Shown here: positions 1 to 64,000 of the stretch, one piece after another
How positions within the stretch are numbered: the stretch's first letter is position 1
Layout: every line of letters begins with the position of its first letter
Virus record (IMG/VR): IMGVR_UViG_3300025875_000002
Coordinates: 1 to 64,000 of that record
From: a virus
Taxonomy: Duplodnaviria; Heunggongvirae; Uroviricota; Caudoviricetes
DNA: 64,000 bases
Direction: 5' to 3' (one strand)
The notes under the pieces: model-generated
What the model saw: only the letters and a program-made list of their open reading frames with translations
Told to the model about the DNA's origin: nothing
Database searches by the model: none
Program-made: the position numbers and the translations under genes

Positions 1-37
<37 letters not shown>

Positions 38-157
38 TCATGCAAGAGTATCAGGAAAAGCACGAATGCCAGAAGTGTGATTGTACCGCCAACACAGCAC
101 GTGTTTATACTAGTGGAGATAAGTTTTGGACCTGTGATAAGGGCCACGTAAGTAAGG

Positions 158-493
158 ATGAGAATGGCAGACGCGAAGAGTGAACTTTACGAAATCAAGC
201 GCATGGGCGCGGTAGCACAAAAAAATTCCGGCCGAGGGAAGCATGACAAGGGTGATGCTATCTTGGATGGAATATGGATGGTAGATGTGAAAGAATATGC
301 AAAGACATTTGGTTTAAGTACTGCCGTATGGGCCAAAACGTGTACTGACGCATTTCGGGCAGGAAAGAAGGAGCCAATGCTTAAGATCGTATTGGGCGAA
401 GGGAATAATAGAGTACGCTTAGTCGTTATATCAGAGACGATGTTTTCGGACATGAAAGAGGCGTATTTAAAGAATCAGGAAGATGTGGTATAA
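158..493 (+). CDS. hypothetical protein; possible small PD-(D/E)xK-type nuclease
   Basis: ORF track; motif GDAILDG...VDVKEY resembles a D...(D/E)xK nuclease core; weak. Confidence 0.3.
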   Translation: MRMADAKSELYEIKRMGAVAQKNSGRGKHDKGDAILDGIWMVDVKEYAKTFGLSTAVWAKTCTDAFRAGKKEPMLKIVLGEGNNRVRLVVISETMFSDMKEAYLKNQEDVV

Positions 494-826
494 TTGGATA
501 CAGAGGATAGAAGTGCCTCCGAAATAATTTCGGACGTGACTGAGCTAAATGAAATGTCTTTGTATCTAATGGACGAAGATGTTGACGAGGCTATGGCTAC
601 AGTAATTAAGCTGGTTGCAAAACCAAATGTGCCTGCCAATGTTGCAGCGCCCCTCGTTGTTAAGCTTCAAGCTTTGAGCACTAAATTTGCCTTACAGGCA
701 AAGTACTACATGCTGTACGGCAGCGTAGAAACCAAGGAGGAAAAGACTAGAAAGAAGAACACCATGATGACCCTCTCCGCAGAATTGGAGAAGCTGGCAA
801 ACGCGGTTAAGTATCTAGTCAAATAA
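494..826 (+). CDS. hypothetical protein
   Basis: ORF track, ATG immediately after previous stop, acidic N-terminus. Confidence 0.35.
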   Translation: MDTEDRSASEIISDVTELNEMSLYLMDEDVDEAMATVIKLVAKPNVPANVAAPLVVKLQALSTKFALQAKYYMLYGSVETKEEKTRKKNTMMTLSAELEKLANAVKYLVK

Positions 827-829
827 ATC

Positions 830-1639
830 ATGAGTAACAGTCGAAGCGTAATCAAGGGCCTAAAGTTAAAAAGCCAAAAGGGCTTGGACGCCACAGCCAT
901 TGCAAACGCCATTGAACAGGGCTTCCTCGCAAAGCGAAGGCCCGATAAGAATTGGGTCGAAAAGACTACATTTGCACCTTCTACGATTGCCTACGGGCAC
1001 GGAACGTGCGCCAGGTATTGGTATATTGTATTTACAGGTTTAGATACTTACACAGATACAGTAGACGCAATGGGCGTAGCGAATATGTCCCTAGGATCAG
1101 TGTTCCACGATGAGATCCAGTCGGCGATGGAAGCCTCCGGGATGCTAGTAGAAGCCGAGAAGGAAATTAAGATTGAATCGCCTCCGATTAGAGGATATCT
1201 TGACGCCATTGTAAATATTGACGATGAAGATGTAGTAGCCGAAATAAAGACAACACGACAAGAGTCTTTTGCGTTTAAAGAGATTAGTGGGAAGCCAAGC
1301 CCTAATCATCTAATCCAGCTTTTGATCTACTTAAAGGCCACCGGTTTGAAGCGTGGCTTTTTGCTTTACGTAAATAAGAATGATCAGACCTTCCTAGTTA
1401 TCCCTGTGGAACTAGACGAAGTTAACGATAAAATCATTGAAGACGTGTTCGGCTGGCTGAGGACAGTCCGCAAGGCGTACGACGATGAGACTCTTCCACA
1501 GATTCCATTTACGCGAGCTAGGAACTCAGGCGAGCCTAGCAATAAGATTTGCCGCTCATGCCCGGTACAGAAGGCATGCTTTAACGAACTTCCAGCAGGA
1601 GACGTTCTTATTCCTGTAATGGAGGTTCCTACGCTATGA
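830..1639 (+). CDS. Cas4/RecB-family PD-(D/E)xK exonuclease with Fe-S cysteine cluster
   Basis: Motifs DAIVNIDDEDVVAEIK (D..E.K), QLLIYLK (QxxxY), C-terminal CRSCPVQKAC (C-x2-C-x5-C) plus N-terminal Cys (HGTCARYWY). Confidence 0.7.
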   Translation: MSNSRSVIKGLKLKSQKGLDATAIANAIEQGFLAKRRPDKNWVEKTTFAPSTIAYGHGTCARYWYIVFTGLDTYTDTVDAMGVANMSLGSVFHDEIQSAMEASGMLVEAEKEIKIESPPIRGYLDAIVNIDDEDVVAEIKTTRQESFAFKEISGKPSPNHLIQLLIYLKATGLKRGFLLYVNKNDQTFLVIPVELDEVNDKIIEDVFGWLRTVRKAYDDETLPQIPFTRARNSGEPSNKICRSCPVQKACFNELPAGDVLIPVMEVPTL

Positions 1640-1947
1640 CTCTTTTGGCAGAGGAGGTGATCGATTTGAAGAATTGTGCAAATCCCACCTGCAACCTTGC
1701 ATTTAATCCTACTAGACACAATCAGAAGTATTGCAGCAAAGACTGCTGTAAGGTTGTAACCAATGCCAAGATCATGCAACAATATTATGAAAAGAAAGAT
1801 CGTAAATCAGGAAAGAAGCGAGTATGCAAGAAGTGTAAGGTGACAACACTATCCCGATACAATGAAGGCAATGTATGCCAGCCGTGTATCCTACAGGAAC
1901 GAGCCGCTAATAGGCTAGAGCTATTGCAATTGGTAGGGGTAGCGTGA
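1636..1947 (+). CDS. zinc-ribbon protein (two CxxC pairs)
   Basis: CANPTC...CSKDCC and CKKCK...CQPC motifs; overlaps neighbours by 4 nt (operon-like). Confidence 0.4.
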   Translation: MTLLAEEVIDLKNCANPTCNLAFNPTRHNQKYCSKDCCKVVTNAKIMQQYYEKKDRKSGKKRVCKKCKVTTLSRYNEGNVCQPCILQERAANRLELLQLVGVA

Positions 1948-2519
1948 TAACAGAGCTAAAGAAGACGCAGGCGTCGAGGGTCATGGGTATTGATTGCTCA
2001 ACAAAATCTTTGGCGTTCTGCGTGTTTTACAATAGAAGGCCGGTTACGTGGGGGAAGATTCTCTTCGAAGGCGCAACAGTATTCGATAGGTTAAAGGATG
2101 CATCTCAAAAGGTTCAAGCACTCCGTAATCAGTTCGACGTTGACTTTATTGCTATGGAGGGAGCCATCCTTTCCAACAACAAGAATGTCCGCGTCACGAT
2201 TGACTTGTCTTTGGTGTATGGAGCAGTCCTCGCACAACTACTACTCGGACGAGCAAAAGTCATTACCATCAAGCCCTTGGAGTGGCAGAATGCTATTGGT
2301 AATAAGACCTTTTCAAAGGTTGAGACCGCAAAACTAAAGGAGGACTTTCCAGGGAAGTCTGTGTCATGGTATAGTAGCAAGAAGCGTTCCATTAGAAAAC
2401 AAAGGACAATGGACTTCATAAATGACAAATGGCCAGATATGAACATAACTGACGACGACGTTGGCGATGCCTGCGGCCTAGCTTACTACGCCTACTATTC
2501 ATTAACAAGGAGACGATAA
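1944..2519 (+). CDS. RuvC-like Holliday junction resolvase
   Basis: N-terminal GIDCSTKSLAFCV (RuvC motif I-like) and C-terminal DDVGDACGLAYYA acidic catalytic motif. Confidence 0.5.
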   Translation: MITELKKTQASRVMGIDCSTKSLAFCVFYNRRPVTWGKILFEGATVFDRLKDASQKVQALRNQFDVDFIAMEGAILSNNKNVRVTIDLSLVYGAVLAQLLLGRAKVITIKPLEWQNAIGNKTFSKVETAKLKEDFPGKSVSWYSSKKRSIRKQRTMDFINDKWPDMNITDDDVGDACGLAYYAYYSLTRRR

Positions 2520-2789
2520 TGCCCAGCGTTACAAGACCACGTGTCATCAGAATGGCTAGCAATGGAATCGAAACTCTAGATGAAGCTCTGCGTCGGCAGA
2601 AGAGAAATAGGGTTCGAAGGTGGATGGACTTGCCGCCGCTAAAGCCGGGTGAAAAGTGACAAAGCTATATCACAGTAGAATTTGGTTAGAGCGCCAGCGT
2701 AAGAACGGCAAGACGATTGCTGACATTGCTAAGGAATGCGACGTAAGCTACCAAATGATTGATGTATACCTAAAGAAGTTTGGAATCCG

Positions 2790-3239
2790 ATGAAAACGTG
2801 TTCAAGATGTAAAGTAGAAAAAACAATAGACTCGTTTGGACCGTATAAGGCAGCCAAAGACGGTCTACACGTTTGGTGTCGTCCTTGCTCTAACGCTTAT
2901 CATAAGGAATACAAAGAACGCAACGTAGAGAAAGTTAATGAGTGGAGAAGAAAGACGCATCTAAAGGGAAGATATGGCATAGATCAGGCTCAATTTGATA
3001 AGATGCTATCTGATCAAAATAATAGTTGTGCCATTTGTTTTACTCGCGTTACAGAAAGCTCACGAACAGTTAATTTTTACATTGACCATGACCACGCTTG
3101 TTGTCCTGGCCATAAGAGTTGCGGAAAGTGTATAAGAGGATTGCTATGTAATTCTTGCAATACTACTCTTGGTTTTGTTAAAGATAGCGTCGAGACGCTA
3201 GAGGCTATGATAAGCTACTTAAGAAGAGGAGTCAAATGA
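2790..3239 (+). CDS. HNH endonuclease, Endonuclease VII-like family
   Basis: DHDHACCPGHKSCGKCIRGLLCNSCN signature; paralogous to 7488, 13474, 26817, 60123(-). Confidence 0.8.
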   Translation: MKTCSRCKVEKTIDSFGPYKAAKDGLHVWCRPCSNAYHKEYKERNVEKVNEWRRKTHLKGRYGIDQAQFDKMLSDQNNSCAICFTRVTESSRTVNFYIDHDHACCPGHKSCGKCIRGLLCNSCNTTLGFVKDSVETLEAMISYLRRGVK

Positions 3240-3787
3240 AGATTGGATTTACGGGGGCACACGGAACTGGAAAGACCATGACAGCCCAGGCACTAAAGGC
3301 CACAGGCAAGTTCGATGATTTCTATTTCCCTCCATCGTCAGCACGGTTGCTTTTCGGTGACGGCATCAACACATCTGCCACACCGCTTAGTCAGATTCTG
3401 ATTACAATGGACCGGACCAATAACATCGCTGGTCATCAGAATGTAATAACAGATAGAACAGCAATTGATTCATGGGCCTATACAGAGTATCAAATGATTA
3501 CAGTGTGGAGTCCAGACGAAGTCCCTACTGGATATGCTGCGATTACAAATCAGTACGTTGACCGGGCCATGAATGACATCGATTTGTTGGTTTATTTTCC
3601 TCCATTTTGGCTTCCAAAAGATGATGGAATAAGACTTACTGATCGAAATTATCAGCGTAACATTGATGATTTGATAAAAAAGGGCATCAACATGTTTTAT
3701 GCTGGCAGTGTGCTGCACATGAAAAATGAGTCTGTGCAAAGGCGAGTCGAGGCTATTATGTCAGAAATTAAATTCTTGGGCGAGTAA
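3236..3787 (+). CDS. P-loop NTPase, NadR ribosylnicotinamide-kinase-like (AAA_28-type)
   Basis: Walker A GAHGTGKT at N-terminus; length and layout like stand-alone NadR-kinase-domain proteins. Confidence 0.45.
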   Translation: MKIGFTGAHGTGKTMTAQALKATGKFDDFYFPPSSARLLFGDGINTSATPLSQILITMDRTNNIAGHQNVITDRTAIDSWAYTEYQMITVWSPDEVPTGYAAITNQYVDRAMNDIDLLVYFPPFWLPKDDGIRLTDRNYQRNIDDLIKKGINMFYAGSVLHMKNESVQRRVEAIMSEIKFLGE

Positions 3788-3825
3788 GATTTGACATAAG
3801 TCATAGTCAGTTATACAATAACAGT

Positions 3826-4365
3826 ATGACAAAAGAATTAGCTCTGCCTGAGCGTTATGATGAGATGCATCGAGTGATAACTCTGCATCTAGAAGGCCGT
3901 AATGCCTCATGGATAGCTAAGAATCTCAATATGAAGCGTGTCGATGTCTTGAATTATATTCAAGAGTTCAAAGAAATCGCCAAAAGCGATGATCTGCTTA
4001 AGGCGCGTGCGCAAGAGGTAGTTCACGAATTCGACCAGCAGCACAATCGAATCATCGCTAGTCTTTGGGAAGTACACGACGAGGCCGAACAGGCAACAGA
4101 TGGCTTGAAGATTCGTGCAACAGCACTAAAGTCACTTTCAGATATCTCCGCTAAGCGTGTGGAAGTATTGCAAAAGTCAGGACTTCTTTCTGATGCCGCT
4201 CTTGGCGATGAAATGGCAGAGCTAGAAGATCGTCAAGAGAAACTCATTGCTATTTTACGTGAGGTTACGGCTGATTGTAACCATTGCAAGTTTGAAGTGG
4301 CTCGCCGCCTGTCAGACGTTGACGGCAAGGTCGTTCCAGTAAGAGTGGAGGCCGAGCGTGAGTAG
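3826..4365 (+). CDS. putative terminase small subunit / DNA-binding protein
   Basis: Immediately upstream of and overlapping terminase large subunit; HTH-like N-terminal region; coiled-coil C-terminus. Confidence 0.35.
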   Translation: MTKELALPERYDEMHRVITLHLEGRNASWIAKNLNMKRVDVLNYIQEFKEIAKSDDLLKARAQEVVHEFDQQHNRIIASLWEVHDEAEQATDGLKIRATALKSLSDISAKRVEVLQKSGLLSDAALGDEMAELEDRQEKLIAILREVTADCNHCKFEVARRLSDVDGKVVPVRVEAERE

Positions 4366-6190
4366 ATTTGATGACTTTTTGTCTGTACTTGATGATTCTG
4401 AATTTGAAGAAATCCCGGTTGACATTGACACGTTCGTTGAAGACGAGCGTTTTCTTGGCAAGCGCAAGATGAAGCTTTCGCCGGTACAGCGTGAGTGTCT
4501 ACTTATGATGACACAGATTTATCGTAAGGACACACTAGACTCCTACCTAAGTGCAGAAGATGCACAGAAGCGATGGAACACTCTAAAGAACGAAATTATC
4601 CTACAGCTAGGCAAGGGTAGTGGTAAGGACGAAATGAGTGCTATGGCTATTGCCTACATTGTTTATCAGCTATTGTGTCTAAAGGACCCAGCCGCATACT
4701 ACAACAAGCCAGCCGGTGACAACATTGACATTATCAATGTTGCTATTAACGCCGAGCAGGCTTCTAACGTTTTCTTCAAGAAGTTCAGCAACTTCATTAC
4801 TGTTTCACCTTGGTTTGAGGATAAGTATGAGGCCAAGGCAGACCGCTCACCAATGAAGTCTAACCAGTTCAATTTTAACAAGAACGTTAACGTTTACTCC
4901 GGCCACTCTGAGCGTGAGGCTTGGGAAGGCTACAACCTTTTTGCAGCCGTACTTGACGAGATTGCCGCCTTCGCGCTAGAGTCAGCATCAACTCAGGGAA
5001 AGACCGCTGAGGCCGTCTGGAAGATGTATAGAGCTTCTGTCACCAGTCGTTTTGCAGAGTTCGGAAAGGTAATCAGTCTTTCCTTCCCCCGTTACAAGGG
5101 TGACTTCATCACTCAGCGTTACGATAAGGTCATTGCGTCAAAGCAGGTTGTCAAGCGCCGGGAAGTCTTGAAGATCGTTGAAGACTTGCCTGACGGAATC
5201 GCCGGTAATGAACTAGTGCTCGAATGGGACGAAGACCATATTGATGCATACACACAGCGGAAGGTTTACGCACTGCGCAGACCACCCTGGGATGTTAACC
5301 CTATTGCTCGCATTGAGCATTATGTATCTGACTTCGTTGACGACTATGCTGACTGCATGGGTCGTTACTGCTGCATGCCACCCGAGGCTGTTGACGCATT
5401 CTTCAAGGATCGTGACAGAATTGAGCAGGCATTCTCAGGTCAAGTAATTTCAAACGCAGTGGACAATGAAACTGGTGCGTGGACTGACGCTTGCGAACCG
5501 GACTCATCTAAGATATACTTTGTCCACGTTGACCTTGCACAAAAGCACGACCGTTGTGCAGTGTCTTTGGCCCACGTAGAAAAGTGGGAGAGGCGTCAAA
5601 TTAGTAACATAGGTAAGCTAGAGGGACCGGCGCCGGTTGTTTACGTGGACGCTATCCGTTACTGGCAGCCTACCAAGCAGAAAGAAGTTGACTTCGATAA
5701 GGTACGGGACTACATTGTATCTCTACAGCAGAGAGGCTATAATTTAAGACTAGTTACCTTCGACCAGTGGCGCAGTGAGGACATGAGAAAGTACCTTGCC
5801 AGCATCGGTATTCGTACTGACCTTCTTTCAGTTAAGAAGGAGCAGTACGTTGACTTTGCCGTTGTTCTCAACTCGGGCCGGTTGCACGGACCACTAGAAC
5901 CTCTTATTAGAGAGGAACTACTAGGACTAAGACTCTTCCCTAACGGAAAGATCGACCACCCAAGGCAGGGGTATAAGGACCTTTCCGACGCAACGGCTGG
6001 TGCTATCTTCAATGCAATTCGAAGAACTCCTCGGTCGGCAGACACAGAAATTGAAGTAAAGACAGTTAAAGACGTAAGAAAGGTTGCACGGAACGAACTA
6101 CCCAAGAAGACTGGTGTTATTGCTGCTCCTAAGAAGCAAATGCCACCGGAGCTTAAGGCTTTTCTAGAGAGTGTTCCAAGAATAATATGA
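4358..6190 (+). CDS. terL: terminase large subunit
   Basis: 610 aa; Walker A-like GKGSGKD, Walker B-like VLDEIAAF, C-terminal RNaseH-like nuclease motifs (VHVDLAQKHD). Confidence 0.7.
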   Translation: MSRFDDFLSVLDDSEFEEIPVDIDTFVEDERFLGKRKMKLSPVQRECLLMMTQIYRKDTLDSYLSAEDAQKRWNTLKNEIILQLGKGSGKDEMSAMAIAYIVYQLLCLKDPAAYYNKPAGDNIDIINVAINAEQASNVFFKKFSNFITVSPWFEDKYEAKADRSPMKSNQFNFNKNVNVYSGHSEREAWEGYNLFAAVLDEIAAFALESASTQGKTAEAVWKMYRASVTSRFAEFGKVISLSFPRYKGDFITQRYDKVIASKQVVKRREVLKIVEDLPDGIAGNELVLEWDEDHIDAYTQRKVYALRRPPWDVNPIARIEHYVSDFVDDYADCMGRYCCMPPEAVDAFFKDRDRIEQAFSGQVISNAVDNETGAWTDACEPDSSKIYFVHVDLAQKHDRCAVSLAHVEKWERRQISNIGKLEGPAPVVYVDAIRYWQPTKQKEVDFDKVRDYIVSLQQRGYNLRLVTFDQWRSEDMRKYLASIGIRTDLLSVKKEQYVDFAVVLNSGRLHGPLEPLIREELLGLRLFPNGKIDHPRQGYKDLSDATAGAIFNAIRRTPRSADTEIEVKTVKDVRKVARNELPKKTGVIAAPKKQMPPELKAFLESVPRII

Positions 6191-6417
6191 CAGACGATTG
6201 CAAGTGCGTGGAGCGGCACGTCCCACTGCCCACCCACTACAGGTCTTTACAAGTCGGCGGCGAGGTGGTAAGCTTGTGCCCTACAACGTACGAGAACATC
6301 AGGGACCTGTTGATGAGCTTTCAGGTTCATGATACAGTTCCGCCAGGCAAGATTACGAAGCATTACTCAAAGTTTGTTCGTGAGATTTGTTTGCGGTTGT
6401 GGAAAGAGTCTCAGTAG
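6187..6417 (+). CDS. hypothetical Cys-rich small protein
   Basis: ORF track; overlaps terL stop. Confidence 0.3.
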   Translation: MTDDCKCVERHVPLPTHYRSLQVGGEVVSLCPTTYENIRDLLMSFQVHDTVPPGKITKHYSKFVREICLRLWKESQ

Positions 6418-6432
6418 TGGTATAATTACAAC

Positions 6433-6933
6433 ATGACTTGTAACGATGCTAAATGTGATAGCCCTGCCGAAAGGCGGGGCTATTGCCTTAAGCACTACAT
6501 GCATTTTTACAGGTACGGTGCAAATTACGCTGATGTGCCTGCTTGCCGTGACTGTGGCAACCCTACAGGAAGTGATAAAAGGGTAAAGCGGTACTGTGAT
6601 GATTGTGCTATAATTAGAATTAGACAGGATCGGATCAGGGCAAACAACCGTCGCCGGTCACGGTCAGGCAAGGGTGATCACTACACGATCCAGATTCTTC
6701 TTGACTTGGACGGTCAGACGTGCTATCTTTGTGGCACAACGTTGACGGAGAGCCCGTCGATAGATCATGTAATTGCTCTGTCTCTCGGTGGGACAGATAC
6801 AGTAGACAATGTAGCACTTACCCATTGGGAGTGCAATAATCGAAAGAAGGCTAAGAATTTAGATGATACACGCTTAGAGTTTCCACACATGGCAATTCCT
6901 AGCAGAATTAGGGGTGAATTAAGATGCGAATGA
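6433..6933 (+). CDS. HNH endonuclease
   Basis: N-terminal zinc-ribbon cysteines; DHVIALSLGGTDTVDNVALTHWECNNRK HNH core. Confidence 0.75.
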   Translation: MTCNDAKCDSPAERRGYCLKHYMHFYRYGANYADVPACRDCGNPTGSDKRVKRYCDDCAIIRIRQDRIRANNRRRSRSGKGDHYTIQILLDLDGQTCYLCGTTLTESPSIDHVIALSLGGTDTVDNVALTHWECNNRKKAKNLDDTRLEFPHMAIPSRIRGELRCE

Positions 6934-7448
6934 CAATGGATATGACGAAGGCTGAGATTTTTGCCTTCCTAGCGGAACGAGACGGTTACAGGTGCACCTT
7001 CCCAGGTTGCGTCCGTCCTCTTGGTGACCCTAACGACATTGACACACTTGACCACATTTACCCTCAGTTTCTTGCTAAGCAGGCGGGTTGGACTAGGGCT
7101 GAAATTGATGCCTTGGACAACCTACAGATTCAGCACAAGCGGTGTAACGCTATCAAGGGTCACCAGCTTCCGGACGAAAACGGTAACTTCATTGTTCCCG
7201 TTCGTGAGCCTAAGCCCGTGCGTGGTCCGCGTCCTGAGATTTGTGACACGTGTTACAACGGTCGAATCTTGTTCATCGGTGAAGTTTGTCCAGACTGTGA
7301 GTCTGGACCGCAGCCTGCTGCTGCGCCCTCTGCATACAAGAAGACTCCTAAGGAGTGCAGCCACAGCGGTTTCGATCACTGCTGGATGTGCTACCTTGGT
7401 TTTGTTGAGCGTGGCTCTGCCTTGCAGAATTTGATTACTGGCACCTAG
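6924..7448 (+). CDS. HNH endonuclease
   Basis: LDHIYPQF...LQIQHKRCNAIKG HNH core; C-terminal CxxC pairs. Confidence 0.65.
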   Translation: MRMTMDMTKAEIFAFLAERDGYRCTFPGCVRPLGDPNDIDTLDHIYPQFLAKQAGWTRAEIDALDNLQIQHKRCNAIKGHQLPDENGNFIVPVREPKPVRGPRPEICDTCYNGRILFIGEVCPDCESGPQPAAAPSAYKKTPKECSHSGFDHCWMCYLGFVERGSALQNLITGT

Positions 7449-7487
7449 GAAGTGCGACCATAATGCGACCAGTGCTATAATGATCGC

Positions 7488-8105
7488 ATGGCAAATAAAA
7501 ATTGGTCAGAGGACGGCAGGGTGTGTAGGGATTGTAAGGTGTTTCAATCATTAGATCACTTTAATATTCGAAAGAATGGTATTCCTTACACGCTCTGCCG
7601 TCCTTGCCAGACGGCAGACAATAAGAAGAGAGCCGCCCGGAGAACTGTGTTGTCTCCAGACAGCATTAGAGTTTGTAGTGAATGTTTCTTGGAGAAAAGC
7701 ATTTTGGAGTTTCCAAAGAACAAAAATAGCGCTGGTGGGTATTTAAATCTTTGCAAGCCCTGTAATGCTAAGAAAAACTCGATTGCTAAGTGGGGTGTAG
7801 ATGTTACACAATATAGTTATTGTGTGATTTGCAAGGAAACGCTTGTTCCTGGTAGGGGAACCGTAGTTGATCACGACCATAACTGTTGCCCGGGACAAAA
7901 GTCTTGTGGAAGCTGTGTTCGTGGTGTACTGTGTAATCGTTGCAATGTTGGGCTAGGCATGTTTAAAGATAGCCCAGCCTTGCTCATTCAGGCTGCAACA
8001 TATGTATCCGAAACTTTGGGCAGTCGCATAGGATTACGCAGTGGTAAAGATGGTGGCCCCATTTTTCCATACAGGGCCAACTGGAACCTTGACAGCGAGG
8101 ACTAG
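7488..8105 (+). CDS. HNH endonuclease, Endonuclease VII-like with N-terminal Zn-ribbon repeats
   Basis: DHDHNCCPGQKSCGSCVRGVLCNRCNVGLG signature. Confidence 0.8.
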   Translation: MANKNWSEDGRVCRDCKVFQSLDHFNIRKNGIPYTLCRPCQTADNKKRAARRTVLSPDSIRVCSECFLEKSILEFPKNKNSAGGYLNLCKPCNAKKNSIAKWGVDVTQYSYCVICKETLVPGRGTVVDHDHNCCPGQKSCGSCVRGVLCNRCNVGLGMFKDSPALLIQAATYVSETLGSRIGLRSGKDGGPIFPYRANWNLDSED

Positions 8106-8153
8106 AGGGTGTACACTGATGGCATGAACGGAGCCGACACCTAGGAGCTAGAT

Positions 8154-8600
8154 ATGACGACGACCATTGACAACTTTACTGGTCAATACGACTTTCTTTC
8201 TAATTTCTATGCCCGTCCCTTTGAGTGGGAAGGCGAGACTTGGAGAACGTCGGAGCACGCTTTCAACGCAGCGAAAACATTACTACCCGGAGAACGCATT
8301 TGGGTGCGTGATGCAAAGACGCCCGGTGAAGCGAAGCGTCGTGGTCGTGTAGTTACATTGCGTAATGATTGGGATAAGCACTGGCGGTACGTGCTGATGT
8401 ATGATATCGTTCGTACCAAGTTCAGTGATCCTGTCATGCAGGATATGCTTGCGTCAACTCACGATTCCATCCTTGTCGAAGGTAATACTTGGCATGATGG
8501 TTTATGGGGAGTTTGTCGCTGTGCGACCTGCCCGCCCGGCAGGAATTGTTTGGGCATTTTGCTTATGCAAATTCGTTTTGACATAGTAAGAGGCATATAG
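8154..8600 (+). CDS. NADAR (YbiA/DUF1768) family protein
   Basis: Hallmark motifs FLSNFY, WRTSEHAFNAAK, LGILLMQIR match YbiA-like NADAR domain. Confidence 0.75.
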   Translation: MTTTIDNFTGQYDFLSNFYARPFEWEGETWRTSEHAFNAAKTLLPGERIWVRDAKTPGEAKRRGRVVTLRNDWDKHWRYVLMYDIVRTKFSDPVMQDMLASTHDSILVEGNTWHDGLWGVCRCATCPPGRNCLGILLMQIRFDIVRGI

Positions 8601-8704
8601 ATCATCTCCGTTAAAGGAGGTGGTTGCAGTGTAGACTTAGGTATGATAGACTGAATAACATCAGGGAAGTCCTGGGGGTGGGGACTATAATTACCACTCC
8701 ACCA

Positions 8705-8778
8705 TGCAGGCGTAGCTTAGTGGCCTAAAGCTCCCCTCTCTAAAAGGGGGATCGTGAGTTCGACTCTCACCGCCCGCA
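8705..8778 (+). tRNA. tRNA with anticodon CUA (amber-reading suppressor-type); amino acid identity undetermined
   Basis: Clean cloverleaf: acceptor GCAGGCG, D GCTT/AAGC, anticodon stem CCCCT/AGGGG, loop CTCTAAA (U33, A37), T arm GTGAG-TTCGACT-CTCAC, short variable arm. Confidence 0.5.
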
Positions 8779-8779
8779 C

Positions 8780-9136
8780 ATGGTATGGAATGGTTCATTT
8801 TCACCAAACTTGCTAAAGCGTAAGCTGGATGTAAGTCTAGTGTCATGGTCCGCCGGTGAAGTGGACGATGCTCTTTTAGAAGAAATCGATCCAGATTCAG
8901 ACGGTTCAGAAGGAACATTAACTGTGTACTTCACCCCCGGTGGAAAAGAATACAGTTGGTATTGCACTTATGAGAAGTATCAAGAGTTTGAGGCAATGAA
9001 AACGCTCCGATTGAATATGTCGGTGATTGAGGTTGGCCTTACGGTAGAACGGCCCAAACCGGCTGGGCCGCTCCTAAGGGTTGACAACGAAAGTAAGACC
9101 TGCTACAATATGAGTATACATTCTCCCAGAGTGTGA
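8780..9136 (+). CDS. hypothetical protein
   Basis: ORF track. Confidence 0.3.
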   Translation: MVWNGSFSPNLLKRKLDVSLVSWSAGEVDDALLEEIDPDSDGSEGTLTVYFTPGGKEYSWYCTYEKYQEFEAMKTLRLNMSVIEVGLTVERPKPAGPLLRVDNESKTCYNMSIHSPRV

Positions 9137-9432
9137 TGGCAGCACAAAAGATTCTGAATCTTTTAGATGTGGATCGAAACCATGTGGGAGAGCTTGCCTT
9201 CGGGTAAAATTGTAAAATAGGAGGTGCTACATATGGCTAGAGGTAAGGGTAGGTACACACCAAAGCTTAACCAGGCAACAGCCGGTTGGCTTCGTGATAA
9301 GACCAACACAGCTGCTCGCAACGTTGTCGGTAAGTTCAAGTCTCAGTGATCCTAGCGGATTACGCACTTGACAGACAATAGTAGCATCTGATAAGCTGTC
9401 CTGGGACATTGACTTGAAACTGTCCCTCCAAT

Positions 9433-9503
9433 GCGAGTATGATGTAGTGGTAACATAAGACGCTTCCAACGTTTTCTCGCCGGTTCGAACCCGGCTACTC
9501 GCT
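9433..9503 (+). tRNA. tRNA-Gly(UCC)
   Basis: Acceptor GCGAGTA/TACTCGC, D ATGT/ACAT, anticodon stem AGACG/CGTTT, loop CTTCCAA, T arm GCCGG-TTCGAAC-CCGGC. Confidence 0.65.
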
Positions 9504-9542
9504 CTCCACGTCTACCGGGTTACAGACGTTAAACGCCCATAT

Positions 9543-9616
9543 GGTCCGTTGGTCTAGCGGTAAGGATACCAGACTTTCAATCTGAGTGAACGTGGGTTCG
9601 AATCCCACACGGACTG
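9543..9616 (+). tRNA. tRNA-Glu(UUC)
   Basis: Acceptor GGTCCGT/ACGGACT, anticodon loop CTTTCAA, T arm GTGGG-TTCGAAT-CCCAC. Confidence 0.6.
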
Positions 9617-9670
9617 CGCGTACGTGCAAGACATTACTCCTTGTCGTCCTCCGGGACTGGCAAGGCTTTT

Positions 9671-9741
9671 ATCCGCTAAGTGTTACGGAAGCACAGAAAG
9701 CTCCAACCTTTCTAGCGTGGGTTCGACTCCTACAGCGGGTG
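9671..9741 (+). tRNA. tRNA-Trp(CCA)
   Basis: Acceptor ATCCGCT/AGCGGGT, anticodon stem GAAAG/CTTTC loop CTCCAAC, T loop TTCGACT. Confidence 0.55.
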
Positions 9742-9754
9742 CGTAAGTAATAAT

Positions 9755-9825
9755 GTGGGTGTCGTATAGTGGTAAGACGTATGGTTTGGGTCCATATGAC
9801 GTCGGTTCGATTCCGGCCACCCGCA
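9755..9825 (+). tRNA. tRNA-Pro(UGG)
   Basis: Acceptor GTGGGTG/CACCCGC, anticodon stem TATGG/CCATA loop TTTGGGT, T arm GTCGG-TTCGATT-CCGGC. Confidence 0.55.
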
Positions 9826-9874
9826 CGTTCAAACTATGTTTGCGTTTTGAACAGATGTTTATTACAGTTAATGT

Positions 9875-10291
9875 ATGAAAACATGTTCGATGTGTAAGTT
9901 AGAAAAGCCCTTCGATGCATTCGCTAAGGCAACAGGAACAAAAGATTTGTTGCAGCGTGGATGCAAAGATTGTAAGGCAGCGCAGTACAAGGCCAATAGT
10001 GGTAAGTATAAGGCGGGATCGAAAGAGGCAAGGGCGCGCAGGGCTGCTAAGCTAGCAGAACTAAAGTCTGCGCCTTGCACTGACTGCGGTGTTCAATATC
10101 CTTCGTATGTGATGCAATATGATCATATTGGTTTGGACAAGACAGCCCATGTATCATACTTAATGTCAAGAGTTTCTTGGTCTGTAATCTTGGAAGAGAT
10201 TGCAAAGTGTGAGCTTGTGTGTGCGAATTGTCATGCTGAAAGATCACATCAAAGAGCAAAAGATTTAATCGGGAACGAGGAAGATGGTTAA
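9875..10291 (+). CDS. HNH endonuclease (family with 19706..20008 and frameshifted 28775..29282)
   Basis: CTDCGVQYPSYVMQYDHIG...AKCELVCANCH motif; N-terminal Cys pairs. Confidence 0.7.
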   Translation: MKTCSMCKLEKPFDAFAKATGTKDLLQRGCKDCKAAQYKANSGKYKAGSKEARARRAAKLAELKSAPCTDCGVQYPSYVMQYDHIGLDKTAHVSYLMSRVSWSVILEEIAKCELVCANCHAERSHQRAKDLIGNEEDG

Positions 10292-10420
10292 TCCGTCTGA
10301 TTTGGGATCAGAAAAAACGGGGTTCGACTCCCCGGTTCCCGACGCTGGGTAGTCTAGGTTCGAATCCTAGCGCGTCGTAGAATCTAGGAGGTTGCAAACT
10401 TCTAGGGGAAGATAGATGGT
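10292..10420 (+). other. tRNA-like fragments (anticodon-arm + T-arm piece; acceptor/T-arm minihelix CGACGC...GCGTCG)
   Basis: GGGGTTCGACTCCCC and TAGGTTCGAATCCTA T-arm motifs without full cloverleaf directly after HNH stop. Confidence 0.3.
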
Positions 10421-10433
10421 CTAGAACATCTAT

Positions 10434-10613
10434 GAGGCATGTAGTTTAATGGCAGAACAGCCCGGGTCTACTTTGCGGAATCGCGCGGTTTCGTAAGATC
10501 CCTCTAAATGCACATGAGGCTAAATAAGGTGCAGCCTGGGGCAGTATACCCTCACCCTGATAAGGTGTTGAAAGGTTAGCTGGTACCACGTTGGTTCAAA
10601 TCCAACCTGCCTC
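10434..10613 (+). tRNA. tRNA-like gene with ~110-nt internal insertion (interrupted tRNA or pseudo-tRNA)
   Basis: Canonical 5 prime half GAGGCAT-GTAGTTTAATGGCAGAACA and canonical 3 prime GTTGG-TTCAAAT-CCAAC-CTGCCTC-A whose acceptor strands pair; second alternative 5 prime acceptor GGGGCAG at 10528 also pairs with same 3 prime strand. Confidence 0.35.
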
Positions 10614-10665
10614 ACGCAAATCCCTAGGGACTAATCGTAACAAACTCGACTAGTTAGGACGTGCA

Positions 10666-10971
10666 TTGAAGGTAGCTAGTAAGTTGTGGGATCAACTCCC
10701 GAAGTTCATTCATGGTAACAAGACGGTTCGTGCCAAGATCAATAGTGACTCAGGCACGCCGGTACAGTTAACTTATGATGGTGCTCCTGATTGGAAGGAC
10801 ACCGAGATTACCAAGGCGAATATGATCACGTCAAAGATTGACGATGATGACTTCTTCTTTTCCGGTGACGCCCACCGTCCAATTCTTGACATTGATTATG
10901 AAGCTCAGCTAGTGCCTAGTTCAACACCTGGGCACTATCACCTTTCTGAGAGACTTGCAAGACAAGCTTGA
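10666..10971 (+). CDS. hypothetical protein
   Basis: ORF track. Confidence 0.3.
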   Translation: MKVASKLWDQLPKFIHGNKTVRAKINSDSGTPVQLTYDGAPDWKDTEITKANMITSKIDDDDFFFSGDAHRPILDIDYEAQLVPSSTPGHYHLSERLARQA

Positions 10972-11035
10972 CTTGCTCGACGAATGGTGATAGAATATAG
11001 TTAGTTGCGGGGCAGGCGAAATCCTGCCCCCTCAT

Positions 11036-11107
11036 GGGCGCGTAGTTCAGCGGTAGAACAATCGGTTTACACCCGATACGTCGTGGGTTCGATCCCCACC
11101 GTCGCCT
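11036..11107 (+). tRNA. tRNA-Val(UAC), acceptor stem imperfect
   Basis: D arm TAGTTCAGCGGTAGAACA, anticodon stem ATCGG/CCGAT loop TTTACAC, T arm GTGGG-TTCGATC-CCCAC; two acceptor mismatches; preceded by hairpin GGGGCAGG...CCTGCCCC. Confidence 0.4.
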
Positions 11108-11109
11108 AC

Positions 11110-11205
11110 GCACGGTTGAAGAACGGTTCGAATCCGTCTCGTAGTGTAATGGTAGCACGCAGCCTTAAGGTAAGTGCAGGTTCGAATCCTGTCCGGTCCA
11201 CTTTG
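11110..11205 (+). other. degenerate tRNA-like element(s)
   Basis: Two T-arm motifs (ACGG-TTCGAAT-CCGT; GCAGG-TTCGAAT-CCTGT) and a D-arm-like GTAGTGTAATGGTAGCAC but no complete cloverleaf; loop CTTAAGG would give anticodon UAA if real. Confidence 0.25.
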
Positions 11206-11237
11206 GGCCGGTAGTCTAATTGGTAGGACAACCGTAT

Positions 11238-11310
11238 GGGAGAGCAGCACGCTGGTAGGTGCAAGTGGCTTATATCCTCTCGACAGTGGGTTCGATTCCC
11301 ACCTCTCCTA
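11238..11310 (+). tRNA. tRNA-Ile(UAU)-like
   Basis: Acceptor GGGAGAG/CTCTCCT, D GCAC/GTGC, anticodon loop CTTATAT, T arm GTGGG-TTCGATT-CCCAC; preceded by an orphan 5 prime tRNA-half-like segment (GGGCCGGTAGTCTAATTGGTAGGAC). Confidence 0.45.
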
Positions 11311-11311
11311 C

Positions 11312-11701
11312 ATGGCAAAAACTGGTAAGGTAAAGATAGATATTGAGTTCAACCAACCGGCCCCGGAAGGGAGGCAAATTAAGTCACGTTCGGTAAGATA
11401 CTCTAAGTATTATGATGATAAGGGTAAACTATCTAACGAAGACTGGACAGAAGAAGTAACTTTTGAAGATGCTCCGGAAGAAACGGTGAAATCAGCTGAC
11501 CCAAAAGTAGTATCAAACAACTGGAAAGTGGTTGGTCATACTAATGACCCACCCTACTTTAACTTTGTGCCAGATGACGAAGCTGTCAACTATGCAACCG
11601 GTGGTTATGTAGATGGGCACATGAACCATGTTCATTTTGAACCGCTAGATGCTACAAAGCCTGACTTGAAAAAGTCTGATCCCGACGAAATAGAATTCTG
11701 A
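11312..11701 (+). CDS. hypothetical protein (start trimmed to ATG after tRNA)
   Basis: ORF track frame; ATG at 11312 immediately after tRNA 3 prime end. Confidence 0.4.
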   Translation: MAKTGKVKIDIEFNQPAPEGRQIKSRSVRYSKYYDDKGKLSNEDWTEEVTFEDAPEETVKSADPKVVSNNWKVVGHTNDPPYFNFVPDDEAVNYATGGYVDGHMNHVHFEPLDATKPDLKKSDPDEIEF

Positions 11702-11708
11702 GGGAATC

Positions 11709-11797
11709 TGGAAGTACAAGCCGAATGCTGGCCGACGGCATCGCACTTGAAATGCGACGAGGATAAAACCCTTGTGGGTTCGAACCCCACTGCTTCC
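11709..11797 (+). tRNA. tRNA-Ser(UGA), class II long variable arm
   Basis: Acceptor GGAAGTA/TGCTTCC, anticodon stem TCGCA/TGCGA loop CTTGAAA, long variable arm, T arm GTGGG-TTCGAAC-CCCAC. Confidence 0.6.
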
Positions 11798-11850
11798 GCA
11801 TTAAACCCTATTCATCAGAGTGGGGTCCCTTACTAAAGAAGGGAGGGCAA

Positions 11851-12135
11851 ATGAATCTGCTAGTTTGGTTCAGTATCGATAATGGAGAAATTGGTCGCAT
11901 TGTCAAGATGACTGCAATTGATCCTAAGATCGATTTGGACAAGCACTTTGCCAAGTGGTCGGTCAAGTCTGAGCACAGGCAGGCCAACGTATACACCTTC
12001 ACTAGAGAGCACATTGCTGTTCCTGAGCGCATCATGGCCGGTCGCGTTGAAGGTAATGCTCTTATTATGCATTACAATGGAGAGCGCCATAGAGCAATTT
12101 TGCCCTACTTTGTTACGATAGGAGAATTAGAATGA
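11851..12135 (+). CDS. hypothetical protein
   Basis: ORF track; RBS-like GAAGGGAGGG upstream. Confidence 0.35.
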   Translation: MNLLVWFSIDNGEIGRIVKMTAIDPKIDLDKHFAKWSVKSEHRQANVYTFTREHIAVPERIMAGRVEGNALIMHYNGERHRAILPYFVTIGELE

Positions 12136-12371
12136 CTTGGAAGGACAGAATGAATGCGGGCATCGGAGAGTATCTTCGGAGCATAGGGGTTGACGCGATT
12201 GAGGTCACCGGCTACAATGAAGAAGTAGACGTCTACTCCTGGGGTGGATGCGAGACTTGCGGTCCTGAGAAGGACTTTGAGTTGAGCATTTACTACAAGG
12301 ACAGCACTGGTAAGTCAAGGACTTACACGTATGCCAACACGTTCACTGAGTTCCTGAACAACATTACGTAA
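12132..12371 (+). CDS. hypothetical protein
   Basis: ORF track; overlapping start-stop ATGA. Confidence 0.35.
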   Translation: MTWKDRMNAGIGEYLRSIGVDAIEVTGYNEEVDVYSWGGCETCGPEKDFELSIYYKDSTGKSRTYTYANTFTEFLNNIT

Positions 12372-12411
12372 ATTATGCCCCGGTCCTTGGCCGGGGACCG
12401 GGAGGGGTTTA

Positions 12412-13074
12412 ATGCGTTACCGTATTGACCAAGTAAAAACTTGGTATGAAACCATGAATGATGTTATCAACATTGAAATCCTTTACACGGACATGCAAAA
12501 GACTAGCTACAACAAGGATGGTGTTTACATTCAGCTTGCACTGTCTACCCTCGACGCTTATTCAACCAGTGATGCAGCTATTACAGATATGATCTGTAAG
12601 AAGGCAGCGCAAGAGGTTTCGTCACCATACGAGTTCTATGATGCTATGCGGTACTACATGAAGGATATGGAGTACAACGGCAAGAGCTTGTTCGGTAACC
12701 CTAAGCCTAAGCCTTATAGCCCGATACCGTGGGAGACTCCGGTTAACAAGTACGGCTATCTTCTGATAGGCGATAGCATCTCTGGGAGTCCCATTTATTG
12801 GGAACAGGCAGACAAGATTGTTGAGTCCGCCAATATGAAGCCAATTAAGAAGTCCGGTAGTTCTAGTGACTTCGTGCATCAGATTGATCTTCTTCCTGGT
12901 CTTAATGCACGGGTAAAGCACCCGGTCACGAAGGAAGAGGCTCCCATTAAGGATATCATCATTAACCTTAACGACTACCACAAGTGGACCCGCGAGGCTA
13001 TTGCTGACTGGCTAGAAACTTTGGACGTGGACTTGCGCTTCAAGTCCAAGGATGATATCCTGAGGGAGAAGTAA
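12412..13074 (+). CDS. hypothetical protein
   Basis: ORF track; preceded by GC hairpin 12376-12402. Confidence 0.4.
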   Translation: MRYRIDQVKTWYETMNDVINIEILYTDMQKTSYNKDGVYIQLALSTLDAYSTSDAAITDMICKKAAQEVSSPYEFYDAMRYYMKDMEYNGKSLFGNPKPKPYSPIPWETPVNKYGYLLIGDSISGSPIYWEQADKIVESANMKPIKKSGSSSDFVHQIDLLPGLNARVKHPVTKEEAPIKDIIINLNDYHKWTREAIADWLETLDVDLRFKSKDDILREK

Positions 13075-13225
13075 GAGAAGGAGCGGCAGGCCAAGCTAGA
13101 CCAGCTTCGTGCTGATCTAAAGCAGGTCACCGATAAGATTCAGAAGTCCGCAAACGAAATGAAAGCCATGAAGCTAGCGGCTGCAAGTTTCGAAGAACAA
13201 ATCAAACAACTATTGGAGGAAGAAA

Positions 13226-13441
13226 ATGGCAAGGATTGACGAGAAGGCAGCAGAGCTTTCCGAGCAGCTTCGTGCAGAGCTTGGTGCTATTGAGTTGAGT
13301 GCAATGGAGTTCACCCTTGCAGATGCAATTCGTGAGGGTTCCGGTGTTACTACTCATGAGCAGAGCGGTTGGGGTGACGGCGCTAGCGCTTGTGCACTCA
13401 CTGCGGCCCTTGTATCTGCTAAGAGCAGAGGCTACGTCTGA
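13226..13441 (+). CDS. hypothetical protein
   Basis: ORF track; RBS GGAGGAAGAAAATG. Confidence 0.35.
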   Translation: MARIDEKAAELSEQLRAELGAIELSAMEFTLADAIREGSGVTTHEQSGWGDGASACALTAALVSAKSRGYV

Positions 13442-13473
13442 TCCAGTGTAGTTCCTGCAAGGAGCTAAAGCCC

Positions 13474-13920
13474 TTGGAGGCGTTCAGTGCGAACGCCTCC
13501 AAGGCAATTGGTCGTAATGGCGAGTGCAAGTCATGCAAATCAGAGTATGACAAGTCCTACCGTACTAAGAACCCCGAAAGGGTGCGAGAGCAGAGAAAGC
13601 AGTTCCGTAAAGACAATTCTGATCGGCTAAAGGAAAAGCATAAGCGATGGTATGCTGACAATAAGGTGTTAGTCAGGCGACGAGTCAAAGAAAAGACATA
13701 CGGCATACCTTGGTCAGAGGTCGAGTTAATGCTTGACAACCAAGATGGTTGCTGTGCAATTTGTGGCGATGAATTTGGAGACAATGTTCCTCAGATTGAT
13801 CACTGTCATGTGACTGGTAAGGTTCGTGGCCTTTTGTGCCGATCCTGTAACACATCTTTGGGCGGCTTTAAGGACGACGTAAATAACTTGCATGCAGCTA
13901 TAGCATACTTGGAGGATTAG
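13474..13920 (+). CDS. HNH endonuclease, Endonuclease VII-like
   Basis: DHCHVTGKVRGLLCRSCNTSLG signature, CAICG. Confidence 0.8.
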   Translation: MEAFSANASKAIGRNGECKSCKSEYDKSYRTKNPERVREQRKQFRKDNSDRLKEKHKRWYADNKVLVRRRVKEKTYGIPWSEVELMLDNQDGCCAICGDEFGDNVPQIDHCHVTGKVRGLLCRSCNTSLGGFKDDVNNLHAAIAYLED

Positions 13921-14282
13921 TGAGAAATTGGCTTGGACAGGATATCGTTCCTGGTAGTGTTGTCTATCGCGGTGCCCGGCAGGGTAATGGTTCTGATTAT
14001 AAGGTCGGTGTCGTTGAAAGCGTTGACGAATCTCAGGGTACGGCGCGGGTGGTATACAAGTATACTCTTGGCAGTACATACAGGATTACTCCTGATAGGG
14101 AATCAGCCTGGGGGCCGGTTGAGCTAGATTCAAAGGGTAGCCCTTCCATTAATAGTCTTATCGTTCTATCAGACAACGATCTAGCAAGGCTTGACCAAGC
14201 TAGATTCTGGATGCTAAAGTGGAAGAGTGATCCCAGTATGACAAAGGCAGAGTTAAGAGCGGTGCTTGACACTCTGATCTGA
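13920..14282 (+). CDS. hypothetical protein
   Basis: ORF track. Confidence 0.35.
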   Translation: MRNWLGQDIVPGSVVYRGARQGNGSDYKVGVVESVDESQGTARVVYKYTLGSTYRITPDRESAWGPVELDSKGSPSINSLIVLSDNDLARLDQARFWMLKWKSDPSMTKAELRAVLDTLI

Positions 14283-14300
14283 GTCTGCTACAATATAATC
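14264..14300 (+). promoter_or_regulatory. sigma70-like promoter (TTGACA N17 TACAAT) driving tRNA-Glu(CUC) leader
   Basis: gcTTGACActctgatctgagtctgcTACAATataat. Confidence 0.4.
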
Positions 14301-14385
14301 AGTGAGTTAAACAGGGTCAAACCTTCCGTAGATGGATATCTCACGATCACGAGGATGCGGCTTACCTCGCTAAAAACACGTACAT

Positions 14386-14457
14386 GCTCTCATAGGATAA
14401 CGGTTAGTCCGCTGGATTCTCAGTCCAAGAGTCGGGGTTCGATTCTCCGTGGGAGTA
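14386..14457 (+). tRNA. tRNA-Glu(CUC)
   Basis: Acceptor GCTCTCA/TGGGAGT (2 GU), D GGAT/GTCC, anticodon loop TTCTCAG, T arm CGGGG-TTCGATT-CTCCG. Confidence 0.5.
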
Positions 14458-14516
14458 CGTTCCTACCTTAATGTATCTTTGGTTTCGGATAACCATACAA
14501 ACAAGGAGGAAATGCA

Positions 14517-14816
14517 ATGATTAATGATTACAACATGATGATTGATGGCAAGAACTATGGTGTTGTCGCGGAAACGGGACAGTATTCATATGACTGGCAC
14601 ATTGCTGCTTTGTTGCAGGATGATGAGGGAAACCTTTTCTTTGCAGTAGACAGCGGGTGCTCATGCTACGGTTTTGGAGACGACCTTACTGAGAAGGACT
14701 TGATTCCGGTCAAGCACTGGTCAGAAGCTGTTGAGCTAGCCAAGGCAGAAATCGATGGTTATGATTTGACAGAGGATTCAATAGCTCAGTTCGCTGAGAA
14801 GTTGATGAAGGCTTGA
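14517..14816 (+). CDS. hypothetical protein
   Basis: ORF track; strong RBS AAGGAGGA; followed by terminator hairpin. Confidence 0.4.
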   Translation: MINDYNMMIDGKNYGVVAETGQYSYDWHIAALLQDDEGNLFFAVDSGCSCYGFGDDLTEKDLIPVKHWSEAVELAKAEIDGYDLTEDSIAQFAEKLMKA

Positions 14817-14821
14817 CAGGC

Positions 14822-14850
14822 GCTGATGGGACTGGTGCGCTGGTCCCATC
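14822..14850 (+). terminator. hairpin terminator candidate
   Basis: Inverted repeat CTGATGGGA...TCCCATCAG. Confidence 0.4.
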
Positions 14851-14878
14851 AGCAACCCGCTAGTAGATAGGACACACA

Positions 14879-15268
14879 ATGAGTACAATCGTTGCATTGA
14901 TAGGCCCAATCGAATACTGGTGGAACACCCCGGACGACCCGGATCGGTTTAACTCGCGGCCAGCTGTTGAGTACCGGGCATGGCGGATTATGTTACGAGA
15001 TTATCTTGTGAGTAACGGTTATTTGGTTTATAGTCCGCATCTGGCATTTTTAGGAAATTGGGATGAGCGGGCTCAGGCTCACAATGATTTCATTGTTGGT
15101 GTCAGCGATGTGGTTGTTTGCATGCGGCCCTTTGGTATCCCTGGCAAGGGCACCGATCATGAGTTGGAGTTGGCGAGAAAGCTTGGTAAGCCTGTAGTTT
15201 ATGCACCGCCAGGCACTGACCTACAGGATTTCATGGCTGTCATGATTGACACCTTGGTTCCCTGGTAA
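14879..15268 (+). CDS. nucleoside 2-deoxyribosyltransferase-like / Rossmann-fold nucleotide-binding protein (tentative)
   Basis: N-terminal VALIGPI and overall size and pattern resembling NDT/DUF4406-type folds; weak. Confidence 0.3.
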   Translation: MSTIVALIGPIEYWWNTPDDPDRFNSRPAVEYRAWRIMLRDYLVSNGYLVYSPHLAFLGNWDERAQAHNDFIVGVSDVVVCMRPFGIPGKGTDHELELARKLGKPVVYAPPGTDLQDFMAVMIDTLVPW

Positions 15269-15347
15269 GTCAGTAGTATGTGGTAGTGTTCAAGTTTGCT
15301 TTTTGAATCGAACCAAAGTATAATTGTTTCATGGGTTTAAGCGAATT

Positions 15348-15421
15348 GGGGTAATAGCTCATCTTGGTAGAGCGGCACGTTGCCAACGTGCAGGTGGCGG
15401 GATCGTGGCCCGTTTACCCCT
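15348..15421 (+). tRNA. tRNA-Gly(GCC)
   Basis: Acceptor GGGGTAA/TTACCCC, D GCTC/GAGC, anticodon stem GCACG/CGTGC loop TTGCCAA; atypical T loop ATCGTGG. Confidence 0.6.
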
Positions 15422-15423
15422 CC

Positions 15424-15504
15424 GGGTCTAACGCCAAACGGTCAGGCATTGGATTGTGACTCCATGAGTATATCCCACAGAGGGTTCGACTCCCTCTAGA
15501 CCCT
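15424..15504 (+). tRNA. tRNA-like, 81 nt, possible anticodon GUG (His?) with extended variable region
   Basis: Perfect acceptor GGGTCTA/TAGACCC, T arm GAGGG-TTCGACT-CCCTC; internal arms noncanonical. Confidence 0.35.
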
Positions 15505-15536
15505 CCATACTTCCCTACCATAGATAGGATGGCCCC

Positions 15537-15749
15537 ATGTGGGATTACAAGTACCGTACGCAGAAGAAAACGGTAGAGGCCCGAGCGAAATACGCCGGTG
15601 CAGATGTGCTATTGACAACTAGCCGTACATCAGTTAGATTTGCTATGAACGGTGGAATCATGTTCAAGGGCACTAGCGATCTTGAAGATTTCGCAAATGA
15701 TCTACATGCTGCTGCCAAGACAAGCAAAGAGATATTGGAGGCTCAGTGA
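15537..15749 (+). CDS. hypothetical protein
   Basis: ORF track. Confidence 0.3.
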   Translation: MWDYKYRTQKKTVEARAKYAGADVLLTTSRTSVRFAMNGGIMFKGTSDLEDFANDLHAAAKTSKEILEAQ

Positions 15750-16093
15750 GGACAAGTCAGTCCAGAACTTATTACGGTCCGTTTACCCTGGATGACCTTC
15801 GTACAATTGTGAAGGAAACAGAGGGATGGGACGGAAAGAAAATAGTTAGCGTTGAAGTTACTCCCGGTGACCGTCCGTGGGAATCTGACCAAGCGTACAT
15901 TGAGATTGGATAATCATGGGAGTTAAGGTGACGAGGACAGCAAAGGCTGCCGGCTCACAGATCACTCTACAGGACTTAATTGATCTTGTAGAGGCTTGCA
16001 AGGACTTCCCTAAGTCTGCTAGAGTGTCTGTGTCAGCTTCCAATGATATGAGGGAAGGTTCCTTCTACTCACTTACAGTCACGGAGCCCTAAT

Positions 16094-16684
16094 ATGACCA
16101 GAGCACTCATTGTTGTAGATATACAGAATGACTTTGTTGAGGGTGGTTCACTGCCGGTCGAGGGAGGAATCAAGCTCGGTTATCTTATTGCTAACGCTAT
16201 TTCTTCTCTTAAGAGTTTTGGTCTTTACGATCATGTTGTTGCGACAAAGGACTTTCACCTCCCAGGAGACTCCAACGGTGGACACATTTCCGACAACCCT
16301 AATTACGTGAGCACTTGGCCTAGCCATTGCATCCAGGGCACTACGGGTGCTATGTTTGTGCCTCAGGTTGAGGCCATCGCTGATGATTTTGAGGCGATCT
16401 TTTACAAGGGCCAGGGTCGTGCAGACTACTCTGGCTTCCAAGGGGTTGACGTCAACGGTGATCATCTGTACACTTGGCTTACAGCACGGAACGTTGACTC
16501 TGTTGATGTGATCGGTATTGCTACAGACCATTGCGTCAAGGTGACAGCCGAGGACGCAATCATGGCCGGTTTCGCTACGCGGATTCCGGCTTTACTTACT
16601 GTGGCAGTCGGCGGTCCAGATGCGGTTGTTGATACGATTGAGAAGATCAACCGTATGCAGGGACTGAATAGGAGAATCAATTGA
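16094..16684 (+). CDS. pncA: nicotinamidase/pyrazinamidase PncA (isochorismatase family)
   Basis: ALIVVDIQNDF, VVATKDFH, HCIQGT, VIGIATDHCV (catalytic Asp-Lys-Cys and metal-binding His pattern); near colinear with mycobacterial PncA. Confidence 0.85.
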   Translation: MTRALIVVDIQNDFVEGGSLPVEGGIKLGYLIANAISSLKSFGLYDHVVATKDFHLPGDSNGGHISDNPNYVSTWPSHCIQGTTGAMFVPQVEAIADDFEAIFYKGQGRADYSGFQGVDVNGDHLYTWLTARNVDSVDVIGIATDHCVKVTAEDAIMAGFATRIPALLTVAVGGPDAVVDTIEKINRMQGLNRRIN

Positions 16685-16944
16685 CCACAGTCGATAAGCT
16701 TGATAATACCGTAGCCAATGGAGACATTGTTGTTCAGGGCGGTGAATGGGGAATTTGGATGTATCGGGTTCGTCGTGATCCGGAAGAGACAAAGCGTTTA
16801 CACGTTCACGATATCAATGGCAATCATGATACAGTGATTAGTAAGAATCCCAGATATATTCTTAATCTCAGTACCTTGCTGGGCACCATGATGTCTAATG
16901 AGGAGATTGAGGAATTAGTTAAGCAAAAGGAAGACGATGCCTGA
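16681..16944 (+). CDS. hypothetical small protein (paralog set 1/3)
   Basis: Shares GD(I/K)VV...G motif with two downstream ORFs. Confidence 0.3.
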   Translation: MTTVDKLDNTVANGDIVVQGGEWGIWMYRVRRDPEETKRLHVHDINGNHDTVISKNPRYILNLSTLLGTMMSNEEIEELVKQKEDDA

Positions 16945-17167
16945 CGTTCACAGAAAGCCACTGCGGGCCGGTGACAAGGTAGCTTATGGCTCTACCACTA
17001 AGGGCTTAGTTATCGGAACCCTCCGGTATGATGAGGAAGAAAAGCATTCATATCATCTAGAGACACAGCATGGTATGTACTATCCTCAGAAGTGGGGACG
17101 GAACGGTATAGATAAAAACATTTTGAACTTGACATTGTACATGGAGGAACAAGATGCTAGACTGTAG
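16937..17167 (+). CDS. hypothetical small protein (paralog set 2/3)
   Basis: LRAGDKVAYGS...G...G.L..D..E similar to 17154..17387. Confidence 0.3.
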   Translation: MPDVHRKPLRAGDKVAYGSTTKGLVIGTLRYDEEEKHSYHLETQHGMYYPQKWGRNGIDKNILNLTLYMEEQDARL

Positions 17168-17387
17168 GGGAAACCTACTGCGAGAGGGTGACATTGTTGC
17201 CATTGGAGTCAACTCAGGTAACCTATTGACAGGTGAGCTTGTTCATGATCCAGACGACATACGATGGAAGCGCTTGACAGTGAGAGTTGAGGGTGGTAAG
17301 CTAAAGCGAGTTGGTAAGGCAAGCAGACGGGTTGTGAATCTGACAGCGTTCCATGAACAACAGTTTGACAGCCTTACTTATCTTTGA
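17154..17387 (+). CDS. hypothetical small protein (paralog set 3/3)
   Basis: LREGDIVAIGV...LLTGELVHDPDD similar to 16937..17167. Confidence 0.3.
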   Translation: MLDCRGNLLREGDIVAIGVNSGNLLTGELVHDPDDIRWKRLTVRVEGGKLKRVGKASRRVVNLTAFHEQQFDSLTYL

Positions 17388-17395
17388 TACACTAG
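17365..17395 (+). promoter_or_regulatory. sigma70-like promoter (TTGACA N17 TACACT) upstream of leader hairpin and tRNA-Phe
   Basis: tTTGACAgccttacttatctttgaTACACTag. Confidence 0.4.
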
Positions 17396-17451
17396 TTTTA
17401 CAAGGCCGGGAGCTGTCCCTGTAGCGAAAGCAGATCATACAGCCCGGTAAT

Positions 17452-17523
17452 GGCTCTTTGGCAGAGATGGTAATGCACACGGTTGAAGCCCGTGTTATCC
17501 CGGTTCGACTCCGGGGGGAGTCA
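17452..17523 (+). tRNA. tRNA-Phe(GAA)
   Basis: Acceptor GGCTCTT/GGGAGTC (GU pairs), anticodon stem CACGG/CCGTG loop TTGAAGC, T arm CCCGG-TTCGACT-CCGGG. Confidence 0.55.
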
Positions 17524-17580
17524 CTTAGAGTTTGTGGGTTGCTGTAGTCTACTGAAACCTTCTTCTTTTTCCCCTACAGA

Positions 17581-18483
17581 TTGAGGCACAACATGTACTT
17601 TGGCATTGCAATTGTCCTGGGAATCATTTTCATCATTGGCCTTCTTGTTGCCATCTTCTCTAAGTCCGACCGTCGGGGCGATAACTACGGTCGGACCGGC
17701 GGTGCCGGTGCTGCTGTAGCTGCTCTCCTTGTGCTTGGTATCGTGACTGCGTTGTTTAGCGCCACCACGGTCGATGCGCGGTCGGTCGGAATTCAGACCA
17801 GCTTCGGTAAGTACGATGCTACTCTTGATAATGGTTTCCACTGGACGGCTCCGTGGTCTAATGTGGAGCAGTTTTCTACGCAGGTTCAGTATCTAGAGCT
17901 TAAGGGCGACGGCGCTGTGCCGGTTTCGTTCCTGGGCGGTTCCTCTGGTACGGCTTCGGTTGTTGTTCGGTGGAGCATTGACTCTAAGGGTGCTGAGGAC
18001 CTTTGGAAGAAGTACAAGACTTTCGACAATGTTCGAGACCAGCTTGTTCGTTCTGAGGCTCAGAATGCCTTTAGGACTACCTTCTCTAACTACACCCCGG
18101 TTGACGCCATTGATGGTAACAACCTGAACAAGATCACCGCTGACGTGCAGAAGCTCCTTGCGGAGACTCTTGGCAAGAATGGTGTCGCTGTTGACTCCGT
18201 TTCTGTCACCAACGTTGGCCTTGGTGATCGTGCACAGACTAGCCTTGACCGTATCGTTGCTGCTAACGCTGATGTTGAGCGTGCAACTGCGGAGCAGGAG
18301 AAGGCTAAGATTGAGGCTGAGACTGCTCGCATTCGTGCTGAGTCTCAGACCCCTGAGTCTTTGCAGCGCTACTGCCTGGAGGTTATGAACAGTTGGAACG
18401 TTAACAACAACGGTCCTCTGCCTGCTACCTTCAACTGCCTTAGCGGTGACAGCAATGTCCAGACCGTTGTTCCAGTTGGCTAA
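17581..18483 (+). CDS. membrane-anchored SPFH/band-7 (HflK/C-like) domain protein
   Basis: N-terminal TM helix; VGIQTSFGKYDATLDNGFHWTAPWSNV...STQ resembles SPFH core; C-terminal coiled coil. Confidence 0.55.
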   Translation: MRHNMYFGIAIVLGIIFIIGLLVAIFSKSDRRGDNYGRTGGAGAAVAALLVLGIVTALFSATTVDARSVGIQTSFGKYDATLDNGFHWTAPWSNVEQFSTQVQYLELKGDGAVPVSFLGGSSGTASVVVRWSIDSKGAEDLWKKYKTFDNVRDQLVRSEAQNAFRTTFSNYTPVDAIDGNNLNKITADVQKLLAETLGKNGVAVDSVSVTNVGLGDRAQTSLDRIVAANADVERATAEQEKAKIEAETARIRAESQTPESLQRYCLEVMNSWNVNNNGPLPATFNCLSGDSNVQTVVPVG

Positions 18484-18676
18484 TGCCTTGGTGGGTTAAG
18501 GGTCCAGAGGATGAAGAAGATTCTCTAGGCACTTTTTATGAGGACTATGAAATGTCTTCGGCCTTGTCGCACTTCTTTAAGCTAGCGCAAGAGGAAGAGA
18601 CAGCAGACTTGCACTGGTCATTCTGATCTGTTATACTAAGTAGACGCCTGAGCATGCGTGGAAACTGCTCGTTAAT

Positions 18677-18752
18677 GCGTCAATATACCCTAACGCTACG
18701 AACGTTTTGAAAGGTTAATGGACACATGCAGGTTCGAATCCTGTTTGACGCA
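18677..18752 (+). tRNA. tRNA-like (perfect acceptor GCGTCAA/TTGACGC, T arm GCAGG-TTCGAAT-CCTGT; internal arms degenerate; possible ACG loop)
   Basis: 76 nt; acceptor and T arm canonical, D/anticodon arms cannot be folded canonically. Confidence 0.3.
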
Positions 18753-19091
18753 CTTGCATTAAAAGCAGAATAAGGCTATTATGCAGTTATGAATACATAT
18801 ATGGTTTCCGTAATGCTACAGGTACAAGTAGAGGCATTTAGTGATTCAGATGCCACGGAAGTAATTACTGATTGCTTTGGCGAAGGAGACTTCTGCGGAG
18901 TAGACGTACAAAGTGTTGAGGTTCTAGACTTTGAAGAATTGAGTTAAAATGGAGCACGTAATTTGGTGTAATTCTTGTCAATCAGAACCGGCAGTAGTTA
19001 CTATCGAAGTTGAATTTGATGGTGAGTGGGCTCCGCTTGATATAGGTGAGCAGTGCTTGACGAGACTGCAAGAGGATGGTAAGATGAACTA

Positions 19092-19487
19092 ATGGAAAGT
19101 AATCGTAAGGGTGACCTGGCGCAAGCCAGGGTCGAACTAAAAGCCTTAGAAAAAGGATATATAGCTTCTAGACCAGCAGTAGTTGCACGCTATGATCTAG
19201 TTGTAGATGACAATGATAGGCTATGGCGGGTGCAGGTAAAATATGCAGATGCCAAGCCAAGTAATACTCAAACCGCAGTATATGCAAGTTTAAAATACAC
19301 AGATAGGGCAGGAAAAGGACACTCATACACCTCAAAAGAGGTTGATGCTTTTGCAATTTATGTACCAAAAGTTGATGAAGTTCTTTGGTTTACATCTGAG
19401 CAAGCTTGTGGTAAGCTTAAGCTGTCGATCAAGATAGGTGGCAAACGACAGAAAAATAGCAATTGGTATGAAGATTATATTTGGTAA
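19092..19487 (+). CDS. PD-(D/E)xK family nuclease (possible homing endonuclease)
   Basis: KGDLAQARVELKALEKGY...YDLVVDD...LWRVQVKY pattern typical of PD-(D/E)xK core. Confidence 0.4.
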   Translation: MESNRKGDLAQARVELKALEKGYIASRPAVVARYDLVVDDNDRLWRVQVKYADAKPSNTQTAVYASLKYTDRAGKGHSYTSKEVDAFAIYVPKVDEVLWFTSEQACGKLKLSIKIGGKRQKNSNWYEDYIW

Positions 19488-19493
19488 AACAAT

Positions 19494-19567
19494 GATTCAT
19501 TAGCTCAATTGGTCAGAGCACTCGCCTGTCACGCGAGAGGTTGCCGGTTCAAGTCCGGTATGGATCG
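19494..19567 (+). tRNA. tRNA-Asp(GUC)
   Basis: Acceptor GATTCAT/ATGGATC, D GCTC/GAGC, anticodon stem CTCGC/GCGAG loop CTGTCAC, T arm GCCGG-TTCAAGT-CCGGT. Confidence 0.6.
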
Positions 19568-19578
19568 CGCAGTATTAT

Positions 19579-19654
19579 CCTCCGTTAGCTTAGTCAGGTT
19601 AAAAGCGCTTGATTGTCAATCAAGAGAGCACGGGTTCAAATCCCGTACGGAGGA
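19579..19654 (+). tRNA. tRNA-Asp(GUC), second copy
   Basis: Acceptor CCTCCGT/ACGGAGG, D GCTT/AAGC, anticodon stem CTTGA/TCAAG loop TTGTCAA, T arm ACGGG-TTCAAAT-CCCGT. Confidence 0.55.
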
Positions 19655-19705
19655 CTTGGGCAGCCTGGGTGCTGTCCTGGCGAGAGGCAAGACTTGAATA
19701 GGTAT

Positions 19706-20008
19706 ATGACGGAGTTCGCCGGTGTTGTGACAAAGAAAGACAAACGGCGAACTTCCCGTAAGTTGATAATCCAACTTAAAACAGGACGATCTTGCATAGA
19801 CTGCAAGGAATTTTACCCGCATTACATGATGGACTTTGACCACGTGCGAGGCATCAAAATCGGAAACATTTACGATCTGGCAAAAACCGGAGATATAGCT
19901 AAGCTCTTAGCAGAAGTTGCTAAGTGCGATTTGGTGTGCTCAAACTGCCATAGACACCGTACGTTCATGAGAGCGGCGGGGGTTGACAGGAAGGCAAAGA
20001 GCAGCTAG
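19706..20008 (+). CDS. HNH endonuclease (start trimmed to ATG downstream of tRNAs)
   Basis: CIDCKEFYPHYMMDFDHVRG...AKCDLVCSNCH; paralog of 9875..10291. Confidence 0.65.
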   Translation: MTEFAGVVTKKDKRRTSRKLIIQLKTGRSCIDCKEFYPHYMMDFDHVRGIKIGNIYDLAKTGDIAKLLAEVAKCDLVCSNCHRHRTFMRAAGVDRKAKSS

Positions 20009-20040
20009 ACTGATGCCAACGACAATGAAGGAGGGCCTCA

Positions 20041-20244
20041 ATGATTGATGTTAGCCGTGGGGATAAGGTTCGTGGCAGCTTCGGGGTTGCGTATGTTACT
20101 GACGTAGGGTATGGTTTCATTACTGACCCTGCGACGGATGAGCAGGTCGGCCCGGTTGACAGGCTGGTCCGTATCCTACAGTACCGTGGTGACAAGCCGG
20201 TGTATAAGTACACGAACCGAAGTGAGATTGAGGAGATTTTGTGA
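20041..20244 (+). CDS. hypothetical protein
   Basis: ORF track; RBS GAAGGAGGG. Confidence 0.35.
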   Translation: MIDVSRGDKVRGSFGVAYVTDVGYGFITDPATDEQVGPVDRLVRILQYRGDKPVYKYTNRSEIEEIL

Positions 20245-20423
20245 ATGAAGTCAATGCCGTCAAGTTTGTTGATGAAGCTACTCGTAGGGCGGAAGATTTT
20301 GTTATGCAAGTCTTTGATAAGTCAGGCACGAAGCTCGACGAGCATGAAATGAGAGCATTAAAGACCGGCATTTTGGCCGGTGTCGCATCGACGCTAGAGA
20401 TGGTTGGTGAGCAAACACCATGA
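20241..20423 (+). CDS. hypothetical protein
   Basis: ORF track, overlapping GTGA. Confidence 0.3.
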   Translation: MNEVNAVKFVDEATRRAEDFVMQVFDKSGTKLDEHEMRALKTGILAGVASTLEMVGEQTP

Positions 20424-20647
20424 GCTTTCTTATTTTCATTACATTAGTCTATGCTGCTTATTTGCTTTATATGCTTAATGATAACCTTGTTAAGTTTGGT
20501 GAAAACTTTAACGACTGGGTAATTGATCAGCTAGAGTCAGAAGTTAATGAGCCTGAATATGTCATGACAGTCAATAGCGCTGTTGGTGAGACCGTCCAGG
20601 AAACTTTTGATCGTCACGCTCAAAATCGTATTACCCGCGAGGGTTGA
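20420..20647 (+). CDS. small membrane protein
   Basis: N-terminal hydrophobic helix FLIFITLVYAAYLLYML. Confidence 0.3.
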   Translation: MSFLIFITLVYAAYLLYMLNDNLVKFGENFNDWVIDQLESEVNEPEYVMTVNSAVGETVQETFDRHAQNRITREG

Positions 20648-20672
20648 CAAGCACAACACAACCTGCTAGAAT
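20644..20672 (+). promoter_or_regulatory. sigma70-like promoter (TTGACA N17 TAGAAT)
   Basis: ggTTGACAagcacaacacaacctgcTAGAATat. Confidence 0.4.
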
Positions 20673-20822
20673 ATAGAGACAAGAACTTCTCGCCAGGCGT
20701 CGGCGGGATATGGAAGAGAGAGTGTAAGAAGCTCGACACTACTCAGTGTCACAATAGGTTAAGATCACCACCGGCAGTATTGTTGCTAAGTCTGCGGAAC
20801 CTAAAACCTCTTCCCCTTTATG

Positions 20823-20894
20823 GGCGTATAGTAGCAATGGTAAAACTTGGGTCTCTTACACCTAAATTCTCGGTTCGAATCCGAGTGCGCCTAC
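20823..20894 (+). tRNA. tRNA-Lys(CUU)-like (weak D stem)
   Basis: Acceptor GGGCGTA/TGCGCCT, anticodon stem TGGGT/ACCTA loop CTCTTAC, T arm CTCGG-TTCGAAT-CCGAG. Confidence 0.4.
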
Positions 20895-21013
20895 GTGACT
20901 ACAATACAATGTCAGCTAAATGGCTGCTACAGAAGAGAACAAGAGTTGGGGACGTTTGCCTCGCTAAGCTTCATGTGGTTTTGCTCTCAGGAGCATTACG
21001 AAAAGGGTAAGGT

Positions 21014-21442
21014 ATGGGCAGAAGAACGTGGTCTTGCTTGGGACGAGAAAAAGGTATATGTGGGATAATGCCTCCTTCAAACATGAAAGAGTATATGCTT
21101 GCCCGCTACCACCGGCGTAGACAAGAATGGATTGACTCACAAGGGGCTAAATGCGCTAATTGTGGAGCAACGGAAGAATTAGAAATTGACCACATCAATC
21201 GTGAAGATAAGTCCTACAATATAGGACAGATTCTCACAAGCGGCAATGAAAATATGTTGCGGGCAGAGCTTGCCAAGTGTCAGGTTCTGTGCCATACTTG
21301 TCACAAGGATAAGTCAGCGCAAGAGGCCGCTGTAGAGCATGGTGGTGGTAAGGCTGGTAAAAAGAATTGCAAGTGTGATCCTTGCAGGCTAAAGAAAAAT
21401 GAATACTTGCGCGAATGGAAGCGAAAGAATCGTGCAAAATAA
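21014..21442 (+). CDS. HNH endonuclease (family with 32997..33350 and 46606..46962)
   Basis: KCANCGATEELEIDHINRE...AKCQVLCHTCHKDK; stop abuts tRNA-Lys 5 prime end. Confidence 0.7.
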   Translation: MGRRTWSCLGREKGICGIMPPSNMKEYMLARYHRRRQEWIDSQGAKCANCGATEELEIDHINREDKSYNIGQILTSGNENMLRAELAKCQVLCHTCHKDKSAQEAAVEHGGGKAGKKNCKCDPCRLKKNEYLREWKRKNRAK

Positions 21443-21515
21443 ACCGCTCTGGTGAAATGGCAATCACCCTGGACTTTTACTCCATGAGTTGTGGGTTCGA
21501 CCCCCACGGGCGGTA
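21443..21515 (+). tRNA. tRNA-Lys(UUU)
   Basis: Acceptor ACCGCTC/GGGCGGT, D GTGA/TCAC, anticodon loop CTTTTAC, T arm GTGGG-TTCGACC-CCCAC. Confidence 0.6.
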
Positions 21516-21516
21516 C

Positions 21517-22023
21517 ATGACTAAATATGATAATCTAGTGTTCGTAGACGTAGAAGCAACGGACCTAACGCCATTCAGCGGAGAAATGACAGAGTTTGGC
21601 GCAGTACACTACGGATCAAGAAAGACTTTCCACGGCGTCTTGTGGGATGCGATTCCTAATCCAGAGATTCCAGCAAAGCCAATGATTGTTGGAGAGGCTT
21701 ACCCTTTGGAGCCGGTCATGGCCGGGTTCAGAAGTTGGCTAAAGACAAATGTCAAAGGTAGACCAGTATTCGTAAGTGATAATCCAGCATATGACTTCAT
21801 GTGGATAGCTTATTACTTCGACAAGGCTCTGCGAGATAATCCTTTTGGTCACTCTGGCCGTAGGATTTCTGACTTTTGGGCCGGTCTCCAAGGAGATTGG
21901 TCACGCACACAGCAATGGAAAAAGTATCGTGTAACAGTACACGATCATAATCCCGTCAATGATTCAATGGGTAATGTTGAGGCTTTTGAAAAGATCATCA
22001 AGACCTACGAATCAATAGTCTGA
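21517..22023 (+). CDS. DEDDh-type 3 prime-5 prime exonuclease (DnaQ-like)
   Basis: Exo I-like LVFVDVEATDL motif at N-terminus; start placed at ATG right after tRNA. Confidence 0.5.
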   Translation: MTKYDNLVFVDVEATDLTPFSGEMTEFGAVHYGSRKTFHGVLWDAIPNPEIPAKPMIVGEAYPLEPVMAGFRSWLKTNVKGRPVFVSDNPAYDFMWIAYYFDKALRDNPFGHSGRRISDFWAGLQGDWSRTQQWKKYRVTVHDHNPVNDSMGNVEAFEKIIKTYESIV

Positions 22024-22172
22024 AAGGTTACTAATGGCAAACAGTGAGATGGTCACGATCCCTATGACTGAGTATCTTTCGCTTAAGGAAGATTCACTTT
22101 GGCGAAGCTGTGTTGAAGATGCAGGGGTTGACAACTGGGAAGGGTTCAGCTATGCTATGAGAGACTTCTACA

Positions 22173-22358
22173 GTGAGGATGACGATGACTGATCTTAAGA
22201 CTCCCGAAGAATGGCAGGTTATCAAGGGATTCCGGGTTTATGATCCTGATGGTTGGCGCAGGGCTGGTGATCCCGCTTGGGACGAGCCAATTACTGAGGC
22301 TGACTTCGATCTTCGTGCAGGACAGAGTACGATTGGTCCGCTTAATTTAGGTTCCTAG
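22173..22358 (+). CDS. hypothetical protein
   Basis: ORF track. Confidence 0.25.
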   Translation: MRMTMTDLKTPEEWQVIKGFRVYDPDGWRRAGDPAWDEPITEADFDLRAGQSTIGPLNLGS

Positions 22359-22382
22359 TTACCTTAATAACTAGGTGGTGGA

Positions 22383-22400
22383 GGACGAGATTTCTCGTCC
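22383..22400 (+). terminator. hairpin terminator candidate
   Basis: GGACGAGAtttCTCGTCC. Confidence 0.35.
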
Positions 22401-22707
22401 CTAGACTGGCCCGGTCTTAACAATGGGCACTTAAACTAAGGAGACAACATGATAATGTTCGTATGGTGGGTGATGGAAAAGCTCGACCAGGCTTATCATG
22501 CTGGGTTTATTCCAGAGCCTCTTGGCAAGAAGATTTGCAACGCTCTTGACAACTACTACACATCGGAGTAATATATGATGATAGTGTGGAACGATGGTGA
22601 TGAATGCATCATCGTTATGGACAAGGGCAAGAAGGGTGAAATTTTTGGAGTCCTTGATTTAGACATCATAGATGTTATTGAACTTTACAACAAGCTTAAC
22701 AAGATTC

Positions 22708-22736
22708 TTGACAAGCGCGGGTTGATAGAGTAGAAT
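22708..22736 (+). promoter_or_regulatory. sigma70-like promoter (TTGACA N17 TAGAAT) driving ORF-free RNA locus
   Basis: cTTGACAagcgcgggttgatagagTAGAATgt. Confidence 0.4.
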
Positions 22737-22744
22737 GTAAGACA

Positions 22745-23260
22745 GAGCAGAAATGCTCTCATGAGTGTGCGCCGAAGCGGGAGAGTCGGGGGTGGCTGTA
22801 ACCCATTTGCAATTGCTGAGTGGGTTCGAATCCTATCACACTTACGTAAGGTTCCGATATTCGAATAGGAGCCTAGGCAGAGATAAGCCCTTGTGTAAGC
22901 GGGGTCGGCACCCGTCACCGGCAGTCGTCGGTGGTTTCTGGCAACAGCACAAGCAAACTGTTAGTGAAGTTAGGCCGATGAAACTGCTAACCCATTTTAG
23001 CCCGCTAGTCCAACGGTGATATTGGACGACCAGTGTCTGATGCCCCAACGGTTCGGGGCGGCGGTTGTAACCCGTTGTATTCATCAACTCAGTTCGATTC
23101 TGAGCAGGCGCACTACCCCCGGTCCCAAGGGGAATGACTAAGTATCGGGCACGTATTCTCGTGGGCTAACTGTTGGTAGTTAGAATGGTCCGTTAAACCA
23201 TTACTCCGTAGGTTCGATCCCAGCTGTGAGAGCATTACTTAGAGTGACATTTCTATCCTT
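22745..23260 (+). ncRNA. ORF-free, promoter-driven structured RNA locus with tRNA-like modules (function unknown)
   Basis: ~500 nt without credible ORF; T-arm-like motifs GGGTTCGAATCC, CAGTTCGATTCTGAG, AGGTTCGATCC; repeated TGTAACCC; multiple hairpins; 82-nt tRNA-like element 22762..22843 with pairing termini GAGTGTG/CACACTT. Confidence 0.35.
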
Positions 23261-23269
23261 AGAGTGAGC

Positions 23270-23298
23270 TTGACACCTAATAGATTCAGTCTATAATC
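23270..23298 (+). promoter_or_regulatory. sigma70-like promoter (TTGACA N17 TATAAT)
   Basis: cTTGACAcctaatagattcagtcTATAATcaagg. Confidence 0.45.
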
Positions 23299-23331
23299 AA
23301 GGTGTAAGAAAATTTTAAGGAGGTCATAAAT

Positions 23332-23883
23332 ATGGCTGATTTTATCAATGTCCTGTTTGCATATAATGTGCAAATGTTGGACATTTTAAAGGGGGTGAGA
23401 AGAGAAATGTCAAGTTTAAATGAGCAGGTAACAGCATTGCGTGAGGCAGTTGCAGCACTTGCAGACAGAGTTGTTGACCAGCCTGCCGCCGTGACAGAGG
23501 CACTTGCAACCGCAAGAGCTGAGCTAGAGGTTGAGCGTGCACAGTACGCCAACCTTGTAGCAGCAGAAGATGCTGAGGACATTACACAGAATGCAGCACT
23601 TGATGCCGCACTTGACGAGGCAGACGCAGCAGCCGCAGAAATTCAGGCAGCAGTTGACGAGCTAAATGCAGTTGCAGTTCCATCCGAGGAGGATGCACCA
23701 GCAGCAGACGAGCCAGTTGCGGGAGATGATGCACCCGTTGCAGACGTCCCAGATGAGGATGCACCAACACCAGTTACTGACATTCCAGATGCAGATGCAC
23801 CAGCACCTGTAGTTGAGGAAGAGCCAGCACCTGAGGAAGATGCACCAGCAGCAGAAGATGAGGACCCGCTACACACAGTTTGA
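23332..23883 (+). CDS. acidic Ala/Asp/Glu/Pro-rich coiled-coil protein
   Basis: ORF track; strong RBS AAGGAGG; low-complexity acidic C-terminus. Confidence 0.4.
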   Translation: MADFINVLFAYNVQMLDILKGVRREMSSLNEQVTALREAVAALADRVVDQPAAVTEALATARAELEVERAQYANLVAAEDAEDITQNAALDAALDEADAAAAEIQAAVDELNAVAVPSEEDAPAADEPVAGDDAPVADVPDEDAPTPVTDIPDADAPAPVVEEEPAPEEDAPAAEDEDPLHTV

Positions 23884-23895
23884 TTTAAACCCATT

Positions 23896-23917
23896 GGGAC
23901 CGGTTTCGGCCGGTCCC
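23896..23917 (+). terminator. hairpin terminator candidate
   Basis: GGGACCGGtttcggCCGGTCCC. Confidence 0.4.
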
Positions 23918-23941
23918 TTTGGCATCTAAAGGAGGTGTAAT

Positions 23942-24253
23942 ATGTCAGTAAATGTAACAGAGCAAAGTTTTAACAGTGCGGTCGCGGACGGCTTAGTTCT
24001 AGTAGATTTCTGGGCCGCGTGGTGTGGTCCCTGCAAGATGCTTAGCCCAACACTTGATAGGATAGAAGATGAGCTAGACGGCCGGTTGACAGTGGCGAAG
24101 GTCAATGTTGATGAAGAGTCAGGACTAGCAAGAGACTATCGTGTGATGAGTATACCGACTATGGTCCTATTCAAGGACGGCGAGCCAGTAAAGACCATCG
24201 TGGGAATTAAGCCACAGAAGCAACTTATGGATGAGTTGTCTGATTTCCTGTAA
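23942..24253 (+). CDS. trxA: thioredoxin
   Basis: WAAWCGPCKM active site; 103 aa; RBS AAGGAGG. Confidence 0.85.
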   Translation: MSVNVTEQSFNSAVADGLVLVDFWAAWCGPCKMLSPTLDRIEDELDGRLTVAKVNVDEESGLARDYRVMSIPTMVLFKDGEPVKTIVGIKPQKQLMDELSDFL

Positions 24254-24416
24254 TTGATTAATTACAGACGGTGACCTTGACAAATTATAACATTATGTCA
24301 TAATTAAGGTAACATAAGAACTTGTAGTGCATGGAAGCACAATTCATCACGGACGATGAGCAAGGGGGAAGCTTTGCAGGCAATACAGGTCCTTAACTTC
24401 GAAAGGACTGATTTAA

Positions 24417-25469
<1,053 letters not shown>

Positions 25470-25521
25470 CAGACCGGGGCCGGTCGTGTAAGCTAGTCTC
25501 AACGAACAGAGAGGCAAGGAT

Positions 25522-25989
25522 ATGAAGCTAAGAGTTAGTGTAGATACAAGGACTTGGGTAACCGATCCTGGTGATCCTGACGATAAGTGGGACAGGGATA
25601 ACACAGCACAGTCTATTGAAGGTGTTAGTGTTTATGCTAATGATGAGGACGACAGAGGTTATTATTCCTGGGGTTATCCTACGCCAGAGCTAGATGTTAA
25701 TATTGGTGACACGGTTTACGTAGTCATCATTCGGTATTCTGATGGTGATACTTTCGGAAACGATGAAGGTCAGCATGCAGTTGCTGATGTATTCAAGGAC
25801 GAGATTGATGCTCTTGAATTGCAGAACTGGTATGAGGGATGGACAACCACAGAACACATGCGTTATGGTGGCGGTAAGGTTGTTCCCTTTCAGGAGAGTT
25901 TTAAGGGCAAGGAATATCGTATTCCTTGGGCCGGTTACTTTGAACGGTATGAATCCGTAAACATTTATGAATGTAAGGTCAGGGGGTGA
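25522..25989 (+). CDS. hypothetical protein
   Basis: ORF track. Confidence 0.35.
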   Translation: MKLRVSVDTRTWVTDPGDPDDKWDRDNTAQSIEGVSVYANDEDDRGYYSWGYPTPELDVNIGDTVYVVIIRYSDGDTFGNDEGQHAVADVFKDEIDALELQNWYEGWTTTEHMRYGGGKVVPFQESFKGKEYRIPWAGYFERYESVNIYECKVRG

Positions 25990-26227
25990 TTACATGGACG
26001 GTGGAGGTATTGCAGTCCCGTTGACGATTGTATTCATTCTCTTGAAGGTTTTTGGTGTGATCACTTGGTCTTGGTGGTGGGTCTTTAGCCCCATTCTGAT
26101 CAGCCTTGCGCTTGGTGTGCTTGGTGTGGTACTGTTCTTCGTCGTGGCTGCGGTCATGGTGCTGGTGTTCCACAAGAGCGCACCGAAGTTTAAGGTGCCT
26201 GGCCCTGCGGGTCGCTTGACTCGCTGA
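25967..26227 (+). CDS. small 2-TM membrane protein (holin candidate)
   Basis: Two hydrophobic helices; located downstream of lysin. Confidence 0.3.
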   Translation: MNVRSGGDYMDGGGIAVPLTIVFILLKVFGVITWSWWWVFSPILISLALGVLGVVLFFVVAAVMVLVFHKSAPKFKVPGPAGRLTR

Positions 26228-26256
26228 GAAAGATGTGATAGACTAGTAAGACAAGA

Positions 26257-26324
26257 GGGGCTGCCAAGATGGGAGTCCTTGCGGACTGCAAGAGGGAGGA
26301 CGCTCCCCGGTCAGTCCAGCCCCT
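26257..26324 (+). other. tRNA-like structured element (acceptor-type stem GGGGCTG/CAGCCCC, no T loop)
   Basis: Perfect 7-bp terminal helix, D-like hairpin CAAG/CTTG, nested hairpin GGGAG/CTCCC; immediately upstream of tRNA-Arg. Confidence 0.3.
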
Positions 26325-26329
26325 CAATT

Positions 26330-26401
26330 GGCTCTGTAGCGTAGGGGAAACGCGACGGTCTTCTAAACCGTTAAACGTTGGTTCGAATCCAACCAGGGTC
26401 A
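26330..26401 (+). tRNA. tRNA-Arg(UCU)
   Basis: Acceptor GGCTCTG/CAGGGTC, D GCGT/ACGC, anticodon stem ACGGT/ACCGT loop CTTCTAA, T arm GTTGG-TTCGAAT-CCAAC. Confidence 0.6.
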
Positions 26402-26470
26402 CTCAAACAGAAGGGTTCCGGGTGGCCAGGTAACTATCCGACACAGGGTTGTGACCCACCATCAAACAAT

Positions 26471-26546
26471 GCCTTTGTAGCTCAGTCTGGTCTAGAGCAA
26501 CCGCCTCTTAAGCGGTGGGTCGTAGGTTCAAATCCTACCGGGGGCA
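26471..26546 (+). tRNA. tRNA-Lys(CUU)
   Basis: Acceptor GCCTTTG/CGGGGGC, D GCTC/GAGC, anticodon stem ACCGC/GCGGT loop CTCTTAA, T arm GTAGG-TTCAAAT-CCTAC. Confidence 0.6.
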
Positions 26547-26650
26547 CAACAATCGTTGCTAGACGATGCAGGGTATGAGATTAAGGTTGGCTAAAATCAT
26601 ACCAGTTCGACAAGGCCGAGCCAAACGCACCTGTCGGAATCTAGCGCAAT

Positions 26651-26723
26651 GCCGCAATAGTTCAGTGGATAGAGCAGGACTTTCCTAAAGTCAAGGTCGG
26701 GGGTTCGAATCCCTCTTGTGGCA
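26651..26723 (+). tRNA. tRNA-Arg(CCU), CCA encoded
   Basis: Acceptor GCCGCAA/TTGTGGC, D GTTC/GAGC-type, anticodon loop TTCCTAA, T arm GGGGG-TTCGAAT-CCCTC, followed by CCA. Confidence 0.6.
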
Positions 26724-26816
26724 CCAACCTGAGGAAAGCTCAGGAGAGCCCGGTTCCGAGGCCGAATATCGGAACAACACTTGACATTGTAATGTTTATC
26801 ATGTATAGTACATGAT

Positions 26817-27158
26817 ATGCCGAATGTTAGAGGAACAAAGCACCGCGTCAAAGCAAAGGGTGAAGCTAACAAGTCTCGTAAGGAGCTGGCTGTATGGTCA
26901 GATTATAGACTAACTTTGGCTGAATATGAAGCTTTGCTCGCAAATGGTTGTTCGATTTGTGGTTCGATGGAAAATCTTTGTGTGGACCATGATCATAAAT
27001 GTTGTCCAAGGGTTAACCCAGCGACAGGAAAGAGAACGAACAGGACTTGCGGACAGTGCATCCGTGGTGTACTATGTAGGAGACACAACTTGGCGGAAGG
27101 ACACCTTAACGGTGATCTTGCTGAGGTACAAGCTTTGTTAGATTATCTAACAAGATAA
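26817..27158 (+). CDS. HNH endonuclease, Endonuclease VII-like
   Basis: DHDHKCCP...CGQCIRGVLCRRHN signature. Confidence 0.8.
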   Translation: MPNVRGTKHRVKAKGEANKSRKELAVWSDYRLTLAEYEALLANGCSICGSMENLCVDHDHKCCPRVNPATGKRTNRTCGQCIRGVLCRRHNLAEGHLNGDLAEVQALLDYLTR

Positions 27159-27159
27159 A

Positions 27160-27900
27160 AGTAAATGAGGTATGGCTCAATAAGCTATGGTGACATAGTG
27201 AAAGGCAGACTGGTTGTCTGTCGCCCAGCAATGGGTAGTCCATACAAAGCATTGGTCGTTGAGCAATCGGACACCCCGGTTGCAGCGATGTGAGCGTCCC
27301 AGGCGAATGGTCGAATGACTGTAGCCACCCGGCAGGGTAAGACGGGGTTCTACGTAAGCATCACGTTCGATAATGCGAGGAAAGATAGTCCGAGACCGCA
27401 ATCAAGGGCGCTTTCCATGAAGGTTAAGTAGCTGGACCGGCAGGTTCGTGAAAGACTAGAGATTTGAGTAGCCCCGCAAGGCGAAAGATATTGAGGCGTG
27501 TAGTATTCTTAGGCTCAAAAGGTCTCGGAACTACGCGGAGAAGCACGTCTCTCACCACATACCCACCCCGGTTAGGGGACTGTATATTGGAATACAAATT
27601 CAAATAAGCAAAAGACTTCTCCTGTCGTAAAGCAAAAGTGCCTTAATGGCTGACCTTCGGGAATCAGCCCACCTAAAAGCTCGCAAGGCCAAGGGTGTTC
27701 GTGTACAAGTAGTGCAGTGAAGGGGTTTAGCGGCCCTTACACGAATCGAAAGTAGCGGAGTAGCTCTACGTCATGAAGAGTGATCAGCTATACTGATCAG
27801 GCACGGCAGGTCCGGTAGGGATACCGGGGAAAGGTTGGGAAACAATAATCCAACTAAAGCCTGTCACGGGAGGGTGAATTCTAAGCCCTCCCAAATTTTA
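27160..27900 (+). ncRNA. large ORF-free, highly structured RNA candidate (~740 nt); identity unresolved (GOLLD/ROOL-like phage RNA or degenerate ribozyme-like element)
   Basis: No credible ORF on either strand; many hairpins incl. GNRA/UUCG-type loops; long-range complementarity AGTCCGAGACC (27387-97) with GGTCTCGGAACT (27521-32); flanked by tRNAs. Confidence 0.4.
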
Positions 27901-27901
27901 T

Positions 27902-27975
27902 GGTGGCAGACAAGCAAGGCTGCTGAAAGAGTCTCATAATCTCTTGTATGCCGGGTTCGATTCCCGGTGCCACTA
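27902..27975 (+). tRNA. tRNA-Met/fMet(CAU)-like, D arm noncanonical
   Basis: Acceptor GGTGGCA/TGCCACT, anticodon loop CTCATAA, T arm CCGGG-TTCGATT-CCCGG. Confidence 0.35.
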
Positions 27976-28083
27976 CTAGCGCGGATGGAGAAAAGGTGTC
28001 TCGCCAGCCTCATAAGCTGGAAATCAGGCTGGTCGGAGCAGCCCCGCGCTCCCACGTATTGGAACAACAGAAAGGCAATCCTA

Positions 28084-28316
28084 TGGAGCACGTTAAGGAA
28101 ATTCTTGCCGGTTTGGCAGTTTTTATTGTTGTTCTAGCTATTGTTGCTGGCATCTTTTTGGTTCCAACAAAGATTGCCCATGAGAACAATCAGAAGCAGC
28201 AGCATATGAATGAGATTTGTATTGCTAAGGGCTACATTGGTTGGAGTGACCAGCGGACCGTTCGTGACGGACCTGACCTCCCGGCCGGGTGTGTAAAGGA
28301 GAAGAGTGATAACTAA
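28084..28316 (+). CDS. small membrane protein
   Basis: ATG after tRNA; TM helix LAVFIVVLAIVAGIFLV. Confidence 0.35.
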
Positions 28317-28319
28317 GCC

Positions 28320-28526
28320 GTGATAGGAGAAAAGGGAATCAGTAAGCTTCCTACGCCTAGATACAAAATAGGTGATACGATGACAGTGTATATAAACGGT
28401 AAGCCTTATCCTGCTAGAGTGTATGGCGTAACAATACAAACTGTTAAGTGTTATTATCAAGTTGAACTTATGAAGATACCTATGATGCAGGTAGATGAAT
28501 CAGGTAGTATCGTTTATCAATTTTAA
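28320..28526 (+). CDS. hypothetical protein
   Basis: ORF track. Confidence 0.3.
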   Translation: MIGEKGISKLPTPRYKIGDTMTVYINGKPYPARVYGVTIQTVKCYYQVELMKIPMMQVDESGSIVYQF

Positions 28527-28774
28527 GGAGAATGGAATGACTAACACCAGTTGACTTCCCTAGACCAACAGTCTAGGGAAGGAGGTGAGGCATAATGGCC
28601 GGACCTAACTCGTCACCTTGCGGTGACAAAACTCTTGTGGATAACACGCAGATTCACTGCGCGCCCTGCAAGGGCTGGTTCCGAAAGCGGGACCACCTGG
28701 CTAAGCATGGAAAGCTTAGGACAGGAAAGACTAAGTAATTTGCTTTTGAATTATCATGGTGTTATTATCATGGC

Positions 28775-29282
28775 ATGAAGAAATGCTATAAGTGTGAAGA
28801 GGTAAAGCCTCATGCTGAGTTTTACAAAAATAAGGCTCAGCATGATGGTCTTTATCCTTTATGCAGGCAGTGTACAAAAGCAAAGAATGATGCTTACTCT
28901 CGTGCAAAGGGTAAGCCGGTCAGAAAGATGATCGGTAAATCTAAGGCTCAGTATGCTACGGAATCTAAACGGCAGGCAGTTGAAAGAAACAGAGACTACA
29001 TAATTAATTATCTCTCAACTCATCCTTGTGTTGATTGCGGAAACACTGACTATAGAATATTGGAGTTCGACCACCGGCCCGGGACTGAAAAAGTTAAAGG
29101 GTGTTGCCAAGCTAGTAAGCAATGGAATGAGTTTAAAAACCATTGATGTAGAGATAGCTAAGTGCGACGTTCGGTGTAGAAACTGCCATACGATCAAGAC
29201 TTATGAACGTCTTGGTGGTTCGTGGCATGACAAATATTTGGAGGTAATAATGACTCAGGAGGTTGACCATGCGAATAATTAG
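28775..29282 (+). pseudogene. HNH endonuclease interrupted by a frameshift at an A5 run near 29097 (pseudogene or slippery site)
   Basis: N-terminal part in frame A (..CVDCGNTDYRILEFDHRPG..) and C-terminal part (..KGVAKLVSNG...AKCDVRCRNCH..) in +1 frame; colinear with intact paralogs 9875 and 19706. Confidence 0.5.
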
Positions 29283-29591
29283 ATAACCTGAGGAGGTGAC
29301 TAAATTCGTATGGCATCATCACCATCCGGCTTGAAGGGCAACCCAGCCTCCAAGCGTATGAGCAACGCCCACCGCAAGGCATACCGCGCGGCACTATGGG
29401 CAAAGCAGAAGAAGCGTGCAGCAGCGCGTCAGGCAAAGCAGGACGCAGCACACGCCGCAAAGCAGAGGTGAGTATGGCGGGGTTGACAAGTTCAACCCCG
29501 CCTGCTACACTTAACATGGCAGATTGGCCGAGGGAAGGTACGCGCCTGCAAAGCGTTGTCACACGGGTTCGTAACCCGTATCTGCCTCCAC

Positions 29592-29657
29592 GCTCTCAGT
29601 AAGGAACAGAACGATCTTCCGAAGTTCGTGATCAGGGTTCGATTCCCTGTGAGAGCA
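29592..29657 (+). other. 66-nt tRNA-like element lacking a D arm
   Basis: Perfect acceptor GCTCTCA/TGAGAGC, T arm CAGGG-TTCGATT-CCCTG, single central hairpin. Confidence 0.3.
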
Positions 29658-29765
29658 CGGGGCCGGTTGTGCGGCCAACTAATATGACTCTGATTCTATT
29701 GGGATTGGGTTGGAGTCGAATAGGTGAGATATAGTAGCCCAATTGAGGCTCACCTACACAACCTA

Positions 29766-30073
29766 AGGGGCTGAAATGGTATCGACCTCTGAAAAGAAAT
29801 AATGTACGCAGCCCGTCTTTGAGGTAGAGACGTTAAACGACTTCAAAAATAATAAATGCAGACTACGATGTAGTTGCAGAGGCTGAGGCAATTCTTGCCG
29901 AGGCTTCTCTAATTTCTGCCTAATCGCGGATTGAGGGGCAACTCCTTAGAAACAGAAAGTTGCAACGCAATACCCCGCACTGCCAAGTAAGACCCGCCGG
30001 GGTTACGGAATGGCTGTAATAATGATATTATGGAAGATCAGAGGGACAGGGGTTCAAATCCCCTCAGCTCCAC
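29766..30073 (+). ncRNA. ssrA: tmRNA (ssrA)
   Basis: 5 prime GGGGCTGAAATGGTATCGAC resembles tmRNA 5 prime end; 3 prime GGACAGGGGTTCAAATCCCCTCAGCTCCA resembles tmRNA tRNA-like 3 prime end; internal tag frame GCA GAC TAC ... GCC TAA preceded by A-rich tract. Confidence 0.6.
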
Positions 30074-30101
30074 ATAGCAGTAAAGTACAGAAGGGCTATC
30101 C

Positions 30102-30497
30102 ATGTATGATGTTAAGTTACTCAGAGTAATTGATCTAGACCCTTTAACCATAATCAATTGTAAGCGTTTGTCGTATGGTGACGAGGGCTATATGTGTGAA
30201 GATTTAGATGCAGCAATTGCAAAGGATAAGGCCAGCAGACGCCGGTACAGATATAGCATGGCCTGCCTGGTATATGATCAAGGCACACTAGTTGGATGGT
30301 CTCTTATTGAACCAGTCGCCCGATCACCACGATATGTCGTTCAGATGTTCGTTGACCCAAATTACCGCCGCAAGGGCATCGGCAGATATCTATTGCAACA
30401 AGCAAACTACATGAGCAAGCGAAAGCCGCTTGTGTATCTAGACGATGACAATGAAGGATTCTTCCATAAGAATCCAGACCTATACGCAGAGGTGTGA
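30102..30497 (+). CDS. GNAT-family acetyltransferase-like protein
   Basis: RRKGIGRYLL (Q/R-x-x-G-x-G/A) motif. Confidence 0.4.
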   Translation: MYDVKLLRVIDLDPLTIINCKRLSYGDEGYMCEDLDAAIAKDKASRRRYRYSMACLVYDQGTLVGWSLIEPVARSPRYVVQMFVDPNYRRKGIGRYLLQQANYMSKRKPLVYLDDDNEGFFHKNPDLYAEV

Positions 30498-30730
30498 TGA
30501 AGGCTAAGAATTTGTACTACAAGGGCACGGATGAGCATTTGAGGACTCTTGCAGAAGAGTACAACGACGCCGGTTTTGATACCGAGATTGTCGAAGGCGA
30601 ACTTACAGTATTTGCTGGTAAGCGTCCACAGCCCACGAAGAAGAAGGGTAAGGGCAATGAGCAGAGCGACCGATGGTCAAAGCGAGAGCGAAACTTTGGC
30701 TATGCAAGAACGACTGAGCGTAAGGATTGA
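30494..30730 (+). CDS. hypothetical protein
   Basis: ORF track. Confidence 0.3.
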   Translation: MMKAKNLYYKGTDEHLRTLAEEYNDAGFDTEIVEGELTVFAGKRPQPTKKKGKGNEQSDRWSKRERNFGYARTTERKD

Positions 30731-30980
30731 GCCAACCCCCTTACCTGGCCTATATTCCCTTTCTTTAAAGAAAGATGGACCTGCTACATTTCGTAGCATA
30801 GTGTGGTTTGAAAATTGGTATTGTTTCGGTAGAAACTGGGCAGAGGCCAAGGCTAAGCGCATTATTAAGCGCAGAGCGCGGGTAGAAATTGATGGATCGT
30901 GGGTCGTAACTTTAGATAGAAATGATTCTGAACTTGCCTGATCCTGTGTTACAATATACACACGGAAGGGAGGTGTATTT

Positions 30981-31220
30981 ATGCCTAAGACAACTAGCGT
31001 TGCAGAGGGTTACTGGCGTTCCGAAGATGGTCTCTATGAGATTCAGGAAAACGCCGGTGTATTTTTGGTTAGCGAGCGTCGTGATGACCAGTGGGTTACC
31101 ATTGCTACTGCTAAGACAAAGACAGAAGCCGACAAGGAACTAAATAAGCTTGACAAGCAGGAGGCAGAGGCTCCCGTTCTCACTACTGAGGACGTAGTCG
31201 CTGTAACTCCCAAGGGTTGA
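30981..31220 (+). CDS. hypothetical protein
   Basis: ORF track; RBS GGAGG. Confidence 0.35.
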   Translation: MPKTTSVAEGYWRSEDGLYEIQENAGVFLVSERRDDQWVTIATAKTKTEADKELNKLDKQEAEAPVLTTEDVVAVTPKG

Positions 31221-31272
31221 CAGGTCCCCTAGTCTCATGTAGGCTAGGGGCACACCAACCAAGGAGGTCAAC

Positions 31273-31650
31273 ATGCAGGAGTTTTTCGCAGCTAAGCGCA
31301 ACTACGATCAGACCGAGGGCCGTGGCCCGATGATCACGATGGGTGTTTTCACCACCATTGAGCCTGCTTACTGGCTAGTCAAGGGCCAGGGTGTTATGGG
31401 CTACAATGACGGCGACATTGATGTTATCCGTGTGTTTGATACCGTGGATGAAATGAAGCAGTTTGAGAAGGGTCGCAGCCGTCTGGACGATAGGGTTTAC
31501 AGCGGCTGGAAGAAGAAGTGGACGCCTGGTTACGAGATTCATGACCCGCGTGCCGCAGACCCTGAGTGGCAACTTCTCATCGAGAAGCAGCGTGAGCAGA
31601 AGGAACTTGCTGCTGAGGTTGATCGCCTGGCTGAAAAGTTTAAGGATTGA
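31273..31650 (+). CDS. hypothetical protein
   Basis: ORF track; RBS AAGGAGG. Confidence 0.4.
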   Translation: MQEFFAAKRNYDQTEGRGPMITMGVFTTIEPAYWLVKGQGVMGYNDGDIDVIRVFDTVDEMKQFEKGRSRLDDRVYSGWKKKWTPGYEIHDPRAADPEWQLLIEKQREQKELAAEVDRLAEKFKD

Positions 31651-31707
31651 TCTGCCCTTGCGCCTGTCACCAGCGCGACAACCACTGTATGTGGTGCACT
31701 GATAAAG

Positions 31708-31923
31708 ATGCCCGCGAATGCGACGACTTTTACGGAGAATAATATGGCTAAGTACGTCTACAATGTAGTGTTTGAGCAACCTCTTGGCAAGACGGGCCGG
31801 TTGTCCATTGACGGTGTCTCTATACAAGACAGTCAGACTATGCTATTCTGGAAGCTGCCCGATGGAACGATCAAGGGCATTCCTATCTCTCGTATCTACG
31901 AGCTTGAAGTCAAGGAGGTCTAA
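31708..31923 (+). CDS. hypothetical protein
   Basis: ORF track. Confidence 0.3.
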   Translation: MPANATTFTENNMAKYVYNVVFEQPLGKTGRLSIDGVSIQDSQTMLFWKLPDGTIKGIPISRIYELEVKEV

Positions 31924-32417
31924 TGCAGAAGTTCGCTACACTCAGTGACGCAATTACTCTTGCAGAGTTTGCTCACCGCAACCAGCTTGATAAGGCTGGC
32001 CTACCCTACATTGATCACCCGCGCCGGGTGCTCGCAAAGGTTCAGGCCCAGGGAGGCTTGCCTTACGTCCAGATCGCTGCTATACTTCATGACGTGACCG
32101 AGGACACCAAGTTCACTCACGAAATGCTACTGGCACTTGGGTTCAGCGAGGCTGCGGTGCGTTTGGTGCGGCTGCTTGACAGGGATGATAGTCTTGCTAG
32201 GTACAACAGTCAGGTGTGGCAGAGCGCCGGTATCCAGGCAATTACCCCTGACGAGTTTTACTATGACGGCATTAAGTCAGACCCTGGTGCTAAGATGGTT
32301 AAGCTTGCTGATATTGAAGATAACCTTAGTGACTGGCGTCTATCTTATCTTAGTGACGAGACTCAGGCCCGGTTGAGGTTGAAGTATTTTAAGGCAAAGG
32401 AGCACATCAATGGATAA
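31923..32417 (+). CDS. HD-domain (p)ppGpp hydrolase, small alarmone hydrolase (RelA/SpoT HD family)
   Basis: FAHRNQLDKAGLPYIDHPRRV...AAILHDVTEDT motifs of SpoT/Mesh1-type HD domain. Confidence 0.65.
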   Translation: MQKFATLSDAITLAEFAHRNQLDKAGLPYIDHPRRVLAKVQAQGGLPYVQIAAILHDVTEDTKFTHEMLLALGFSEAAVRLVRLLDRDDSLARYNSQVWQSAGIQAITPDEFYYDGIKSDPGAKMVKLADIEDNLSDWRLSYLSDETQARLRLKYFKAKEHING

Positions 32418-32814
32418 TAACATTCGTAAGCAGTGGGTTGACAAGCTGCGCAGCGGCGAGTACCCTCAGGCTAAGGGAGTGCTTCGGAAATCTGACGGCG
32501 GCTTTTGTTGCCTTGGTGTTCTCTGCGAGCTAGCAGTTGAGCAAAAGGTGATTGAGCCTCCTACCCTTCACGGTAGCTCGTATTTCTATCAGGACGACAA
32601 GTCGGACGACGCCTACGATGCATGGCTGCCTCCCACGGTTCGTAAGTGGGCCGGTTTGCAGACTGACGAGGTTCGTCTTGCTGAGTACCGGGTAGTTAAC
32701 GAGGTAGCAATCAACACCCTTAGCGCGATGAATGATCGTGGCCTTACCTTCACCGAGATTGCTGATTTCATTGAGTCTGATGACTTCGTGGAGGCAGTTG
32801 ACAAGTCTAAGTGA
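32410..32814 (+). CDS. hypothetical protein (paralog of 50771..51214)
   Basis: Shared motif W(V)xxLRSGxxxQxxGVL...GGxCCLGVL. Confidence 0.35.
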   Translation: MDNNIRKQWVDKLRSGEYPQAKGVLRKSDGGFCCLGVLCELAVEQKVIEPPTLHGSSYFYQDDKSDDAYDAWLPPTVRKWAGLQTDEVRLAEYRVVNEVAINTLSAMNDRGLTFTEIADFIESDDFVEAVDKSK

Positions 32815-32835
32815 GTCTGCTACACTATACTCACT
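32800..32835 (+). promoter_or_regulatory. sigma70-like promoter (TTGACA N17 TACACT) upstream of tRNA-Asn
   Basis: gTTGACAagtctaagtgagtctgcTACACTatact. Confidence 0.4.
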
Positions 32836-32905
32836 GGCCGATCATGAGCGGCTGACTACTAACCGCCCCTGCTCCCGAGGGTTCGAAAGTATCGGGGGAC
32901 CACAT

Positions 32906-32978
32906 TCCCCTGTAGCTCAGTTGGTAGAGCGTCGCTCTGTTAAAGCGAATGTCACTGGATCGAAGCCAGTCGGGGGAG
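32906..32978 (+). tRNA. tRNA-Asn(GUU)
   Basis: Acceptor TCCCCTG/CGGGGGA, D GCTC/GAGC, anticodon stem TCGCT/AGCGA loop CTGTTAA, T arm ACTGG-ATCGAAG-CCAGT. Confidence 0.65.
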
Positions 32979-32996
32979 CCTAAAGAAAGGAAAGTA

Positions 32997-33350
32997 ATGC
33001 CATACGCAGATAAAGAGGCCCAAAAAGAGTACGTTAGAAAGTGGGCCGCAAAGCGTAGAGCAGATTTCTTTGACGGAAAATCTTGTGTTAGATGTGGTTC
33101 GGTTGATAGGTTAGAGCTTGATCACATAGACCGCAACACTAAGGTAACAAATTCTATCTGGACATTCTCTGAGAAGCGTCGAGAACAAGAGATTGCCAAG
33201 TGCCAAGTCTTGTGCTACACTTGTCACAAGGAAAAGACGAAGGACGAGCGAGCGGGTGACCGTAAGCACGGTAGGACAATGTATAAGTATGGTTGTCGTT
33301 GTGGTGTGTGCAAAGAAGTACAGAGATTGCACAATGCACAACGAAGTTAA
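32997..33350 (+). CDS. HNH endonuclease (start trimmed to ATG after tRNA-Asn)
   Basis: SCVRCGSVDRLELDHIDRNTK...AKCQVLCYTCHKEK; stop 1 nt before tRNA-Thr. Confidence 0.7.
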   Translation: MPYADKEAQKEYVRKWAAKRRADFFDGKSCVRCGSVDRLELDHIDRNTKVTNSIWTFSEKRREQEIAKCQVLCYTCHKEKTKDERAGDRKHGRTMYKYGCRCGVCKEVQRLHNAQRS

Positions 33351-33351
33351 T

Positions 33352-33422
33352 GCCACCTTAGCTCAATGGTAGAGCAATGCCTTTGTAACGCATAGGTTGT
33401 CAGTTCGATTCTGACAGGTGGC
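33352..33422 (+). tRNA. tRNA-Thr(UGU)
   Basis: Acceptor GCCACCT/AGGTGGC perfect, D GCTC/GAGC, anticodon loop TTTGTAA, T arm GTCAG-TTCGATT-CTGAC. Confidence 0.6.
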
Positions 33423-33658
33423 TCGTAGTTCAGTGGGGGTTCGACTCCTCATGCGGCCGCAATTCTCCGGGAAGGCTGAACTAGCAATGGGCGTTAAGTG
33501 TCAAGGGTTGCACGTCGGTGTTGCATACCGAAAGATAGGGTTCAACTCCCTCACTGTCCACACCTAGAGGAAACCAGGGACGCTTGGTGAAATCGAAAGT
33601 CAGCCGGATGGAGGCTGAGAGCATAAGGAGACCTAATGGTTGGTCCCACCATCGCAAT

Positions 33659-33731
33659 GGGGAATTAGCTCATTTGGGAGAGCGCTTCGCTTGCAACGAA
33701 GAGGTAACGAGTTCGATCCTCGTATTCTCCA
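33659..33731 (+). tRNA. tRNA-Ala(UGC)
   Basis: Acceptor GGGGAAT/ATTCTCC, D GCTC/GAGC, anticodon stem CTTCG/CGAAG loop CTTGCAA, T arm ACGAG-TTCGATC-CTCGT. Confidence 0.7.
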
Positions 33732-33732
33732 C

Positions 33733-34359
33733 GTGAAAGTTTGCTATAAATGCAAAGAAGAAAAGCCAGCTACGGCACAATTTTTCTATAGGGATAAATC
33801 AAGAAAAGATGGTTTGACTCCACGATGTAGGGACTGCATATATGCCAAGAAAGAAACTGGTCCTCGCAGATGGGATGAAAAGCCTGACCGCATCCGATGC
33901 TTGGCTTGTAAAGAAGAATATGATTACACATCAGAAAACTTCTACGTAGATAAAGACTATAAGTTTGGCCTACAAACTACACGATGTAAGCTTTGCAAGG
34001 ATAAAGCTTCTGCTCAATGGAGAGTTGATAATAGAGAGTATGACCTAGAAAGACAAAAAGAAAAGTCTAGACTCTGGCGTCAAAATAATCCAGAAAAAGC
34101 TAGAGCAAAATGGCAATTACGAAAGGCCCGCAAGAAATCAAATGGTGCTTATGAGTATGTTGACTACATTACTGTAGCGGAACGAGATAGATGGGTTTGT
34201 CAAATTTGTCAGGAAGAAGTTGATCCTGAAATAAAACATCCCGATAGGCAGTCTGGATCGTTAGATCATGTCGTGCCACTTTCAAAGGGTGGTGCTCATA
34301 CTTATGATAACACACAGCTTGCCCATCTCTTTTGTAACATGAAGAAAAGCAACAAATAG
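33733..34359 (+). CDS. HNH endonuclease (GTG start directly after tRNA-Ala)
   Basis: Multiple N-terminal CxxC pairs; DHVVPLSKGGAHTYDNTQLAHLFCNMKKSN HNH core. Confidence 0.65.
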   Translation: MKVCYKCKEEKPATAQFFYRDKSRKDGLTPRCRDCIYAKKETGPRRWDEKPDRIRCLACKEEYDYTSENFYVDKDYKFGLQTTRCKLCKDKASAQWRVDNREYDLERQKEKSRLWRQNNPEKARAKWQLRKARKKSNGAYEYVDYITVAERDRWVCQICQEEVDPEIKHPDRQSGSLDHVVPLSKGGAHTYDNTQLAHLFCNMKKSNK

Positions 34360-34366
34360 TATTATG

Positions 34367-34426
34367 GGCGTACCCTGGGAGGGTTGCAAGCGCGTACTGG
34401 CGGGGTTCGACTCCCCTCACGTCCAC
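34367..34426 (+). other. ~60-nt tRNA-like minihelix element (acceptor + T arm, no D arm)
   Basis: GGGCGTA...CGGGG-TTCGACT-CCCCT-CACGTCC; too short for tRNA. Confidence 0.25.
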
Positions 34427-34621
34427 AAACCGGCCGAGGTAGGTCGGGGTTTTCGAAGCAAAGTGCTGGCGTTGGTCATACCAGTATGCGGTGGACTTAA
34501 ATCCTTGTCCCTAGGCACCCGTCTTTGGAAACTCATATTCCCATAGTGTAACGGCAGCACAAGAGCCTTCGGTTCGATCCCGTCATTCTCCACTGGCAAC
34601 ACCACAGATTGCCGATTTGAT

Positions 34622-35137
34622 GTGTTGCTATTAATATGGTATGATTTCAACATGAGATCATCACCATTACATGACGAGGACAGACTAAGAAAGCTTTGCG
34701 CAGAATCATACTCCATTAAGGAGGTTCTTGACAAGCTTGGACTCAGGGCTGCCGGTGGCAATTACAAGCAGTTAAAAATGTATGCAGAAAAATTTGGCAT
34801 CACCCTGCCCCAGCAGGACGCCCAGCATCTTCAAAGAAAGACTGAGGGTGCAAGGCAGGCTAGAAAAGTTTCAGATGAGCTTGTGTTCTGTGCCGAGTCA
34901 GAGTATACTAACAGGTACCAAATCAAGCGTCGGTTGAGAGCTATGGGATGGAAATGGATTTGCTCAACTGATGGGTGTGGCGTAAGCGAAGAGTGGTTGG
35001 GCAAGCCAATGTCTCTTCAACTTGACCACATTAACGGAATCCATAACGATAACAGAATAGAAAATCTTCGTTTGTTGTGTCCTAATTGTCACTCGCAAAC
35101 AGAAACATTCGCTGGCCGTAAAGGCTGGCTAATCTGA
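34622..35137 (+). CDS. HNH endonuclease (family with 39311..39789)
   Basis: LQLDHINGIHNDNRIENLRLLCPNCHSQTE. Confidence 0.65.
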   Translation: MLLLIWYDFNMRSSPLHDEDRLRKLCAESYSIKEVLDKLGLRAAGGNYKQLKMYAEKFGITLPQQDAQHLQRKTEGARQARKVSDELVFCAESEYTNRYQIKRRLRAMGWKWICSTDGCGVSEEWLGKPMSLQLDHINGIHNDNRIENLRLLCPNCHSQTETFAGRKGWLI

Positions 35138-35213
35138 GGTTACTCTGTTGGCAGGGGTGATCTGACTTTGAATCAGAGCAGGACGTAGGTTCGATTCCTA
35201 CCCTCAGAGCAAC
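35137..35213 (+). tRNA. tRNA-Gln(UUG)-like (D region irregular)
   Basis: Acceptor TCTGAGG/CCTCAGA, anticodon stem TCTGA/TCAGA loop CTTTGAA, T arm GTAGG-TTCGATT-CCTAC. Confidence 0.35.
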
Positions 35214-35233
35214 ATGGCCCGTCACTGGCAGAA

Positions 35234-35488
35234 ATGTCGCTGGCGGGTTTTTCTACTATTAATGGAGGCACTGTGGAGTATCCTAAGGGCAACGGACAAA
35301 TGTTCAAGGCTGTTCCCATGCAGAACACCCACTGGTATAGGTTAGGAGGCCGTGAGGGCTGTACAGCCAACCCCAGGTATGCCCCACAAGCTGAGGTCAA
35401 GAGGGTTGGACTTCACGATTGCGATGTGCTACGCTGTGCTAGTAAGCACGTAGGAACGAAGGCCGACTACGAAAAGAGGGTAAAGTGA
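35234..35488 (+). CDS. hypothetical protein
   Basis: ORF track. Confidence 0.3.
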   Translation: MSLAGFSTINGGTVEYPKGNGQMFKAVPMQNTHWYRLGGREGCTANPRYAPQAEVKRVGLHDCDVLRCASKHVGTKADYEKRVK

Positions 35489-35739
35489 AGTTGCTAATGC
35501 TGCTTGAACTTAACTATTACGATGGTCCGGTTGAGTTTATTGCACAGGATCCTGAGGCCGATGGTCTGAATAAGTACCGGGCTATTCATGGAATGTACCA
35601 GTACGATGTTGTTGCCCCCGATGGGTACAGCACGCGGGTTTTTAGACTGACTACCCTACCGGCATTGGATGATTACGGACACCCCAATGCCTTCCAAGAT
35701 GTCCGAGAAGATCAGATTGAGTGGATAACAAATGATTAA
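35485..35739 (+). CDS. hypothetical protein
   Basis: ORF track. Confidence 0.3.
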   Translation: MKLLMLLELNYYDGPVEFIAQDPEADGLNKYRAIHGMYQYDVVAPDGYSTRVFRLTTLPALDDYGHPNAFQDVREDQIEWITND

Positions 35740-36184
35740 GAGTCTTATTAAAAACATTAGGTTTGGTCTAGCTACCAACTCTAGTTCTAGCCACTCTCTT
35801 GTTTACCGTAAGACCCCCGGTGATGACACCGTTTGGGAGAGCGGTAGCATGTATGATACAGAGTATGGTTGGAACCACTTTGTACTAGACAGCCTTGGTG
35901 AGAAGTTAATGTATGCCCTTACCGGTGCACTGGGTAGCCAGCATTGGTGGAGTGATGACATTGATGAGGCTGAGATTGATCGTCTCATGGCAGAGTATGG
36001 CCCAATGTTCCCTGAGCTAAACCGCAGCCACTTTGAGCAGGCTCTTCGTGGTTACATTGATCATGAGTCTCAGGGTCTTGCTGATGTTGCAGTGGCACGT
36101 GATCCTCACGTTGAGATTCACGGCGGTAACGATAATGGCGACAGCGGTTGCTCTGACTGCTCTTCCGGAGACTATTACTACTGA
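35732..36184 (+). CDS. hypothetical acidic protein
   Basis: ORF track. Confidence 0.35.
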   Translation: MIKSLIKNIRFGLATNSSSSHSLVYRKTPGDDTVWESGSMYDTEYGWNHFVLDSLGEKLMYALTGALGSQHWWSDDIDEAEIDRLMAEYGPMFPELNRSHFEQALRGYIDHESQGLADVAVARDPHVEIHGGNDNGDSGCSDCSSGDYYY

Positions 36185-36194
36185 TAGGGGTACC

Positions 36195-37067
36195 ATGATT
36201 AAGGTGCGGCGTGACAAGAACGCAGTTGTTCTATTCAATCAGGTGACGGGTCATAAGATCCGTCTCGCCATTGGTAACTACACCAAGGCAAAGCGTCCGG
36301 AGCTAGTCGATATCAAGATTACTGACTACTGCCCTTTCGCTTGCACCTTTTGCTATCAGGACTCCACCTTGCAGGGTGAGCATGCATACAATGTGAGCAT
36401 GGGCCTTATCATTGAGCGTCTTGCCAAGGCTAAGGTATTTGAGGTGGCGCTTGGTGGTGGAGAGCCAACCGATCATCCGGCGTTTATTCAGATTCTTCGT
36501 GACTTCCGTGCTGCTGGCATTGTGCCTAACTTCACCACCAAGTCTCTCGGCTGGGTTAAGCGTAATTGGACTAAGATCGAAGACGTTGTTGGTGCTTTTG
36601 CATACTCTGCTGAGACTGTTAAGGATCTAGAAAGCGCAGATAAAATGTTTGCTGAGATTCCTCGGGATCGAATTAACATTCACTACGTCATGGGTCTACA
36701 GGACAAGGCCGGTTTCGTAAGTTTTATGAAGCGTGCAAGTGAGCTTGGGTTCCGTGTTACTCTTCTAGGATACAAGACTACTGGTCGTGGTAAGGACGTT
36801 ATTCCTGAGCCTTATGACTGGTGGATTGAGGCTGTCACGGTACTTGCAGCCCTTGGAAAATGCCCCACGATGAGTATTGACACGCCGCTTGCAGAGCAGT
36901 ATGATGGTATCATGCCAGTAAGCAGCCAGGTTTACCACACCCGCGAGGGTTTCGTAAGCATGTACATTGATGCGGTGTCTATGCAGATGGGCGCTTCTAG
37001 CTTCGATGCGGCGGTTGAGTTGGTTCCCTTTGACGACAAGTGGCTTGACCGCTACAAGAGTATTTAG
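36195..37067 (+). CDS. radical SAM enzyme
   Basis: CPFACTFCYQ (CxxxCxxC), glycine-rich ALGGGEPT motif; start at ATG 36195. Confidence 0.6.
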   Translation: MIKVRRDKNAVVLFNQVTGHKIRLAIGNYTKAKRPELVDIKITDYCPFACTFCYQDSTLQGEHAYNVSMGLIIERLAKAKVFEVALGGGEPTDHPAFIQILRDFRAAGIVPNFTTKSLGWVKRNWTKIEDVVGAFAYSAETVKDLESADKMFAEIPRDRINIHYVMGLQDKAGFVSFMKRASELGFRVTLLGYKTTGRGKDVIPEPYDWWIEAVTVLAALGKCPTMSIDTPLAEQYDGIMPVSSQVYHTREGFVSMYIDAVSMQMGASSFDAAVELVPFDDKWLDRYKSI

Positions 37068-37075
37068 GAGACAAC

Positions 37076-37639
37076 ATGCCTTGCAATAGCGACTACATGA
37101 TGCCCAGCCAGCAGGAGATTAAGCGTCTTGGCGAGAAGTCTGAGGCTCTAAAGGATATCGCTGATCAGATGGTGTACTCTGCCGATGTGATCCGTGAGAT
37201 TGTCCTTAAGACCTTCGGTCATTTCAGCAACCTTGATGTGGCTACTGCCCTAGAGCTTAGCCGTCGGGTTACTTCCTGGGAGGCTCTGTCTGCCAAGGGT
37301 GATAAGCTCGTTGACGATATCAAGAATGAGTACGCCTACGGCAACGATAGTGGTGGAAAGAAGCGCGGTAACAAGGTTTTGGCCGGTTACGAGGCTTCCA
37401 AGCAGAGCTTTAAGGTTGCAGTCGATGGTGGCTCTAACCTTATGAACGACGTTAAGCTTTCTCCTGAGACGTATGAGAAGATTGAGAACGATCAGATTCA
37501 TCACCGCATGGAGGACGTTAAGCGTCTCATCCCTATCTTTTCCGAGCGGGGCGATTTCAAGACCGTTGTCAAGCTTTCGCAGGTTGACTTTACTCAGGAG
37601 CTAGAGCCGCAGCTTGGTTTCAGCCCTGACGACTTCTAA
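37076..37639 (+). CDS. hypothetical protein
   Basis: ORF track. Confidence 0.35.
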   Translation: MPCNSDYMMPSQQEIKRLGEKSEALKDIADQMVYSADVIREIVLKTFGHFSNLDVATALELSRRVTSWEALSAKGDKLVDDIKNEYAYGNDSGGKKRGNKVLAGYEASKQSFKVAVDGGSNLMNDVKLSPETYEKIENDQIHHRMEDVKRLIPIFSERGDFKTVVKLSQVDFTQELEPQLGFSPDDF

Positions 37640-37647
37640 GGAGTAGT

Positions 37648-38025
37648 ATGATCAATGGTTGGATTGAAGTAACTGAACAAAAGCTTAACGCGCATAGCAC
37701 TGGTTGGCAGAACCGTTGGGTTAATGTTCCTACCGGTGAGCAGGAGTGTCCTGATTGTAAGTTTCGCACAAGCGTAAACGATCTTTTCGGTTCTCACAAC
37801 TGCCCGGAAATGAGAGACTGTCATGGTAACATTATGGCGGTTGATGACATTGCCTATGCTTATTCCAGTAGCAAGATTCGTAAGGTTAAGATTGTAAAGT
37901 ACAAGAAGGAAACCGATAACATCGGTGTGGAAGAACTAGATAATCCTGGCGATCTTCGTGAGGACGGCCAGCCGCGCCGGTATACAGTTACCGATCATGG
38001 TAAGATTTTGAGGATAGATGAATAA
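37648..38025 (+). CDS. hypothetical Cys-containing protein
   Basis: ORF track; CPDCKF, CPEMRDCHG. Confidence 0.35.
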   Translation: MINGWIEVTEQKLNAHSTGWQNRWVNVPTGEQECPDCKFRTSVNDLFGSHNCPEMRDCHGNIMAVDDIAYAYSSSKIRKVKIVKYKKETDNIGVEELDNPGDLREDGQPRRYTVTDHGKILRIDE

Positions 38026-38180
38026 GCAGACAATTACTGACATATTAAAGAAGCATCTTCAAAATGAAGAGTTTATAAATCTTTGGTGGGACTTAAAACT
38101 ACCGGGCCTGGGAATGGCAAGCCCCAATGAAGTATGGGAGCGAGACCCAGAAATTGTATTAGAATACGCACAGGGCTATG

Positions 38181-38209
38181 GAGATCATGCTTGACCAACC
38201 GGCCCGGTT
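38181..38209 (+). promoter_or_regulatory. sigma70-like promoter (TTGACC N17 TAGAAT)
   Basis: cTTGACCaaccggcccggttgtgcTAGAATat. Confidence 0.35.
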
Positions 38210-38347
38210 GTGCTAGAATATAAGTACCGGAGGGATGGGTGCCAATTCCCATTACCAATCAGGGTGACAGACTTGAACAAGTACGCTTAGCGAAAAGTTC
38301 TAACTTGAAGCCATGTTGGAATAGCTCGTAGTCGAGCACCGGACTCT

Positions 38348-38431
38348 GGAAGGTAACCGATTGGTCTAGGAGTCGCACTGCTAATGCGATACGGGTGTAT
38401 GCCCAGGTGAGTTCGATTCTCACGCTTTCCG
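38348..38431 (+). tRNA. tRNA-Ser(GCU), class II
   Basis: Acceptor GGAAGGT/GCTTTCC, anticodon stem TCGCA/TGCGA loop CTGCTAA, long variable arm, T arm GTGAG-TTCGATT-CTCAC. Confidence 0.6.
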
Positions 38432-38459
38432 CATAAGAAAAAGATGGTACAATAACAGC

Positions 38460-38870
38460 ATGATGACGATACGGCGAGTTAAATCTTTCTTAAACAACCG
38501 GCCACTCTGTGTAATTGGCATGCTGTCGGGATTGAAAGACATACTTGTGGGTACCGGATTCCTGTTCCAATTTAATCAAGTTACACGAACTCATCTATTT
38601 CAAAACTTTAACGAATTAATTCCTGGTTATAGCGGATGGATAGTGGGAATCTTTTTCATTCTTTCAGGGATTGTGGTAATCACAGGCGAATCAATTAATA
38701 AAATGAAACTGGCCCGGTGGGGATTGAGATACCAAGCCTACGCTTGGCTATTTTCCGGTATTATGTATACCTTAGACCAAGAATGGATATTAGCATTAAT
38801 TCTTGGTGGGTTCTTTAGTGTAGTTTCTGGATACACTGCTTATTATTACAAGTATAAGACCCGTAGTTGA
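38460..38870 (+). CDS. membrane protein (4 predicted TM segments)
   Basis: ORF track; hydrophobic segments. Confidence 0.4.
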   Translation: MMTIRRVKSFLNNRPLCVIGMLSGLKDILVGTGFLFQFNQVTRTHLFQNFNELIPGYSGWIVGIFFILSGIVVITGESINKMKLARWGLRYQAYAWLFSGIMYTLDQEWILALILGGFFSVVSGYTAYYYKYKTRS

Positions 38871-38940
38871 CACACCGGCTCGATTCTGCTAGACTTGTAC
38901 TACGAGAGAGGGAGGGGCTAAGGCTTTTCCCACTCTCCAA

Positions 38941-39021
38941 GCCTAAGTGGTGGAATGGCATACACAACCGACTCAAAATCGGTCGCGGCAACGCATGAGG
39001 GTTCGACTCCCTTCTTAGGTA
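38941..39021 (+). tRNA. tRNA-Leu(CAA), class II
   Basis: Acceptor GCCTAAG/CTTAGGT, anticodon stem ACCGA/TCGGT loop CTCAAAA, long variable arm, T arm GAGGG-TTCGACT-CCCTT. Confidence 0.55.
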
Positions 39022-39087
39022 CGCGGTGCAGTTTTCTAGAGTGTGCTGTACTAGCAACCATTGGTCCGTACAACCAATGGACAATGA

Positions 39088-39195
39088 ACAAATGTGCCGG
39101 AGTGGTTTAACGGAAGCCCCGTGGAGGGGCTGTCTATGTATCGGCCCAAGGCGGGTGCGTTGCATAGACCGCTGGTTCGAATCCAGTCATTTGTT
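39088..39195 (+). tRNA. atypical 108-nt tRNA-like gene, anticodon GGA (Ser?) with ~40-nt extra arm
   Basis: Perfect acceptor ACAAATG/CATTTGT, anticodon stem GCCCC/GGGGC loop GTGGAGG, 7-bp extra-arm stem GTCTATG/CATAGAC, T arm GCTGG-TTCGAAT-CCAGT. Confidence 0.35.
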
Positions 39196-39199
39196 CGAT

Positions 39200-39271
39200 G
39201 CGTGCGTAGGCCATCGGCGAGCCGCCAGATTTAGGTTCTGGTGTATGTGGGTTCGACTCCCATCGCACGTA
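39200..39271 (+). tRNA. tRNA with anticodon UAG but class I (short variable arm) architecture
   Basis: Acceptor GCGTGCG/CGCACGT, D GGCC/AGCC, anticodon stem CCAGA/TCTGG loop TTTAGGT, variable TGTAT, T arm GTGGG-TTCGACT-CCCAT. Confidence 0.5.
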
Positions 39272-39310
39272 CGCTTGACTTTGGTAGGCTAGCTTGCTAT
39301 AATCATAGCA

Positions 39311-39789
39311 TGACTTCCAGAGTAGGATATAAGCATAAGTATACAGAAGAAATGTTGCGTGATGCTGTTACCAATTCATTTTCTTTAGCTAATGTGTTGA
39401 GAATATTAAACATTCCACAAGCGGGTGGAAATCAAACTCACATTAGAAAGAGAATTAATTTCTTCGGTATCGACACTACGCATTTTACAGGCGCAGTTCA
39501 CAACAAAGGAAAGCCTGCTAGAAATAGACTTAGCTTAGAAGAAATATTAATTGTCCTACCAGCAGGATCGGCTAGACCAAAGCGCAAACAGCTAAAGCGA
39601 GCAATGTTAGAGTCAGGCTTGCTATACCAGTGCCGATGTGGTAACCTTGGTAAGTGGCAGGGCAAGGAGCTTTGCTTAGAAATTGATCACATAAATGGTG
39701 ACTGGCTGGACAATAGATTAGAAAATCTTAGGTTTCTCTGCCCTAACTGTCATAGTCAAGAGCCGACTAGTCACAGACAAAAGAAATAA
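39311..39789 (+). CDS. HNH endonuclease
   Basis: LEIDHINGDWLDNRLENLRFLCPNCHSQE; start ATG after tRNA. Confidence 0.7.
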
Positions 39790-39794
39790 ATAAT

Positions 39795-39877
39795 GCCCCC
39801 TTGGTGAAATCAGGTAAACACGGCGGACTTAAAATCTGCTGCCCACGGGCTTGTCGGTTCAAATCCGACAGGGGGTA
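39795..39877 (+). tRNA. tRNA-Leu(UAA), class II (bldA-like)
   Basis: Acceptor GCCCCCT/AGGGGGT, anticodon stem GCGGA/TCTGC loop CTTAAAA, long variable arm with GCCC/GGGC stem, T arm GTCGG-TTCAAAT-CCGAC. Confidence 0.6.
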
Positions 39878-39924
39878 CGTCAAGCTAGGAACGCAACGGT
39901 GGCGACCGTCCTTCTTGGCATCAC

Positions 39925-39997
39925 GCCTACATAGTCCAACGGTAGAGACAAACGGCTTAGACCCGTTGTGTTGGGGGTTCGAATCCCTCTGTAGGCA
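39925..39997 (+). tRNA. second class-I-architecture tRNA with anticodon UAG
   Basis: Perfect acceptor GCCTACA/TGTAGGC, D GTCC/AGAC-type, anticodon stem AACGG/CCGTT loop CTTAGAC, variable GTGTT, T arm GGGGG-TTCGAAT-CCCTC. Confidence 0.5.
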
Positions 39998-40161
39998 CCG
40001 AGCGGTAGTGTAAGTGCGTATAAAGCGTTCGATTTCAGGCACCCTGGGGACGGCAATCCTAACAGAGTTTGCGGGTCGTTCGAAAAACGTAGCCTCTTTG
40101 CCGAGGGGAAGCACACTGGACGTTAATCCAGTAGTGAGGTATCAAATCCTCCCAATCGACT

Positions 40162-40233
40162 CGGATGTGTAATTCATTGGTAGAATGCTTCGTTGACACC
40201 GAAGTCGTAGGAGGTTCAATTCCTCTCACATCC
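40162..40233 (+). tRNA. tRNA-Val(GAC)
   Basis: Perfect acceptor GGATGTG/CACATCC, D ATTC/GAAT, anticodon stem CTTCG/CGAAG loop TTGACAC, T arm GGAGG-TTCAATT-CCTCT. Confidence 0.65.
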
Positions 40234-40288
40234 ACCCGGTCCCTATATACTACCATGATATAGGGACTTTTTCTTTGAAGGGAAGTCT

Positions 40289-40981
40289 ATGAGAATACTT
40301 GACCTCTATTGCGTAGCTGGTGGGGCCGGTAAAGGCTACCATGACGCCGGTTTTGAAGTAGTAGGCATTGACATTAAGCCACAACTCAACTACCCTTTCG
40401 CTTTCAGCCGGATGGTAGCACTAGAAGCCCTACAAATCCTTATTGACGGTGGTTCTATTATTACGACTAAGGGTCTATTTAAGTTAGAAGATTTTGATTT
40501 CATTCACGCCTCCCCACCGTGCCAGTCAAGTTCAGCCTTGACAAAGGGCACCAACTACGGTAAGTTTACTTATCCAGACCTTATCGAACCAACCCGTGAC
40601 CTACTAAAGGAGACCGGCCTTCCGTACGTTATTGAAAACGTTGCCGGTGCAGCAATCGACAAGGACATTATGCTCTGTGGAGAAATGTTCGGACTTGCCG
40701 TTATTCGTCATCGCTTCTTTGAATTGGGTGATTGGAAAGCTTATCAACTCCCACATAGGAAGCACCGAGGCCGGGTTGCCGGTATGAGGCATGGAGTTTG
40801 GTATGAAGGCCCATACTTTGCTGTATACGGAGACGGCGGTGGCAAGGGCACGGTTGCCCAATGGCAAGATGCTATGGATATACACTGGACTAACGTTCGT
40901 AAAGAGATTGCAGAGGCGATTCCGCCGCTTTATTCGAAGTACATAGGCGAGCAGCTTATGGTCTGTTTGCAAAGGGGATAG
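40289..40981 (+). CDS. DNA (cytosine-5)-methyltransferase, unusually short (230 aa)
   Basis: Motif I LDLYCVAGGAGKGY, motif IV SPPCQ, motif VI VIENV; no obvious TRD/motif IX-X region. Confidence 0.65.
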   Translation: MRILDLYCVAGGAGKGYHDAGFEVVGIDIKPQLNYPFAFSRMVALEALQILIDGGSIITTKGLFKLEDFDFIHASPPCQSSSALTKGTNYGKFTYPDLIEPTRDLLKETGLPYVIENVAGAAIDKDIMLCGEMFGLAVIRHRFFELGDWKAYQLPHRKHRGRVAGMRHGVWYEGPYFAVYGDGGGKGTVAQWQDAMDIHWTNVRKEIAEAIPPLYSKYIGEQLMVCLQRG

Positions 40982-41174
40982 TAATGGGTGTTTGGGCAGA
41001 AAATTATACTCCAAGTCATGAAGATGTTATCACAATGATCTTGCGTGACAACGTGTGGACACCAGCACAGGACTTGCCATGTGGATGCAACCCTGCTAAG
41101 CTTTGTGCAGAGCACGCAAGAATCCGGGCCGTGGAGCACTACCATCCTGAGACTATTCCAGCCCGGTTCAGGTC

Positions 41175-41204
41175 TTGACAAACTGTCGTACCCCCGTGCT
41201 ACAC
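41175..41204 (+). promoter_or_regulatory. sigma70-like promoter (TTGACA N18 TACACT) upstream of rIIA-like gene
   Basis: cTTGACAaactgtcgtacccccgtgcTACACTaa. Confidence 0.4.
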
Positions 41205-41236
41205 TAAACCTAACAAAAACAACACTAGGAGGCTTC

Positions 41237-43198
41237 ATGGAAACCCCCGTTTCTAGCATTACTTCCCAGGGCGACCTGGGCGGTCAGAAGGTCAAGATGA
41301 GCTTTGACGAGAATTCTCTCGCTCACCTGATGAGTGTCCTCACCGACCTTTATTCTGACCCGCAGCTTGCGGTCATCCGTGAGTACAGCACCAACGCGCT
41401 TGACGCGCACATTGAGGCTGGTATCACAGACCCGATTGAGGTTTTCACTCCTTCGGCTTACTCTCCGTACTTCAAGATCGTTGACCACGGTGTCGGCCTT
41501 TCGGTGGACGACATTACGGACATGTACTCTAAGTACGGTGCCTCTTCTAAGCGTGGAACTAACGATCAGGTTGGTATGCTTGGCCTTGGTGCTAAGTCTG
41601 CTCTGACTTTGGTCCCGCAGTTTACTTTAGTTTCCGTCAAGAACGGTGTAAAGATCAGCGTTAGCATCAGCCGTAACTCTGATGGTGCTGGTCAGATGGA
41701 GATTATTGATACTGTTTCGACTACAGAGAGTAACGGTGTTACGATTCAGATTCCTGTTCCTCGTAACCACACCTTCACTCAGAAGTGTGAGGACTTCTTC
41801 CGCTTTTGGAAGAAGGGAACCGTCCTCGTTGACGGTAAGGAGCCTGCTTTCATTGAGGGCCGACTGGTTGGGACTGACTTCATTGTTAACCAGAAGCTTC
41901 GCCAGGACTACATCGTTATGGGTAACGTTCCCTATCCGGTGAAGGAATCGCTGTACGGTAACAGCTATAGCTCGCTGGGTGTTGTTGCTTTCGTCAAGAT
42001 CGGTGACGTTAACTTCACTCCTTCCCGTGAGCAGCTTCACTACACGACCAAGACGAAGGAGACCATTGCGCGTTTGCGTAAGGACTTCTCCGACCAGCTT
42101 CTTGCGTCGATCCAGAAGGACATTGACACCGCTCCGGACCACCACACCGCGTGGGCGCGCGCAACGGAGTGGAGAGATTCTTTCGGTAACCAATTCAAGG
42201 CTTTGAGCTACAAGAACTCTGTTATTCCTAGCCACATTAGCTTCACAAGCTACATGGCTAAGGACGCAGCAGGTAACGCTTTCACTAAGAATGTCAATGC
42301 TAAGAGCATCAGCATTTTCAGCAACAGCCGTTACAACTATTCATTTCCTAGCGGCGTGAACAACGCTGATGGACCGAAGCACATTTACATTACCGGTTTC
42401 GCTGAGTCTTTGAAGGCCAGCCCGGTTCAGCGTGAGAAGGTTGCCTCTTATCTAGAGAGTCAGGGCATCCCTACAGTCAAGAACATGGTTATCACTAACC
42501 ACGATAGATTCTTCACTACTGATGATGAGAAGTGGCTTAAGGGCTTCCATTTCGCTGATTGGAAGACTGACATTGCTCCGATTAAGATTACTCGGAACAA
42601 GTCTGGTAACAAGGTTATCCGCACTGATCCTTATGACCTTTATGATGGACAGTACGGTAGCAAGCAGGTTCCCAACCTTGACCTTGCCAAGCCAATCGTG
42701 TACTATTCTACTGCCGACCTTCGCTACCCCGTGTGGCTGCCGAAGATGGTTGATGATGACGCACAGATTGTCATTCTGAGCAAGAACCGTTGGGATAAGT
42801 TCAAGCGTGATTACCCGACTGCGATGGAGTACCGTAAGGCTATCATCGCAAAGCAGGAGAAGCTGATTAAGCAGATGACCCTTGCTGATCGTATTCTCTG
42901 GCACCACAGCGGGTACCGTCACATTGTTCGCAGGCTTGATTGGAAGAAGATTAACGATCCTGACCTGCATGAGTTTGTTAAAGTTTTGTCTACGCCTGAC
43001 CTTGAATTCTCTGATGCTGCGAAGGTTCTTAGGGACGAAATGTCACGTCGTGAGGCTCCTAGCCCTGACGTTTCCATTCCTGTCAACCCCCTTACTCGCT
43101 ATCCTCTTCTCGGCAACATGCGTGAAACAGATGTTGAACATATTTATTGGTACTTGAATTCTTATTTAAAGGAGCTTAAGATTGCCAACAAGCTGTAA
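41237..43198 (+). CDS. rIIA-like protein with N-terminal GHKL/HATPase-like fold
   Basis: N-box-like IREYSTNALDAH, G-rich GMLGLGAKSAL; RBS AGGAGG; ~650 aa. Confidence 0.5.
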   Translation: METPVSSITSQGDLGGQKVKMSFDENSLAHLMSVLTDLYSDPQLAVIREYSTNALDAHIEAGITDPIEVFTPSAYSPYFKIVDHGVGLSVDDITDMYSKYGASSKRGTNDQVGMLGLGAKSALTLVPQFTLVSVKNGVKISVSISRNSDGAGQMEIIDTVSTTESNGVTIQIPVPRNHTFTQKCEDFFRFWKKGTVLVDGKEPAFIEGRLVGTDFIVNQKLRQDYIVMGNVPYPVKESLYGNSYSSLGVVAFVKIGDVNFTPSREQLHYTTKTKETIARLRKDFSDQLLASIQKDIDTAPDHHTAWARATEWRDSFGNQFKALSYKNSVIPSHISFTSYMAKDAAGNAFTKNVNAKSISIFSNSRYNYSFPSGVNNADGPKHIYITGFAESLKASPVQREKVASYLESQGIPTVKNMVITNHDRFFTTDDEKWLKGFHFADWKTDIAPIKITRNKSGNKVIRTDPYDLYDGQYGSKQVPNLDLAKPIVYYSTADLRYPVWLPKMVDDDAQIVILSKNRWDKFKRDYPTAMEYRKAIIAKQEKLIKQMTLADRILWHHSGYRHIVRRLDWKKINDPDLHEFVKVLSTPDLEFSDAAKVLRDEMSRREAPSPDVSIPVNPLTRYPLLGNMRETDVEHIYWYLNSYLKELKIANKL

Positions 43199-43778
43199 AA
43201 TCGAAGGCTGCGATAGCAAGATTGAGGCAAGAGGTTGGTGTAGCAAGCATTACCAACGATGGAGAAGGCATGGTGATCCACTCTACACTGAATTTTGTGT
43301 TGATGAGCTAACTGTAAAAGAAATTCTGTCAAACTGCACGGCCATGACTAATGGATGCCTAGAATGGAATCGTGGCCGTGTGACAGGAGGGTACGGAACT
43401 TTCATATTTGAGGGAAAAATTCACGCCTCTCATCGGGCCGTGTTAGAGTTAAGTCTTAATCGGTCGTTAGCACCAAAAATGCTAGCTTGTCACAAGTGCG
43501 ACAATCCTCCATGCTGTAATCCAGATCATTTATTTGAGGGATCATCGCAGAAAAATATTGATGATATGTTTTCTAAAGGGTGCAACAAAGCGCTTTTCGG
43601 AGAAAGTCATGGTAACAGTAAATTGAACGAGGCAAGCGTATTGGAAATAAAGATGCTCTTGCAATCCGGTGAAAGTTGTGCTAGCATTGCTAGGAGACAC
43701 AATGTGAACCCTCGCACAATATTGGACATTAAGCATGGATTAACATGGAAGCACACAAATTTTGGAGGTTTTAAATGA
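43182..43778 (+). CDS. HNH endonuclease (HNH_3-type with N-terminal Zn ribbon and C-terminal HTH)
   Basis: CKIEGCDSKIEARGWCSKH; CHKCDNPPCCNPDHLFEGSSQKN; sits between rIIA-like and rIIB-like genes. Confidence 0.55.
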   Translation: MPTSCKIEGCDSKIEARGWCSKHYQRWRRHGDPLYTEFCVDELTVKEILSNCTAMTNGCLEWNRGRVTGGYGTFIFEGKIHASHRAVLELSLNRSLAPKMLACHKCDNPPCCNPDHLFEGSSQKNIDDMFSKGCNKALFGESHGNSKLNEASVLEIKMLLQSGESCASIARRHNVNPRTILDIKHGLTWKHTNFGGFK

Positions 43779-44686
43779 AGTATAATTTGGTACAGAACGA
43801 TGAACTTGGTAGTCTTACGGCATTTTTCGATGGTCAGATGTACGTTGCTGATAACACGCACGCCTCTTGGCCGCAGCTTGTGGCCCAGGTCACGGCTGCT
43901 GATGACAGCACGGACCTTACGGCGCTAGCGCGTCTGTTCGATCCTGCTGTTGCCGTTGCAGACTTCTTCACTAAGGTTTCCGAGCGTGTCTCAGTTGCCG
44001 GTGGACACGTTTTCTTCGACGGCGAAGAGGTTAATGACGGTCTTGCCGACCACATTATCCGCTTCATGAATGAGGGTAATGACGCCCTGCCACTGGTTAG
44101 GTTCATGGAGAACATCATGACCAACCCCAACGAGAACAGCCGTACTCAGTTGTTCGATTGGCTGAGCAAGCGTGACTTCACCATTACGCCCGAGGGAACC
44201 TTCCTTGCGTACAAGGGTGTTGCTGCACGCACCAGCGGAGACGATCTGGATAAGTACCCTTACCAGTCTATCTCTAGCGGTAAGGCTATCGTTGACGGCA
44301 AGGTCTACGACGGTGCCATTCCTAACGGTGTCGGTGCTGTTGTTGAAATGCCTCGCGGTGAGGTTGCGCACGACCCTGACGTGGCTTGCCACACTGGTCT
44401 GCACGCCGGTAACTACCGTTACGCTTCCAACTTCGGTCGGATTCTGTTGATCGTTGAGATTAACCCGCGTGACGTTGTTTCCGTTCCTCACGACAGCAAC
44501 AGTGAGAAGATTCGTTGCTGCCGTTACACCGTTAAGGACGTTCAGAACAAGGAGTTCACCACTTCTTACTATGGCGGCTACTCTGCGCCGGTAGTTGACG
44601 ACGAGGATGACCTTGACGATCTGGACGAGGACTACTCCTATGACGCTCCGTACTATGGTGATGACGAGGATGACGACGGATTCTGA
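43775..44686 (+). CDS. rIIB-like protein (tentative), acidic C-terminus
   Basis: Position after rIIA-like gene, size ~300 aa, RBS GGAGG; no motif-level proof. Confidence 0.35.
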   Translation: MKYNLVQNDELGSLTAFFDGQMYVADNTHASWPQLVAQVTAADDSTDLTALARLFDPAVAVADFFTKVSERVSVAGGHVFFDGEEVNDGLADHIIRFMNEGNDALPLVRFMENIMTNPNENSRTQLFDWLSKRDFTITPEGTFLAYKGVAARTSGDDLDKYPYQSISSGKAIVDGKVYDGAIPNGVGAVVEMPRGEVAHDPDVACHTGLHAGNYRYASNFGRILLIVEINPRDVVSVPHDSNSEKIRCCRYTVKDVQNKEFTTSYYGGYSAPVVDDEDDLDDLDEDYSYDAPYYGDDEDDDGF

Positions 44687-44993
44687 TTCAACAGCGGTAG
44701 CCCTTCCTAAGTTAGCGGATGGCTACCGCTGGAATATCGTTAAGCAGCAGTATTCCTACACAGACCTTTGGGTTAACCTAGAGAAGCTGACACCGCGCCG
44801 GTTTCTAAAGCCTAAGTGGAAGATTGTTGCCACAGGAGACACTGAGCAACCTTGGAATCGTGACAAGCCTTTGCCAGAAAGAACACTCATGGCGGCTAAT
44901 GATGCTCTAAAGGCTTATGAGGAAAGAACAAAGCGTGAGGAAATCATTTCTAGCCTGACCGGGGTTTATGAGGAAGGTAAGGACGATCTGTAA
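44658..44993 (+). CDS. hypothetical protein (LPDGYRW paralog 1)
   Basis: Shares LP(K/E)L(A/P)DGYRW(N/K) motif with next ORF; start uncertain. Confidence 0.3.
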   Translation: MMTRMTTDSDSTAVALPKLADGYRWNIVKQQYSYTDLWVNLEKLTPRRFLKPKWKIVATGDTEQPWNRDKPLPERTLMAANDALKAYEERTKREEIISSLTGVYEEGKDDL

Positions 44994-45286
44994 TGGATAT
45001 GCCAGAGCTACCTGATGGCTACCGCTGGAAGGTAAAGCCAGATCGTTGTGATCACAGTTGGTCATTTTCTAGTTATCTTGGCCTAAAGGTCTGTTTGCAA
45101 AAGCGTATCGGCCCCGTGTGGGTCACACGCATGTATGATTGTGTTAAAAAGGGCCGGAACAGAGAGACAAAGCAAGTCATGGTTGTGCGTCACGCCTGCC
45201 ATGTGCTAGACTCCTACACAGAGCAAGAGGCTGAGTTCCGAGAGAAAGAGGCCCTAATTGGCGTCTACAAAACACCTCAGGTCTAA
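44993..45286 (+). CDS. hypothetical protein (LPDGYRW paralog 2)
   Basis: MDMPELPDGYRWKVK. Confidence 0.3.
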   Translation: MDMPELPDGYRWKVKPDRCDHSWSFSSYLGLKVCLQKRIGPVWVTRMYDCVKKGRNRETKQVMVVRHACHVLDSYTEQEAEFREKEALIGVYKTPQV

Positions 45287-45623
45287 GCGTGGTTTGTTAG
45301 AGAATTCTAGACCTGATGGTGATTGTGTGCGCTGGAATGGCTATGTCGATGACAGTGGATACGGTAGGATATATCGACTAGGTGCTCCTGTCAATGTGGC
45401 AAAAGATTATGTGACAGCCAGAAGAAGCGACGAGCCAAGGCAAAGGAGAAGAAAGATGCCCTACGCAAACAACATCAAGTCTAAGCCTTGCGCAACCCTC
45501 GGTTGCAAGGGTAAGGTCATGACGGACGAGGCGCACCGTGGCTTTAATGCTACAGGCAAGAACGGTAAGATTATCTGTCCTGACTGCAAGGTGGCTGAGA
45601 TTTATGAGAGGTATGGACTATGA
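45258..45623 (+). CDS. hypothetical Cys-containing protein
   Basis: ORF track; CVRWNGYVDDSGYGRI; CKGK...CPDCK. Confidence 0.3.
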   Translation: MASTKHLRSKRGLLENSRPDGDCVRWNGYVDDSGYGRIYRLGAPVNVAKDYVTARRSDEPRQRRRKMPYANNIKSKPCATLGCKGKVMTDEAHRGFNATGKNGKIICPDCKVAEIYERYGL

Positions 45624-45793
45624 GTTACTTGACCTATCAGGTCGTAATCCGCACGAACACTGAGCTTACCGATTGGGAGCTTGACGAGCTTCGTCAGACT
45701 GTGGTAGACTTTCTGTCACCAGATGAAGAAACAGAAGTTGAAGTTGTCGAGCAGGACTAACATAATCAGATCGCTAATATTTGGGGGTGAGAA

Positions 45794-45982
45794 ATGAATA
45801 AGGAAGATTTCCTCCGTAAGTTCAAGGAAGAGGGCGGAATGGATGAGGTCATTGGCCTGCTTGGTGACATTGAGACTGAGCTTACCGTTGCCTCTACGAA
45901 GATTCCGCTGGCCGTTCAGGATCGTATCCTGGCTGCACGCAACTACGTGCACGGCCTAAAGGCTAAGGCCGAGGCGCTCTAA
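45794..45982 (+). CDS. hypothetical protein
   Basis: ORF track. Confidence 0.3.
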   Translation: MNKEDFLRKFKEEGGMDEVIGLLGDIETELTVASTKIPLAVQDRILAARNYVHGLKAKAEAL

Positions 45983-46040
45983 TTTGTCTTTTGAACATTC
46001 CCCTGTTATACTGTGCGTAACAGGAGGAGGTGTTTAATAA

Positions 46041-46448
46041 ATGAGTGAGCCAATTGTAGGACCAGCAGTGGTACAGCCACCAGCGGAAACCCCAGCACAG
46101 CGTGCAGCCCGTGATCTAGAGCAGCAGCGTGGTGATTGGAACAACCACCCTGATCCAGACAACGATAACCTAGTTTACGTTGCCCGTACATCAGAAGGTG
46201 CACGTTACGAGCGTACTTACGAGCGTCGTCGTGGCGATGTGTACTACGTATACAACGAGGACAACCAGCCAGTAAGGCGTTACGCTGAGGATGGTCGTAA
46301 CCAGCGTATCTATGCTGATTATGACACGGGAGTTAGTGCTGTAGCAGGCACAGCACACCCACGTTACAACCAGTTTAAGACCAGGGAAGTTCCAGCTTAC
46401 GTTGCCCAGCCAGGCGATGTAGTAGAGTCAACTTTGCCAGGTGCGTAA
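46041..46448 (+). CDS. hypothetical protein
   Basis: ORF track; RBS AGGAGGAGG. Confidence 0.4.
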   Translation: MSEPIVGPAVVQPPAETPAQRAARDLEQQRGDWNNHPDPDNDNLVYVARTSEGARYERTYERRRGDVYYVYNEDNQPVRRYAEDGRNQRIYADYDTGVSAVAGTAHPRYNQFKTREVPAYVAQPGDVVESTLPGA

Positions 46449-46475
46449 TCCGTAGAACTTTATACCGGCGGTCCC

Positions 46476-46505
46476 TTGACACAGAGGGACCGCCGGTGCT
46501 ATACT
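46476..46505 (+). promoter_or_regulatory. sigma70-like promoter (TTGACA N18 TATACT) upstream of tRNA-Thr
   Basis: cTTGACAcagagggaccgccggtgcTATACTaag. Confidence 0.4.
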
Positions 46506-46516
46506 AAGAGTAACAT

Positions 46517-46589
46517 TCCCTGGTAGTGATAACGGTTAGCACACGGTCTTGGTAAGACTGTAGTCGCAGTTCGATTCTGCGTCGGGGAT
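46517..46589 (+). tRNA. tRNA-Thr(GGU)
   Basis: Acceptor TCCCTGG/TCGGGGA, D GTGA/CAC-type, anticodon stem CGGTC/GACTG loop TTGGTAA, T arm CGCAG-TTCGATT-CTGCG. Confidence 0.6.
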
Positions 46590-46605
46590 CAAACAAAGGA
46601 AGATA

Positions 46606-46962
46606 ATGCCTTACTTAGATAAAGATAAGCAACGAGAGTATCAGCGCTTGTGGAGAGCAAAAAGACGAGCAGACTATCTTGCAGACAAGTCTTGTGCTCA
46701 GTGTGGCTCATGTGATAGACTAGAAGTTGACCACATTGACCCAGCGACAAAGCTAACCCACAATGTTTGGTCATGGACTGAGAAGCGCCGGGAGGCAGAG
46801 CTAGCTAAGTGCCAGGTACTATGCTACACTTGCCACAAGGAGAAGACTTCCCAATGGTACGTAGACAATAGGAAGCATAATATAACAGCATATAACCACG
46901 GGTGTAGATGCCCAATTTGCTTCGCTGCACAACAGAAGCACAATGCTCAAAGATATGCTTGA
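46606..46962 (+). CDS. HNH endonuclease
   Basis: SCAQCGSCDRLEVDHIDPATK...AKCQVLCYTCHKEK; stop codon lies inside acceptor stem of next tRNA. Confidence 0.7.
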   Translation: MPYLDKDKQREYQRLWRAKRRADYLADKSCAQCGSCDRLEVDHIDPATKLTHNVWSWTEKRREAELAKCQVLCYTCHKEKTSQWYVDNRKHNITAYNHGCRCPICFAAQQKHNAQRYA

Positions 46963-47028
46963 TTAGTGTCAGAGGCAGCACGTCGCCTTCGTAATGCGAT
47001 AGGAGCGGTTCAAATCCGCTATCAAGCT
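46957..47028 (+). tRNA. tRNA-Thr(CGU)
   Basis: Perfect acceptor GCTTGAT/ATCAAGC, D GTGT/GCAC, anticodon stem TCGCC/TGCGA loop TTCGTAA, T arm AGCGG-TTCAAAT-CCGCT. Confidence 0.55.
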
Positions 47029-47063
47029 CCATAAGCAACACCTCCTACGAACAAAGGAATAAC

Positions 47064-47297
47064 ATGGATAAGCTACAGTCCTATAACCTCCGGAGTGATC
47101 ATATGCTCCGTTACTTTCTTCCCGAAAAGGACCTGGGTTCCCTGCTGGGCCGGGTTCAGAAGTTCCTTGACCTCCACGACGACCTTTTCCTTATTGACTT
47201 GAACGTCAAGGGGTACTATGATGGTGAGGACGAGCAGGATCAGGTGTGGGAGGCAACTCTCACCTACTTTGGGGAGGTCGATAATGGACAGGACTAA
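47064..47297 (+). CDS. hypothetical protein
   Basis: ORF track. Confidence 0.3.
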   Translation: MDKLQSYNLRSDHMLRYFLPEKDLGSLLGRVQKFLDLHDDLFLIDLNVKGYYDGEDEQDQVWEATLTYFGEVDNGQD

Positions 47298-47378
47298 GAT
47301 CGCATTTTACATCATGATGTGGAATGAGCTTAAGAAGCTCCTTCGTAAGCACTGATTACTAGAGAAAAGAGAACTAAC

Positions 47379-47579
47379 ATGCTTAAGCTTGACTATGATG
47401 CAGCCCATCGATTTGTTGATGGGTATGATGGTGCTCGTTGGGACGGATGGGACGTGCTGCTTTTTAAGCCCACCCCGGCCGGGGCAACCCACCGCAGGGG
47501 CGCATATGTTAACGGCCAGTGGGGCATTCAGACTCGTGTTGTTGCCGATAGTGAAGGAAAGTGGCGTTTGAAGGTATGA
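47379..47579 (+). CDS. hypothetical protein
   Basis: ORF track. Confidence 0.3.
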   Translation: MLKLDYDAAHRFVDGYDGARWDGWDVLLFKPTPAGATHRRGAYVNGQWGIQTRVVADSEGKWRLKV

Positions 47580-47896
47580 CGACTAATCCCAGCTTGCTTG
47601 ATGAATTGGGATTAGACGAGTCAACTCTTTCTTGGTATCAACTTTCTTCTTGTCGTGGTATGGACCTTAATCTCTTTTATGAGCTTTATGAAGAAAATGA
47701 AGAGATAGCAAAGGCAATTGATGAGCGGTGCCTAAGCTGCCCGGTGTTTAAAGAGTGTCTAATGACTGCCACTGACGATAAAGACTATGGTGTTCGTGGA
47801 GCAATTTATCTATCCAATGGTAAGCCAGACAAGCAGCGTAACGCTCATAAGACACCGGAAGTTTGGTCACGAATTCAAGAAAGATTAAGTGAATGA
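47576..47896 (+). CDS. whiB: WhiB-family transcriptional regulator (Fe-S)
   Basis: Cys pattern C-x(n)-CLSCPVFKEC (C-x2-C-x5-C) plus GVRGAIY (G[VI]WGG-like); start at overlapping ATGA. Confidence 0.6.
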   Translation: MTTNPSLLDELGLDESTLSWYQLSSCRGMDLNLFYELYEENEEIAKAIDERCLSCPVFKECLMTATDDKDYGVRGAIYLSNGKPDKQRNAHKTPEVWSRIQERLSE

Positions 47897-48165
47897 TTCC
47901 ACTCAGCCATCCTATTAGAACAATGTTCCAAAGAAATCCACCACCGCCCCGGCCGGTCATGTTAGATTTAGTTTATCATGATGCAGACGAGACGAATGAT
48001 CTCCCTGAGTTTTGGACATTACGCATGTACCGAGACAATCTACGTAAGCTCAATTATAATGCAGAAGACACAATGTCTATTCATAGATGGGTTAATGATA
48101 TAATCAAGAACCTAAGGATGATTGATGAGCACGTATATCTTGAAATCCTTGAAAAGGAGGTTTGA
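47893..48165 (+). CDS. hypothetical protein
   Basis: ORF track. Confidence 0.3.
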   Translation: MIPLSHPIRTMFQRNPPPPRPVMLDLVYHDADETNDLPEFWTLRMYRDNLRKLNYNAEDTMSIHRWVNDIIKNLRMIDEHVYLEILEKEV

Positions 48166-48344
48166 TGAATACAACAGTGTGGATAAAGGATGAGAACGTT
48201 GAGGGAGTTATCTTAACGGAGATGCTACACGGAGCTATCATTGCTTATGACCTGGGCGGGTTTCATCATGAAGTTTTGATGGACAAGGACGACTATATCG
48301 TAAAGGACGAAATATTCTTTGAATTTGAGGAGATTGATGAGTAG
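48162..48344 (+). CDS. hypothetical protein
   Basis: ORF track. Confidence 0.25.
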   Translation: MMNTTVWIKDENVEGVILTEMLHGAIIAYDLGGFHHEVLMDKDDYIVKDEIFFEFEEIDE

Positions 48345-48597
48345 ACCAATTACACAAGGCGTTTCTTGTGAGGTCTGTAACATGCAGCGAGCACCTGGGG
48401 AAATTCATTCCCGAGAATCTCGTTTGTTAAAGGGCACAAGGTTGTTGATCTGTAACAAGTGCGACGTAGCAAAAAAGGAGCCACGTGGCTTTATTATTAT
48501 TGTTGCACAAACCCGTGGCGCCGATGCAGTAGCAGATTATATCAAAAATGAACGTTACGTTGGCAAGCCAATCACCGCTAAGGAAATAACAAAGTAA
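48319..48597 (+). CDS. hypothetical Zn-finger protein
   Basis: CEVCN...CNKCD. Confidence 0.3.
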   Translation: MNLRRLMSRPITQGVSCEVCNMQRAPGEIHSRESRLLKGTRLLICNKCDVAKKEPRGFIIIVAQTRGADAVADYIKNERYVGKPITAKEITK

Positions 48598-48635
48598 CTT
48601 TTGTGTTTTAGCCATAGTGCTGTTATACTGGCGAT

Positions 48636-49046
48636 ATGATACGAATGGGTAAACTACTGTGGCTTGCACGTCATCCGGTGGAGACAACTATATTTATAGT
48701 CTCCCTCGGATTGTTCGTATTCGCTTGTTATATGGTCAGTCCTTGGTATGCCACCAGCTACACTTCTCCTTTGACTGTTAATTTCTCTGAGCGAATTCAA
48801 GAGTATTGTGTTGGCACAATGTTCATCTTTTCTTCACTTCCTGGCCTCATTGCTCCTCTTATAAAAGACGACAACAGGATACGTGCTTTAAAACTTGGTA
48901 GTTTTATGCTATTTCTTTCTTGGTTGTTCCTTTTCATCCTTAGGGTTTTTACTGTCGGTTGGACACCGTGGCACTGGATGCCAATGTTAATCATTTCACT
49001 TCTCATGGGTGTCAATAGGTTATTCTTAGAGGTTAAATCAGAATAA
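48636..49046 (+). CDS. membrane protein (4 TM)
   Basis: ORF track; hydrophobic segments. Confidence 0.4.
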   Translation: MIRMGKLLWLARHPVETTIFIVSLGLFVFACYMVSPWYATSYTSPLTVNFSERIQEYCVGTMFIFSSLPGLIAPLIKDDNRIRALKLGSFMLFLSWLFLFILRVFTVGWTPWHWMPMLIISLLMGVNRLFLEVKSE

Positions 49047-49345
49047 TGGATACTGCGTGGATCGCTCTCATCGGAACTGTATTTGGCGGCGCCGGACTAA
49101 AGATGATTGAAAGCGTTCTTTCTCGTGGACAATCAAAGTCAGACGCAGCCACAGCCATGAGAGAAGAACTACGTAAGGAATCAACCTCACTTAGAGAAGA
49201 AATGCGGGTTGTTGAAAAGGATTTGGACGCTTGGAAGGAAAAATATTTTCTTCTATTGCAAGACTACTTAGAGTTAAAGAGTCAATTCGTTCACAAAGAG
49301 CCAGTAGTAGAAGAAACTAAGAATGATGAGGGGAATAATTGGTAA
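49046..49345 (+). CDS. membrane/coiled-coil protein
   Basis: N-terminal TM, charged coiled-coil remainder. Confidence 0.35.
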   Translation: MDTAWIALIGTVFGGAGLKMIESVLSRGQSKSDAATAMREELRKESTSLREEMRVVEKDLDAWKEKYFLLLQDYLELKSQFVHKEPVVEETKNDEGNNW

Positions 49346-49563
49346 TGCTAGTAATTAAGTTAGACCTAGAAAAGAACAAGATGAATTATAATGCTGCGCT
49401 TGCGGCCTTGTCTGATTTTGATGTTGCAAGCGCAGCGTGGGAAACGGACGAGCCAAAGGTAGCCCCACCGGCAGCGAAGTCAGGTCAGACCGGCAGCGAT
49501 CTAAGCTCCGGACTTTCTGCTGCTATTAAGTTTCTTGCAGATAGTCAAAAGAATAAGCAGTGA
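49339..49563 (+). CDS. hypothetical protein
   Basis: ORF track. Confidence 0.3.
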   Translation: MVMLVIKLDLEKNKMNYNAALAALSDFDVASAAWETDEPKVAPPAAKSGQTGSDLSSGLSAAIKFLADSQKNKQ

Positions 49564-49790
49564 ATTTAGCGAAGGATCTTGCTGAAATCTTCAAAGGGCG
49601 AGAGCTTCATTGGAGTATTGATGGTAAGATGGTAATACCAACCGCAAAAGATATTCAAGAGACTCTTGACAAGGCGAAGGAAGCCTTGTACACTGAACCA
49701 GTACCCAGCCAGATGGAAGTCGGACGCTTGATCGTTCGCCACTGGAAACAAAATCAATTTGATGTCTACCTACAGATAGGAAATCTATAA
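49560..49790 (+). CDS. hypothetical protein
   Basis: ORF track. Confidence 0.3.
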   Translation: MNLAKDLAEIFKGRELHWSIDGKMVIPTAKDIQETLDKAKEALYTEPVPSQMEVGRLIVRHWKQNQFDVYLQIGNL

Positions 49791-50344
49791 TGTCACTCTT
49801 TGAGTACACTCATCACAAGGAAACCCCGGACTCTAGCGTCATCAGTGACCTGTATTATAATGCAAATACTGAGGAGCTTGTTGTTGTCCTTCACGGCGGC
49901 ACTAACGCCGGTTACGATGGAGTGTCACTGATCGTTTACCTTGCCATGATCACTCACTACGACGCCCGCGAGGAGGGTGGATCTGTTGGTGCCTATTGGA
50001 ACACTGGCGTTAAGCCTCTTTTTGATGGCTTTGACACCTCTTGGATTGAGGGTTTTGTTGATGCCAATGGTGAGGACGAGGGTCCTAGCGATTGGGAGCA
50101 GGAAGTCCTTAATGCTCAGGCCCCTGTGAACCTCGACAGCGTTGCTATCAACCAGACGATTGTCATTCCCACCGCCGAGTACAGTATCGGCTTTGCGTTT
50201 GAGACTGCTAGCACTACGTATGAGATTGATCTTCCTGTCTTTGCGGTTGATCCTGACGATGCGCTGAGCCGCTTTAATCGTATTGCTGGCCTGGCCGGTT
50301 ATGAGAAGGTCAAAGTTAAGTCCGTCACTCGCTTTTTTGAGTGA
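49790..50344 (+). CDS. hypothetical protein
   Basis: ORF track; followed by strong terminator. Confidence 0.4.
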   Translation: MSLFEYTHHKETPDSSVISDLYYNANTEELVVVLHGGTNAGYDGVSLIVYLAMITHYDAREEGGSVGAYWNTGVKPLFDGFDTSWIEGFVDANGEDEGPSDWEQEVLNAQAPVNLDSVAINQTIVIPTAEYSIGFAFETASTTYEIDLPVFAVDPDDALSRFNRIAGLAGYEKVKVKSVTRFFE

Positions 50345-50346
50345 TT

Positions 50347-50383
50347 CGTAACCGGCCCTGGTTAGCCGCCAGGGCCGGTTACG
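50347..50383 (+). terminator. strong hairpin terminator (15-bp perfect stem)
   Basis: CGTAACCGGCCCTGGttagccgCCAGGGCCGGTTACG. Confidence 0.55.
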
Positions 50384-50535
50384 TAAGGAACAGCTTATGA
50401 ATGACTATATTATAGTCTGGTGCCCGTCCAATCCAGGTGGTAAGGTAGAAATTCCTAACCGCTGGTGGAGTCGTCGGCGTAAGTTTGCGACCCTAGGCCA
50501 GAGTATCCGCTACTCAAAGAGAAAGAAGTGGGAAT

Positions 50536-50787
50536 ATGACAATTGCTGACGACGTCTTTGGTGTATTGTCCAAGACTTATTCAAGGTATTATGGTGAAGA
50601 TTCGGTAAGGAAGCTTAGCAGATTGATTGCTGATCAGATTCAGATGGGTAAGATTACCTCTCACCAAGCCTTGCAGAATTACATCTGGATGTGGTACAGT
50701 GGTGGCTCCACCGCAAAAGCGGTCAGCTACGAATTCATAGAGAAGTTCCCCAATTACATTAGGAGTAACGATGACGACTCAGATTGA
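50536..50787 (+). CDS. hypothetical protein
   Basis: ORF track. Confidence 0.3.
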   Translation: MTIADDVFGVLSKTYSRYYGEDSVRKLSRLIADQIQMGKITSHQALQNYIWMWYSGGSTAKAVSYEFIEKFPNYIRSNDDDSD

Positions 50788-51214
50788 CGAGTATATTGTT
50801 CCCGAAGAGTTTGTGACCATGAAGCCTGAGGTTAAGGCTGAGTGGGTTGCTGACCTGCGCAGTGGTAATTTCAGTCAGACTCGCGGTGTGCTTTGTAACC
50901 CCATTAAGGGTGGTCACTGCTGCCTTGGCGTGCTTTCTGAGCAGGCCGTTCGTAAGGGCGTTGCCACTAAGGAGGATGACGTTACCGATGGTGTGTCTGG
51001 ATTTAGGATTGAGGCCAATGGTGATCTTGCTCTGACTCAGCTTAGCACTGGCCTTGCTGAGTGGGCCGGTATAATTCCTGCCTACGGTAGTCGTACTACT
51101 CAGAGCATCCTGCCTTTCTTTGACCGCGAAGTGCGGCGCGTTTACCTCGACAACCTGAATGATGACGGCATGCCGTTTTCGCAGATTGCCGATCTGATCG
51201 ATTTTTGGTACTGA
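50771..51214 (+). CDS. hypothetical protein (paralog of 32410..32814)
   Basis: WVADLRSGNFSQTRGVL...GGHCCLGVL. Confidence 0.35.
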   Translation: MTTQIDEYIVPEEFVTMKPEVKAEWVADLRSGNFSQTRGVLCNPIKGGHCCLGVLSEQAVRKGVATKEDDVTDGVSGFRIEANGDLALTQLSTGLAEWAGIIPAYGSRTTQSILPFFDREVRRVYLDNLNDDGMPFSQIADLIDFWY

Positions 51215-51234
51215 CCAACAAATAAGGAGACAAA

Positions 51235-51627
51235 ATGAATAAGATTAAGAAGGCTGCCGTTAGCATGGGAGCAATCGCTGCACTTATCACCGGAGGGGTT
51301 GCTGCCGACACTGCAAATGCTCCCGATGCGAGCGCAGCAGTCGCTCAGGTTTGTCACAGGGGACCATCGACTAATGCTCCCGTTGCAGTTCTAGAGTCTG
51401 GTGGGGCATCCTACCTTGTCTACCCCGGCCACTGTACCTCAGTAAATGTACCCATTTTTGGTTTCCGTCCCTCTCGTTCAGGAGATACTGTTACTTGGGC
51501 TTACGACAGTAGCTACTTTACCAACTACACCGCTGTTTATAAGAGCGGGCAGTGGACTGCTACTCTTAACAAGAGCATTGTGATTAAGAATGTTCATAGT
51601 GGATTTGGTGGTGGAGGCTCTTTCTGA
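51235..51627 (+). CDS. secreted protein of unknown function
   Basis: Signal peptide MNKIKKAAVSMGAIAALITGGVAADTANA; RBS AAGGAGA. Confidence 0.4.
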   Translation: MNKIKKAAVSMGAIAALITGGVAADTANAPDASAAVAQVCHRGPSTNAPVAVLESGGASYLVYPGHCTSVNVPIFGFRPSRSGDTVTWAYDSSYFTNYTAVYKSGQWTATLNKSIVIKNVHSGFGGGGSF

Positions 51628-51807
51628 GCTTGACACAACCGGGCCGGTAGAGTAAGCTCTAGTCAACAGACAAGGGACAGCATGAATGAAAAGAAGCCAC
51701 GAAAGAAGAAGGACAAGCCTAAGGGTGAGGTTCGTAATCTTCTAAAGATCAATGGCACTTTACAGCTTCAAAGTTGACTTTAATTTGAAGCCAGATACAA
51801 TTGGTCT

Positions 51808-52257
51808 ATGAAAATTTGCAGCAGGTGTAAAGTAAGTAAGTCTTTAGAAGAATTCTCTAAAAATAAGACAAAGAAAGACGGCAAGAATACTTTTTGCAAG
51901 CCATGCCATAAAGAGTACGTTGGCGAACACTATCAAAAAAACAAACAAGTATACTTGGATCGTACTGCTCAATATTCTAAGGATAACGCGGACAAAATAA
52001 AACAATACAAGCTTGATTGTCGGTCTGAATATACAGACCTTGAAAATAAACGTCGTGCTAGAAAGAAAAATCAGCTTGGAAAACCATACTCTAGACAGAA
52101 AATTTTTGATAGAGACGAGTGGATGTGCTATCTTTGCGGAGAATCAATCAATCCGGACCTTAAACGCCCGGATATGATGAGCGCATCCATTGATCACGTT
52201 AAGCCTATATCTAAGGGCGGACTTGATTGTGAGAGCAATGTCCGTGCAAGCATCTAA
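51808..52257 (+). CDS. HNH endonuclease
   Basis: N-terminal CxxC pairs; SIDHVKPISKGGLDCESNV HNH core. Confidence 0.6.
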   Translation: MKICSRCKVSKSLEEFSKNKTKKDGKNTFCKPCHKEYVGEHYQKNKQVYLDRTAQYSKDNADKIKQYKLDCRSEYTDLENKRRARKKNQLGKPYSRQKIFDRDEWMCYLCGESINPDLKRPDMMSASIDHVKPISKGGLDCESNVRASI

Positions 52258-52275
52258 TATGTAATGTGAGGAAAA

Positions 52276-52494
52276 ATGCCACATACACCGAAGAGGACCC
52301 CACCTGGTAAGCCAAAGAAAGAAAAGGCTAAAGGTGAGTATAGAAACTTAATGATCGTAAATGGTATCTACACATTTGAAGTCAAGCGTAAGGACAACAC
52401 ATGGACTGCACTCGGAGGGCTATCCGGTGAAACTTCTAAGGCTGATGCAGAAAAGTTTGCGCAGAACACTGCCGAGTCATGGAGGAAGCGGTGA
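52276..52494 (+). CDS. hypothetical protein
   Basis: ORF track. Confidence 0.3.
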   Translation: MPHTPKRTPPGKPKKEKAKGEYRNLMIVNGIYTFEVKRKDNTWTALGGLSGETSKADAEKFAQNTAESWRKR

Positions 52495-52688
52495 AGTATA
52501 GATATCATATATACTATGCGCATAACAATCAGCTCGTTGAGACAATTGACTGCGCAGGTATAGAAATTGTTCATGAAGGCAAGATTTTCAAGGTGTGGGG
52601 CAACAAAAGGCTTGACGGAGAACGTGAAGTGCTGGCTTTAATCCCTACATCACACTTTTATTTTAGATTGGATGACGCCATTGGCTAG
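52479..52688 (+). CDS. hypothetical protein
   Basis: ORF track. Confidence 0.25.
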   Translation: MEEAVKYRYHIYYAHNNQLVETIDCAGIEIVHEGKIFKVWGNKRLDGEREVLALIPTSHFYFRLDDAIG

Positions 52689-52860
52689 CTTTCAAGTTGT
52701 TAGAGTCGAAGATAATGCTATTATCGATGTGATTGAAGATGCTGTTCTTTTCTTGAAGGATGGTGTTTATAAGTTTGCTGACCCGACCGGTAACGGCGGG
52801 GAGGGAAAGGGCAAGGCGTTCTTTCCTGTTCGCTCCTACTATGTAAAGAAGGTGATTTAA
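52672..52860 (+). CDS. hypothetical protein
   Basis: ORF track. Confidence 0.25.
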   Translation: MTPLASFQVVRVEDNAIIDVIEDAVLFLKDGVYKFADPTGNGGEGKGKAFFPVRSYYVKKVI

Positions 52861-52978
52861 CATGCTTGGAATTATTTGGGATGCACTGTGGATCGCTGTA
52901 CCGGCGTGGGCCGGTTGGAAGGGTCATAAGATGGTTTATGGTCCCAAGACTGATCCCAGCCAGAAGGCGATTCGCTGA

Positions 52979-53338
52979 GTGTACGAGTATATTGCCAAGG
53001 TCCGCTCAGAATACGATGGTGACACCATCCGTGCAGATGTGGACCTTGGCTTTAACATGTGGATGATGAATGCAGACTTGCGGCTAAATAGGATTAATGC
53101 TCCTGAGCTTAAGGGTGAGCAGCGTCCGCTTGGCATTGCAACCAGAAATTATATGTTGACTCTCATGCCCCTCGGTGCTACGATCTACATGCGAACGATG
53201 AAGGATTCTACCGAGAAGTACGGACGCTATTTAGTAGATATTTACCCTCTCGGGTTTGATATGTATTGTCTAAATGACCGGTTGGTGTCCGAAGGGTTTG
53301 CGAAATATTATGACGGGACCGGGCCTAAGCCAATCTAA
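52979..53338 (+). CDS. staphylococcal-nuclease-like (thermonuclease/SNase) domain protein
   Basis: YDGDTIRADVD and RLNRINAPE motifs. Confidence 0.5.
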   Translation: MYEYIAKVRSEYDGDTIRADVDLGFNMWMMNADLRLNRINAPELKGEQRPLGIATRNYMLTLMPLGATIYMRTMKDSTEKYGRYLVDIYPLGFDMYCLNDRLVSEGFAKYYDGTGPKPI

Positions 53339-53347
53339 GGAGCACCA

Positions 53348-54127
53348 ATGAAGTATGAGAAGAATCTAAAGAATAACATCCTAGAGGGCGTGGTGATCGG
53401 TGTTGTTTTTACCGGTCTGTCCTATCTCCTTGGCGTTTCTTTCGGATGGATTGACAGCGTTAACTGGCTAGAAGCCTTCGCTGTCTTCACCTCCTACGTG
53501 TGCACGTGGCTGTGTGTTCGTGAGCGTCGGTGGAACTATCCCATCGGTGCACTGTCTACCGCAGCCTACGCTGTAGTTTTTTGGCAGATGGACCTGTATG
53601 CTAGTGCTGCACTTAATGCCTACCTTGTGCCTACGCTGCTTTACGGCTGGTACAGGTGGCGCGATGATGACAACACTCGTCCGATCACGCGGGTTGCGGC
53701 CAAGTGGATTCCTGTCTACCTCGCTGTGACCGCTGCAACTTATGGCGCTGTGCTCTTGATTATAAACGCCTTCGATGCTAAGCTTGCTCTGACAGACAGC
53801 GTGATCCTGGTCGGGTCGATCCTGGCTCAGTTCCTGCTGGACAACAAGAAATTGTCCACTTGGAGCGTTTGGGCTGTGGTCAATGTCCTCGCCATTTATA
53901 CCTATTTCAACGCAGACTTGACCCTCGCTGGCTTCCAATACATTACCTTTTTACTCAACACCGGCGTTGGATATATTGTTTGGAAGAATTCAATGAATAG
54001 GAATAATGATGACCCGAGCCTTTACATTAATGACATGTCTACCCCCAACCCTGGGGCACCTACGATTAATTCAATTCAGCCAGCAGCTAGCACCGACGAC
54101 GGTGATCGTAAGCACGCAGCCGTCTGA
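53348..54127 (+). CDS. pnuC: nicotinamide riboside transporter PnuC
   Basis: Multi-TM; QMDLYASAALNAYLVPTLLYGWYRWRDD closely matches PnuC signature region (LYAS...GWY.W). Confidence 0.8.
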   Translation: MKYEKNLKNNILEGVVIGVVFTGLSYLLGVSFGWIDSVNWLEAFAVFTSYVCTWLCVRERRWNYPIGALSTAAYAVVFWQMDLYASAALNAYLVPTLLYGWYRWRDDDNTRPITRVAAKWIPVYLAVTAATYGAVLLIINAFDAKLALTDSVILVGSILAQFLLDNKKLSTWSVWAVVNVLAIYTYFNADLTLAGFQYITFLLNTGVGYIVWKNSMNRNNDDPSLYINDMSTPNPGAPTINSIQPAASTDDGDRKHAAV

Positions 54128-55034
54128 GCCTTTTCCGATGGAGCGCTACAAGGCAATCAAGGAGGCCATTTCTGGTCAGGGAGTCATGGCAATGCTATAC
54201 AACAGAGAGATTGAGCAGAACCCCGAAGCCCCTGGATTCTGGCAGACATGGCGAGATATCTTTTATCAGTATGGTTTCTCAGAGGGTGACTACATCGTAG
54301 CCAGTGAGCCTTACGGACAGCGTTTGGCAGAAGAGCTTGGTGGTGTGTTTATGCCTTATGACCTTAACCGGTCCATTGACCCAATTAAGGCCACACCGGT
54401 TCGTAATGATCCCCTGACGCTCTGGCGTTGGAGGGATATGGTTCCTGAGTTTCGTAAGTACGTGATGCAGCGAGTTACCATTTTCGGTGCTGAGTCTTGC
54501 GGAAAGACTACTCTCAGTCAGGACTTGGCCGTTGAGTATAACTCTCGGTGGCTGTTTGAGTGGGCACGGCCTTACCTAGAGGCTGTCGGTGCTGAGGTTA
54601 CCGACGAAAAGATGTATGCAATTCACAAGGGTCAGCTTGCTTTGCAGCAGCATGGCCGGTGGAATGTGACAGACGCGCCGGTTCTGTTTCAGGATACAGA
54701 CCTGTTTAGCACTGTTGGTTACTGGAATCTCTGGAAGCCAGAGCACAACATCAATGAACTTATCCTTGATGCGGCTGACAATAAGTCCCAGCTTTACCTG
54801 ATTGCACCCTCTAATATTCCGTTTGAGGCTGATCCTCTCCGGTACGGTGGGCATGAGCGGGAGTCGGCAGACCAGTTTTGGATCGACCTGTGCAAGTCTT
54901 ATGGACTTAACTACAGAGTCTTGACTTCCAGCGACCGGGTTGGTAGAGTGAAGGAAGCGGGCAAGTATATCCATGAGTTGCTGGACGACAACATTGTCCA
55001 GCCGTTGCACTACGAGAGGACGTTCAATGGTTGA
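54006..55034 (+). CDS. nadR: bifunctional NMN adenylyltransferase / ribosylnicotinamide kinase NadR
   Basis: NMNAT motif FTLMTCLPPTLGHLRLIQ (GxFxPxHxGH-like); RWRDMVPEFRKYVMQRVTIFGAESCGKTTL matches NadR RNK-domain Walker A region; 3 prime of pnuC overlaps by ~120 nt. Confidence 0.85.
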   Translation: MMTRAFTLMTCLPPTLGHLRLIQFSQQLAPTTVIVSTQPSEPFPMERYKAIKEAISGQGVMAMLYNREIEQNPEAPGFWQTWRDIFYQYGFSEGDYIVASEPYGQRLAEELGGVFMPYDLNRSIDPIKATPVRNDPLTLWRWRDMVPEFRKYVMQRVTIFGAESCGKTTLSQDLAVEYNSRWLFEWARPYLEAVGAEVTDEKMYAIHKGQLALQQHGRWNVTDAPVLFQDTDLFSTVGYWNLWKPEHNINELILDAADNKSQLYLIAPSNIPFEADPLRYGGHERESADQFWIDLCKSYGLNYRVLTSSDRVGRVKEAGKYIHELLDDNIVQPLHYERTFNG

Positions 55035-55257
55035 GTTTGTTGCTCTTGGAGCGGCAATTGCTCCTGCACTATACGCTACCTATTTCCTCGGAACCAAGCG
55101 GTCAAGGACCATTGAGTATGAGGAACCAGATTGTATCCATGAATGGGGCAAATGGAAGGTTGCAGAAGTAACTGGCAGCAAGGCCGTTTGGGGACAGACG
55201 CGCAATTGCACTAAGTGTGGCTACACTATTTGGAAGAAGGGAACGGTTGACCGTTAA
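54973..55257 (+). CDS. hypothetical small protein with CxxC
   Basis: ORF track; CIHEWGKW...CTKCGY; overlaps nadR end, doubtful. Confidence 0.2.
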   Translation: MSCWTTTLSSRCTTRGRSMVEFVALGAAIAPALYATYFLGTKRSRTIEYEEPDCIHEWGKWKVAEVTGSKAVWGQTRNCTKCGYTIWKKGTVDR

Positions 55258-55717
55258 GGAGGTATTGATGGACGCAGTGATTGTGGATATGGATGGTACT
55301 GCTGCTGACGTAAGGACAATTCGTCATCACGTTACTGGAGCGGTTCACAATTTTCATAAATTTTATGAAGAATCGGTTAATTGTCCGCCCAATATTGAAG
55401 TGATCGATGCTGTCAAGAAGGCTCAGTCTAATGGACTAAAGGTATTAATTGTTACCGCTCGACAGGATCGGTACATGTATCACACTCTTTTCTGGCTGTC
55501 TGGCCCGGAGGTTGATCTATCCTTTGATGACATTTATATGAGAAAGACTAATGATAACCGGCCGGATCATGTGGTAAAGAGGGAGATCCTCGAAAGAATT
55601 TACAAGGACGGATACAATCCTGTCCATGCTTGGGATGATCGGCCTGATATTGCTGCAATTTGGGAAGAGGCAGGCATTCCAACCACTCTGGTGGCTGGAA
55701 TCGGCTTTGAAGATTGA
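55217..55717 (+). CDS. HAD-superfamily phosphatase
   Basis: Motif I VIVDMDGT (DxDG[TV]); size typical of small HAD nucleotidases/PNK-phosphatase domains. Confidence 0.5.
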   Translation: MATLFGRRERLTVKEVLMDAVIVDMDGTAADVRTIRHHVTGAVHNFHKFYEESVNCPPNIEVIDAVKKAQSNGLKVLIVTARQDRYMYHTLFWLSGPEVDLSFDDIYMRKTNDNRPDHVVKREILERIYKDGYNPVHAWDDRPDIAAIWEEAGIPTTLVAGIGFED

Positions 55718-55760
55718 GTATGGTATGCTAGGCTAGAGTCCTACTTAAAGGGAGGCCCTG

Positions 55761-56024
55761 ATGACTGATTTTGATATGGCAATTGATGCTCTTATTAAGA
55801 CCCGTGCAGAGCGTGAGCGACTGCGTAAATTTGCTGAGTGGATTGTCTCTTTAGACGATGACGACCCGGAAAGCCCCGGTCGTCAGGCACGCAAGACAGT
55901 TACTCTAAGTAACATTATTGATAGAGCTAGGAAGGCATGTAAGGTTACAAAGAAGACGGAAGAATTTCACTTTTGTTACCCCGATAGCTGCGAAATATAT
56001 GGAGGTAGTAATGAAGGAAAGTAA
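55761..56024 (+). CDS. hypothetical protein
   Basis: ORF track; RBS AAGGGAGG. Confidence 0.35.
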   Translation: MTDFDMAIDALIKTRAERERLRKFAEWIVSLDDDDPESPGRQARKTVTLSNIIDRARKACKVTKKTEEFHFCYPDSCEIYGGSNEGK

Positions 56025-56292
56025 GAAAAGATTTCTTCTTTGGGGCACTCCTTCCGCTGGAATTATTGGGAGTGCATGGCTTTTTGCTGCTGACAATCCT
56101 ACCATCTTTCTTACGATGATGGTATGTTCTCTTCCTTTCCAAGCGAGGATGTGGAAGGAAGTTGTTTAATTCTATCGACCAACTGTTTTTTCGGTTCATC
56201 ATGTGGCTGTTCTTCCCTAAGTTGAAGAAGCTACTTGACGGGGACCAACCTCTAGGGTAGACTATCCCTACGTCCACAAGAAGGGGGTACAG

Positions 56293-57156
56293 ATGATCCT
56301 CAGCACTATCATTGACATTGCTACCGTTGCCGGTCCCACCGTGGCCGGTTACGTTGGCTTGAAGATCGTTGACAAGAAGATGGAGCAGCCGAAGCAGAAG
56401 GCAATCGCTGGTCCCACCCTAATTGATGGACGCACTAAGGACGAGTGGTACGGTCTTATTGAGGGGATGGGCAAGGAGAATTACGAGCAGCTTTCTATGC
56501 CGCCTCTTGATGGTCTAGAGCGTTCCACTGAGATTACTTGGGATGTTGAACCTCTCATGGGCACCTTTAACTACACCCAGCTTATGCGTCGTTGGTATCC
56601 TGAGCAGTTCTGTGAGTATTGCTCCAAGCGTGGTTGCGAGCAGACCTGCTGGGAGTATGAGGATTACGTTGAGGAACAGCGCGAGCGAGAGCGTGATGCT
56701 AAGCGTCGTGCGCTACAGGCCCAGCGTCGTAAGGATCAGGAGGCCCGTGACCAACAGAGGCTAAAGAAGGCTCTTGTCGAGAAAGGCAAGCCCCGAGATA
56801 TTATTTCCAAGCGTGAGTTCAACTATGAAGATGAACTTGATATGATTCAAAAGAAAATAAATAAGCTTAATCAGGTGGCAAATAATATTCACTTGTCCGA
56901 AAATATAGAGGATGTTAATACTCCTTCTGGGCCTGTGACGTTTACCATCAAGAAGGAAGAAAACTGGCCTAACTTTTATATTGTCACTGCGAATCGTAAT
57001 GGACTTTCAGCCAGCCGTAAAGTTGCGGTCATTACAATTGAATTCAGCATGAACCTGGTCAAGGAAGCTCTTATTGAAGAGCTTGATAAGCTGGGCGCAA
57101 TAGTTTCTCGTACTACCATCCAGTGGAAAGATAAAACTTACTATATTATTTACTGA
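56293..57156 (+). CDS. hypothetical protein with N-terminal hydrophobic segment and Arg/Gln-rich coiled coil
   Basis: ORF track. Confidence 0.4.
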   Translation: MILSTIIDIATVAGPTVAGYVGLKIVDKKMEQPKQKAIAGPTLIDGRTKDEWYGLIEGMGKENYEQLSMPPLDGLERSTEITWDVEPLMGTFNYTQLMRRWYPEQFCEYCSKRGCEQTCWEYEDYVEEQRERERDAKRRALQAQRRKDQEARDQQRLKKALVEKGKPRDIISKREFNYEDELDMIQKKINKLNQVANNIHLSENIEDVNTPSGPVTFTIKKEENWPNFYIVTANRNGLSASRKVAVITIEFSMNLVKEALIEELDKLGAIVSRTTIQWKDKTYYIIY

Positions 57157-57390
57157 GAGTAGTCAATAGTTATCAGATTGTTGCATTGACGTAGGCACGT
57201 GCTCGTGCTACACTCTAACCATACCGGAGGAAATGATGACTGTTTTGATTCGTATTTTCTGCAACGCTTGTCATGGCATGGCAGGGGTTGGTCTTGATTT
57301 TTCTCACGCCAAGTTTAATGTCAGGGAGACTGGCGGGAGGATTTTTGGGTCCAGGGTAGCTGTCTGTTCAGGATGTGCTAAGGCCACTGC

Positions 57391-57870
57391 ATGACGCTGG
57401 GTACCGAGGAAGAAGCACGGCTGATCTACCGTAGGCGCAGAAATGGGCGAGGACCACTCCCAAGGGGCTGGAAGAAGCTAGGTGAGGGGGCATCCCGATC
57501 AGCTTACCTTTCCCCCTTGGGAGTGGTATATAAGATTAATAAGCCCCATCTTGATGAGGACTATAATCTTTCGGAAGTATTTAACTTTAAAAGGTTTAAA
57601 TCCAGCAAGAAGAGACTGCCGACGGGCTGGCGAATTGCTAAAATTAATCTTTACAGTTTTAAGCACGAAGGTGATACCATTAATGTAGTAGCAATGCAGT
57701 ACATTCAAGGTCGTCATGAAGTTTTATGCTCTTATGAGCAAGAAGAATCGTTTTATAAAAATTCCGGCGCTTTGAGGGCCTGGAAGGTTTTGGAATTAAA
57801 CGATGTGCACGAGGGTAATTTTGTAATCACCCCAGAGGGAACGAAAGTCATAATTGATCTAGGAGAATAG
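57391..57870 (+). CDS. hypothetical protein
   Basis: ORF track. Confidence 0.35.
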   Translation: MTLGTEEEARLIYRRRRNGRGPLPRGWKKLGEGASRSAYLSPLGVVYKINKPHLDEDYNLSEVFNFKRFKSSKKRLPTGWRIAKINLYSFKHEGDTINVVAMQYIQGRHEVLCSYEQEESFYKNSGALRAWKVLELNDVHEGNFVITPEGTKVIIDLGE

Positions 57871-57871
57871 C

Positions 57872-58111
57872 GTGACGAGACGGCGTATGTCGGCAACAAT
57901 AAAAGAGTCACTTGATCAGCAGGGTCTGCCACTTACCGAAGAAACTAAGGCGGTCGCAGACGCTGCTGTCGATGCTGCCCTAGATTATCTGTTGGCATTC
58001 GCCCAAGACGTTAGTGAAGAATTAGCAGGAAACGAACTATTTTCTGAGGCAATGGTTGCGGGTGTCTTTGCTCGCAAATTCAAAAACCTCAAAACTGATG
58101 ATTTAGCATAA
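57872..58111 (+). CDS. hypothetical protein
   Basis: ORF track. Confidence 0.3.
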   Translation: MTRRRMSATIKESLDQQGLPLTEETKAVADAAVDAALDYLLAFAQDVSEELAGNELFSEAMVAGVFARKFKNLKTDDLA

Positions 58112-58125
58112 CTACATGGTAAAAT

Positions 58126-58341
58126 ATGTCTAGGTCACAAACAATAGGAGGCACAGACATGAATACAGAATACTGCGACCGCTGCGGAGCGGCGGGTAAG
58201 GTTCAGATTATTCTCGCCAATGGACAGGATTTGGTCTTTTGCGGGCATCACGCTAGAGAATATAAGCACATAATTTGGGATCTCGCTTGTGATGTAATCT
58301 ATGACGACGAAACTCTAATTGAAGACCTACAGCCAGTTTAA
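58126..58341 (+). CDS. hypothetical Zn-ribbon protein
   Basis: CDRCGAAG...CGHH. Confidence 0.3.
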   Translation: MSRSQTIGGTDMNTEYCDRCGAAGKVQIILANGQDLVFCGHHAREYKHIIWDLACDVIYDDETLIEDLQPV

Positions 58342-58350
58342 GGAGATATC

Positions 58351-59013
58351 ATGAGGGTACTTGATCCAAGGGTTCGTAATCCTCTGTACCGTCTCTATAG
58401 CCGTATGAACCATACCATCGGGGACGGCGGAACTTTAGCAACAATTGGTGCTCTTGGTTTCGCCGCCCCGGTGGGGTCAAGCTTTTTTGCAGATACCGCC
58501 TTTGCTTTTGGTGCGGCAGCCGGTGCAGCAGGTCTCTTGACCTTTGCCGGTTATGCTCAGCAGACCAAGCAGAAGGCTCGACTAACTAAGTTGGTTACCA
58601 TTAAGGGCCAACTACCTGAGGGTTATCAGAGAATTATTGATCCCCTCATTGATGAGGTGTACCACTGCACCAACAGCCACTTTTCCTTTAAGCGTGGTAG
58701 GCAGGGAATCCAATATGGTCATACTGTTGACGGATACTCTCAGACATTCTATCTTGATAAGGAAAGCAAGGCTGAGTGGAAGGCCCGTGACGCACGTGAG
58801 GAATTGCTTGCGCTGGGTCACTCTTGCGAGTATTGTGGACAGCGTGTCCAGGCCGCGCAGCTTCTTTTGGAAGAATGTAAGACTGCCCAGGTCGATGATG
58901 ATAGCTCTGTACAAACCGTCCTGCGTGTGGTAGACTCTCAGAGAGAAGCCAACAAGCAGATTGCGGCAGTGCGAGAGAGCACCCGCCAAGCATATAAGGA
59001 GCTAACCCAATGA
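58351..59013 (+). CDS. membrane protein
   Basis: Hydrophobic segments near N-terminus; RBS AAGGAGA. Confidence 0.4.
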   Translation: MRVLDPRVRNPLYRLYSRMNHTIGDGGTLATIGALGFAAPVGSSFFADTAFAFGAAAGAAGLLTFAGYAQQTKQKARLTKLVTIKGQLPEGYQRIIDPLIDEVYHCTNSHFSFKRGRQGIQYGHTVDGYSQTFYLDKESKAEWKARDAREELLALGHSCEYCGQRVQAAQLLLEECKTAQVDDDSSVQTVLRVVDSQREANKQIAAVRESTRQAYKELTQ

Positions 59014-59225
59014 GAATTCCTGAGGTTCCCCGCGAGCGTATTGGTCATTCCTACCTCGGCGCTATACTTATGATCGTCTTGGCCCTTATGAATGTGGGCG
59101 GTTTTGTGCTTACAATTTTCGGTTTCGGTCTGCTCGTCTGGACTGCTATCTCTGACCATGATGATGACAATCACATCGACCCGCCCGGTACTGAGTATGT
59201 GAATAACAGGGAGGTGCGTACGTGA
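59010..59225 (+). CDS. small membrane protein
   Basis: Two TM helices. Confidence 0.35.
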   Translation: MRIPEVPRERIGHSYLGAILMIVLALMNVGGFVLTIFGFGLLVWTAISDHDDDNHIDPPGTEYVNNREVRT

Positions 59226-59737
59226 GAATCGTAAAGCCCAGCCGGGGTGGTTGGACCCGGTTCAGTAAGTCAGCAATTGAGTCTGGCGATGGTGTATGGT
59301 ACTCCTTTATGGGTACAATTGCTACTGCGGGTAGTATTCCCGGTGCAATTCTGCCTTCCATCGTAACCGGCAATCCTGGGTTCATGCTTATTGCTGTGCC
59401 TGCTGCTTTGTTCCTCAGTACAGTTTTCGGTTACGTTTCCGGTACTGAGAAGGTTGACGGCGGTCGTGCAAAGCTGTACGTTGAGGCCAACAGGCTGCTG
59501 CCTAAGATTACTGGCGTGCTAGAGCGTCCAATTGCTGAGAGGCTGGTCGAAAACATTTGGCTGCACACTCTTGACAATCACTACTCTAACTGCGAGACTT
59601 GTACCGAGCGTGTTACCATGCTTAAGGAGCTTGCACCTAATCAGATTAAGAACAGAGAAGATATTGAAGAGGCTAAGCTAATGCTGGAAACCCGGCGTGA
59701 GGTTGCGTCGTGGTCGGAGAGGAAGCAAATTGGATAG
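59222..59737 (+). CDS. membrane protein
   Basis: Hydrophobic segments; overlapping starts with neighbours (operon). Confidence 0.4.
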   Translation: MRIVKPSRGGWTRFSKSAIESGDGVWYSFMGTIATAGSIPGAILPSIVTGNPGFMLIAVPAALFLSTVFGYVSGTEKVDGGRAKLYVEANRLLPKITGVLERPIAERLVENIWLHTLDNHYSNCETCTERVTMLKELAPNQIKNREDIEEAKLMLETRREVASWSERKQIG

Positions 59738-59936
59738 GATATGTGCTTTCTGCGGGGCAGAATGTAGCCCTGCAATTGGAGTGTCCCAGGAGCTTATGAC
59801 TAAGTTTTGGGGTGGAAAGACCGGTTTTAAGATTCAGTATACGGGCAGGCAGGACCTATTCTTCTGTAATGACCGGCACCGGTCTGCTGCCCTTTATCCA
59901 AAGCCAGAGATTACGGAGAGTGACGATGAAGATTGA
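59697..59936 (+). CDS. hypothetical Cys-containing protein
   Basis: CAFCGAEC...CNDRH. Confidence 0.3.
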   Translation: MRLRRGRRGSKLDRICAFCGAECSPAIGVSQELMTKFWGGKTGFKIQYTGRQDLFFCNDRHRSAALYPKPEITESDDED

Positions 59937-60122
59937 GGTCGTAATTGAGGAAGGCTCTGCTGGTGTTTGGCATTGGTTCCTTAAGCCTGACTTTAGTTAC
60001 GCTGAATTTGCTAGCCCGATAGCAGGGTGGGCAACTGATCCTGGCGAGGCGGGTAATACTGCCATGAATGCTTTAGTCCGGTTGAATTACTGGTACTGGC
60101 AAACCCAGCAGGGTGAGCTTTT

Positions 60123-60536
60123 CTAATTTCGGTTTAGGTAATCAATAGCCTTTCGTAATGTCTCTATGTTGTCCTTCGCCATTCCAAGCATGATGTTGCA
60201 GCTATTGCATAGCAACCCACGAACATCGCCGGTCGTATGGCAGTGATCCACATATAGTGAGTCACCCCTTACGGGTGCAGGAACTTCTTTACAAATAGCG
60301 CAAAGTCCTTGCTGCTTTACTATCATGGAGTTATAGTCTTCCATGCTTATACCATATTTGCTAAGGAAGTGTGAACCCTTTTTGTATGGGTAATGCTTAC
60401 GACGGCAAGCACTACACTTGTAGTCATAGCCAGAAGTTGCTGCCTTGTTGACAGGGAAGTTTTCTACTGGTAGCATTTCACGACACATCTTGCATAGCTT
60501 CTTTCCATCAATGATGGGATACTTTTCGTTTGGCAT
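60123..60536 (-). CDS. HNH endonuclease, Endonuclease VII-like (only clear minus-strand gene)
   Basis: CAICKEV...DHCHTTGDVRGLLCNSCNIMLG signature. Confidence 0.8.
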   Translation of the reverse strand: MPNEKYPIIDGKKLCKMCREMLPVENFPVNKAATSGYDYKCSACRRKHYPYKKGSHFLSKYGISMEDYNSMIVKQQGLCAICKEVPAPVRGDSLYVDHCHTTGDVRGLLCNSCNIMLGMAKDNIETLRKAIDYLNRN

Positions 60537-60578
60537 GATGTAGTCGTACCAAATTTCAGTTTAAAACACAAATGAAAC

Positions 60579-60641
60579 CAATTTTCGGTTTTAGTTTTCG
60601 GCTTCATTTCATTTCAATTTTCGGTTTTAGGGAGAGATTTC
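60579..60641. repeat. direct repeats CAATTTTCGGTTTTAG (x2) with four TTTTCGG cores in divergent intergenic region
   Basis: 60579-60594 and 60626-60641 identical 16-mers; additional TTTTCGG at 60596 and 60648. Confidence 0.5.
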
Positions 60642-60644
60642 GGT

Positions 60645-61016
60645 ATGAGTTTTAGAATACTGGTGAGCGGGAGCCGCGAGTGGGACGATCCTCTTGCCAT
60701 AGAGAACGCTATCATTGATCTAAAGAATTGGTATCCGTTCATATGGGAGGACGTAGTAATTGTTCATGGTGATTGCCCTACCGGGGCCGATGCTATGGCA
60801 CAAAAGTTTGCCGATGAGGTAGACCTAATTACTGAACGTCACCCTGCTGATTGGAAACAATTCGGTAAGTTCGCCGGTCCAAAGCGTAATCAAGAGATGG
60901 TTGACAGTGACATTAACGTCGTGTTAGCGTTTCCTAAGGGATTGTCCAAGGGCACCCGAGGAACAATCAAGATGGCTAAAGAGGCCGGTCTTGTAGTTAA
61001 AGTTTATGAGGGATAA
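60645..61016 (+). CDS. SLOG-fold (DprA/Smf-like, DUF2493-type) nucleotide-binding protein
   Basis: ILVSGSREW...VVIVHGDCPTGADAMAQKFA...AFPKGLSKGTRGT pattern typical of SLOG/DUF2493 Rossmann-like proteins. Confidence 0.45.
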   Translation: MSFRILVSGSREWDDPLAIENAIIDLKNWYPFIWEDVVIVHGDCPTGADAMAQKFADEVDLITERHPADWKQFGKFAGPKRNQEMVDSDINVVLAFPKGLSKGTRGTIKMAKEAGLVVKVYEG

Positions 61017-61036
61017 CCCCATCTAAGGAGAACAAA

Positions 61037-61327
61037 ATGACGAATCCATTTGTACCAAAGACTAGCTTTACTTTTGCAGAAATGCAGGAGAGTGTTACCA
61101 ATGTAGTCAATGCCTTCACTGATGCTGTAGATGAGCACATTGATGACGAAGGTATTAAGATGAAGATTGCTATTTCGTTTGCTGCCAATGTGTTCAAGAC
61201 CACCATGCGTGTAGCGCTAAAAAAGCAGAAGGACGCCGAGCAGACCACCGGGGCATCCAATGAGGAACTTGATGGTCTCTTTAAGAATGATGCGGATTAC
61301 TTCAAGAGGTTTTTTGATGGGCTCTGA
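61037..61327 (+). CDS. hypothetical protein
   Basis: ORF track; RBS AAGGAGA. Confidence 0.35.
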   Translation: MTNPFVPKTSFTFAEMQESVTNVVNAFTDAVDEHIDDEGIKMKIAISFAANVFKTTMRVALKKQKDAEQTTGASNEELDGLFKNDADYFKRFFDGL

Positions 61328-61544
61328 TAAAGAACTTATTCTAATTGATGTAGCAGTAGAGGGCATGGCCATGGTGAAGCAATCGTTTCTAATGGCCATG
61401 GCAAGCGAAGGTTATTCTCTTGTTGATATAATTCGTATTAATGATGCTGCTGAAAAGCTTAAGGTTGATTGGGTTGCAAAAATGCAACTAAAGAGCCTGT
61501 TGCGTGACCTTGGAGAGAATACAGAAGAGCCCTCGTCAAATTGA
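61260..61544 (+). CDS. hypothetical protein
   Basis: ORF track; overlaps previous ORF in another frame, one of the two may be spurious. Confidence 0.25.
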   Translation: MRNLMVSLRMMRITSRGFLMGSDKELILIDVAVEGMAMVKQSFLMAMASEGYSLVDIIRINDAAEKLKVDWVAKMQLKSLLRDLGENTEEPSSN

Positions 61545-61551
61545 CGGGGGC
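61531..61551 (+). terminator. hairpin terminator candidate
   Basis: CCCTCGTCAAATTGACGGGGG. Confidence 0.4.
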
Positions 61552-61675
61552 TTCGTAATACTCCGGTCAATTTTCTCGGAATTCGTAATATTTTAAAAAC
61601 TTTCCGTTAATTTTTGACTCGGTTCGTAATAGCCTAAAAAAACTTTCCGTTAAAATTCTAGACCTTTCGTAATGG
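61552..61675. repeat. tandem ~43-nt imperfect direct repeats with TTCGTAATA (x4) and AAACTTTCCGTTAA (x2) cores
   Basis: TTCGTAAT at ~61552, 61582, 61623, 61666; AAACTTTCCGTTAA at 61596 and 61640. Confidence 0.5.
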
Positions 61676-62316
61676 AGCTGTTTTTGGGGGCGGCTAAAAA
61701 TGATCTTTGGGCCGGGACGGGTTTTCGCCCCAGCCCGGCCCGTCCGTCACTCTGCGTGATAGCGCCGCCATTCCCGCTTTTCGCGGTGCTTGACCCTACG
61801 CCTCTCAGACTTTACACCACTAGGCGGAATGTCGCAACACGTGCACTGCACTGAGTCTCGGCGGTTTCGCTTGCTCATCACGATTGCCATACCCCTAGCT
61901 TACACGAAAACCGCCCGGTTGCAAGTATTGACTTATCAGACTTTGGGGTTTATACGTGCGTGCACACACAGAGAACAGCCTTAAAAGATCTTGAAGTTAA
62001 GGGTTGTGATCTTGGTATGGTGCGTGTAATGTTCTCCCTGTCAGAAGGTAGCGGCTAAAGCGAAAGCCGCTAGCGAGGTAGCCACCAAAACGGCCTACTG
62101 ACACCGCACGGAACATCCTAGGCGCGTCAAATCACCTAGGCTCGCTAGCAGACCGTGATACGGATAGTCTGCCCTTGACACACCCACCAACCTCCTATAG
62201 AGTAGGGATCATGCGAAACTACTTCAAGCGTTACCGTTCCACCGGGCGACACACCTCCCGGTTCGTTGAGCGAAACACTGTCGGCCTTTCCATCTTCTCC
62301 TGATAGGATCACACAC

Positions 62317-62739
62317 ATGAATACTGTTGCAGAGTTGACCGGCATCGGTTTTGATGCTACCCTCGCACAGCACGTGCTTGACTACGTTGAGCGGCTTAAC
62401 GGTAGTGACGCTATCGGGCCGGGTAAGAATCATAAGGGTGGACGCTACATGAGCTTTAGCGTCGATTCTAAGGCTACCCGTGCCAATAAGTATGTGCGTA
62501 TCATCGGTGACACCGGTGGTCCCTATGGGAAGTCTGTGCATGCCTTTATCGTTAAGGCAACCGGGCAGGTGGTCAAGCCTGCCGGTTATAAGGCACCGGC
62601 TAAGTCTACAGCGGCCGGTAAGGTTGGTGAATTTCTTTCCAACTACACCTTGACCGATGATGACTCACGTGCTAAGCTCTGGAACCTGCTTGCTACGGAC
62701 GCCGGTTGTTTTGCCGGTGGATATCTTTACCAGCGGTAG
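62317..62739 (+). CDS. hypothetical protein (start uncertain; ORF track gives 62266)
   Basis: ORF track frame; ATG 62317 preceded by AGGA. Confidence 0.3.
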   Translation: MNTVAELTGIGFDATLAQHVLDYVERLNGSDAIGPGKNHKGGRYMSFSVDSKATRANKYVRIIGDTGGPYGKSVHAFIVKATGQVVKPAGYKAPAKSTAAGKVGEFLSNYTLTDDDSRAKLWNLLATDAGCFAGGYLYQR

Positions 62740-63243
62740 GGGTTGACAGACCGAGAAACAGGGTCTAAGCTTTAGATGTAAGGCCGAAACGGAAGCCCCG
62801 GTTAAGCGGGCGAGAATAACTGTGAATGTACTGTAACCTATTAAGGGAGTCATCATGGATACTCAGTCCCGGGCATGAATTAAACTGCCTCGCCATTTAA
62901 TTTTAATCGAAAGTGGCACTAATAGAATTGGGCAGGATCGGGACCGGGGAGCCTATCATTACAGACGGCAAATCCGACGGCGGGGTTTAATGCATACCCT
63001 CCCACAAAATGCATAAGTAATACCGGGCCGGTGCGACAGGCAAAACCGTGAAGCACCGTGAGTTTGTCGCTACCGTGTAAAAATGTATTCCGGCCTACGG
63101 CCCTTCCTCACCGAGACTAAATCGGCCGGTTTAGTTGTTGACGTGAGTATGGCACTGTAGTACGCTGTAGGTTCGGGCTGATCACCTCATAGCCTATGGT
63201 TGTACGCAATACGGGACCGGTTTGAATCCGGTAAGGGTCACGC

Positions 63244-63275
63244 TTGACAGGCACGACAGGGTGTGATTATACTGA
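63244..63275 (+). promoter_or_regulatory. sigma70-like promoter (TTGACA N18 TATACT)
   Basis: cTTGACAggcacgacagggtgtgatTATACTg. Confidence 0.35.
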
Positions 63276-63300
63276 TCACACACCAACAAACGGAGGAAAT

Positions 63301-63715
63301 CGTGAGCACTGTACTTGACGCACGTGAGTGGCTGGCATCTCTTACCCCGCCGCTTGCAATCGCTAACACCCGTGGGCGGTTCAGTAATGCCGCTAAGGAA
63401 GCGCTAGCGGCTGCTGCTAAGGATGGCATAGTGTTTTCCACTAGTGCCACGCCTACGGCCACCGTGACCGTTACAGTGGAGAATGGCGATAAGGTTACGG
63501 AGCGGCGGGAAATCAATATCTACGCGCCGCACGCTGATCCTATCCGATCCGGTACGCTGGTCTTTGTTGACGGAAAGCGAAAGCGCTTCAATGCTTCCGC
63601 AACGGAAGCGTGCGCGCACTGTTCAATGTCTTTCGGCTGGTGCTACTGTGACATTCCGACATTCCGTGTGTGGCAGTCCGATACCATTCTCCGTTTGGAG
63701 TCGGCCATTGCCTAA
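63301..63715 (+). CDS. hypothetical protein (GTG start after promoter and RBS GGAGGAAAT; ORF track gives 63263)
   Basis: ORF track frame, RBS AACGGAGGAAATC. Confidence 0.3.
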
Positions 63716-64000
63716 GGTGACTGCCGAAAAGAAGCTTGCCGATACGATTGGGAATGCTCTTGATTCCCTTTCGTTCCGGCCAGAGCTAATTGTCTTTGCA
63801 TTCCATGATAAGGGGACGGCAATTAATATGCGTCTCTTTGATCTTATCATGGCTTTCCTTACCAATTGGTCTGATCGGTATAGGGATAATGAAGTCACGC
63901 CGGATATGCGAATGTATCGTGCGTGCGAAATGTCCCATCGCATGCTGTCATCACTCTATGATACCGAAAGTAACACAAAGTAGTTGTTGACAAACTAGGA

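Follow-up and report, generated by a model that had tools for sequence, protein, structure and literature searches.

What accounts for the crowding of free-standing nuclease genes in and around the tRNA array of this phage? The window analysed here is a 64-kb stretch (64,000 nucleotides) of a 133,313-bp metagenomic contig. Sequence comparison identifies the source as a metagenome-assembled actinophage, a distant relative of the Streptomyces BE-cluster phages (38% identity in rIIA). An original prediction made from the letters had counted about 18 HNH genes in the window. We found all 18 ORFs at, or a few bases from, the predicted positions, and Pfam or PHROGs assigned every one to the His-Me-finger nucleases, as five Endonuclease_7 and 13 HNH proteins; together they cover 8.3 kb, or 13% of the window. 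Genes are named here by their start coordinates and lie on the plus strand unless stated otherwise. Endonuclease_7 (PF02945) matches of 41–90 bits were obtained for 2790, 7488, 13474, 26817 and 60123 (minus strand), Pfam HNH or HNH_3 matches above cut-off for 6433, 33640/33733, 34622 and 39241, and matches slightly under cut-off for 21014, 32997, 46606 and 43182, while PHROGs placed each remaining ORF in an ‘HNH endonuclease’ or ‘endonuclease VII’ family (E = 1e-16 to 1e-50). A Pfam scan of 129 ORFs showed no further HNH gene among the best 25 of 56 matched families, and the count of 18 is therefore complete at that sensitivity, with room for a weak single-member GIY-YIG or LAGLIDADG match beyond those 25. 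BLASTP largely reproduced the five paralogous families that had been proposed, namely the five Endonuclease VII-like genes, family A (21014, 32997 and 46606), family B (9875, 19706 and 28775), family C (6433, 33733 and 51808) and family D (34622 and 39310), except that 6924 is no close paralogue of 6433. Two starts were revised: 39310 replaces 39311, and the ATG at 34652 is the more likely start of 34622.

Syntenic sites were compared in three related metagenomic phages (R1, R2 and R3) and in Streptomyces BE-cluster phages. The three relatives are metagenomic contigs; R1, which was pieced together from several contigs assumed to be one lineage, shares 85% identity in TerL and 84% in rIIA with the window. 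Larnav is syntenic with the window and has only two HNH genes in its corresponding 49 kb. The prediction that the nucleases are mobile was supported, as was their expansion in this lineage. HNH content is not identical among these phages: for 15 of the 18 genes, at least one relative preserves the flanking genes or tRNAs but has no copy of the gene, in a tally that covers the 17 genes other than 60123. R1 lacks 2790, 6433, 7488, 13474, 21014, 26817, 43182, 46606 and 51808; R2 lacks 21014, 26817, 39310, 43182 and 51808 and has other nucleases at the 13474 and 46606 sites; and R3 has no HNH gene over 22 kb in which the window has nine. Polymorphism was also seen in two further pairs: one HNH gene distinguishes two R1 contigs whose TerL proteins are identical, and a Lys|Glu site varies between the mycobacteriophages Bonray and LinStu. 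Some of these patterns could have arisen by deletion instead of gain; genes other than nucleases vary among these phages as well, namely a 349-aa lysin at 24420 and the GOLLD RNA.

Six of the nuclease genes lie outside the coordinates of the tRNA array. The Endonuclease VII-like gene at 2790–3239 (149 aa; 70 bits to PF02945) carries an N-terminal CxxC zinc-ribbon module, and at its site in R1 a 45-aa ORF abuts the AAA_28 gene (contigs L020/L021). The family C gene at 6433–6933 (166 aa; Pfam HNH, 35 bits), with a TGG-TATAAT-N6-ATG leaderless architecture, is absent from Larnav as well as from R1; this gene and a 76-aa ORF separate the large terminase from 6924 (6924–7448, 174 aa; phrog_9645, E = 1e-46). 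The latter is orthologous to the conserved HNH gene found after the large terminase in the relatives (67% identity in R1, 36% to Larnav gp97), and probably represents a gene that is fixed or functional, not one that homes. The Endonuclease VII-like gene at 7488–8105 (205 aa; Endonuclease_7 match; TGC-TATAAT-N6-ATG) gives way in R1 to a 55-aa ORF. Further downstream lie a family C pseudogene at 51808–52300 (PHROGs; TTGACT-16-TACAAT-6-ATG), frameshifted before the last His of its HNH motif and absent from R3 also, and the sole minus-strand copy, an Endonuclease VII-like gene at 60123–60536 (137 aa; PF02945, 90 bits).

The array itself (8706–47031) contains 37 tRNAs called by ARAGORN, about five weaker Rfam tRNA-like matches and a tmRNA (29767–30073), and 11 of the nuclease genes are interleaved with it. 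Family B gene 9875–10291 (138 aa; phrog_2255, E = 3e-28) lies between two tRNA-Pro(UGG) genes and overlaps the second by 22 nt; Streptomyces phage PumpkinSpice has a 53% ortholog at the equivalent Pro|Pro site, there is no HNH at this site in Larnav or R1 contig L020, and R1 contigs L021/L026 carry a divergent family-B HNH at the neighbouring Trp|Pro site. The Endonuclease VII-like gene 13474–13920 (148 aa; Endonuclease_7 match) separates conserved 71-aa and 120-aa ORFs, between which R1 has only 3 nt (L021 11670/11673). A short family B gene, 19706–20008 (100 aa; phrog_3106, E = 1e-19), begins 50 nt after a tRNA-Asp pair. Family A gene 21014–21442 (142 aa; phrog_4234, E = 2e-29) adjoins tRNA-Lys(UUU), which begins at 21443, with a gap of 0 nt rather than the predicted 1 nt; Larnav, like R1 and R2, lacks it in the interval from Lys(CUU) to Lys(UUU). 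The Endonuclease VII-like gene 26817–27158 (113 aa; Endonuclease_7 match), preceded by the candidate promoter TTGACA-17-TATAGT-7-ATG, is also missing from R3. At 28775–29282 BLASTP and PHROGs identified a family B pseudogene, frameshifted in the HNH motif near 29100, of which R2 keeps a remnant (L031 14009–14293) and R3 nothing.

In the second half of the array, family A gene 32997–33350 (117 aa; sub-cut-off Pfam match, BLASTP) lies between tRNA-Asn and tRNA-Thr(UGU) and stops 1 nt before the latter, as had been noted; these two tRNAs are 67 nt apart without an HNH in R3. The GTG start of family C gene 33733–34359 (208 aa; Pfam HNH, 36 bits) directly follows the 3′ end of tRNA-Ala with no gap, as predicted, and this gene too is absent from R3. 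The family D gene 34652–35137 (Pfam HNH; related to F-TflIV), with the candidate promoter TTGATG-17-TATGAT-6-ATG, overlaps tRNA-Gln(UUG) by 5 nt; it is missing from R3, which has 86 nt between Ala and Gln. The second family D gene forms, with its candidate promoter TTGACT-17-TATAAT-6, a unit at 39275–39789 (leaderless ORF 39310–39789; phrog_10822, E = 8e-50) between tRNA-Leu(UAG) and tRNA-Leu(UAA), ending 5 nt before the latter. It is absent from R2 and R3, and the window is 97% identical to R2 through tRNA-Leu(UAG), homology ending 2 nt before the −35 box. Gene 43182–43778 (198 aa; Pfam, PHROGs), an HNH_3-type nuclease with a C-terminal helix-turn-helix, falls within the array coordinates but lies between rIIA and rIIB, where it had been placed, and overlaps both; rIIA and rIIB abut or overlap without it in R1, R2, R3 and Larnav, and its homolog Larnav gp222 occupies another site, which is empty in the window. 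Finally, family A gene 46606–46962 overlaps tRNA-Thr(CGU) by 6 nt, its stop codon falling inside the acceptor stem as predicted, and R1 and R3 have no HNH there.

We consider it probable, from these comparisons, that free-standing homing endonuclease genes invaded the tRNA spacers and other intergenic sites of the window phage. By their sequences these nucleases are members of the His-Me-finger superfamily, comprising HNH families A–D, the HNH_3 type and Endonuclease VII/Hpy99I-like proteins.

A possible but rather doubtful alternative is that HNH genes collect in the array simply because it is permissive, gene-poor and recombination-prone, and that they are not specific for the sequences of tRNA genes. 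Occupancy of single sites is consistent with this, as the Thr|Thr spacer holds a family A gene in the window and a family B gene in R2, and the 13474 site carries different Endonuclease VII types in different phages (in R2, L031 1897–2394). Other accessory genes and small ORFs in the array are also variable. Moreover, the tRNAs flanking the homologs have no obvious common sequence; similarity among those that follow homologous HNHs is only about 60% from phage to phage, which is background, and hence no common nucleotide target is apparent. Against mere permissiveness, nuclease stops within the array lie ≤10 nt from a tRNA 5′ end in 6 of 12 cases versus 4 of 60 for other ORFs (Fisher p = 9e-4), in line with the prediction that many HNHs lie within 0–10 nt of tRNAs. 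The same preference recurs elsewhere: subfamilies A, B and D lie 0–25 nt from tRNAs in unrelated phages of Mycobacterium, Gordonia, Vibrio, E. coli, Pseudomonas and Stenotrophomonas, and A and D are pressed on tRNAs in phages of several bacterial phyla. Family A homologs were tRNA-adjacent in 10 of the 12 contexts examined and family D homologs in 4 of 4, and the close family-D homologs directly precede tRNA-Leu(UAG) in 3 of 3. There is also a precedent in T4 SegB, which recognises the T-psi-C motif, a structural motif of tRNA, as a recognition element (PMC2330249).

The original prediction proposed that HNH genes and tRNAs move or duplicate together. At two loci the comparison with R1 agrees with joint movement. 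Blastn homology ends at 20894, where tRNA-Lys(CUU) also ends, and picks up again at 21515 (94.5% identity), so that the replaced block (20895–21514) contains the spacer, HNH 21014 and tRNA-Lys(UUU); the second block (46506–47025; breakpoints at 46505 and 47026) contains tRNA-Thr(GGU), HNH 46606 and tRNA-Thr(CGU). Both are non-homologous replacements with breakpoints at tRNA ends. The window alleles at these loci are outliers (identities of 0.57–0.65), whereas the HNH-less relatives resemble each other at 0.81–0.99: for Lys(UUU), R1 and R2 share 0.89 and the window 0.65 and 0.57 with them, and for Thr(GGU), R1 and R3 share 0.99 and the window 0.61–0.64 with them. Such outlier alleles are associated with flanking HNHs (Mann-Whitney one-sided p = 0.006). 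The pattern fits SegB-like co-conversion, in which an HNH gene and its flanking tRNA allele(s) would be replaced as one block. By sequence, such co-replacement does not extend to every locus: the tRNA-Thr(UGU) that follows 32997 and the tRNA-Gln that follows 34652 are 0.82–0.84 identical to their R3 counterparts and were not replaced. Alleles are mosaic away from HNHs too (Leu(UAG), 97% between window and R2; Lys(CUU), 91% between R2 and R3).

A stronger version of the same idea is that HNH genes and adjacent tRNAs are obligate composite cassettes, transposing or duplicating as units and so building both the HNH families and the array. We think this unlikely. The two block replacements and outlier alleles are compatible with it, as are the ORF stops fused to downstream tRNA 5′ ends, in the window and in homologs of other phages, and the repeated association of family D with tRNA-Leu(UAG) and, in mycobacteriophage cluster C, of family A with tRNA-Thr. 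However, the same tRNA pairs (Pro|Pro, Lys|Lys, Thr|Thr, Leu|Leu and Asn|Thr) stand 3–300 nt apart without an HNH in relatives, and seven nuclease genes (2790, 6433, 7488, 13474, 43182, 51808 and 60123) have no adjacent tRNA. Further, the tRNAs beside paralogous HNHs in the window resemble each other no more than tRNA pairs drawn at random do (Thr(UGU) versus Thr(CGU), 0.60, rank 189 of 666 pairs), and duplication of cassettes within the genome is thus not supported by the sequences. The related suggestion that many tRNA fragments may be scars of gene conversion was not supported either. Rfam gave no truncated tRNA matches at E ≤ 1, where it gave five low-scoring full-length tRNA-like matches, and the sole clear fossil, a decayed tRNA-Arg(ACG) at 18677–18753, has no HNH alongside. 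The earlier interpretation as a whole is therefore partly supported.

A third explanation, which we hold to be very unlikely, is that most of the nucleases are not selfish and have been domesticated for the benefit of the phage, in exclusion of competitors or satellites, host DNA degradation, packaging or resolution of recombination intermediates. Nucleases derived from homing endonucleases have been reported to act against satellites in Vibrio phage ICP1, and terminase-associated HNH proteins are known from cos and other phages (HK97 gp74 type). One of the 18, 6924, resembles the latter in lying downstream of the large terminase and being conserved in all relatives examined; it had no sequence match to any solved structure. 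Gene 19706 is likewise kept (90.6% identity in R1, 64.7% in R2), and these two may be fixed or domesticated. Catalytic motifs are intact in 16 of the 18, and one member of the Endonuclease VII family, T4 gp49, is a bona fide resolvase; the five Endonuclease VII-like ORFs retain the catalytic DH...N and zinc-binding Cys motifs. Yet the 15 polymorphic genes are each dispensable in at least one close relative, and the two pseudogenes are decaying copies, both frameshifted inside the HNH motif. A RuvC-like resolvase at 1944–2519 is kept in the relatives, and together with the polymorphism of the Endonuclease VII-like copies this argues against a resolvase role for them. These copies also match T4 endonuclease VII at the catalytic core only (E = 3e-4), whereas the match to the sequence-specific restriction enzyme Hpy99I is longer and stronger (E = 4e-9 over 125 residues, the best solved relative of 60123).

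Although the window is a metagenomic contig and R2 co-occurs in the same sample, the chance that chimeric joins or collapsed or expanded repeats produced the HNH density is negligible, and the arrangement is not an assembly artefact: HNH paralogues share ≤65% DNA identity and are therefore unable to mislead an assembler, synteny with BE-cluster phages is unbroken, and independent contigs from another sample (JGI 3300004213: L002, L022) reproduce the gene order, including 2790, 6433, 7488 and 43182.

Invasion by homing endonuclease genes has close precedents. In T4, the free-standing gene for SegB lies between tRNAs, is absent from close relatives with an otherwise homologous tRNA region, has ORF ends that overlap tRNA processing sites, and spreads with its flanking tRNAs (PMC2330249). 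However, SegB is a GIY-YIG enzyme, whereas the window genes are HNH or Endonuclease VII-like; it is the only one in the T4 tRNA cluster, against 11 interleaved genes (12 with 43182) and six elsewhere in the window; and its cleavage and homing have been demonstrated experimentally, whereas the window nucleases are known from sequence. T5 F-TflI/II/IV are HNH enzymes likewise encoded in a tRNA cluster, according to 2004 work as cited in PMC2330249 (BF23 record AJ604530), at a density much lower than in the window. Family D (34652 and 39310) is about 40% identical to F-TflIV, whose gene starts 23 nt after a tRNA, in an alignment confined to roughly 60 catalytic residues; the host phylum differs, and closer family-D homologs occur in Vibrio, Felixounavirus and Pseudomonas phages. 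In mycobacterial tRNA arrays HNH is the most widespread CDS (PMC5966550; PMC6409571), and such genes were proposed to drive diversity of the tRNA repertoire (Pope et al. 2014, as cited in those two papers). Family A is 48–54% identical to LinStu gp169 and PegLeg gp96, which are wedged between tRNAs with 3–5 nt gaps. These HNHs of clusters C and M are also polymorphic between cluster members, but number only one to three per array, and the window phage belongs to another, BE-like lineage.

Each nuclease gene would behave as a small autonomous unit. About half appear to have their own sigma-70-like −35/−10 promoter 6–7 nt before the ATG, which would yield a leaderless mRNA. By consensus matching, this architecture is present in 8 of 17 HNH genes versus 7 of 105 other ORFs (p = 1e-4), and it recurs in the relatives' HNH genes; the remaining nuclease genes, with Shine-Dalgarno sequences, are probably read from tRNA operon transcripts. 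During co-infection with a relative lacking the gene, the nuclease would cut or nick the unoccupied allele, either at the insertion site or close to it, and recombinational repair would copy the nuclease gene, often with neighbouring tRNA allele(s), into the recipient. Such co-conversion was shown experimentally for T4 SegB (PMC2330249). Arrays of tRNA genes may be favoured targets in three ways: the genes would offer conserved blocks serving as recognition sites and homology arms, short spacers would tolerate insertion, and RNase P and 3′ processing would free the tRNAs from the mRNA. Where a stop abuts or lies inside a tRNA 5′ end, processing of the tRNA may in addition shorten the message and hold nuclease levels low. 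Because T4 SegB, T5 F-TflI/II/IV and the mycobacteriophage tRNA arrays provide precedents, the window phage represents an unusually dense case of a known phenomenon, rather than a new kind of system.

All 18 ORFs that the original prediction had listed as HNH homing endonucleases, named here by their start coordinate in the window (60123 is on the minus strand), were found by Pfam and/or PHROGs to encode nucleases of the His-Me-finger superfamily. Profile support was obtained for 18 of 18 (Pfam HNH, HNH_3, HNH_5 or Endonuclease_7, or PHROGs HNH families), and the beta-beta-alpha-Me motif (D/H-H ... N ... H/N, often with CxxC zinc ligands) was visible in the translations. Four ORFs scored above the cut-off of Pfam HNH/HNH_3 and another four slightly below it, and each of the remaining ORFs matched a PHROGs HNH or endonuclease VII family; PHROGs matches include phrog_2255 for 9875 (3e-28), phrog_3106 for 19706 (1e-19), phrog_9645 for 6924 (1e-46) and phrog_1872 for 43182 (4e-24). 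The Pfam scan of 129 ORFs returned HNH seven times, Endonuclease_7 five times and HNH_3 three times among the best 25 of 56 matched families, and within these 25 families it gave neither an HNH copy beyond the 18 nor a GIY-YIG domain, the nucleases found being all HNH-type. PDB sequence searches with 43182 and 6924 as queries gave no match. The ORF list needed correction at two starts, 39311 becoming 39310 and 34622 probably beginning at the ATG at 34652. The 18 ORFs add up to 8.3 kb, ∼13% of the window, and all-against-all BLASTP divided them into an Endonuclease VII-like group (2790, 7488, 13474, 26817 and 60123), family A (21014, 32997 and 46606), family B (9875, 19706 and 28775), family C (6433, 33733 and 51808), family D (34622 and 39310) and the singletons 6924 and 43182. 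A zinc-ribbon of the form MKxCxxCxxxKxxxxF...C..C is present at the N-termini of 2790, 7488 (two copies), 9875, 28775, 33733 and 51808, that is, on three distinct nuclease cores (Endonuclease VII, HNH-B and HNH-C), and this sharing of a CxxC...CxxC module indicates modular shuffling of a DNA-binding domain; the module also has a weak PHROGs link to ‘Lar-like restriction alleviation’ families.

The five Endonuclease VII-like copies all exceed the gathering threshold of Pfam Endonuclease_7 (PF02945, 23.6 bits), with 70 bits for 2790, 57.5 for 7488, 75 for 13474, 41 for 26817 and 90 for 60123. Among solved structures, 60123 is closest to Hpy99I, a sequence-specific restriction enzyme (E = 4e-9 across 125 residues), and its alignment with the T4 endonuclease VII structures 1e7d/1en7 is limited to the core, residues 70–125 (E = 3e-4). 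A Holliday-junction resolvase of the T4 gp49 type is a single conserved essential copy with full-length similarity that takes in the dimerisation helices, whereas the window holds five copies which fall short of this. Because all four copies that could be compared (60123 lay outside the comparison) are missing in relatives, and because a separate, conserved RuvC-like resolvase gene is present, we read these proteins from their sequences as homing-type nucleases rather than resolvases.

The window has a G+C content of 47.5%, belongs to a metagenomic contig of 133,313 bp (ENA ERZ27293403 k141_2035252), and carries 37 tRNA genes and a tmRNA, every one on the plus strand, as are nearly all of its coding genes. 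Megablast of 20 kb of the window against 50,697 phage records gave no match and close cultured relatives do not exist, hence comparisons were made by protein-level searches. IMG/VR scans with TerL and rIIB as queries gave no match, a scan of metagenomes with the Band-7 protein returned three loci only (top identity 53%), and the rIIA-like protein is 38% identical to rIIA of Streptomyces BE-cluster phages, which have genomes of ∼133 kb. The window is syntenic with 66–115 kb of one of these, Larnav; the common order runs from a Cas4-like nuclease, RuvC-like resolvase, small and large terminase and an HNH gene to the tRNA array with its Band-7 gene and tmRNA, and then to rIIA/rIIB and WhiB, and two HNH genes are annotated in this syntenic 49 kb of Larnav. 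Three related metagenomic lineages were recovered via TerL, Band-7 and rIIA homologs: R1 (TerL 85% and rIIA 84% identical to the window; JGI 3300055090 and 3300055095, contigs L020, L021, L026 and L028), R2 (rIIA 56%, Band-7 59%; from the same sample as the window, L030 and L031) and R3 (rIIA 55.5%; a 136.5-kb JGI contig, L036). Sites were then compared one by one with gene-by-gene tblastn and tRNA scans.

All 18 ORFs are intergenic, lying between genes or tRNAs and not within an intron or intein, and 15 of the 18 are absent from at least one relative in which the flanks are conserved, while two are conserved and 60123 was outside the comparison. The proposed mobility and expansion of the HNH genes are borne out by these absences. 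R1 lacks nine of them (2790, 6433, 7488, 13474, 21014, 26817, 43182, 46606 and 51808), and in that lineage the ORFs flanking the 13474 site are 3 nt apart, rIIA and rIIB overlap by 11 nt at the 43182 site, and two tRNA-Thr genes are separated by 50 nt at the 46606 site. R2 lacks five (21014, 26817, 39310, 43182 and 51808), and R3 has no HNH gene in the 22 kb matching nine window copies, with gaps of 67 nt from tRNA-Asn to tRNA-Thr(UGU), 86 nt between Ala and Gln, 292 nt from Leu(UAG) to Leu(UAA), 3 nt from rIIA to rIIB and 77 nt from Thr to Thr. Moreover, some sites are differently occupied: the Thr(GGU)/Thr(CGU) spacer holds a family B gene in R2 versus family A in the window, and the 13474 site of R2 is occupied by a different Endonuclease VII. 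Two R1 contigs with identical TerL proteins differ by a family B gene between tRNA-Trp and tRNA-Pro, which only one of them carries. In the cultured phage PumpkinSpice a 53% ortholog of 9875 lies between two tRNA-Pro genes that are 3 nt apart in Larnav, and in Larnav a homolog of 43182 lies between gp221 and WhiB, the corresponding window site being empty.

The only conserved copies among the 17 compared are 6924 and 19706. Orthologs of 6924 lie downstream of TerL in R1 and in Larnav (gp97), so that its position by the large terminase is kept, and 6924 alone among the 18 occupies this conserved site of terminase-associated HNH genes; the R1 and R2 counterparts of 19706 share 91% and 65% identity with it. 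Decay is also seen, 28775 and 51808 being frameshifted within the HNH motif and remnants being present in Ronan, Jada and R2, and the window copies thus include the degenerating stage of the invasion-fixation-degeneration life cycle of homing genes. Across the same array the neighbouring lineages have 0, 2–3 or 12 nucleases, the count of 12 referring to window HNHs at 6433–29282 and 43182–52257, spans covered by R1 contigs (2–3 in R1). An assembly artefact as the source of this density is excluded, since contigs from another sample show the same arrangement and the paralogues are at most 65% identical in DNA.

Non-nuclease genes are shuffled in the array too, as indicated by the variable position of a 349-aa transglycosylase and M23 peptidase (lysin-like) gene at 24420–25469 (+), which is missing at the R1 position and lies elsewhere in R2 (L031 7041–8069). 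A full-length GOLLD RNA (27491–27888, +; Rfam RF02032, scoring 203.5 bits with a gathering score of 150) is directly upstream of tRNA-Met; in R3, tRNA-Arg(CCU) and tRNA-Met are separated by just 106 nt, so that this lineage lacks both the GOLLD RNA and the Endonuclease VII gene 26817, and R1 keeps homology into the start of the GOLLD region. Weak sub-threshold Rfam matches to the Y RNA-like YrlA (31.7 and 23.6 bits against a gathering score of 69) lie at 10977–11240 (+), and a Ro-like protein is encoded by BE-cluster phages, for example Larnav gp125. A radical SAM protein and a C5 cytosine methylase (36033–37067 and 40289–40981) are embedded in the tRNA array, the methylase looking truncated with its match confined to the first third of the Pfam model. 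NAD-related genes at 8154–8600, 16094–16684, 53348–54127 and 54006–55034, comprising a NADAR domain, a nicotinamidase-like isochorismatase, a PnuC-type NMN transporter and a NadR-like AAA_28, may form an NAD salvage or reconstitution module.

The adjacency of HNH genes to tRNAs proved accurate on a check of the coordinates. Of the eleven HNH genes interleaved in the tRNA array, seven have a tRNA no more than 16 nt away, and 6 of 12 HNH ORFs in the array end within 10 nt of a tRNA 5′-end or overlap it, compared with 4 of 60 other ORFs (p = 9e-4); beyond generic tRNA features no shared flank motif was evident. The same placement recurs in other phages. A tblastn survey of family A, with inspection of 12 contexts, found homologs pressed against tRNA genes in 10: between tRNA-Thr(UGU) and Thr(GGU) with a 5-nt gap in mycobacteriophage LinStu, with a tRNA on either side and 3-nt gaps in PegLeg, at 0 nt upstream and with a 10-nt overlap downstream in Gordonia phage GodonK, by tRNAs in Stenotrophomonas phages Yut2 and Marzo, Serratia phage KKP_3264, Streptomyces phage Mildred21 and mycobacteriophage Lukilu, and as remnants by tRNAs in Ronan and Jada. 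For family D, a tRNA-Leu(UAG) comes directly after each of the three nearest homologs, those of Vibrio phage D69, Felixounavirus SP22 and Pseudomonas phage phiPsa347, and the catalytic region of this family matches F-TflIV of T5/BF23. Myxococcus phage Mx1 and mycobacteriophage Bonray have family B homologs with a tRNA on each side, and the tRNA pair that brackets the Bonray gene is 3 nt apart in LinStu. Several HNH ORFs between tRNAs are unannotated in GenBank (Yut2, L009 1201–1554; Mx1, L012 1201–1626; KKP_3264, L015 801–1049; phiPsa347, L034 701–1126), probably owing to their overlap with tRNA features, and a useful rule for annotation is that small ORFs set against phage tRNA genes, in many hosts, are often unannotated HNH genes.

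Many of these genes appear to bring their own expression signals. A TAnnnT hexamer stands 6–7 nt before the ATG in 8 of 17 plus-strand HNH genes compared with 7 of 105 other ORFs (p = 1e-4), and most of the eight add consensus matches to a −35 box at 16–18 nt or to an extended −10 TGn. Predicted promoters include TTGACA-17-TATAGT-7-ATG for 26817, TTGACT-17-TATAAT-6-ATG for 39310 and TTGACT-16-TACAAT-6-ATG for 51808; the −35 box of 39310 starts 2 nt past the 3′-end of tRNA-Leu(UAG), exactly where the 97% identity to R2 ends. The same architecture is found in HNH genes of R1, R2, PumpkinSpice, Wipeout, Bonray and LinStu, and leaderless translation is common in actinobacteria. We infer that HNH genes with TAnnnT boxes are self-contained units of promoter and leaderless ORF. 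Family A genes have Shine-Dalgarno sequences instead, and their stop codons abut or fall inside the next tRNA, where RNase P would cut the transcripts at or within the stop codon; limitation of expression by tRNA processing has been proposed before for SegB and the T5 enzymes (PMC2330249). A tmRNA with the tag ADYDVVAEAEAILAEASLISA is encoded at 29767–30073 (+), with a near-identical tag in R3 (L036 2024–2348), and one may speculate that non-stop HNH messages, if tRNA processing strips their stop codons, are substrates of the phage tmRNA. For four annotated Larnav CDS (PQ114750, at 80808, 86147, 104921 and 105931) the start lies precisely 1 nt past the 3′-end of a tRNA; HNH 33733 likewise starts directly after one, and tRNA 3′-processing could generate leaderless mRNAs by such tRNA punctuation.

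The original prediction that HNH genes and tRNAs move together found support at the Thr and Lys loci but not at the Asn/Thr(UGU) and Gln loci. At the Thr block, blastn homology to R1 stops at 46505 and restarts at 47026, hence tRNA-Thr(GGU), the HNH gene and tRNA-Thr(CGU) are foreign as a whole; at the Lys locus it stops at the 3′-end of tRNA-Lys(CUU) (20894) and restarts, at 94.5% identity, exactly at the 3′-end of tRNA-Lys(UUU) (21515). Among the HNH-less relatives, tRNA-Thr(GGU) identity is 0.99 between R1 and R3 and 0.81 between R1 and R2, compared with 0.61–0.64 for the window against the relatives; for tRNA-Lys(UUU) the R1–R2 value is 0.89 and the window values are 0.65 and 0.57. Over all window–R1 tRNA pairs, mean identity is 0.64 beside window-specific HNHs versus 0.80 for the others (one-sided Mann–Whitney p = 0.006). 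Against R3, however, tRNA-Thr(UGU) after 32997 and tRNA-Gln after 34652 are 0.82–0.84 identical and show no co-replacement, and each HNH-bracketing tRNA pair of the window is found without an HNH in some relative. We read this pattern of replacement as variable-length co-conversion during homing, not as obligate cassettes.

A stronger association, in which particular HNH subfamilies have long been joined with the tRNA immediately downstream in a composite mobile module (promoter, leaderless ORF, tRNA), with the ORF stop fused to the tRNA 5′-end, seems to us doubtful. In such a module the tRNA would both offer a recognition target or homology arm and act as an RNA-processing signal, its processing would end and possibly limit the nuclease message, and phages of different bacterial phyla would share the same pairings, of tRNA-Leu(UAG) with family D and of tRNA-Thr or tRNA-Lys with family A. 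A cassette of HNH-D and tRNA-Leu(UAA) inserted relative to R2 is weakened by R3, where the three genes Leu(UAG)-Leu(UAA)-Leu(UAG) stand in the identical order and no HNH lies among them. A recent transfer of an HNH and tRNA-Thr cassette between the window and LinStu was rejected since the Thr tRNAs are 53–69% identical, which is background. Joint duplication of HNH-tRNA units within the genome, also proposed originally, was rejected on the background identity of the tRNAs that flank paralogous HNHs in the window, and tRNAs flanking homologous HNHs in other phages are at background identity too.

Among these phages tRNA alleles are generally mosaic, which suggests frequent exchange of single tRNA genes. 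tRNA-Thr(GGU) of R1 (L028 6021–6094) and R3 (L036 14727–14799) are 99% identical with proteins far more diverged, and tRNA-Leu(UAG) of the window (39200–39272) is 97% identical to that of R2 (L030 1344–1416), from one common sample, with rIIA at 56%. The second of the two tRNA-Pro genes flanking 9875, a tRNA-Pro(UGG) at 10270–10343 (+), is hybrid-like, its 5′ part being 85% like R1 Pro1 and its 3′-end running into R1 Pro2 homology, as if tandem tRNAs had recombined. The first tRNA of the array (8706–8779, +) has a CUA anticodon (amber suppressor; ‘Pyl’ in ARAGORN), is found also at L022 7973–8046 and in LinStu (L004 1955–2027), and has a similar counterpart annotated in mycobacteriophage cluster C. 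The many tRNA fragments first noticed in the window, and their reading as scars of homing, fared poorly. Rfam (E ≤ 1) yielded merely full-length, low-scoring tRNA-like matches, and a blastn-short search for truncated scars gave at most isolated T-arm-like 13–16-mers. The sole clear fossil, a tRNA-Arg(ACG) at 18677–18753 (+), is away from any HNH; its T-arm and 3′ half are conserved with R1 (L026 11092–11165) and R2 (L031 5812–5885), its 5′ half has diverged, and it is missed by ARAGORN and the Rfam tRNA model.

Homing nucleases in phage tRNA arrays are an established concept, given the T4/T5 and mycobacteriophage precedents, and the mechanism is not new. Homing endonuclease genes lie in the tRNA clusters of T4 (SegB) and T5 (F-TflI/II/IV) (PMC2330249); SegB shares with the 11 interleaved window HNHs a location inside a phage tRNA cluster, but has a GIY-YIG catalytic domain whereas the window nucleases are HNH-type. 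Of the CDS within tRNA arrays of Mycobacterium-associated genomes, mycobacteriophages included, HNH is reported to be the most widespread, and passages of the same papers that cite Pope et al. 2014 implicate HNH in the diversity of tRNA repertoires of cluster M phages (PMC5966550, PMC6409571). What is unusual here is how densely the genes are packed (18 in 64 kb, versus 0–3 in relatives over the same regions), together with a clean set of natural variants in which a site may be empty, occupied or occupied by a different nuclease, and a consistent predicted promoter-leaderless architecture. Phage tRNA arrays are increasingly viewed as tools of counter-defence and codon adaptation, and little is understood of how the tRNA repertoires change. 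The window and its co-occurring relatives provide a natural comparison series with clean empty sites, and because defined donor and recipient sequences exist, homing-driven turnover of tRNA alleles is directly testable. If composite modules of nuclease and tRNA were nevertheless real, they would be the main engine of tRNA-allele turnover in phage tRNA arrays.

Follow-up and report, generated by a model that had tools for sequence, protein, structure and literature searches.

A stand-alone NADAR gene in a large actinophage-like virus as a candidate AdfN-type eraser of ADP-ribose marks

Orphan NADAR proteins have only recently been established as a phage counter-defence against DNA ADP-ribosylation (AdfN). 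In vitro, all NADAR families tested remove guanine ADP-ribose from both DNA and RNA, and some of them can also remove C-ADPr (Cihlova et al., PMC11125620; PMC12945103). A 148-residue reading frame at positions 8154..8600 on the plus strand of an uncultivated viral genome raises the question of whether it encodes a genuine NADAR protein and, if so, which marks it may erase and against which host enzyme. The stretch of DNA analyzed here, hereafter the window, comprises 64,000 nucleotides and is the terminal part of a metagenomic contig of 133,313 bp. A preliminary description of this locus had proposed a candidate ADP-ribose eraser with a possible anti-DarT-type counter-defence role.

The reading frame starts with ATG at 8154 and terminates with TAG at 8598-8600. 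The Pfam PF08719 search, named beforehand as the refuting test for NADAR identity, gave a clear match of 71.6 bits (E 1.2e-19; gathering cut-off 35.1), in which residues 11-143 were aligned with profile positions 9-161 of 163, and phrog_1017 matched the same protein with E 1.3e-36. Sequence matches in the PDB included E. coli YbiA (2b3w, E 1.2e-13) and the P. nicotianae enzyme PnNADAR (8bau, E 1.1e-7). The AlphaFold2 model, built from an input of 59 sequences, reached a mean pLDDT of 97.1 and a pTM of 0.90, and the only significant Foldseek hits of this model against the PDB were again YbiA (TMq 0.85) and ADP-ribose-bound PnNADAR (TMq 0.80). An identical protein is carried by three independent assemblies, and orthologues at 68-78% identity occur in other assemblies. 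Comparison with a 72%-identical orthologue gave a dN/dS of 0.13, with synonymous sites close to saturation. Considering the family matches, the fold model, the independent assemblies and the dN/dS value together, the reading frame is not a chance product, and 8154..8600 is confirmed as a genuine NADAR gene with the NADAR alpha+beta fold. In the model, the protein consists of the minimal core NADAR fold devoid of an N-terminal extension, with the FLSNF motif beginning at residue 14.

The hallmark NADAR motifs claimed at the outset were all recovered, comprising FLSNF (residues 14-18), SEHAFNAAK (with E34 and K41), AKRRGR (60-65), VEGNTWHDGLWG (with E109, D115 and W118) and GRNCLG..LMQIR. Residues were mapped through a HMMER alignment to 8bau, whose chain index equals the published numbering plus 2, and roles were taken from Schuller et al. 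(PMC11543638), who described E43, K50, K75, G78, R79, D86, W89, R93, E125, D130 and W133 of PnNADAR as ADP-ribose contacts. The first six of these, E43 to D86, correspond to E34, K41, K61, G64, R65 and D72 of the window NADAR, and the remaining five, W89 to W133, to W73, R78, E109, D115 and W118. Of 11 ADP-ribose-contacting residues, 10 are identical in the two proteins, the only differing contact being the adenine-stacking Y84 of PnNADAR, which is R70 in the window NADAR. The codons for E34-K41 in the SEHAFNAAK motif, aligned with PnNADAR E43/K50 as ligands of the distal ribose and phosphate, occupy 8253..8276 on the plus strand, and those for E109-W118 in VEGNTWHDGLW, which form the site's second half and align with PnNADAR E125, D130 and W133, occupy 8478..8507 on the same strand.

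As judged from this alignment, the predicted ADP-ribose site is intact. Across a homologue alignment (n=60), no variation was found at E34, K41, K61, E109 and D115, and the set of E34, K41, E109, D115 and W118 was invariant or nearly so. Previous studies showed that the counterparts of E34/K41 are essential in AdfN-T4 (E36/K43; PMC11257639), in the E. coli C7 NADAR, or DarG1 (E88/K95; PMC11543638), and in PnNADAR (E43/K50). In addition, the second catalytic position is known to separate the families, being Glu in the YbiA/NADAR families, Asp in DarG1 and His in the T4-type phage NADARs (PMC11543638). Since position 109 is Glu, the window protein is grouped with the YbiA/NADAR families.

The closest characterized relative is AdfN-Bas32 (bas32_0066), to which the window NADAR is 46% identical over 148 columns (119 bits, E 3e-40); the locus tags identify its source, Escherichia phage IrisVonRoten, as BASEL phage Bas32. 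Identity to E. coli YbiA is 36% (65 bits), and BLASTP against T4 gp30.3 yielded no significant similarity (E 0.2). Johannesman et al. (PMC11257639; PMC11825919) showed that AdfN-Bas32 restores plating, by several logs, to three phages sensitive to DarTG1 and neutralizes DarT1 in uninfected cells but gives no rescue from DarTG2, and they placed it in an 'archaeal-type' phage cluster. A genome scan with the motif of this subclade retrieved archaeal, actinobacterial, deltaproteobacterial and clostridial genomes, and the archaeal ones are consistent with that placement. The resemblance to AdfN-Bas32, together with the conserved E34/K41 pair, favours the initial proposal of an ADP-ribose eraser with a possible anti-DarT-type role. 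With a probability of roughly 60%, the window NADAR is an orphan, antitoxin-like nucleic-acid de-ADP-ribosylase that provides AdfN-type counter-defence against a host ADP-ribosyltransferase.

In the mechanism proposed for this reading, a host ADP-ribosyltransferase, either DarT1-like or, in an actinomycete host, ScARP/Scabin-like, would mark the phage DNA and block its replication, and the stand-alone NADAR would erase the marks. Acting as an N-glycosidase, it would cut the bond between C1'' of ADP-ribose and the exocyclic amine of guanine, and possibly of cytosine. The distal ribose may be held by E34 and E109 and the diphosphate by K41, R65, W73, R78 and W118; the ribosyl-N2-guanine bond would be hydrolyzed, setting ADP-ribose free and regenerating the base. 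What the enzyme acts on, when it is expressed and which host enzyme it opposes are surmised in this scheme. Moreover, activity on guanine-ADPr in vitro is no guarantee of protection in vivo, because both YbiA and T4 AdfN fail against DarT1 in uninfected cells (PMC11257639; PMC11125620), a point that weighs against the preferred reading.

Automated annotation assigns such proteins a housekeeping function of the YbiA type, in which an N-glycosidase destroys reactive intermediates of the riboflavin pathway, and JGI names the homologues 'ribA/ribD-fused'. The window NADAR does pass the NCBIfam model TIGR02464 ('riboflavin biosynthesis intermediates N-glycosidase') by scoring 78.0 bits where 73.7 are required, and this marginal pass counts against the counter-defence reading; the identity to YbiA and the Glu at the YbiA-signature position point the same way. 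In a control scan, however, TIGR02464 proved non-discriminating: true YbiA scored 169.5 bits, AdfN-Bas32 66.3, Gilson gp204 73.7 and Peregrin gp35 72.7, and the orthologues of the window NADAR in its two closest lineages, L006 and L007, fell under the cut-off with 68.5 and 66.1 bits. Since the anti-DarT1 protein AdfN-Bas32 and the orthologues score in the same range, far from true YbiA, the match reflects superfamily similarity, not equivalence, and was rejected as evidence of a riboflavin function. The earlier label 'YbiA-like' fits loosely, through the Glu signature, but not by the model score. Pfam scans of the 103 open reading frames of the window found no riboflavin gene family (RibA/RibD), the bit score to AdfN-Bas32 is nearly twice that to YbiA, and YbiA itself removes G-ADPr in vitro (PMC11125620). 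A riboflavin-related function is highly improbable.

Megablast of the 6-11 kb portion of the window against 50,697 phage records returned no match. The large terminase is 54% identical to that of Streptomyces BE-type phages (Stanwilliamsviridae); next in similarity come those of Gordonia, Rhodococcus and Tsukamurella phages. The window further contains 37 tRNAs and a tmRNA and encodes WhiB, an Rpf-type transglycosylase with an M23 peptidase and many HNH/EndoVII proteins, with all genes on one strand and a GC content of about 47%. On the strength of these features the virus is considered a large, actinophage-like one, and its host is probably an actinomycete. For such a host, a target of the ScARP/Scabin type is at least as plausible as DarT1, considering that enzymes of this type are confined to Actinomycetes and modify both G and C, in DNA as well as in RNA and tRNA (Toxins 2026, PMC12945103). 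Reversible ADP-ribosylation of the ScARP/ScNADAR kind is also the host chemistry that an actinophage would most plausibly meet. Against the preferred reading, Streptomyces are reported to carry mostly DarTG2, whose thymidine-specific modification cannot be reversed by NADARs (PMC11125620; PMC12945103).

Expression signals ahead of the gene could support synthesis by the host machinery. A candidate sigma-70-like promoter, TTGACA-17 nt-TACACT with 10/12 consensus matches, lies at 8089..8117 on the plus strand and ends 37 nt 5' of the NADAR ATG, and an AGGAG stretch resembling a Shine-Dalgarno sequence can be read at 8143..8147 on that strand, 6 nt ahead of the ATG. The identical TTGACA-17-TACACT arrangement precedes the orthologue in L007. 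Throughout the window, the pattern TTGAC[AT]-N16-18-TAnnnT occurs at 41 sites on the plus strand vs 2 on the minus strand, and for 23 of these 41 the distance from the end of the site to the next gene or tRNA start is no more than 100 nt; a promoter scan limited to 6-10 kb gave no excess over the shuffle expectation. The strand bias (41 vs 2) is the meaningful control for this promoter family. Such a strand-biased sigma-70-like family with one putative member directly upstream of NADAR suggests early expression, and it is most likely from this promoter that the host RNA polymerase would transcribe the gene.

Directly upstream of the NADAR gene, the neighbourhood reported initially was reproduced: the terminase large subunit (4358-6190), an HNH gene (PF01844; 6433-6933), a gene for an HNH-like protein (phrog_9645; 6924-7448) and an endonuclease VII/HNH-type homing endonuclease gene (7488..8105, plus strand; PF02945 E 1.2e-15), the last of which lies outside the NADAR function. 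A 76-residue reading frame is placed between the terminase and HNH genes. The accompanying idea that this is an early-injected region did not survive. The first letters of the window are 36 G residues, which are an assembly artefact of the contig end. In the nearest annotated relatives, the Streptomyces BE-type phages, the terminase gene is found in the middle of the genome; the syntenic block of Cas4-like nuclease, dNMP kinase and terminase in Streptomyces phage Gilson lies at 55-64 kb of 128 kb, with the terminase at 62 kb behind the replication genes. A terminase-proximal, early-injected interpretation was thus rejected. The Gilson NADAR gp204, 39% identical to the window protein, is encoded 37 kb past the terminase.

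The order of terminase, NADAR and tRNAs CUA, Gln(CUG), Gly, Glu and Trp is retained in L006 and L007, although the intervening genes differ and the HNH and EndoVII genes recognized by Pfam in the window are missing. The position of NADAR between terminase and tRNA array is therefore constant in three lineages and the flanking homing endonucleases are variable. Because they are absent from the L006 and L007 loci, the homing endonucleases behave as mobile insertions and are incidental, and a functional tie between the HNH run and NADAR was rejected. Pfam scans detected no ART family among the 103 reading frames of the window (64 kb of the 133-kb contig). The NADAR gene is an orphan with no adjacent toxin, neighboured by a homing endonuclease gene and a tRNA. 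This tRNA, the first of the array, was located by ARAGORN at 8706..8779 on the plus strand, 105 nt downstream of NADAR; it has a CUA anticodon and is an amber-suppressor tRNA. TAG is the rarest stop in the window (16/107), and only one TAG-terminated reading frame continues in frame into a long one, hence there is no sign of wholesale TAG recoding.

The type of NADAR found here is widespread in phages. Using tblastn, homologues of the window protein were retrieved in 471 phage records, among them 125 of Streptomyces phages, 84 of Vibrio phages and many of T5-like Salmonella and Escherichia phages, with the best matches in Rhodococcus phages (51%). At least 536 IMG/VR loci carry this type, the best of them only 50% identical, and a scan of IMG/VR for the single protein found nothing. 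In 80 of the IMG/VR NADAR loci, recurring neighbours were PTH2 peptidyl-tRNA hydrolase (10), AAA_33 PNK-like kinase (7), RNA ligase (7), calcineurin-like phosphoesterases (9 and 6), YAcAr SLOG (6) and NAD synthase (5), and a tRNA lay within 1 kb of NADAR in 14 of the 80. These RNA-repair, translation-rescue, SLOG and NAD+ neighbours agree with the genomic associations described by Iyer et al. 2022; they fit other substrates and to that extent speak against the preferred reading. The viral loci, taken with the NAD+, SLOG and PNKP context of the window, are therefore also compatible with an RNA-directed or a small-molecule role.

Cellular members of the subclade stand alone, set either in unremarkable chromosomal surroundings or, as with the Nonomuraea copies, in prophage-like regions. 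A search for cellular partner genes across 71 genome loci yielded two conserved neighbourhoods, one of P450, K+ channel and SDR genes in Actinomycetota and one with rhodanese in Desulfobacterota, neither of which includes an ART or riboflavin gene; no ART partner of the subclade was seen in these 71 loci.

An RNA-directed enzyme would strip ADP-ribose from G or C in RNA, especially phage tRNAs, or clear the ADP-ribose by-product of RNA repair. In favour of such a role, NADAR lies immediately ahead of the array of 37 tRNAs and tmRNA, in an order kept in L006 and L007, and Gilson gp204 is encoded about 0.9 kb from the RNA ligase gp207 (PF09414 E 1e-17) within the tRNA region. The PTH2, AAA_33, RNA ligase and tRNA counts above point in the same direction, ScARP/Scabin are known to modify G of tRNA and ssRNA, with RNA G-ADPr and C-ADPr being reversed by NADARs (PMC12945103), and Iyer et al. 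2022 proposed a link between NADARs and KptA-type RNA repair. Each neighbour family, however, occurs in no more than 12% of the loci, and adjacency to tRNAs is weak evidence because the tRNAs are spread over 40 kb of the genome. Pfam scans found no KptA/Tpt1, 2H or RNA ligase family in the window, action on RNA in vivo has been shown for no phage NADAR, and the tested homologue counters the DNA-directed DarT1. An RNA-directed role is accordingly regarded as unlikely.

The NAD+ context bears on a further explanation, in which the substrates are soluble derivatives of ADP-ribose, such as signals of immunity or toxic products of NAD+ breakdown. By hydrolyzing their N-glycosidic bonds, the protein would help the phage NAD+ salvage genes to preserve the NAD+ economy under NADase-type defences. 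PnuC (53348-54124) and a NadR-like enzyme (54006-55031) are encoded side by side in the window as a NARP3-like pair. A nicotinamidase-like isochorismatase (16094-16681), a YAcAr SLOG protein (60645-61013) and a PNKP-type phosphatase are also present. The PnuC/NadR pair, the nicotinamidase-like gene and SLOG would suit a small-molecule role, as would the recurrence of SLOG and NAD synthase beside this NADAR type in viral contigs. Yet the PnuC/NadR, nicotinamidase-like, PNKP-type phosphatase and SLOG genes are situated 8-52 kb from NADAR, outside its neighbourhood, cleavage of cADPR-type signals has been shown for no NADAR, and the phage NADARs tested so far all act on guanine-ADPr in DNA (PMC11257639; PMC11125620), which makes this explanation distinctly unlikely.

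A separate feature distinguishes the window NADAR from the tested phage protein. H114 and C121-x-C123-x2-C126 (8493..8531, plus strand) form an insertion in the loop beside the active site, flanked by the D115/W118 and G129-x-N131 motifs, and the homologue alignment placed H114 with C121-x-C123-x2(-4)-C126 in the window NADAR and 52 of 60 homologues. Residue 126 is Cys in 48 sequences and His in 4, the four sequences with Gly114 all lack the Cys insertion, and the insertion is likewise missing from AdfN-Bas32, YbiA and Gilson gp204. The H114/Cys3 pattern resembles, and may possibly form, a Zn knuckle; a literature search for zinc-binding NADARs found nothing relevant. An insertion of about 30 residues in PnNADAR (8bau index 138-170, unaligned) falls in the same loop and is presumably its substrate-groove insertion. 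The absence of the Cys-rich insertion from AdfN-Bas32 counts against the preferred reading.

A more far-reaching version of the counter-defence reading would see in these proteins a distinct, putatively metal-binding branch of stand-alone NADARs, in which the His and Cys3 knuckle could retune substrate recognition, so that the targets are the pierisin-type transferases of actinomycetes (ScARP/Scabin-like) instead of DarT1 and both the phage genome and its large tRNA set are shielded. This version is speculative and, at present, a long shot. If true, it would be the first tie of ScARP-type enzymes to anti-phage defence.

Returning to the preferred AdfN-type reading, the locus represents a further example of a known counter-defence instead of a new system, because orphan phage NADARs of this exact clade have already been described and tested; taken alone, the finding confirms existing knowledge without changing it. 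What it adds is the extension of the Bas32-type clade to a previously unsampled, large, tRNA-rich, actinophage-like lineage and a specific protein with which to ask what ADP-ribosyltransferases serve as defences in actinomycetes. Considering that NADAR, the NARP3-like pair, the nicotinamidase and SLOG occur together, the genome also offers a compact test case for combined answers to NAD+/ADP-ribose immunity.

Among the known systems, AdfN-Bas32 is the nearest to the window NADAR. Each is a free-standing phage protein of about 148-149 residues, made up of the NADAR core only and with no adjacent toxin, and the two share end-to-end similarity, identical catalytic E and K residues, a common E..D..W motif and similar TIGR02464 scores, both near the cut-off. 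They differ in setting and in detail: the AdfN-Bas32 gene belongs to a T5-like coliphage and lies among nucleotide-metabolism genes, unlike the window gene, and in its product position 114 is Gly and the C-x-C-x2-C insertion is missing, whereas the window NADAR has both H114 and the insertion. Moreover, the function of AdfN-Bas32 is demonstrated, whereas that of the window NADAR is deduced. AdfN-T4 (gp30.3) is likewise an orphan phage NADAR that shares the first-motif E and K, and it removes ADP-ribose from guanine in DNA (PMC11257639). It represents a separate family with His in place of Glu at the second catalytic position, and its activity is bound to hydroxymethylated T-even DNA (PMC11257639).

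DarG1, the BC4488-family antitoxin of DarTG1, has the same fold as the window NADAR, and its chemistry is the reversal of N2-guanine ADP-ribosylation. Its gene stands beside that of DarT1, whereas no ART/DarT reading frame lies alongside the window NADAR; it carries an N-terminal beta1-beta2-alpha1 extension and a basic DNA-binding groove, neither of which is seen in the window NADAR model, and it has Asp (C7 D171) where the window clade has an invariant Glu. E. coli YbiA is the best structural match and shares the minimal core with the Glu signature, but its gene is cellular and belongs to an operon under LexA control, in contrast to the phage context of the window NADAR, and the protein gives no protection against DarT1 in vivo (PMC11125620). 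The ScNADAR SCO5665 and ScARP of Streptomyces coelicolor, finally, form a system of reversible G/C ADP-ribosylation in which ScNADAR is a cellular enzyme, and to which the phage protein of the window may be linked through its probable actinomycete host.

A possible Zn-knuckle insertion lies beside the active site in the protein that the NADAR gene at 8154-8600 encodes (insertion at 8493-8531; residues H114, C121, C123 and C126). This insertion is common to most of the subclade to which the window NADAR belongs and is missing in the experimentally tested anti-DarT1 phage protein AdfN-Bas32, in YbiA from E. coli and in gp204 of the Streptomyces phage Gilson, and the presence of the insertion covaries with His114. 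An NCBIfam scan of the window NADAR gave a weak match to NF053876, the model named 'DS32_2 NADAR family anti-phage protein', scoring 32 bits where the cut-off is 240. The existence of this model for an anti-phage NADAR shows that NADARs also serve in defence.

The closest named 'cellular' homologues of the window NADAR were found in Nonomuraea ceibae (L012) and Nonomuraea sp. (L013), in both cases within prophage-like stretches of small unidirectional genes that hold L5 gp82-like, WhiB and RuvC genes. A DpdA-like protein is encoded 5 kb from the NADAR homologue in these stretches, and one of the two homologues displays translational coupling to a PP2C phosphatase gene.

Directly 3' of the window NADAR lies a tRNA with the CUA anticodon of an amber suppressor (8706-8779), labelled 'Pyl' by ARAGORN, with no obvious derivation from the neighbouring tRNA-Gln(CUG). 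Its position is kept in the two closest related lineages, L006 (6872-6944) and L007 (5421-5493). TAG is the rarest stop codon in the window, ending 16 of the 107 called ORFs, and is the stop codon of the NADAR gene itself. It also ends a 76-aa ORF located 3' of the terminase gene (6187-6417), in frame with which the following HNH endonuclease ORF (6433-6933) runs for 171 more codons until it is terminated. Reading through this TAG by amber suppression would join the 76-aa ORF and the HNH endonuclease; the shared frame is probably coincidental, because the small ORF occurs without the HNH gene in relatives.

The load of homing-endonuclease-like genes is unusually high, with at least 10 Pfam matches in the window. 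Such HNH/endonuclease VII-like genes are present at 2790-3236, 6433-6933, 6924-7448, 7488-8105, 9875-10291 and 13474-13920, with several more between 28 and 50 kb; they are dispersed among the tRNAs, and their content varies among otherwise syntenic relatives. The tRNA array also contains a phage-encoded tmRNA (29767-30073) with the tag peptide ADYDVVAEAEAILAEASLISA, and a tmRNA is likewise present in Gilson.

TTGAC[AT]-N16-18-TAnnnT sites were found 41 times on the plus strand of the whole window versus twice on the minus strand, examples on the plus strand being those at 3791, 8089, 9081, 14266, 20644, 29483, 32798, 38867 and 39275. TGC/TGN precedes the -10 element in many of them, and 23 of the 41 plus-strand sites end upstream of the start of a gene or tRNA, within 100 nt of it. 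The sites have the appearance of host-type promoters that form a dense family across the tRNA and accessory region. At the left edge, positions 1-36 are a run of 36 G, which is a contig-end artefact of sequencing or assembly; the window corresponds to the terminal 64 kb of a 133,313-bp contig, ERZ27293403 k141_2035252, and its left edge is therefore not a genome terminus.

The same genome carries further NAD+/ADP-ribose-related genes, encoding a nicotinamidase/pyrazinamidase-like isochorismatase (16094-16681; NF008623, E 1.5e-24), a PNKP-type HAD phosphatase (55217-55714; PF25109, E 2.4e-20) and a YAcAr (YspA-type) SLOG protein (60645-61013; PF10686, E 1.4e-15). A PnuC-like nicotinamide riboside transporter gene (53348-54124; PF04973, E 8.7e-40; TIGR01528) is adjacent to a gene for a NadR-like NMNAT and ribosylnicotinamide kinase (54006-55031; TIGR01526, E 2e-28; AAA_28). 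The two ORFs as called overlap by about 120 nt, and the true NadR start is therefore probably further downstream. This pair has the two-gene architecture recently named NARP3, which has been reported mainly from Enterobacteriaceae phages (PMC13464706), whereas the pair described here sits in an actinophage-like genome.

Follow-up and report, generated by a model that had tools for sequence, protein, structure and literature searches.

A conserved amber suppressor-type tRNA at the head of the tRNA array of a Stanwilliamsviridae-like phage with no sign of UAG recoding

Introduction

What does a tRNA with the anticodon CUA, which would read the amber codon UAG, do in the genome of a phage? The literature ties phage CUA suppressors to the recoding of TAG to glutamine in low-GC gut and jumbo phages, and phage suppressor tRNAs are now read almost only as parts of stop codon recoding in phages of the gut. 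Here, we take up this question for a stretch of 64,000 nucleotides from a tailed phage (positions 1 to 64,000 of IMG/VR record IMGVR_UViG_3300025875_000002; hereafter the window), in which a preliminary description made from the sequence alone had noticed a candidate amber suppressor tRNA and had proposed that it might extend proteins whose genes end in TAG or permit the expression of late genes with in-frame TAG elsewhere in the genome. We ask what kind of tRNA this is, whether it is kept among the relatives of this phage, whether their genes bear any trace of UAG recoding, and which amino acid the tRNA might carry.

Results

The window phage is a distant relative of Streptomyces BE/BK phages

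The window forms one end, the tRNA-rich half, of a metagenomic contig of 133,313 bp (ENA ERZ27293403 k141_2035252), and identical pieces of the same phage are also present in JGI 3300004213 and Logan SRR6241621; the run of 36 G at the start of the window is an artefact of the contig end. With a single exception all genes of the window lie on the plus strand, as do all 37 tRNA genes detected by ARAGORN, and the window also carries a tmRNA and a GOLLD RNA. Its GC content is 48%. Near-identical DNA had no match in the phage collection, and a search of IMG/VR returned no exact match to the tRNA and no close match to the terminase. Window proteins share 38-54% identity with their counterparts in cluster BE/BK phages of Streptomyces (Stanwilliamsviridae), with 38% for rIIA and 50-54% for the terminase relative to their homologues in isolated phages, and the order of a Cas4-like nuclease, the terminase, an HNH gene, the tRNA array, the tmRNA and rIIA/B is common to the window and phage Peebs. 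Judged by gene order and protein homology, the window phage is thus a distant, Stanwilliamsviridae-like relative of the BE/BK phages. The 136 isolated phages with a related terminase were obtained on Streptomyces (127) or Rhodococcus (9), and WhiB, Lsr2-like and Rpf-like domains encoded by the window phage suggest that the host is an actinobacterium. If the contig is organised like Peebs, its remainder beyond the window would hold the terminal region together with lysis, head, tail and replication genes.

A canonical elongator tRNA with a CUA anticodon

ARAGORN, run on the 64-kb window, called a tRNA gene with anticodon cta at 8706-8779 on the plus strand, the first of the 37, and Rfam model RF00005 matched 8706-8778 with 58.5 bits (gathering score 29; E 4.5e-10 for the whole window). 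This score ranks 15th among the 35 tRNA matches in the window, mid-range and typical of the array, and the alignment covers the model over its full length (positions 1-71) with C-U-A on the anticodon columns. Read from 5' to 3', the gene is GCAGGCG TA GCTT AGTGGCCTA AAGC T CCCCT CTCTAAA AGGGG GATC GTGAG TTCGACT CTCAC CGCCCGC A, with an acceptor stem (GCAGGCG/CGCCCGC) that starts with G1-C72 and C2-G71 and has A3.C70 as its sole mismatch, perfectly paired D (GCTT/AAGC) and anticodon (CCCCT/AGGGG) stems, an anticodon loop of 7 nt, CTCTAAA, at 8738-8744 (C32 U33 C34 U35 A36 A37 A38), the T loop TTCGACT and the discriminator A73. It is a class I tRNA with a variable loop of 4 nt and has the stems of 7, 4, 5 and 5 bp, U33, purine at position 37, G18G19 and TTCRA T loop of a canonical elongator tRNA. 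C74 is encoded and CCA is not, and CCA is likewise unencoded in most tRNAs of the array.

The tRNA gene of the preliminary description is therefore borne out by two independent detectors, with its start moved by one base from 8705 to 8706, and direct reading of the sequence confirms all of the fold given there, from the one A-C mismatch and the perfect D and anticodon stems to U33, A37 and the TTCGACT loop. Both formal folds, that of ARAGORN and that of the Rfam alignment, also place CUA and not, for example, UCU as the anticodon. The sequence A36-A37-A38 is typical of tRNAs for codons that start with U, comprises the MiaA substrate motif and Yarus' extended anticodon, and favours efficient suppression; its presence here is consistent with real decoding of UAG.

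The surroundings of the gene are summarised in Table 1. A TATAAT hexamer, which may be the -10 element of a promoter, precedes the mature 5' end by 14 nt and has no good -35 element; it does not appear in a promoter consensus scan because that scan demands both hexamers. The 118-aa ORF downstream starts at the base that follows the tRNA and extends over the start of the tRNA-Gln gene, which is preceded by a strong promoter-like site, TTGACA-17-TACAAT, at 9081-9109.

Table 1. Features of the window around the CUA tRNA gene.
Feature	Positions	Strand	Basis
Upstream syntenic block, anchors the tRNA position in all relatives	4358..8600	+	Pfam marks on public gene calls and synteny
Large terminase	4358-6190	+	Pfam marks on public gene calls
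HNH gene	6433-6933	+	Pfam marks on public gene calls
HNH-like gene, 174 aa	6924-7448	+	Pfam marks on public gene calls
EndoVII-like gene	7488-8105	+	Pfam marks on public gene calls
NADAR gene	8154-8600	+	Pfam marks on public gene calls
Intergenic motif GTAGACTTAGGTAT...CAGGGAAGTCCTGGG	8631..8676	+	Common to window 8590-8790 and sister L087 13320-13500
TATAAT hexamer, candidate -10 of the CUA tRNA	8686..8691	+	Seen in sequence
tRNA gene, anticodon CUA	8706..8778	+	ARAGORN, Rfam RF00005, sequence reading
Anticodon 5'-CTA-3'	8740..8742	+	ARAGORN (gene position 35) and Rfam alignment
118-aa ORF	8780..9136	+	ORF list and public gene call
tRNA-Gln (CUG), next gene of the array	9122..9193	+	ARAGORN, sequence reading

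The label "tRNA-Pyl" that ARAGORN attaches to the gene is the name that this tool uses for any CUA anticodon, and beyond the label and the anticodon itself, which the window tRNA has in common with pylT, nothing speaks for a pyrrolysine tRNA. The hallmarks of tRNA-Pyl are an anticodon stem of 6 bp, a variable loop of 3 nt, a single base between acceptor and D stems, a D loop of 5 nt without G18G19 and the lack of T54-psi55-C56 (PMC1851642). Every one of these is missing from the window tRNA, which instead has an anticodon stem of 5 bp, a variable loop of 4 nt, two bases (TA) that link acceptor and D stem, a D loop of 9 nt with GG and an ordinary TTCGA T loop, so that a pyrrolysine tRNA is next to impossible on structural grounds. 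No Pfam families of pylS or pylBCD appear on the public gene calls available for 1-11.6, 14.4-22.5 and 30.3-71.3 kb.

The CUA tRNA is an extra gene at a fixed syntenic position

Among relatives collected as metagenomic loci through their terminase, eight further lineages carry a CUA tRNA, which makes nine with the window; their terminases are 72% (L270), 66% (L089), 64% (L271), 58% (L272), 57% (L252), 55% (L092), 54% (L094) and 52% (L009) identical to that of the window. In all nine lineages, the gene occupies the same syntenic spot 1-4 kb downstream of the terminase block, either as the first of the array or directly after two tRNA-Pro genes, and it usually stands just before tRNA-Gln(CUG); synteny of the upstream block was seen with Peebs, L087, L089, L252, L270, L271 and L272. 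Within this phage family the CUA anticodon is a rarity, with nine seen, six of them among 533 tRNAs in 3.7 Mb of related loci, and there are no UUA or UCA anticodons among these 533 tRNAs. Such a rare anticodon at one syntenic position in nine of nine lineages means that the CUA call is not a chance match.

Within the clade of the window phage, the CUA tRNA is kept in six of the seven lineages checked. It is absent from, and unannotated in, five cultured relatives (Peebs, Gilson, Wakanda, Ankus and DekoNeimoidia), and it is also missing from the closest sister of the window phage (L087/L088; terminase 85% identical), where the cassette of CUA tRNA and 118-aa ORF is replaced by an unrelated ORF of 372 aa; no similarity was found between the two ORFs. 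The intergenic motif common to the window and this sister (Table 1) has no second copy elsewhere in the window, and since the two sequences diverge directly downstream of it, the motif marks the left border of the cassette swap. In a neighbour-joining tree of the terminase, made before L270, L271 and L272 were retrieved, six CUA-bearing phages fall into two neighbouring clades with CUA-lacking members interspersed, and the Peebs clade is entirely without the gene.

Because relatives that lack the CUA tRNA have no tRNA at this slot, the CUA tRNA is an extra gene and not a mutated resident sense tRNA. No paralogous parent is found among the tRNAs of the window and of Peebs, and a blastn search of the CUA tRNA against phages returned weak matches that were not significant (E of at least 0.2), several of them to tRNA-Lys. 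A derivation of the CUA anticodon from Arg(UCU) by deletion of one loop nucleotide was considered and is unsupported.

Anticodon loop and acceptor end are invariant across deep divergence

Six CUA copies were aligned by cloverleaf position, and the three later copies were compared to the same pattern. In the six-copy alignment, 123 of 126 stem cells hold standard pairs and compensatory double changes are found in 17 of the 21 stem pairs, while the pairwise identity of the tRNA bodies is about 45-70% (45-69% among these six). Invariant in all nine copies are G1-C72, C2-G71, A73 and the loop Y32-U33-C-U-A-A37-A38. Among the six aligned copies, a mismatch at pair 3:70 (A3.C70) is unique to that of the window, with a normal pair in the other five, and other copies have other stem mismatches. 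Covariation is common to any set of tRNAs, and we therefore do not rest an argument for selection on it. Instead, it is the combination of a rare anticodon, a fixed syntenic position and an invariant acceptor end over deep divergence that argues for selection on a UAG-decoding function, though the loss in the sister together with the A3.C70 mismatch could reflect relaxed selection in the sub-lineage of the window phage. With CUA at positions 34-36 in the window copy and its eight homologues, and with A36-A37-A38 and the cloverleaf kept in all nine diverged lineages, the initial designation as a candidate amber suppressor is not only supported but strengthened.

TAG is an ordinary stop codon in the genes read

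Public gene calls covering most of the first 71.3 kb of the contig end in TGA (59), TAA (49) or TAG (17 of 125), and our own ORF model of the window gives 64, 45 and 20, respectively. TAG ends clearly conserved genes such as a radical SAM gene ending at 37067 and the gene at 40289-40981, and the TAG stops cited in the preliminary description (7446-7448, 8103-8105 and 20006-20008) are all real. The avoidance of TAG at true stops that had been suggested as a check is not seen, with a TAG share of 15.3% in CUA-bearing phages vs 16.7% in CUA-lacking relatives, and neither the lengths of read-through extensions nor back-up stops differ between the two groups.

The in-frame TAG genes suspected elsewhere in the genome were sought by treating TAG as sense and looking for homologue alignments across it. 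There are none in 71.3 kb of the window phage (on a contig of 133 kb whose lysis genes lie outside this part), none in the loci of the CUA-bearing relatives L089, L009, L092 and L094, and none in the first 61.7 kb of the CUA-bearing IMGVR_UViG_3300049003_000001, a portion that does not include lysis genes and that is 93% coding in code 11. All apparent TAG-spanning homologies turned out to be off-frame shadows or to have the TAG upstream of the true start. Two same-frame TAG junctions in the window were rejected as well, the one at 6187-6417/6433-6933 because the downstream HNH gene is complete by itself and the one at 34364-34546/34622-35137 because its downstream HNH gene is complete and no gene is called for its upstream ORF. 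In IMGVR_UViG_3300049003_000001, the portal C-terminus, protease, capsid, four head-fibre paralogues, connector, tape measure of 1912 aa, tail proteins of 1086 aa and 822 aa, replication proteins and terminase are all intact. TAG ends 10 of 87 genes of this relative and 0 of its 25 late genes, but the latter is no footprint of the CUA tRNA, as CUA-lacking Peebs is alike with 1 of 24.

Treating TAG as sense raises the coding density of the window phage from 0.821 to 0.845 (+2.4 points) and that of IMGVR_UViG_3300049003_000001 from 0.930 to 0.938 (+0.8); in the window phage this gain does not exceed that from TGA or TAA as sense, and in the relative TGA or TAA as sense lowers the density. No release factor or aminoacyl-tRNA synthetase genes are found among the Pfam-marked gene calls of the window phage. 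TAG stops are clustered beside the tRNA, in 4 of 6 genes vs 13 of 119 elsewhere (p = 0.003); as the CUA-lacking sister has these stops too, the cluster is unlinked to the tRNA. The TAG stop of the 174-aa HNH-like gene was likewise dismissed as a mark of the CUA tRNA, since it is found in 6 of 6 CUA-bearing phages, yet 6 of 15 other phages, Peebs among them, have it as well.

Taken over the genes read, there is no sign that UAG has been turned into a sense codon in the window phage or its CUA-bearing relatives. What stands of the original proposal is thus the suppressor-type tRNA, whereas its recoding half largely fails wherever it can be tested, with no in-frame TAG, no avoidance and no density gain.

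The acceptor end argues against glutamine and tryptophan

In this phage family, 24 of 25 distinct Gln tRNA sequences have U1-A72 and G73, among them the neighbouring tRNA-Gln of the window, while all CUA tRNAs have G1-C72, C2-G71 and A73. This combination is absent from the Gln (U1-A72, G73), Trp (G73) and Glu (G1.U72) tRNAs of the family and is commonest in its Met(CAU), Arg(UCU), Leu(UAG) and Lys tRNAs. Two isotype classifiers reached about 85% each on sense tRNAs (277 of 325 correct by nearest neighbour in leave-one-out and 356 of 417 by position-specific naive Bayes). Applied to the CUA tRNAs, they gave inconsistent calls (Arg, Ile, Lys, Gly, Leu, Thr or Met), for which reason we rejected them as a basis of identity; Gln was never among the top classes. 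By neither its acceptor end nor these classifiers does the CUA tRNA resemble a Gln-type suppressor.

LeuRS ignores the anticodon and needs A73, and LysRS reads U35 and A73 and in E. coli tends to capture class I CUA tRNAs with A73. From the acceptor end and these identity rules, leucine and lysine are our best guesses for the amino acid, and glutamine and tryptophan are unlikely. Alanine was excluded for want of G3.U70, and serine and tyrosine for want of a long variable arm.

Discussion

We consider it probable, if by no means assured, that the gene encodes a functional phage amber suppressor-type tRNA, an accessory gene that opens the tRNA array and comes with no change of the genetic code. 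In this proposal, the tRNA would be transcribed on the plus strand together with the array and processed by host RNase P and by the CCA-adding enzyme of the host, the latter because CCA is not encoded. A host synthetase with recognition mainly through the acceptor end would be a plausible candidate for charging it, as G1-C72, C2-G71 and A73 never vary, and the charged tRNA would then compete with release factor 1 at UAG codons. As TAG is an ordinary stop and in-frame TAG was not found, the benefit would most likely lie in partial read-through of UAG stops, either of host genes or of a few phage genes outside the sequence read. The gene itself, its fold and anticodon, its conservation and the lack of a recoding footprint are observations; expression, charging, suppression and a selective benefit of the CUA tRNA are what we infer. 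The most economical reading is of a working UAG-decoding tRNA that a clade of standard-code actinophages keeps as an accessory gene and that some lineages can do without. TAG depletion or back-up stops might be expected of an active suppressor, and that neither is seen counts against our interpretation.

The alternatives differ in whether the tRNA decodes UAG and for whom. Stage-specific recoding, in which the suppressor translates one or a few phage genes with in-frame TAG beyond the sequence read, most often of the lysis or late class, would match the TAG-recoded gut phages where the suppressor times lysis and would supply the benefit that the tRNA, being conserved, ought to bring. A strong association ties phage suppressor tRNAs to recoded structural and lysis genes, and it has been proposed that standard-code relatives with a suppressor are in transition (Borges et al., bioRxiv 10.1101/2021.08.26.457843). 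About 62 kb (~47%) of the contig, lysis cassette included, indeed lie outside the sequence read. We nevertheless regard such recoding as fairly improbable, because the head, tail, replication and packaging genes of IMGVR_UViG_3300049003_000001 are uninterrupted in the standard code, TAG-spanning homology is lacking from 71 kb of the window phage and from four other CUA-bearing loci, TAG is not depleted as a stop at a GC content (48-55%) that is not low, and the tRNA is not Gln-like and has neither a release factor nor a synthetase gene beside it among those gene calls that carry Pfam marks.

That the gene is instead a neutral or decaying passenger, a tRNA of the ancestral array that is poorly charged or inactive and persists because it is harmless, would fit its loss in the closest sister and several other lineages, including all cultured ones checked, the A3.C70 mismatch of the window copy, the lack of a footprint on stop codon usage and the lack of consistent resemblance to any isoacceptor family. 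A drifting pseudogene would, however, lose precisely those features that nine lineages with bodies differing at 30-55% of positions have kept, namely the anticodon loop, the first two acceptor pairs, the discriminator and stems that stay paired through compensatory changes; no degraded copy was seen among the loci examined, and we hold this explanation to be quite improbable. A role other than decoding is very unlikely in our eyes: the tRNA might serve as a decoy, sponge or substrate against host defences that target tRNAs, such as anticodon nucleases, or have another function at the RNA level. The T4-type RNA ligase and PNKP repair genes that adjoin the terminase in L252 and L272, a PNKP-like gene in the window phage and the very large set of tRNAs along with tmRNA and GOLLD RNA would be in line with it, but no link is known between a CUA anticodon and a nuclease target, decoding is what would predict that the three anticodon bases and A37-A38 are so strictly conserved, and the idea is speculation.

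The functional suppressor-type tRNA that we favour shares some features with known systems and differs from each of them. The TAG-recoded phages of code 15 (crAss-like, Lak and other gut phages) likewise carry a CUA tRNA among other phage tRNAs, presumably infect hosts with the standard code and presumably have the tRNA charged by a host synthetase. Their structural and lysis genes, however, hold in-frame TAG and are fragmented under code 11, which was not found here, and their low GC and depleted TAG stops contrast with 48% GC and TAG at 14-15% of stops in our case. They also read TAG as glutamine and sometimes encode RF2, whereas the acceptor end of the CUA tRNA is unlike that of the family's Gln tRNAs and no release factor gene was called. 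A suppressor tRNA in a standard-code phage has been described in the Agate clade, where it is a TGA suppressor, TGA stops are nearly gone (4 of 146) and the situation is taken as a stage on the way to recoding (Borges et al., bioRxiv 10.1101/2021.08.26.457843). In the case of the window phage, by contrast, the target stop is in normal use, the state is old, as nine lineages that have diverged from one another share it, and none of the known relatives is recoded.

Compared to the Streptomyces BE/BK phages (Peebs, Gilson, Wakanda, Ankus and others), genome architecture and gene order around the array are alike, from the Cas4-like nuclease, terminase and HNH gene to the Gln, Gly, Trp and Pro tRNAs, the tmRNA and rIIA/B, but the five isolates checked have no CUA tRNA, and protein identity to the window phage is limited to 38-54%. 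Bacterial amber suppressors such as E. coli supE, supF and supP and engineered tRNA(CUA) sets resemble the window tRNA in their canonical body, CUA anticodon and A37-A38, yet they differ from a recognisable sense tRNA by a single change in the anticodon, while the family described here has no recognisable sense tRNA parent. In the literature that we searched, we found no paper describing suppressor tRNAs in Streptomyces phages or other actinophages.

Soil or environmental actinophages in which TAG serves as a normal stop codon have retained a suppressor-type tRNA over long evolutionary times, and one consequence for annotation is that calls of "tRNA-Pyl" or "Sup" by ARAGORN in phage arrays are not evidence of an alternative code. 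If the tRNA is active, suppressor tRNAs would have a role in infection that is independent of recoding, and a suppressor without recoding would be an old and stable state and not just a brief step towards recoding. UAG makes up a substantial minority of stops in high-GC actinobacteria. A bolder idea, which we raise as doubtful, is that a clade of standard-code actinophages keeps a non-Gln amber suppressor as an infection tool and not for recoding; it might force read-through of host UAG stops as a device for take-over or shut-off, yield stage-specific extended isoforms of phage proteins, or unlock a single TAG-gated lysis gene. If this were true, the use of suppressors would differ from the recoding model built on gut phages. 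Apart from its biological role, the invariant G1-C72/C2-G71/A73 acceptor end presents a natural scaffold for amber suppressors and a candidate for use in Streptomyces and mycobacteria.

Stop codons and a cassette swap at the candidate suppressor locus

Within window positions 3826-8600 (plus strand), the stretch adjoining the candidate amber-suppressor tRNA gene (tRNA-CUA), six genes are publicly called and four of them end in TAG; among the 119 called elsewhere, 13 do so (Fisher p = 0.003). The TAG stops of this cluster are also found in the closest sister phage (L087/L088; terminase 85% identical), which lacks the tRNA. A gene encoding a 174-aa HNH-like protein ends in TAG in six of six phages with a CUA tRNA at the same syntenic slot after the terminase block and in six of 15 others.

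Comparison of window 8600-9122 with L087 13333-14874 shows that a cassette has been swapped 3' of the common motif CAGGGAAGTCCTGGG. On the window side, the cassette holds tRNA-CUA and a 118-aa ORF; the same slot of the sister phage is filled by an ORF of 372 aa that is unrelated and has a promoter-like site (TTGACA/TAGTCT) of its own. A near-consensus promoter-like site located 13 nt 5' of tRNA-Gln(CUG) falls within the 3' end of the 118-aa ORF (see the table).

Two relatives that share the CUA tRNA (loci L252 and L272) encode a T4-type RNA ligase and a polynucleotide kinase/phosphatase, both of which are tRNA-repair enzymes, between terminase and suppressor tRNA; in the related Streptomyces phage Peebs this pair is located elsewhere in the genome. 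In another such relative, REL (IMGVR_UViG_3300049003_000001), the connector gene lies 3' of four paralogous ORFs with a common N-terminal domain resembling a head-fibre protein (PHROG 5711).

Positions of features in the window and in relatives carrying the CUA tRNA
Feature	Position	Strand	Details
HNH / Endonuclease VII-type ORFs	2790-3239, 6433-6933, 7488-8105, 33640-34359, 34652-35137, 39241-39789	+
HNH / Endonuclease VII-type ORF	60123-60536	-	sole minus-strand gene
Promoter-like site, sigma-70 type, near-consensus	9081-9109	+	TTGACA, 17 nt, TACAAT, TG extension; 11/12 matches
tRNA-like matches, Rfam only	10538-10614, 11135-11200, 11711-11797, 15424-15504, 33489-33560	+	Rfam
Rpf-like transglycosylase with M23 peptidase domain	24420-25469
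GOLLD RNA, full-length	27491-27888	+	Rfam RF02032, 203.5 bits, E 5.6e-56
tmRNA, phage-encoded	29767-30075	+	tag peptide ADYDVVAEAEAILAEASLISA
Radical SAM enzyme	36033-37067
tRNAs with anticodon UAG (Leu), two	39200-39272, 39925-39999	+	73-75 nt, no long variable arm
rIIA/rIIB	41045-44686
WhiB-like regulator	47561-47896
NMN transporter and NadR-like AAA_28 protein	53348-55034
RNA ligase and polynucleotide kinase/phosphatase region	L252 12457-14474; L272 9799-12201
Four consecutive paralogous ORFs	L255 1722-4233 = REL contig 9781-12292		129, 254, 232, 195 aa

Other RNA genes of the window

The tRNA array also contains a GOLLD RNA, just 5' of tRNA-Met (27978-28054), and the window encodes a tmRNA. 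Streptomyces phages Ankus and DekoNeimoidia likewise encode a tmRNA, though with the tag ANNIDAEYEALCAEY(S/A)LVTV, unlike the ADYDVVAEAEAILAEASLISA of the window. Five tRNA-like matches (30-45 bits) come from Rfam alone, none being called by ARAGORN; the one at 15424-15504 adjoins tRNA-Gly(GCC), the exact spot of tRNA-His(GUG) in relatives, and is probably an atypical tRNA-His. The two tRNAs with a UAG anticodon lack the long variable arm, which is unusual for a bacterial-type tRNA-Leu, and similar tRNAs of Peebs are annotated as tRNA-Leu.

Additional genes and the window start

The host-related and auxiliary genes of the table are those for the WhiB-like regulator, the Rpf-like transglycosylase, the NMN transporter with the NadR-like AAA_28 protein, the radical SAM enzyme and rIIA/rIIB. 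HNH and Endonuclease VII-type ORFs are numerous and dispersed across the tRNA region of the window, and these scattered ORFs look like homing endonucleases. The window opens with a run of 36 G (1-36) at the point where the source contig ends, most probably an artefact of sequencing or assembly.
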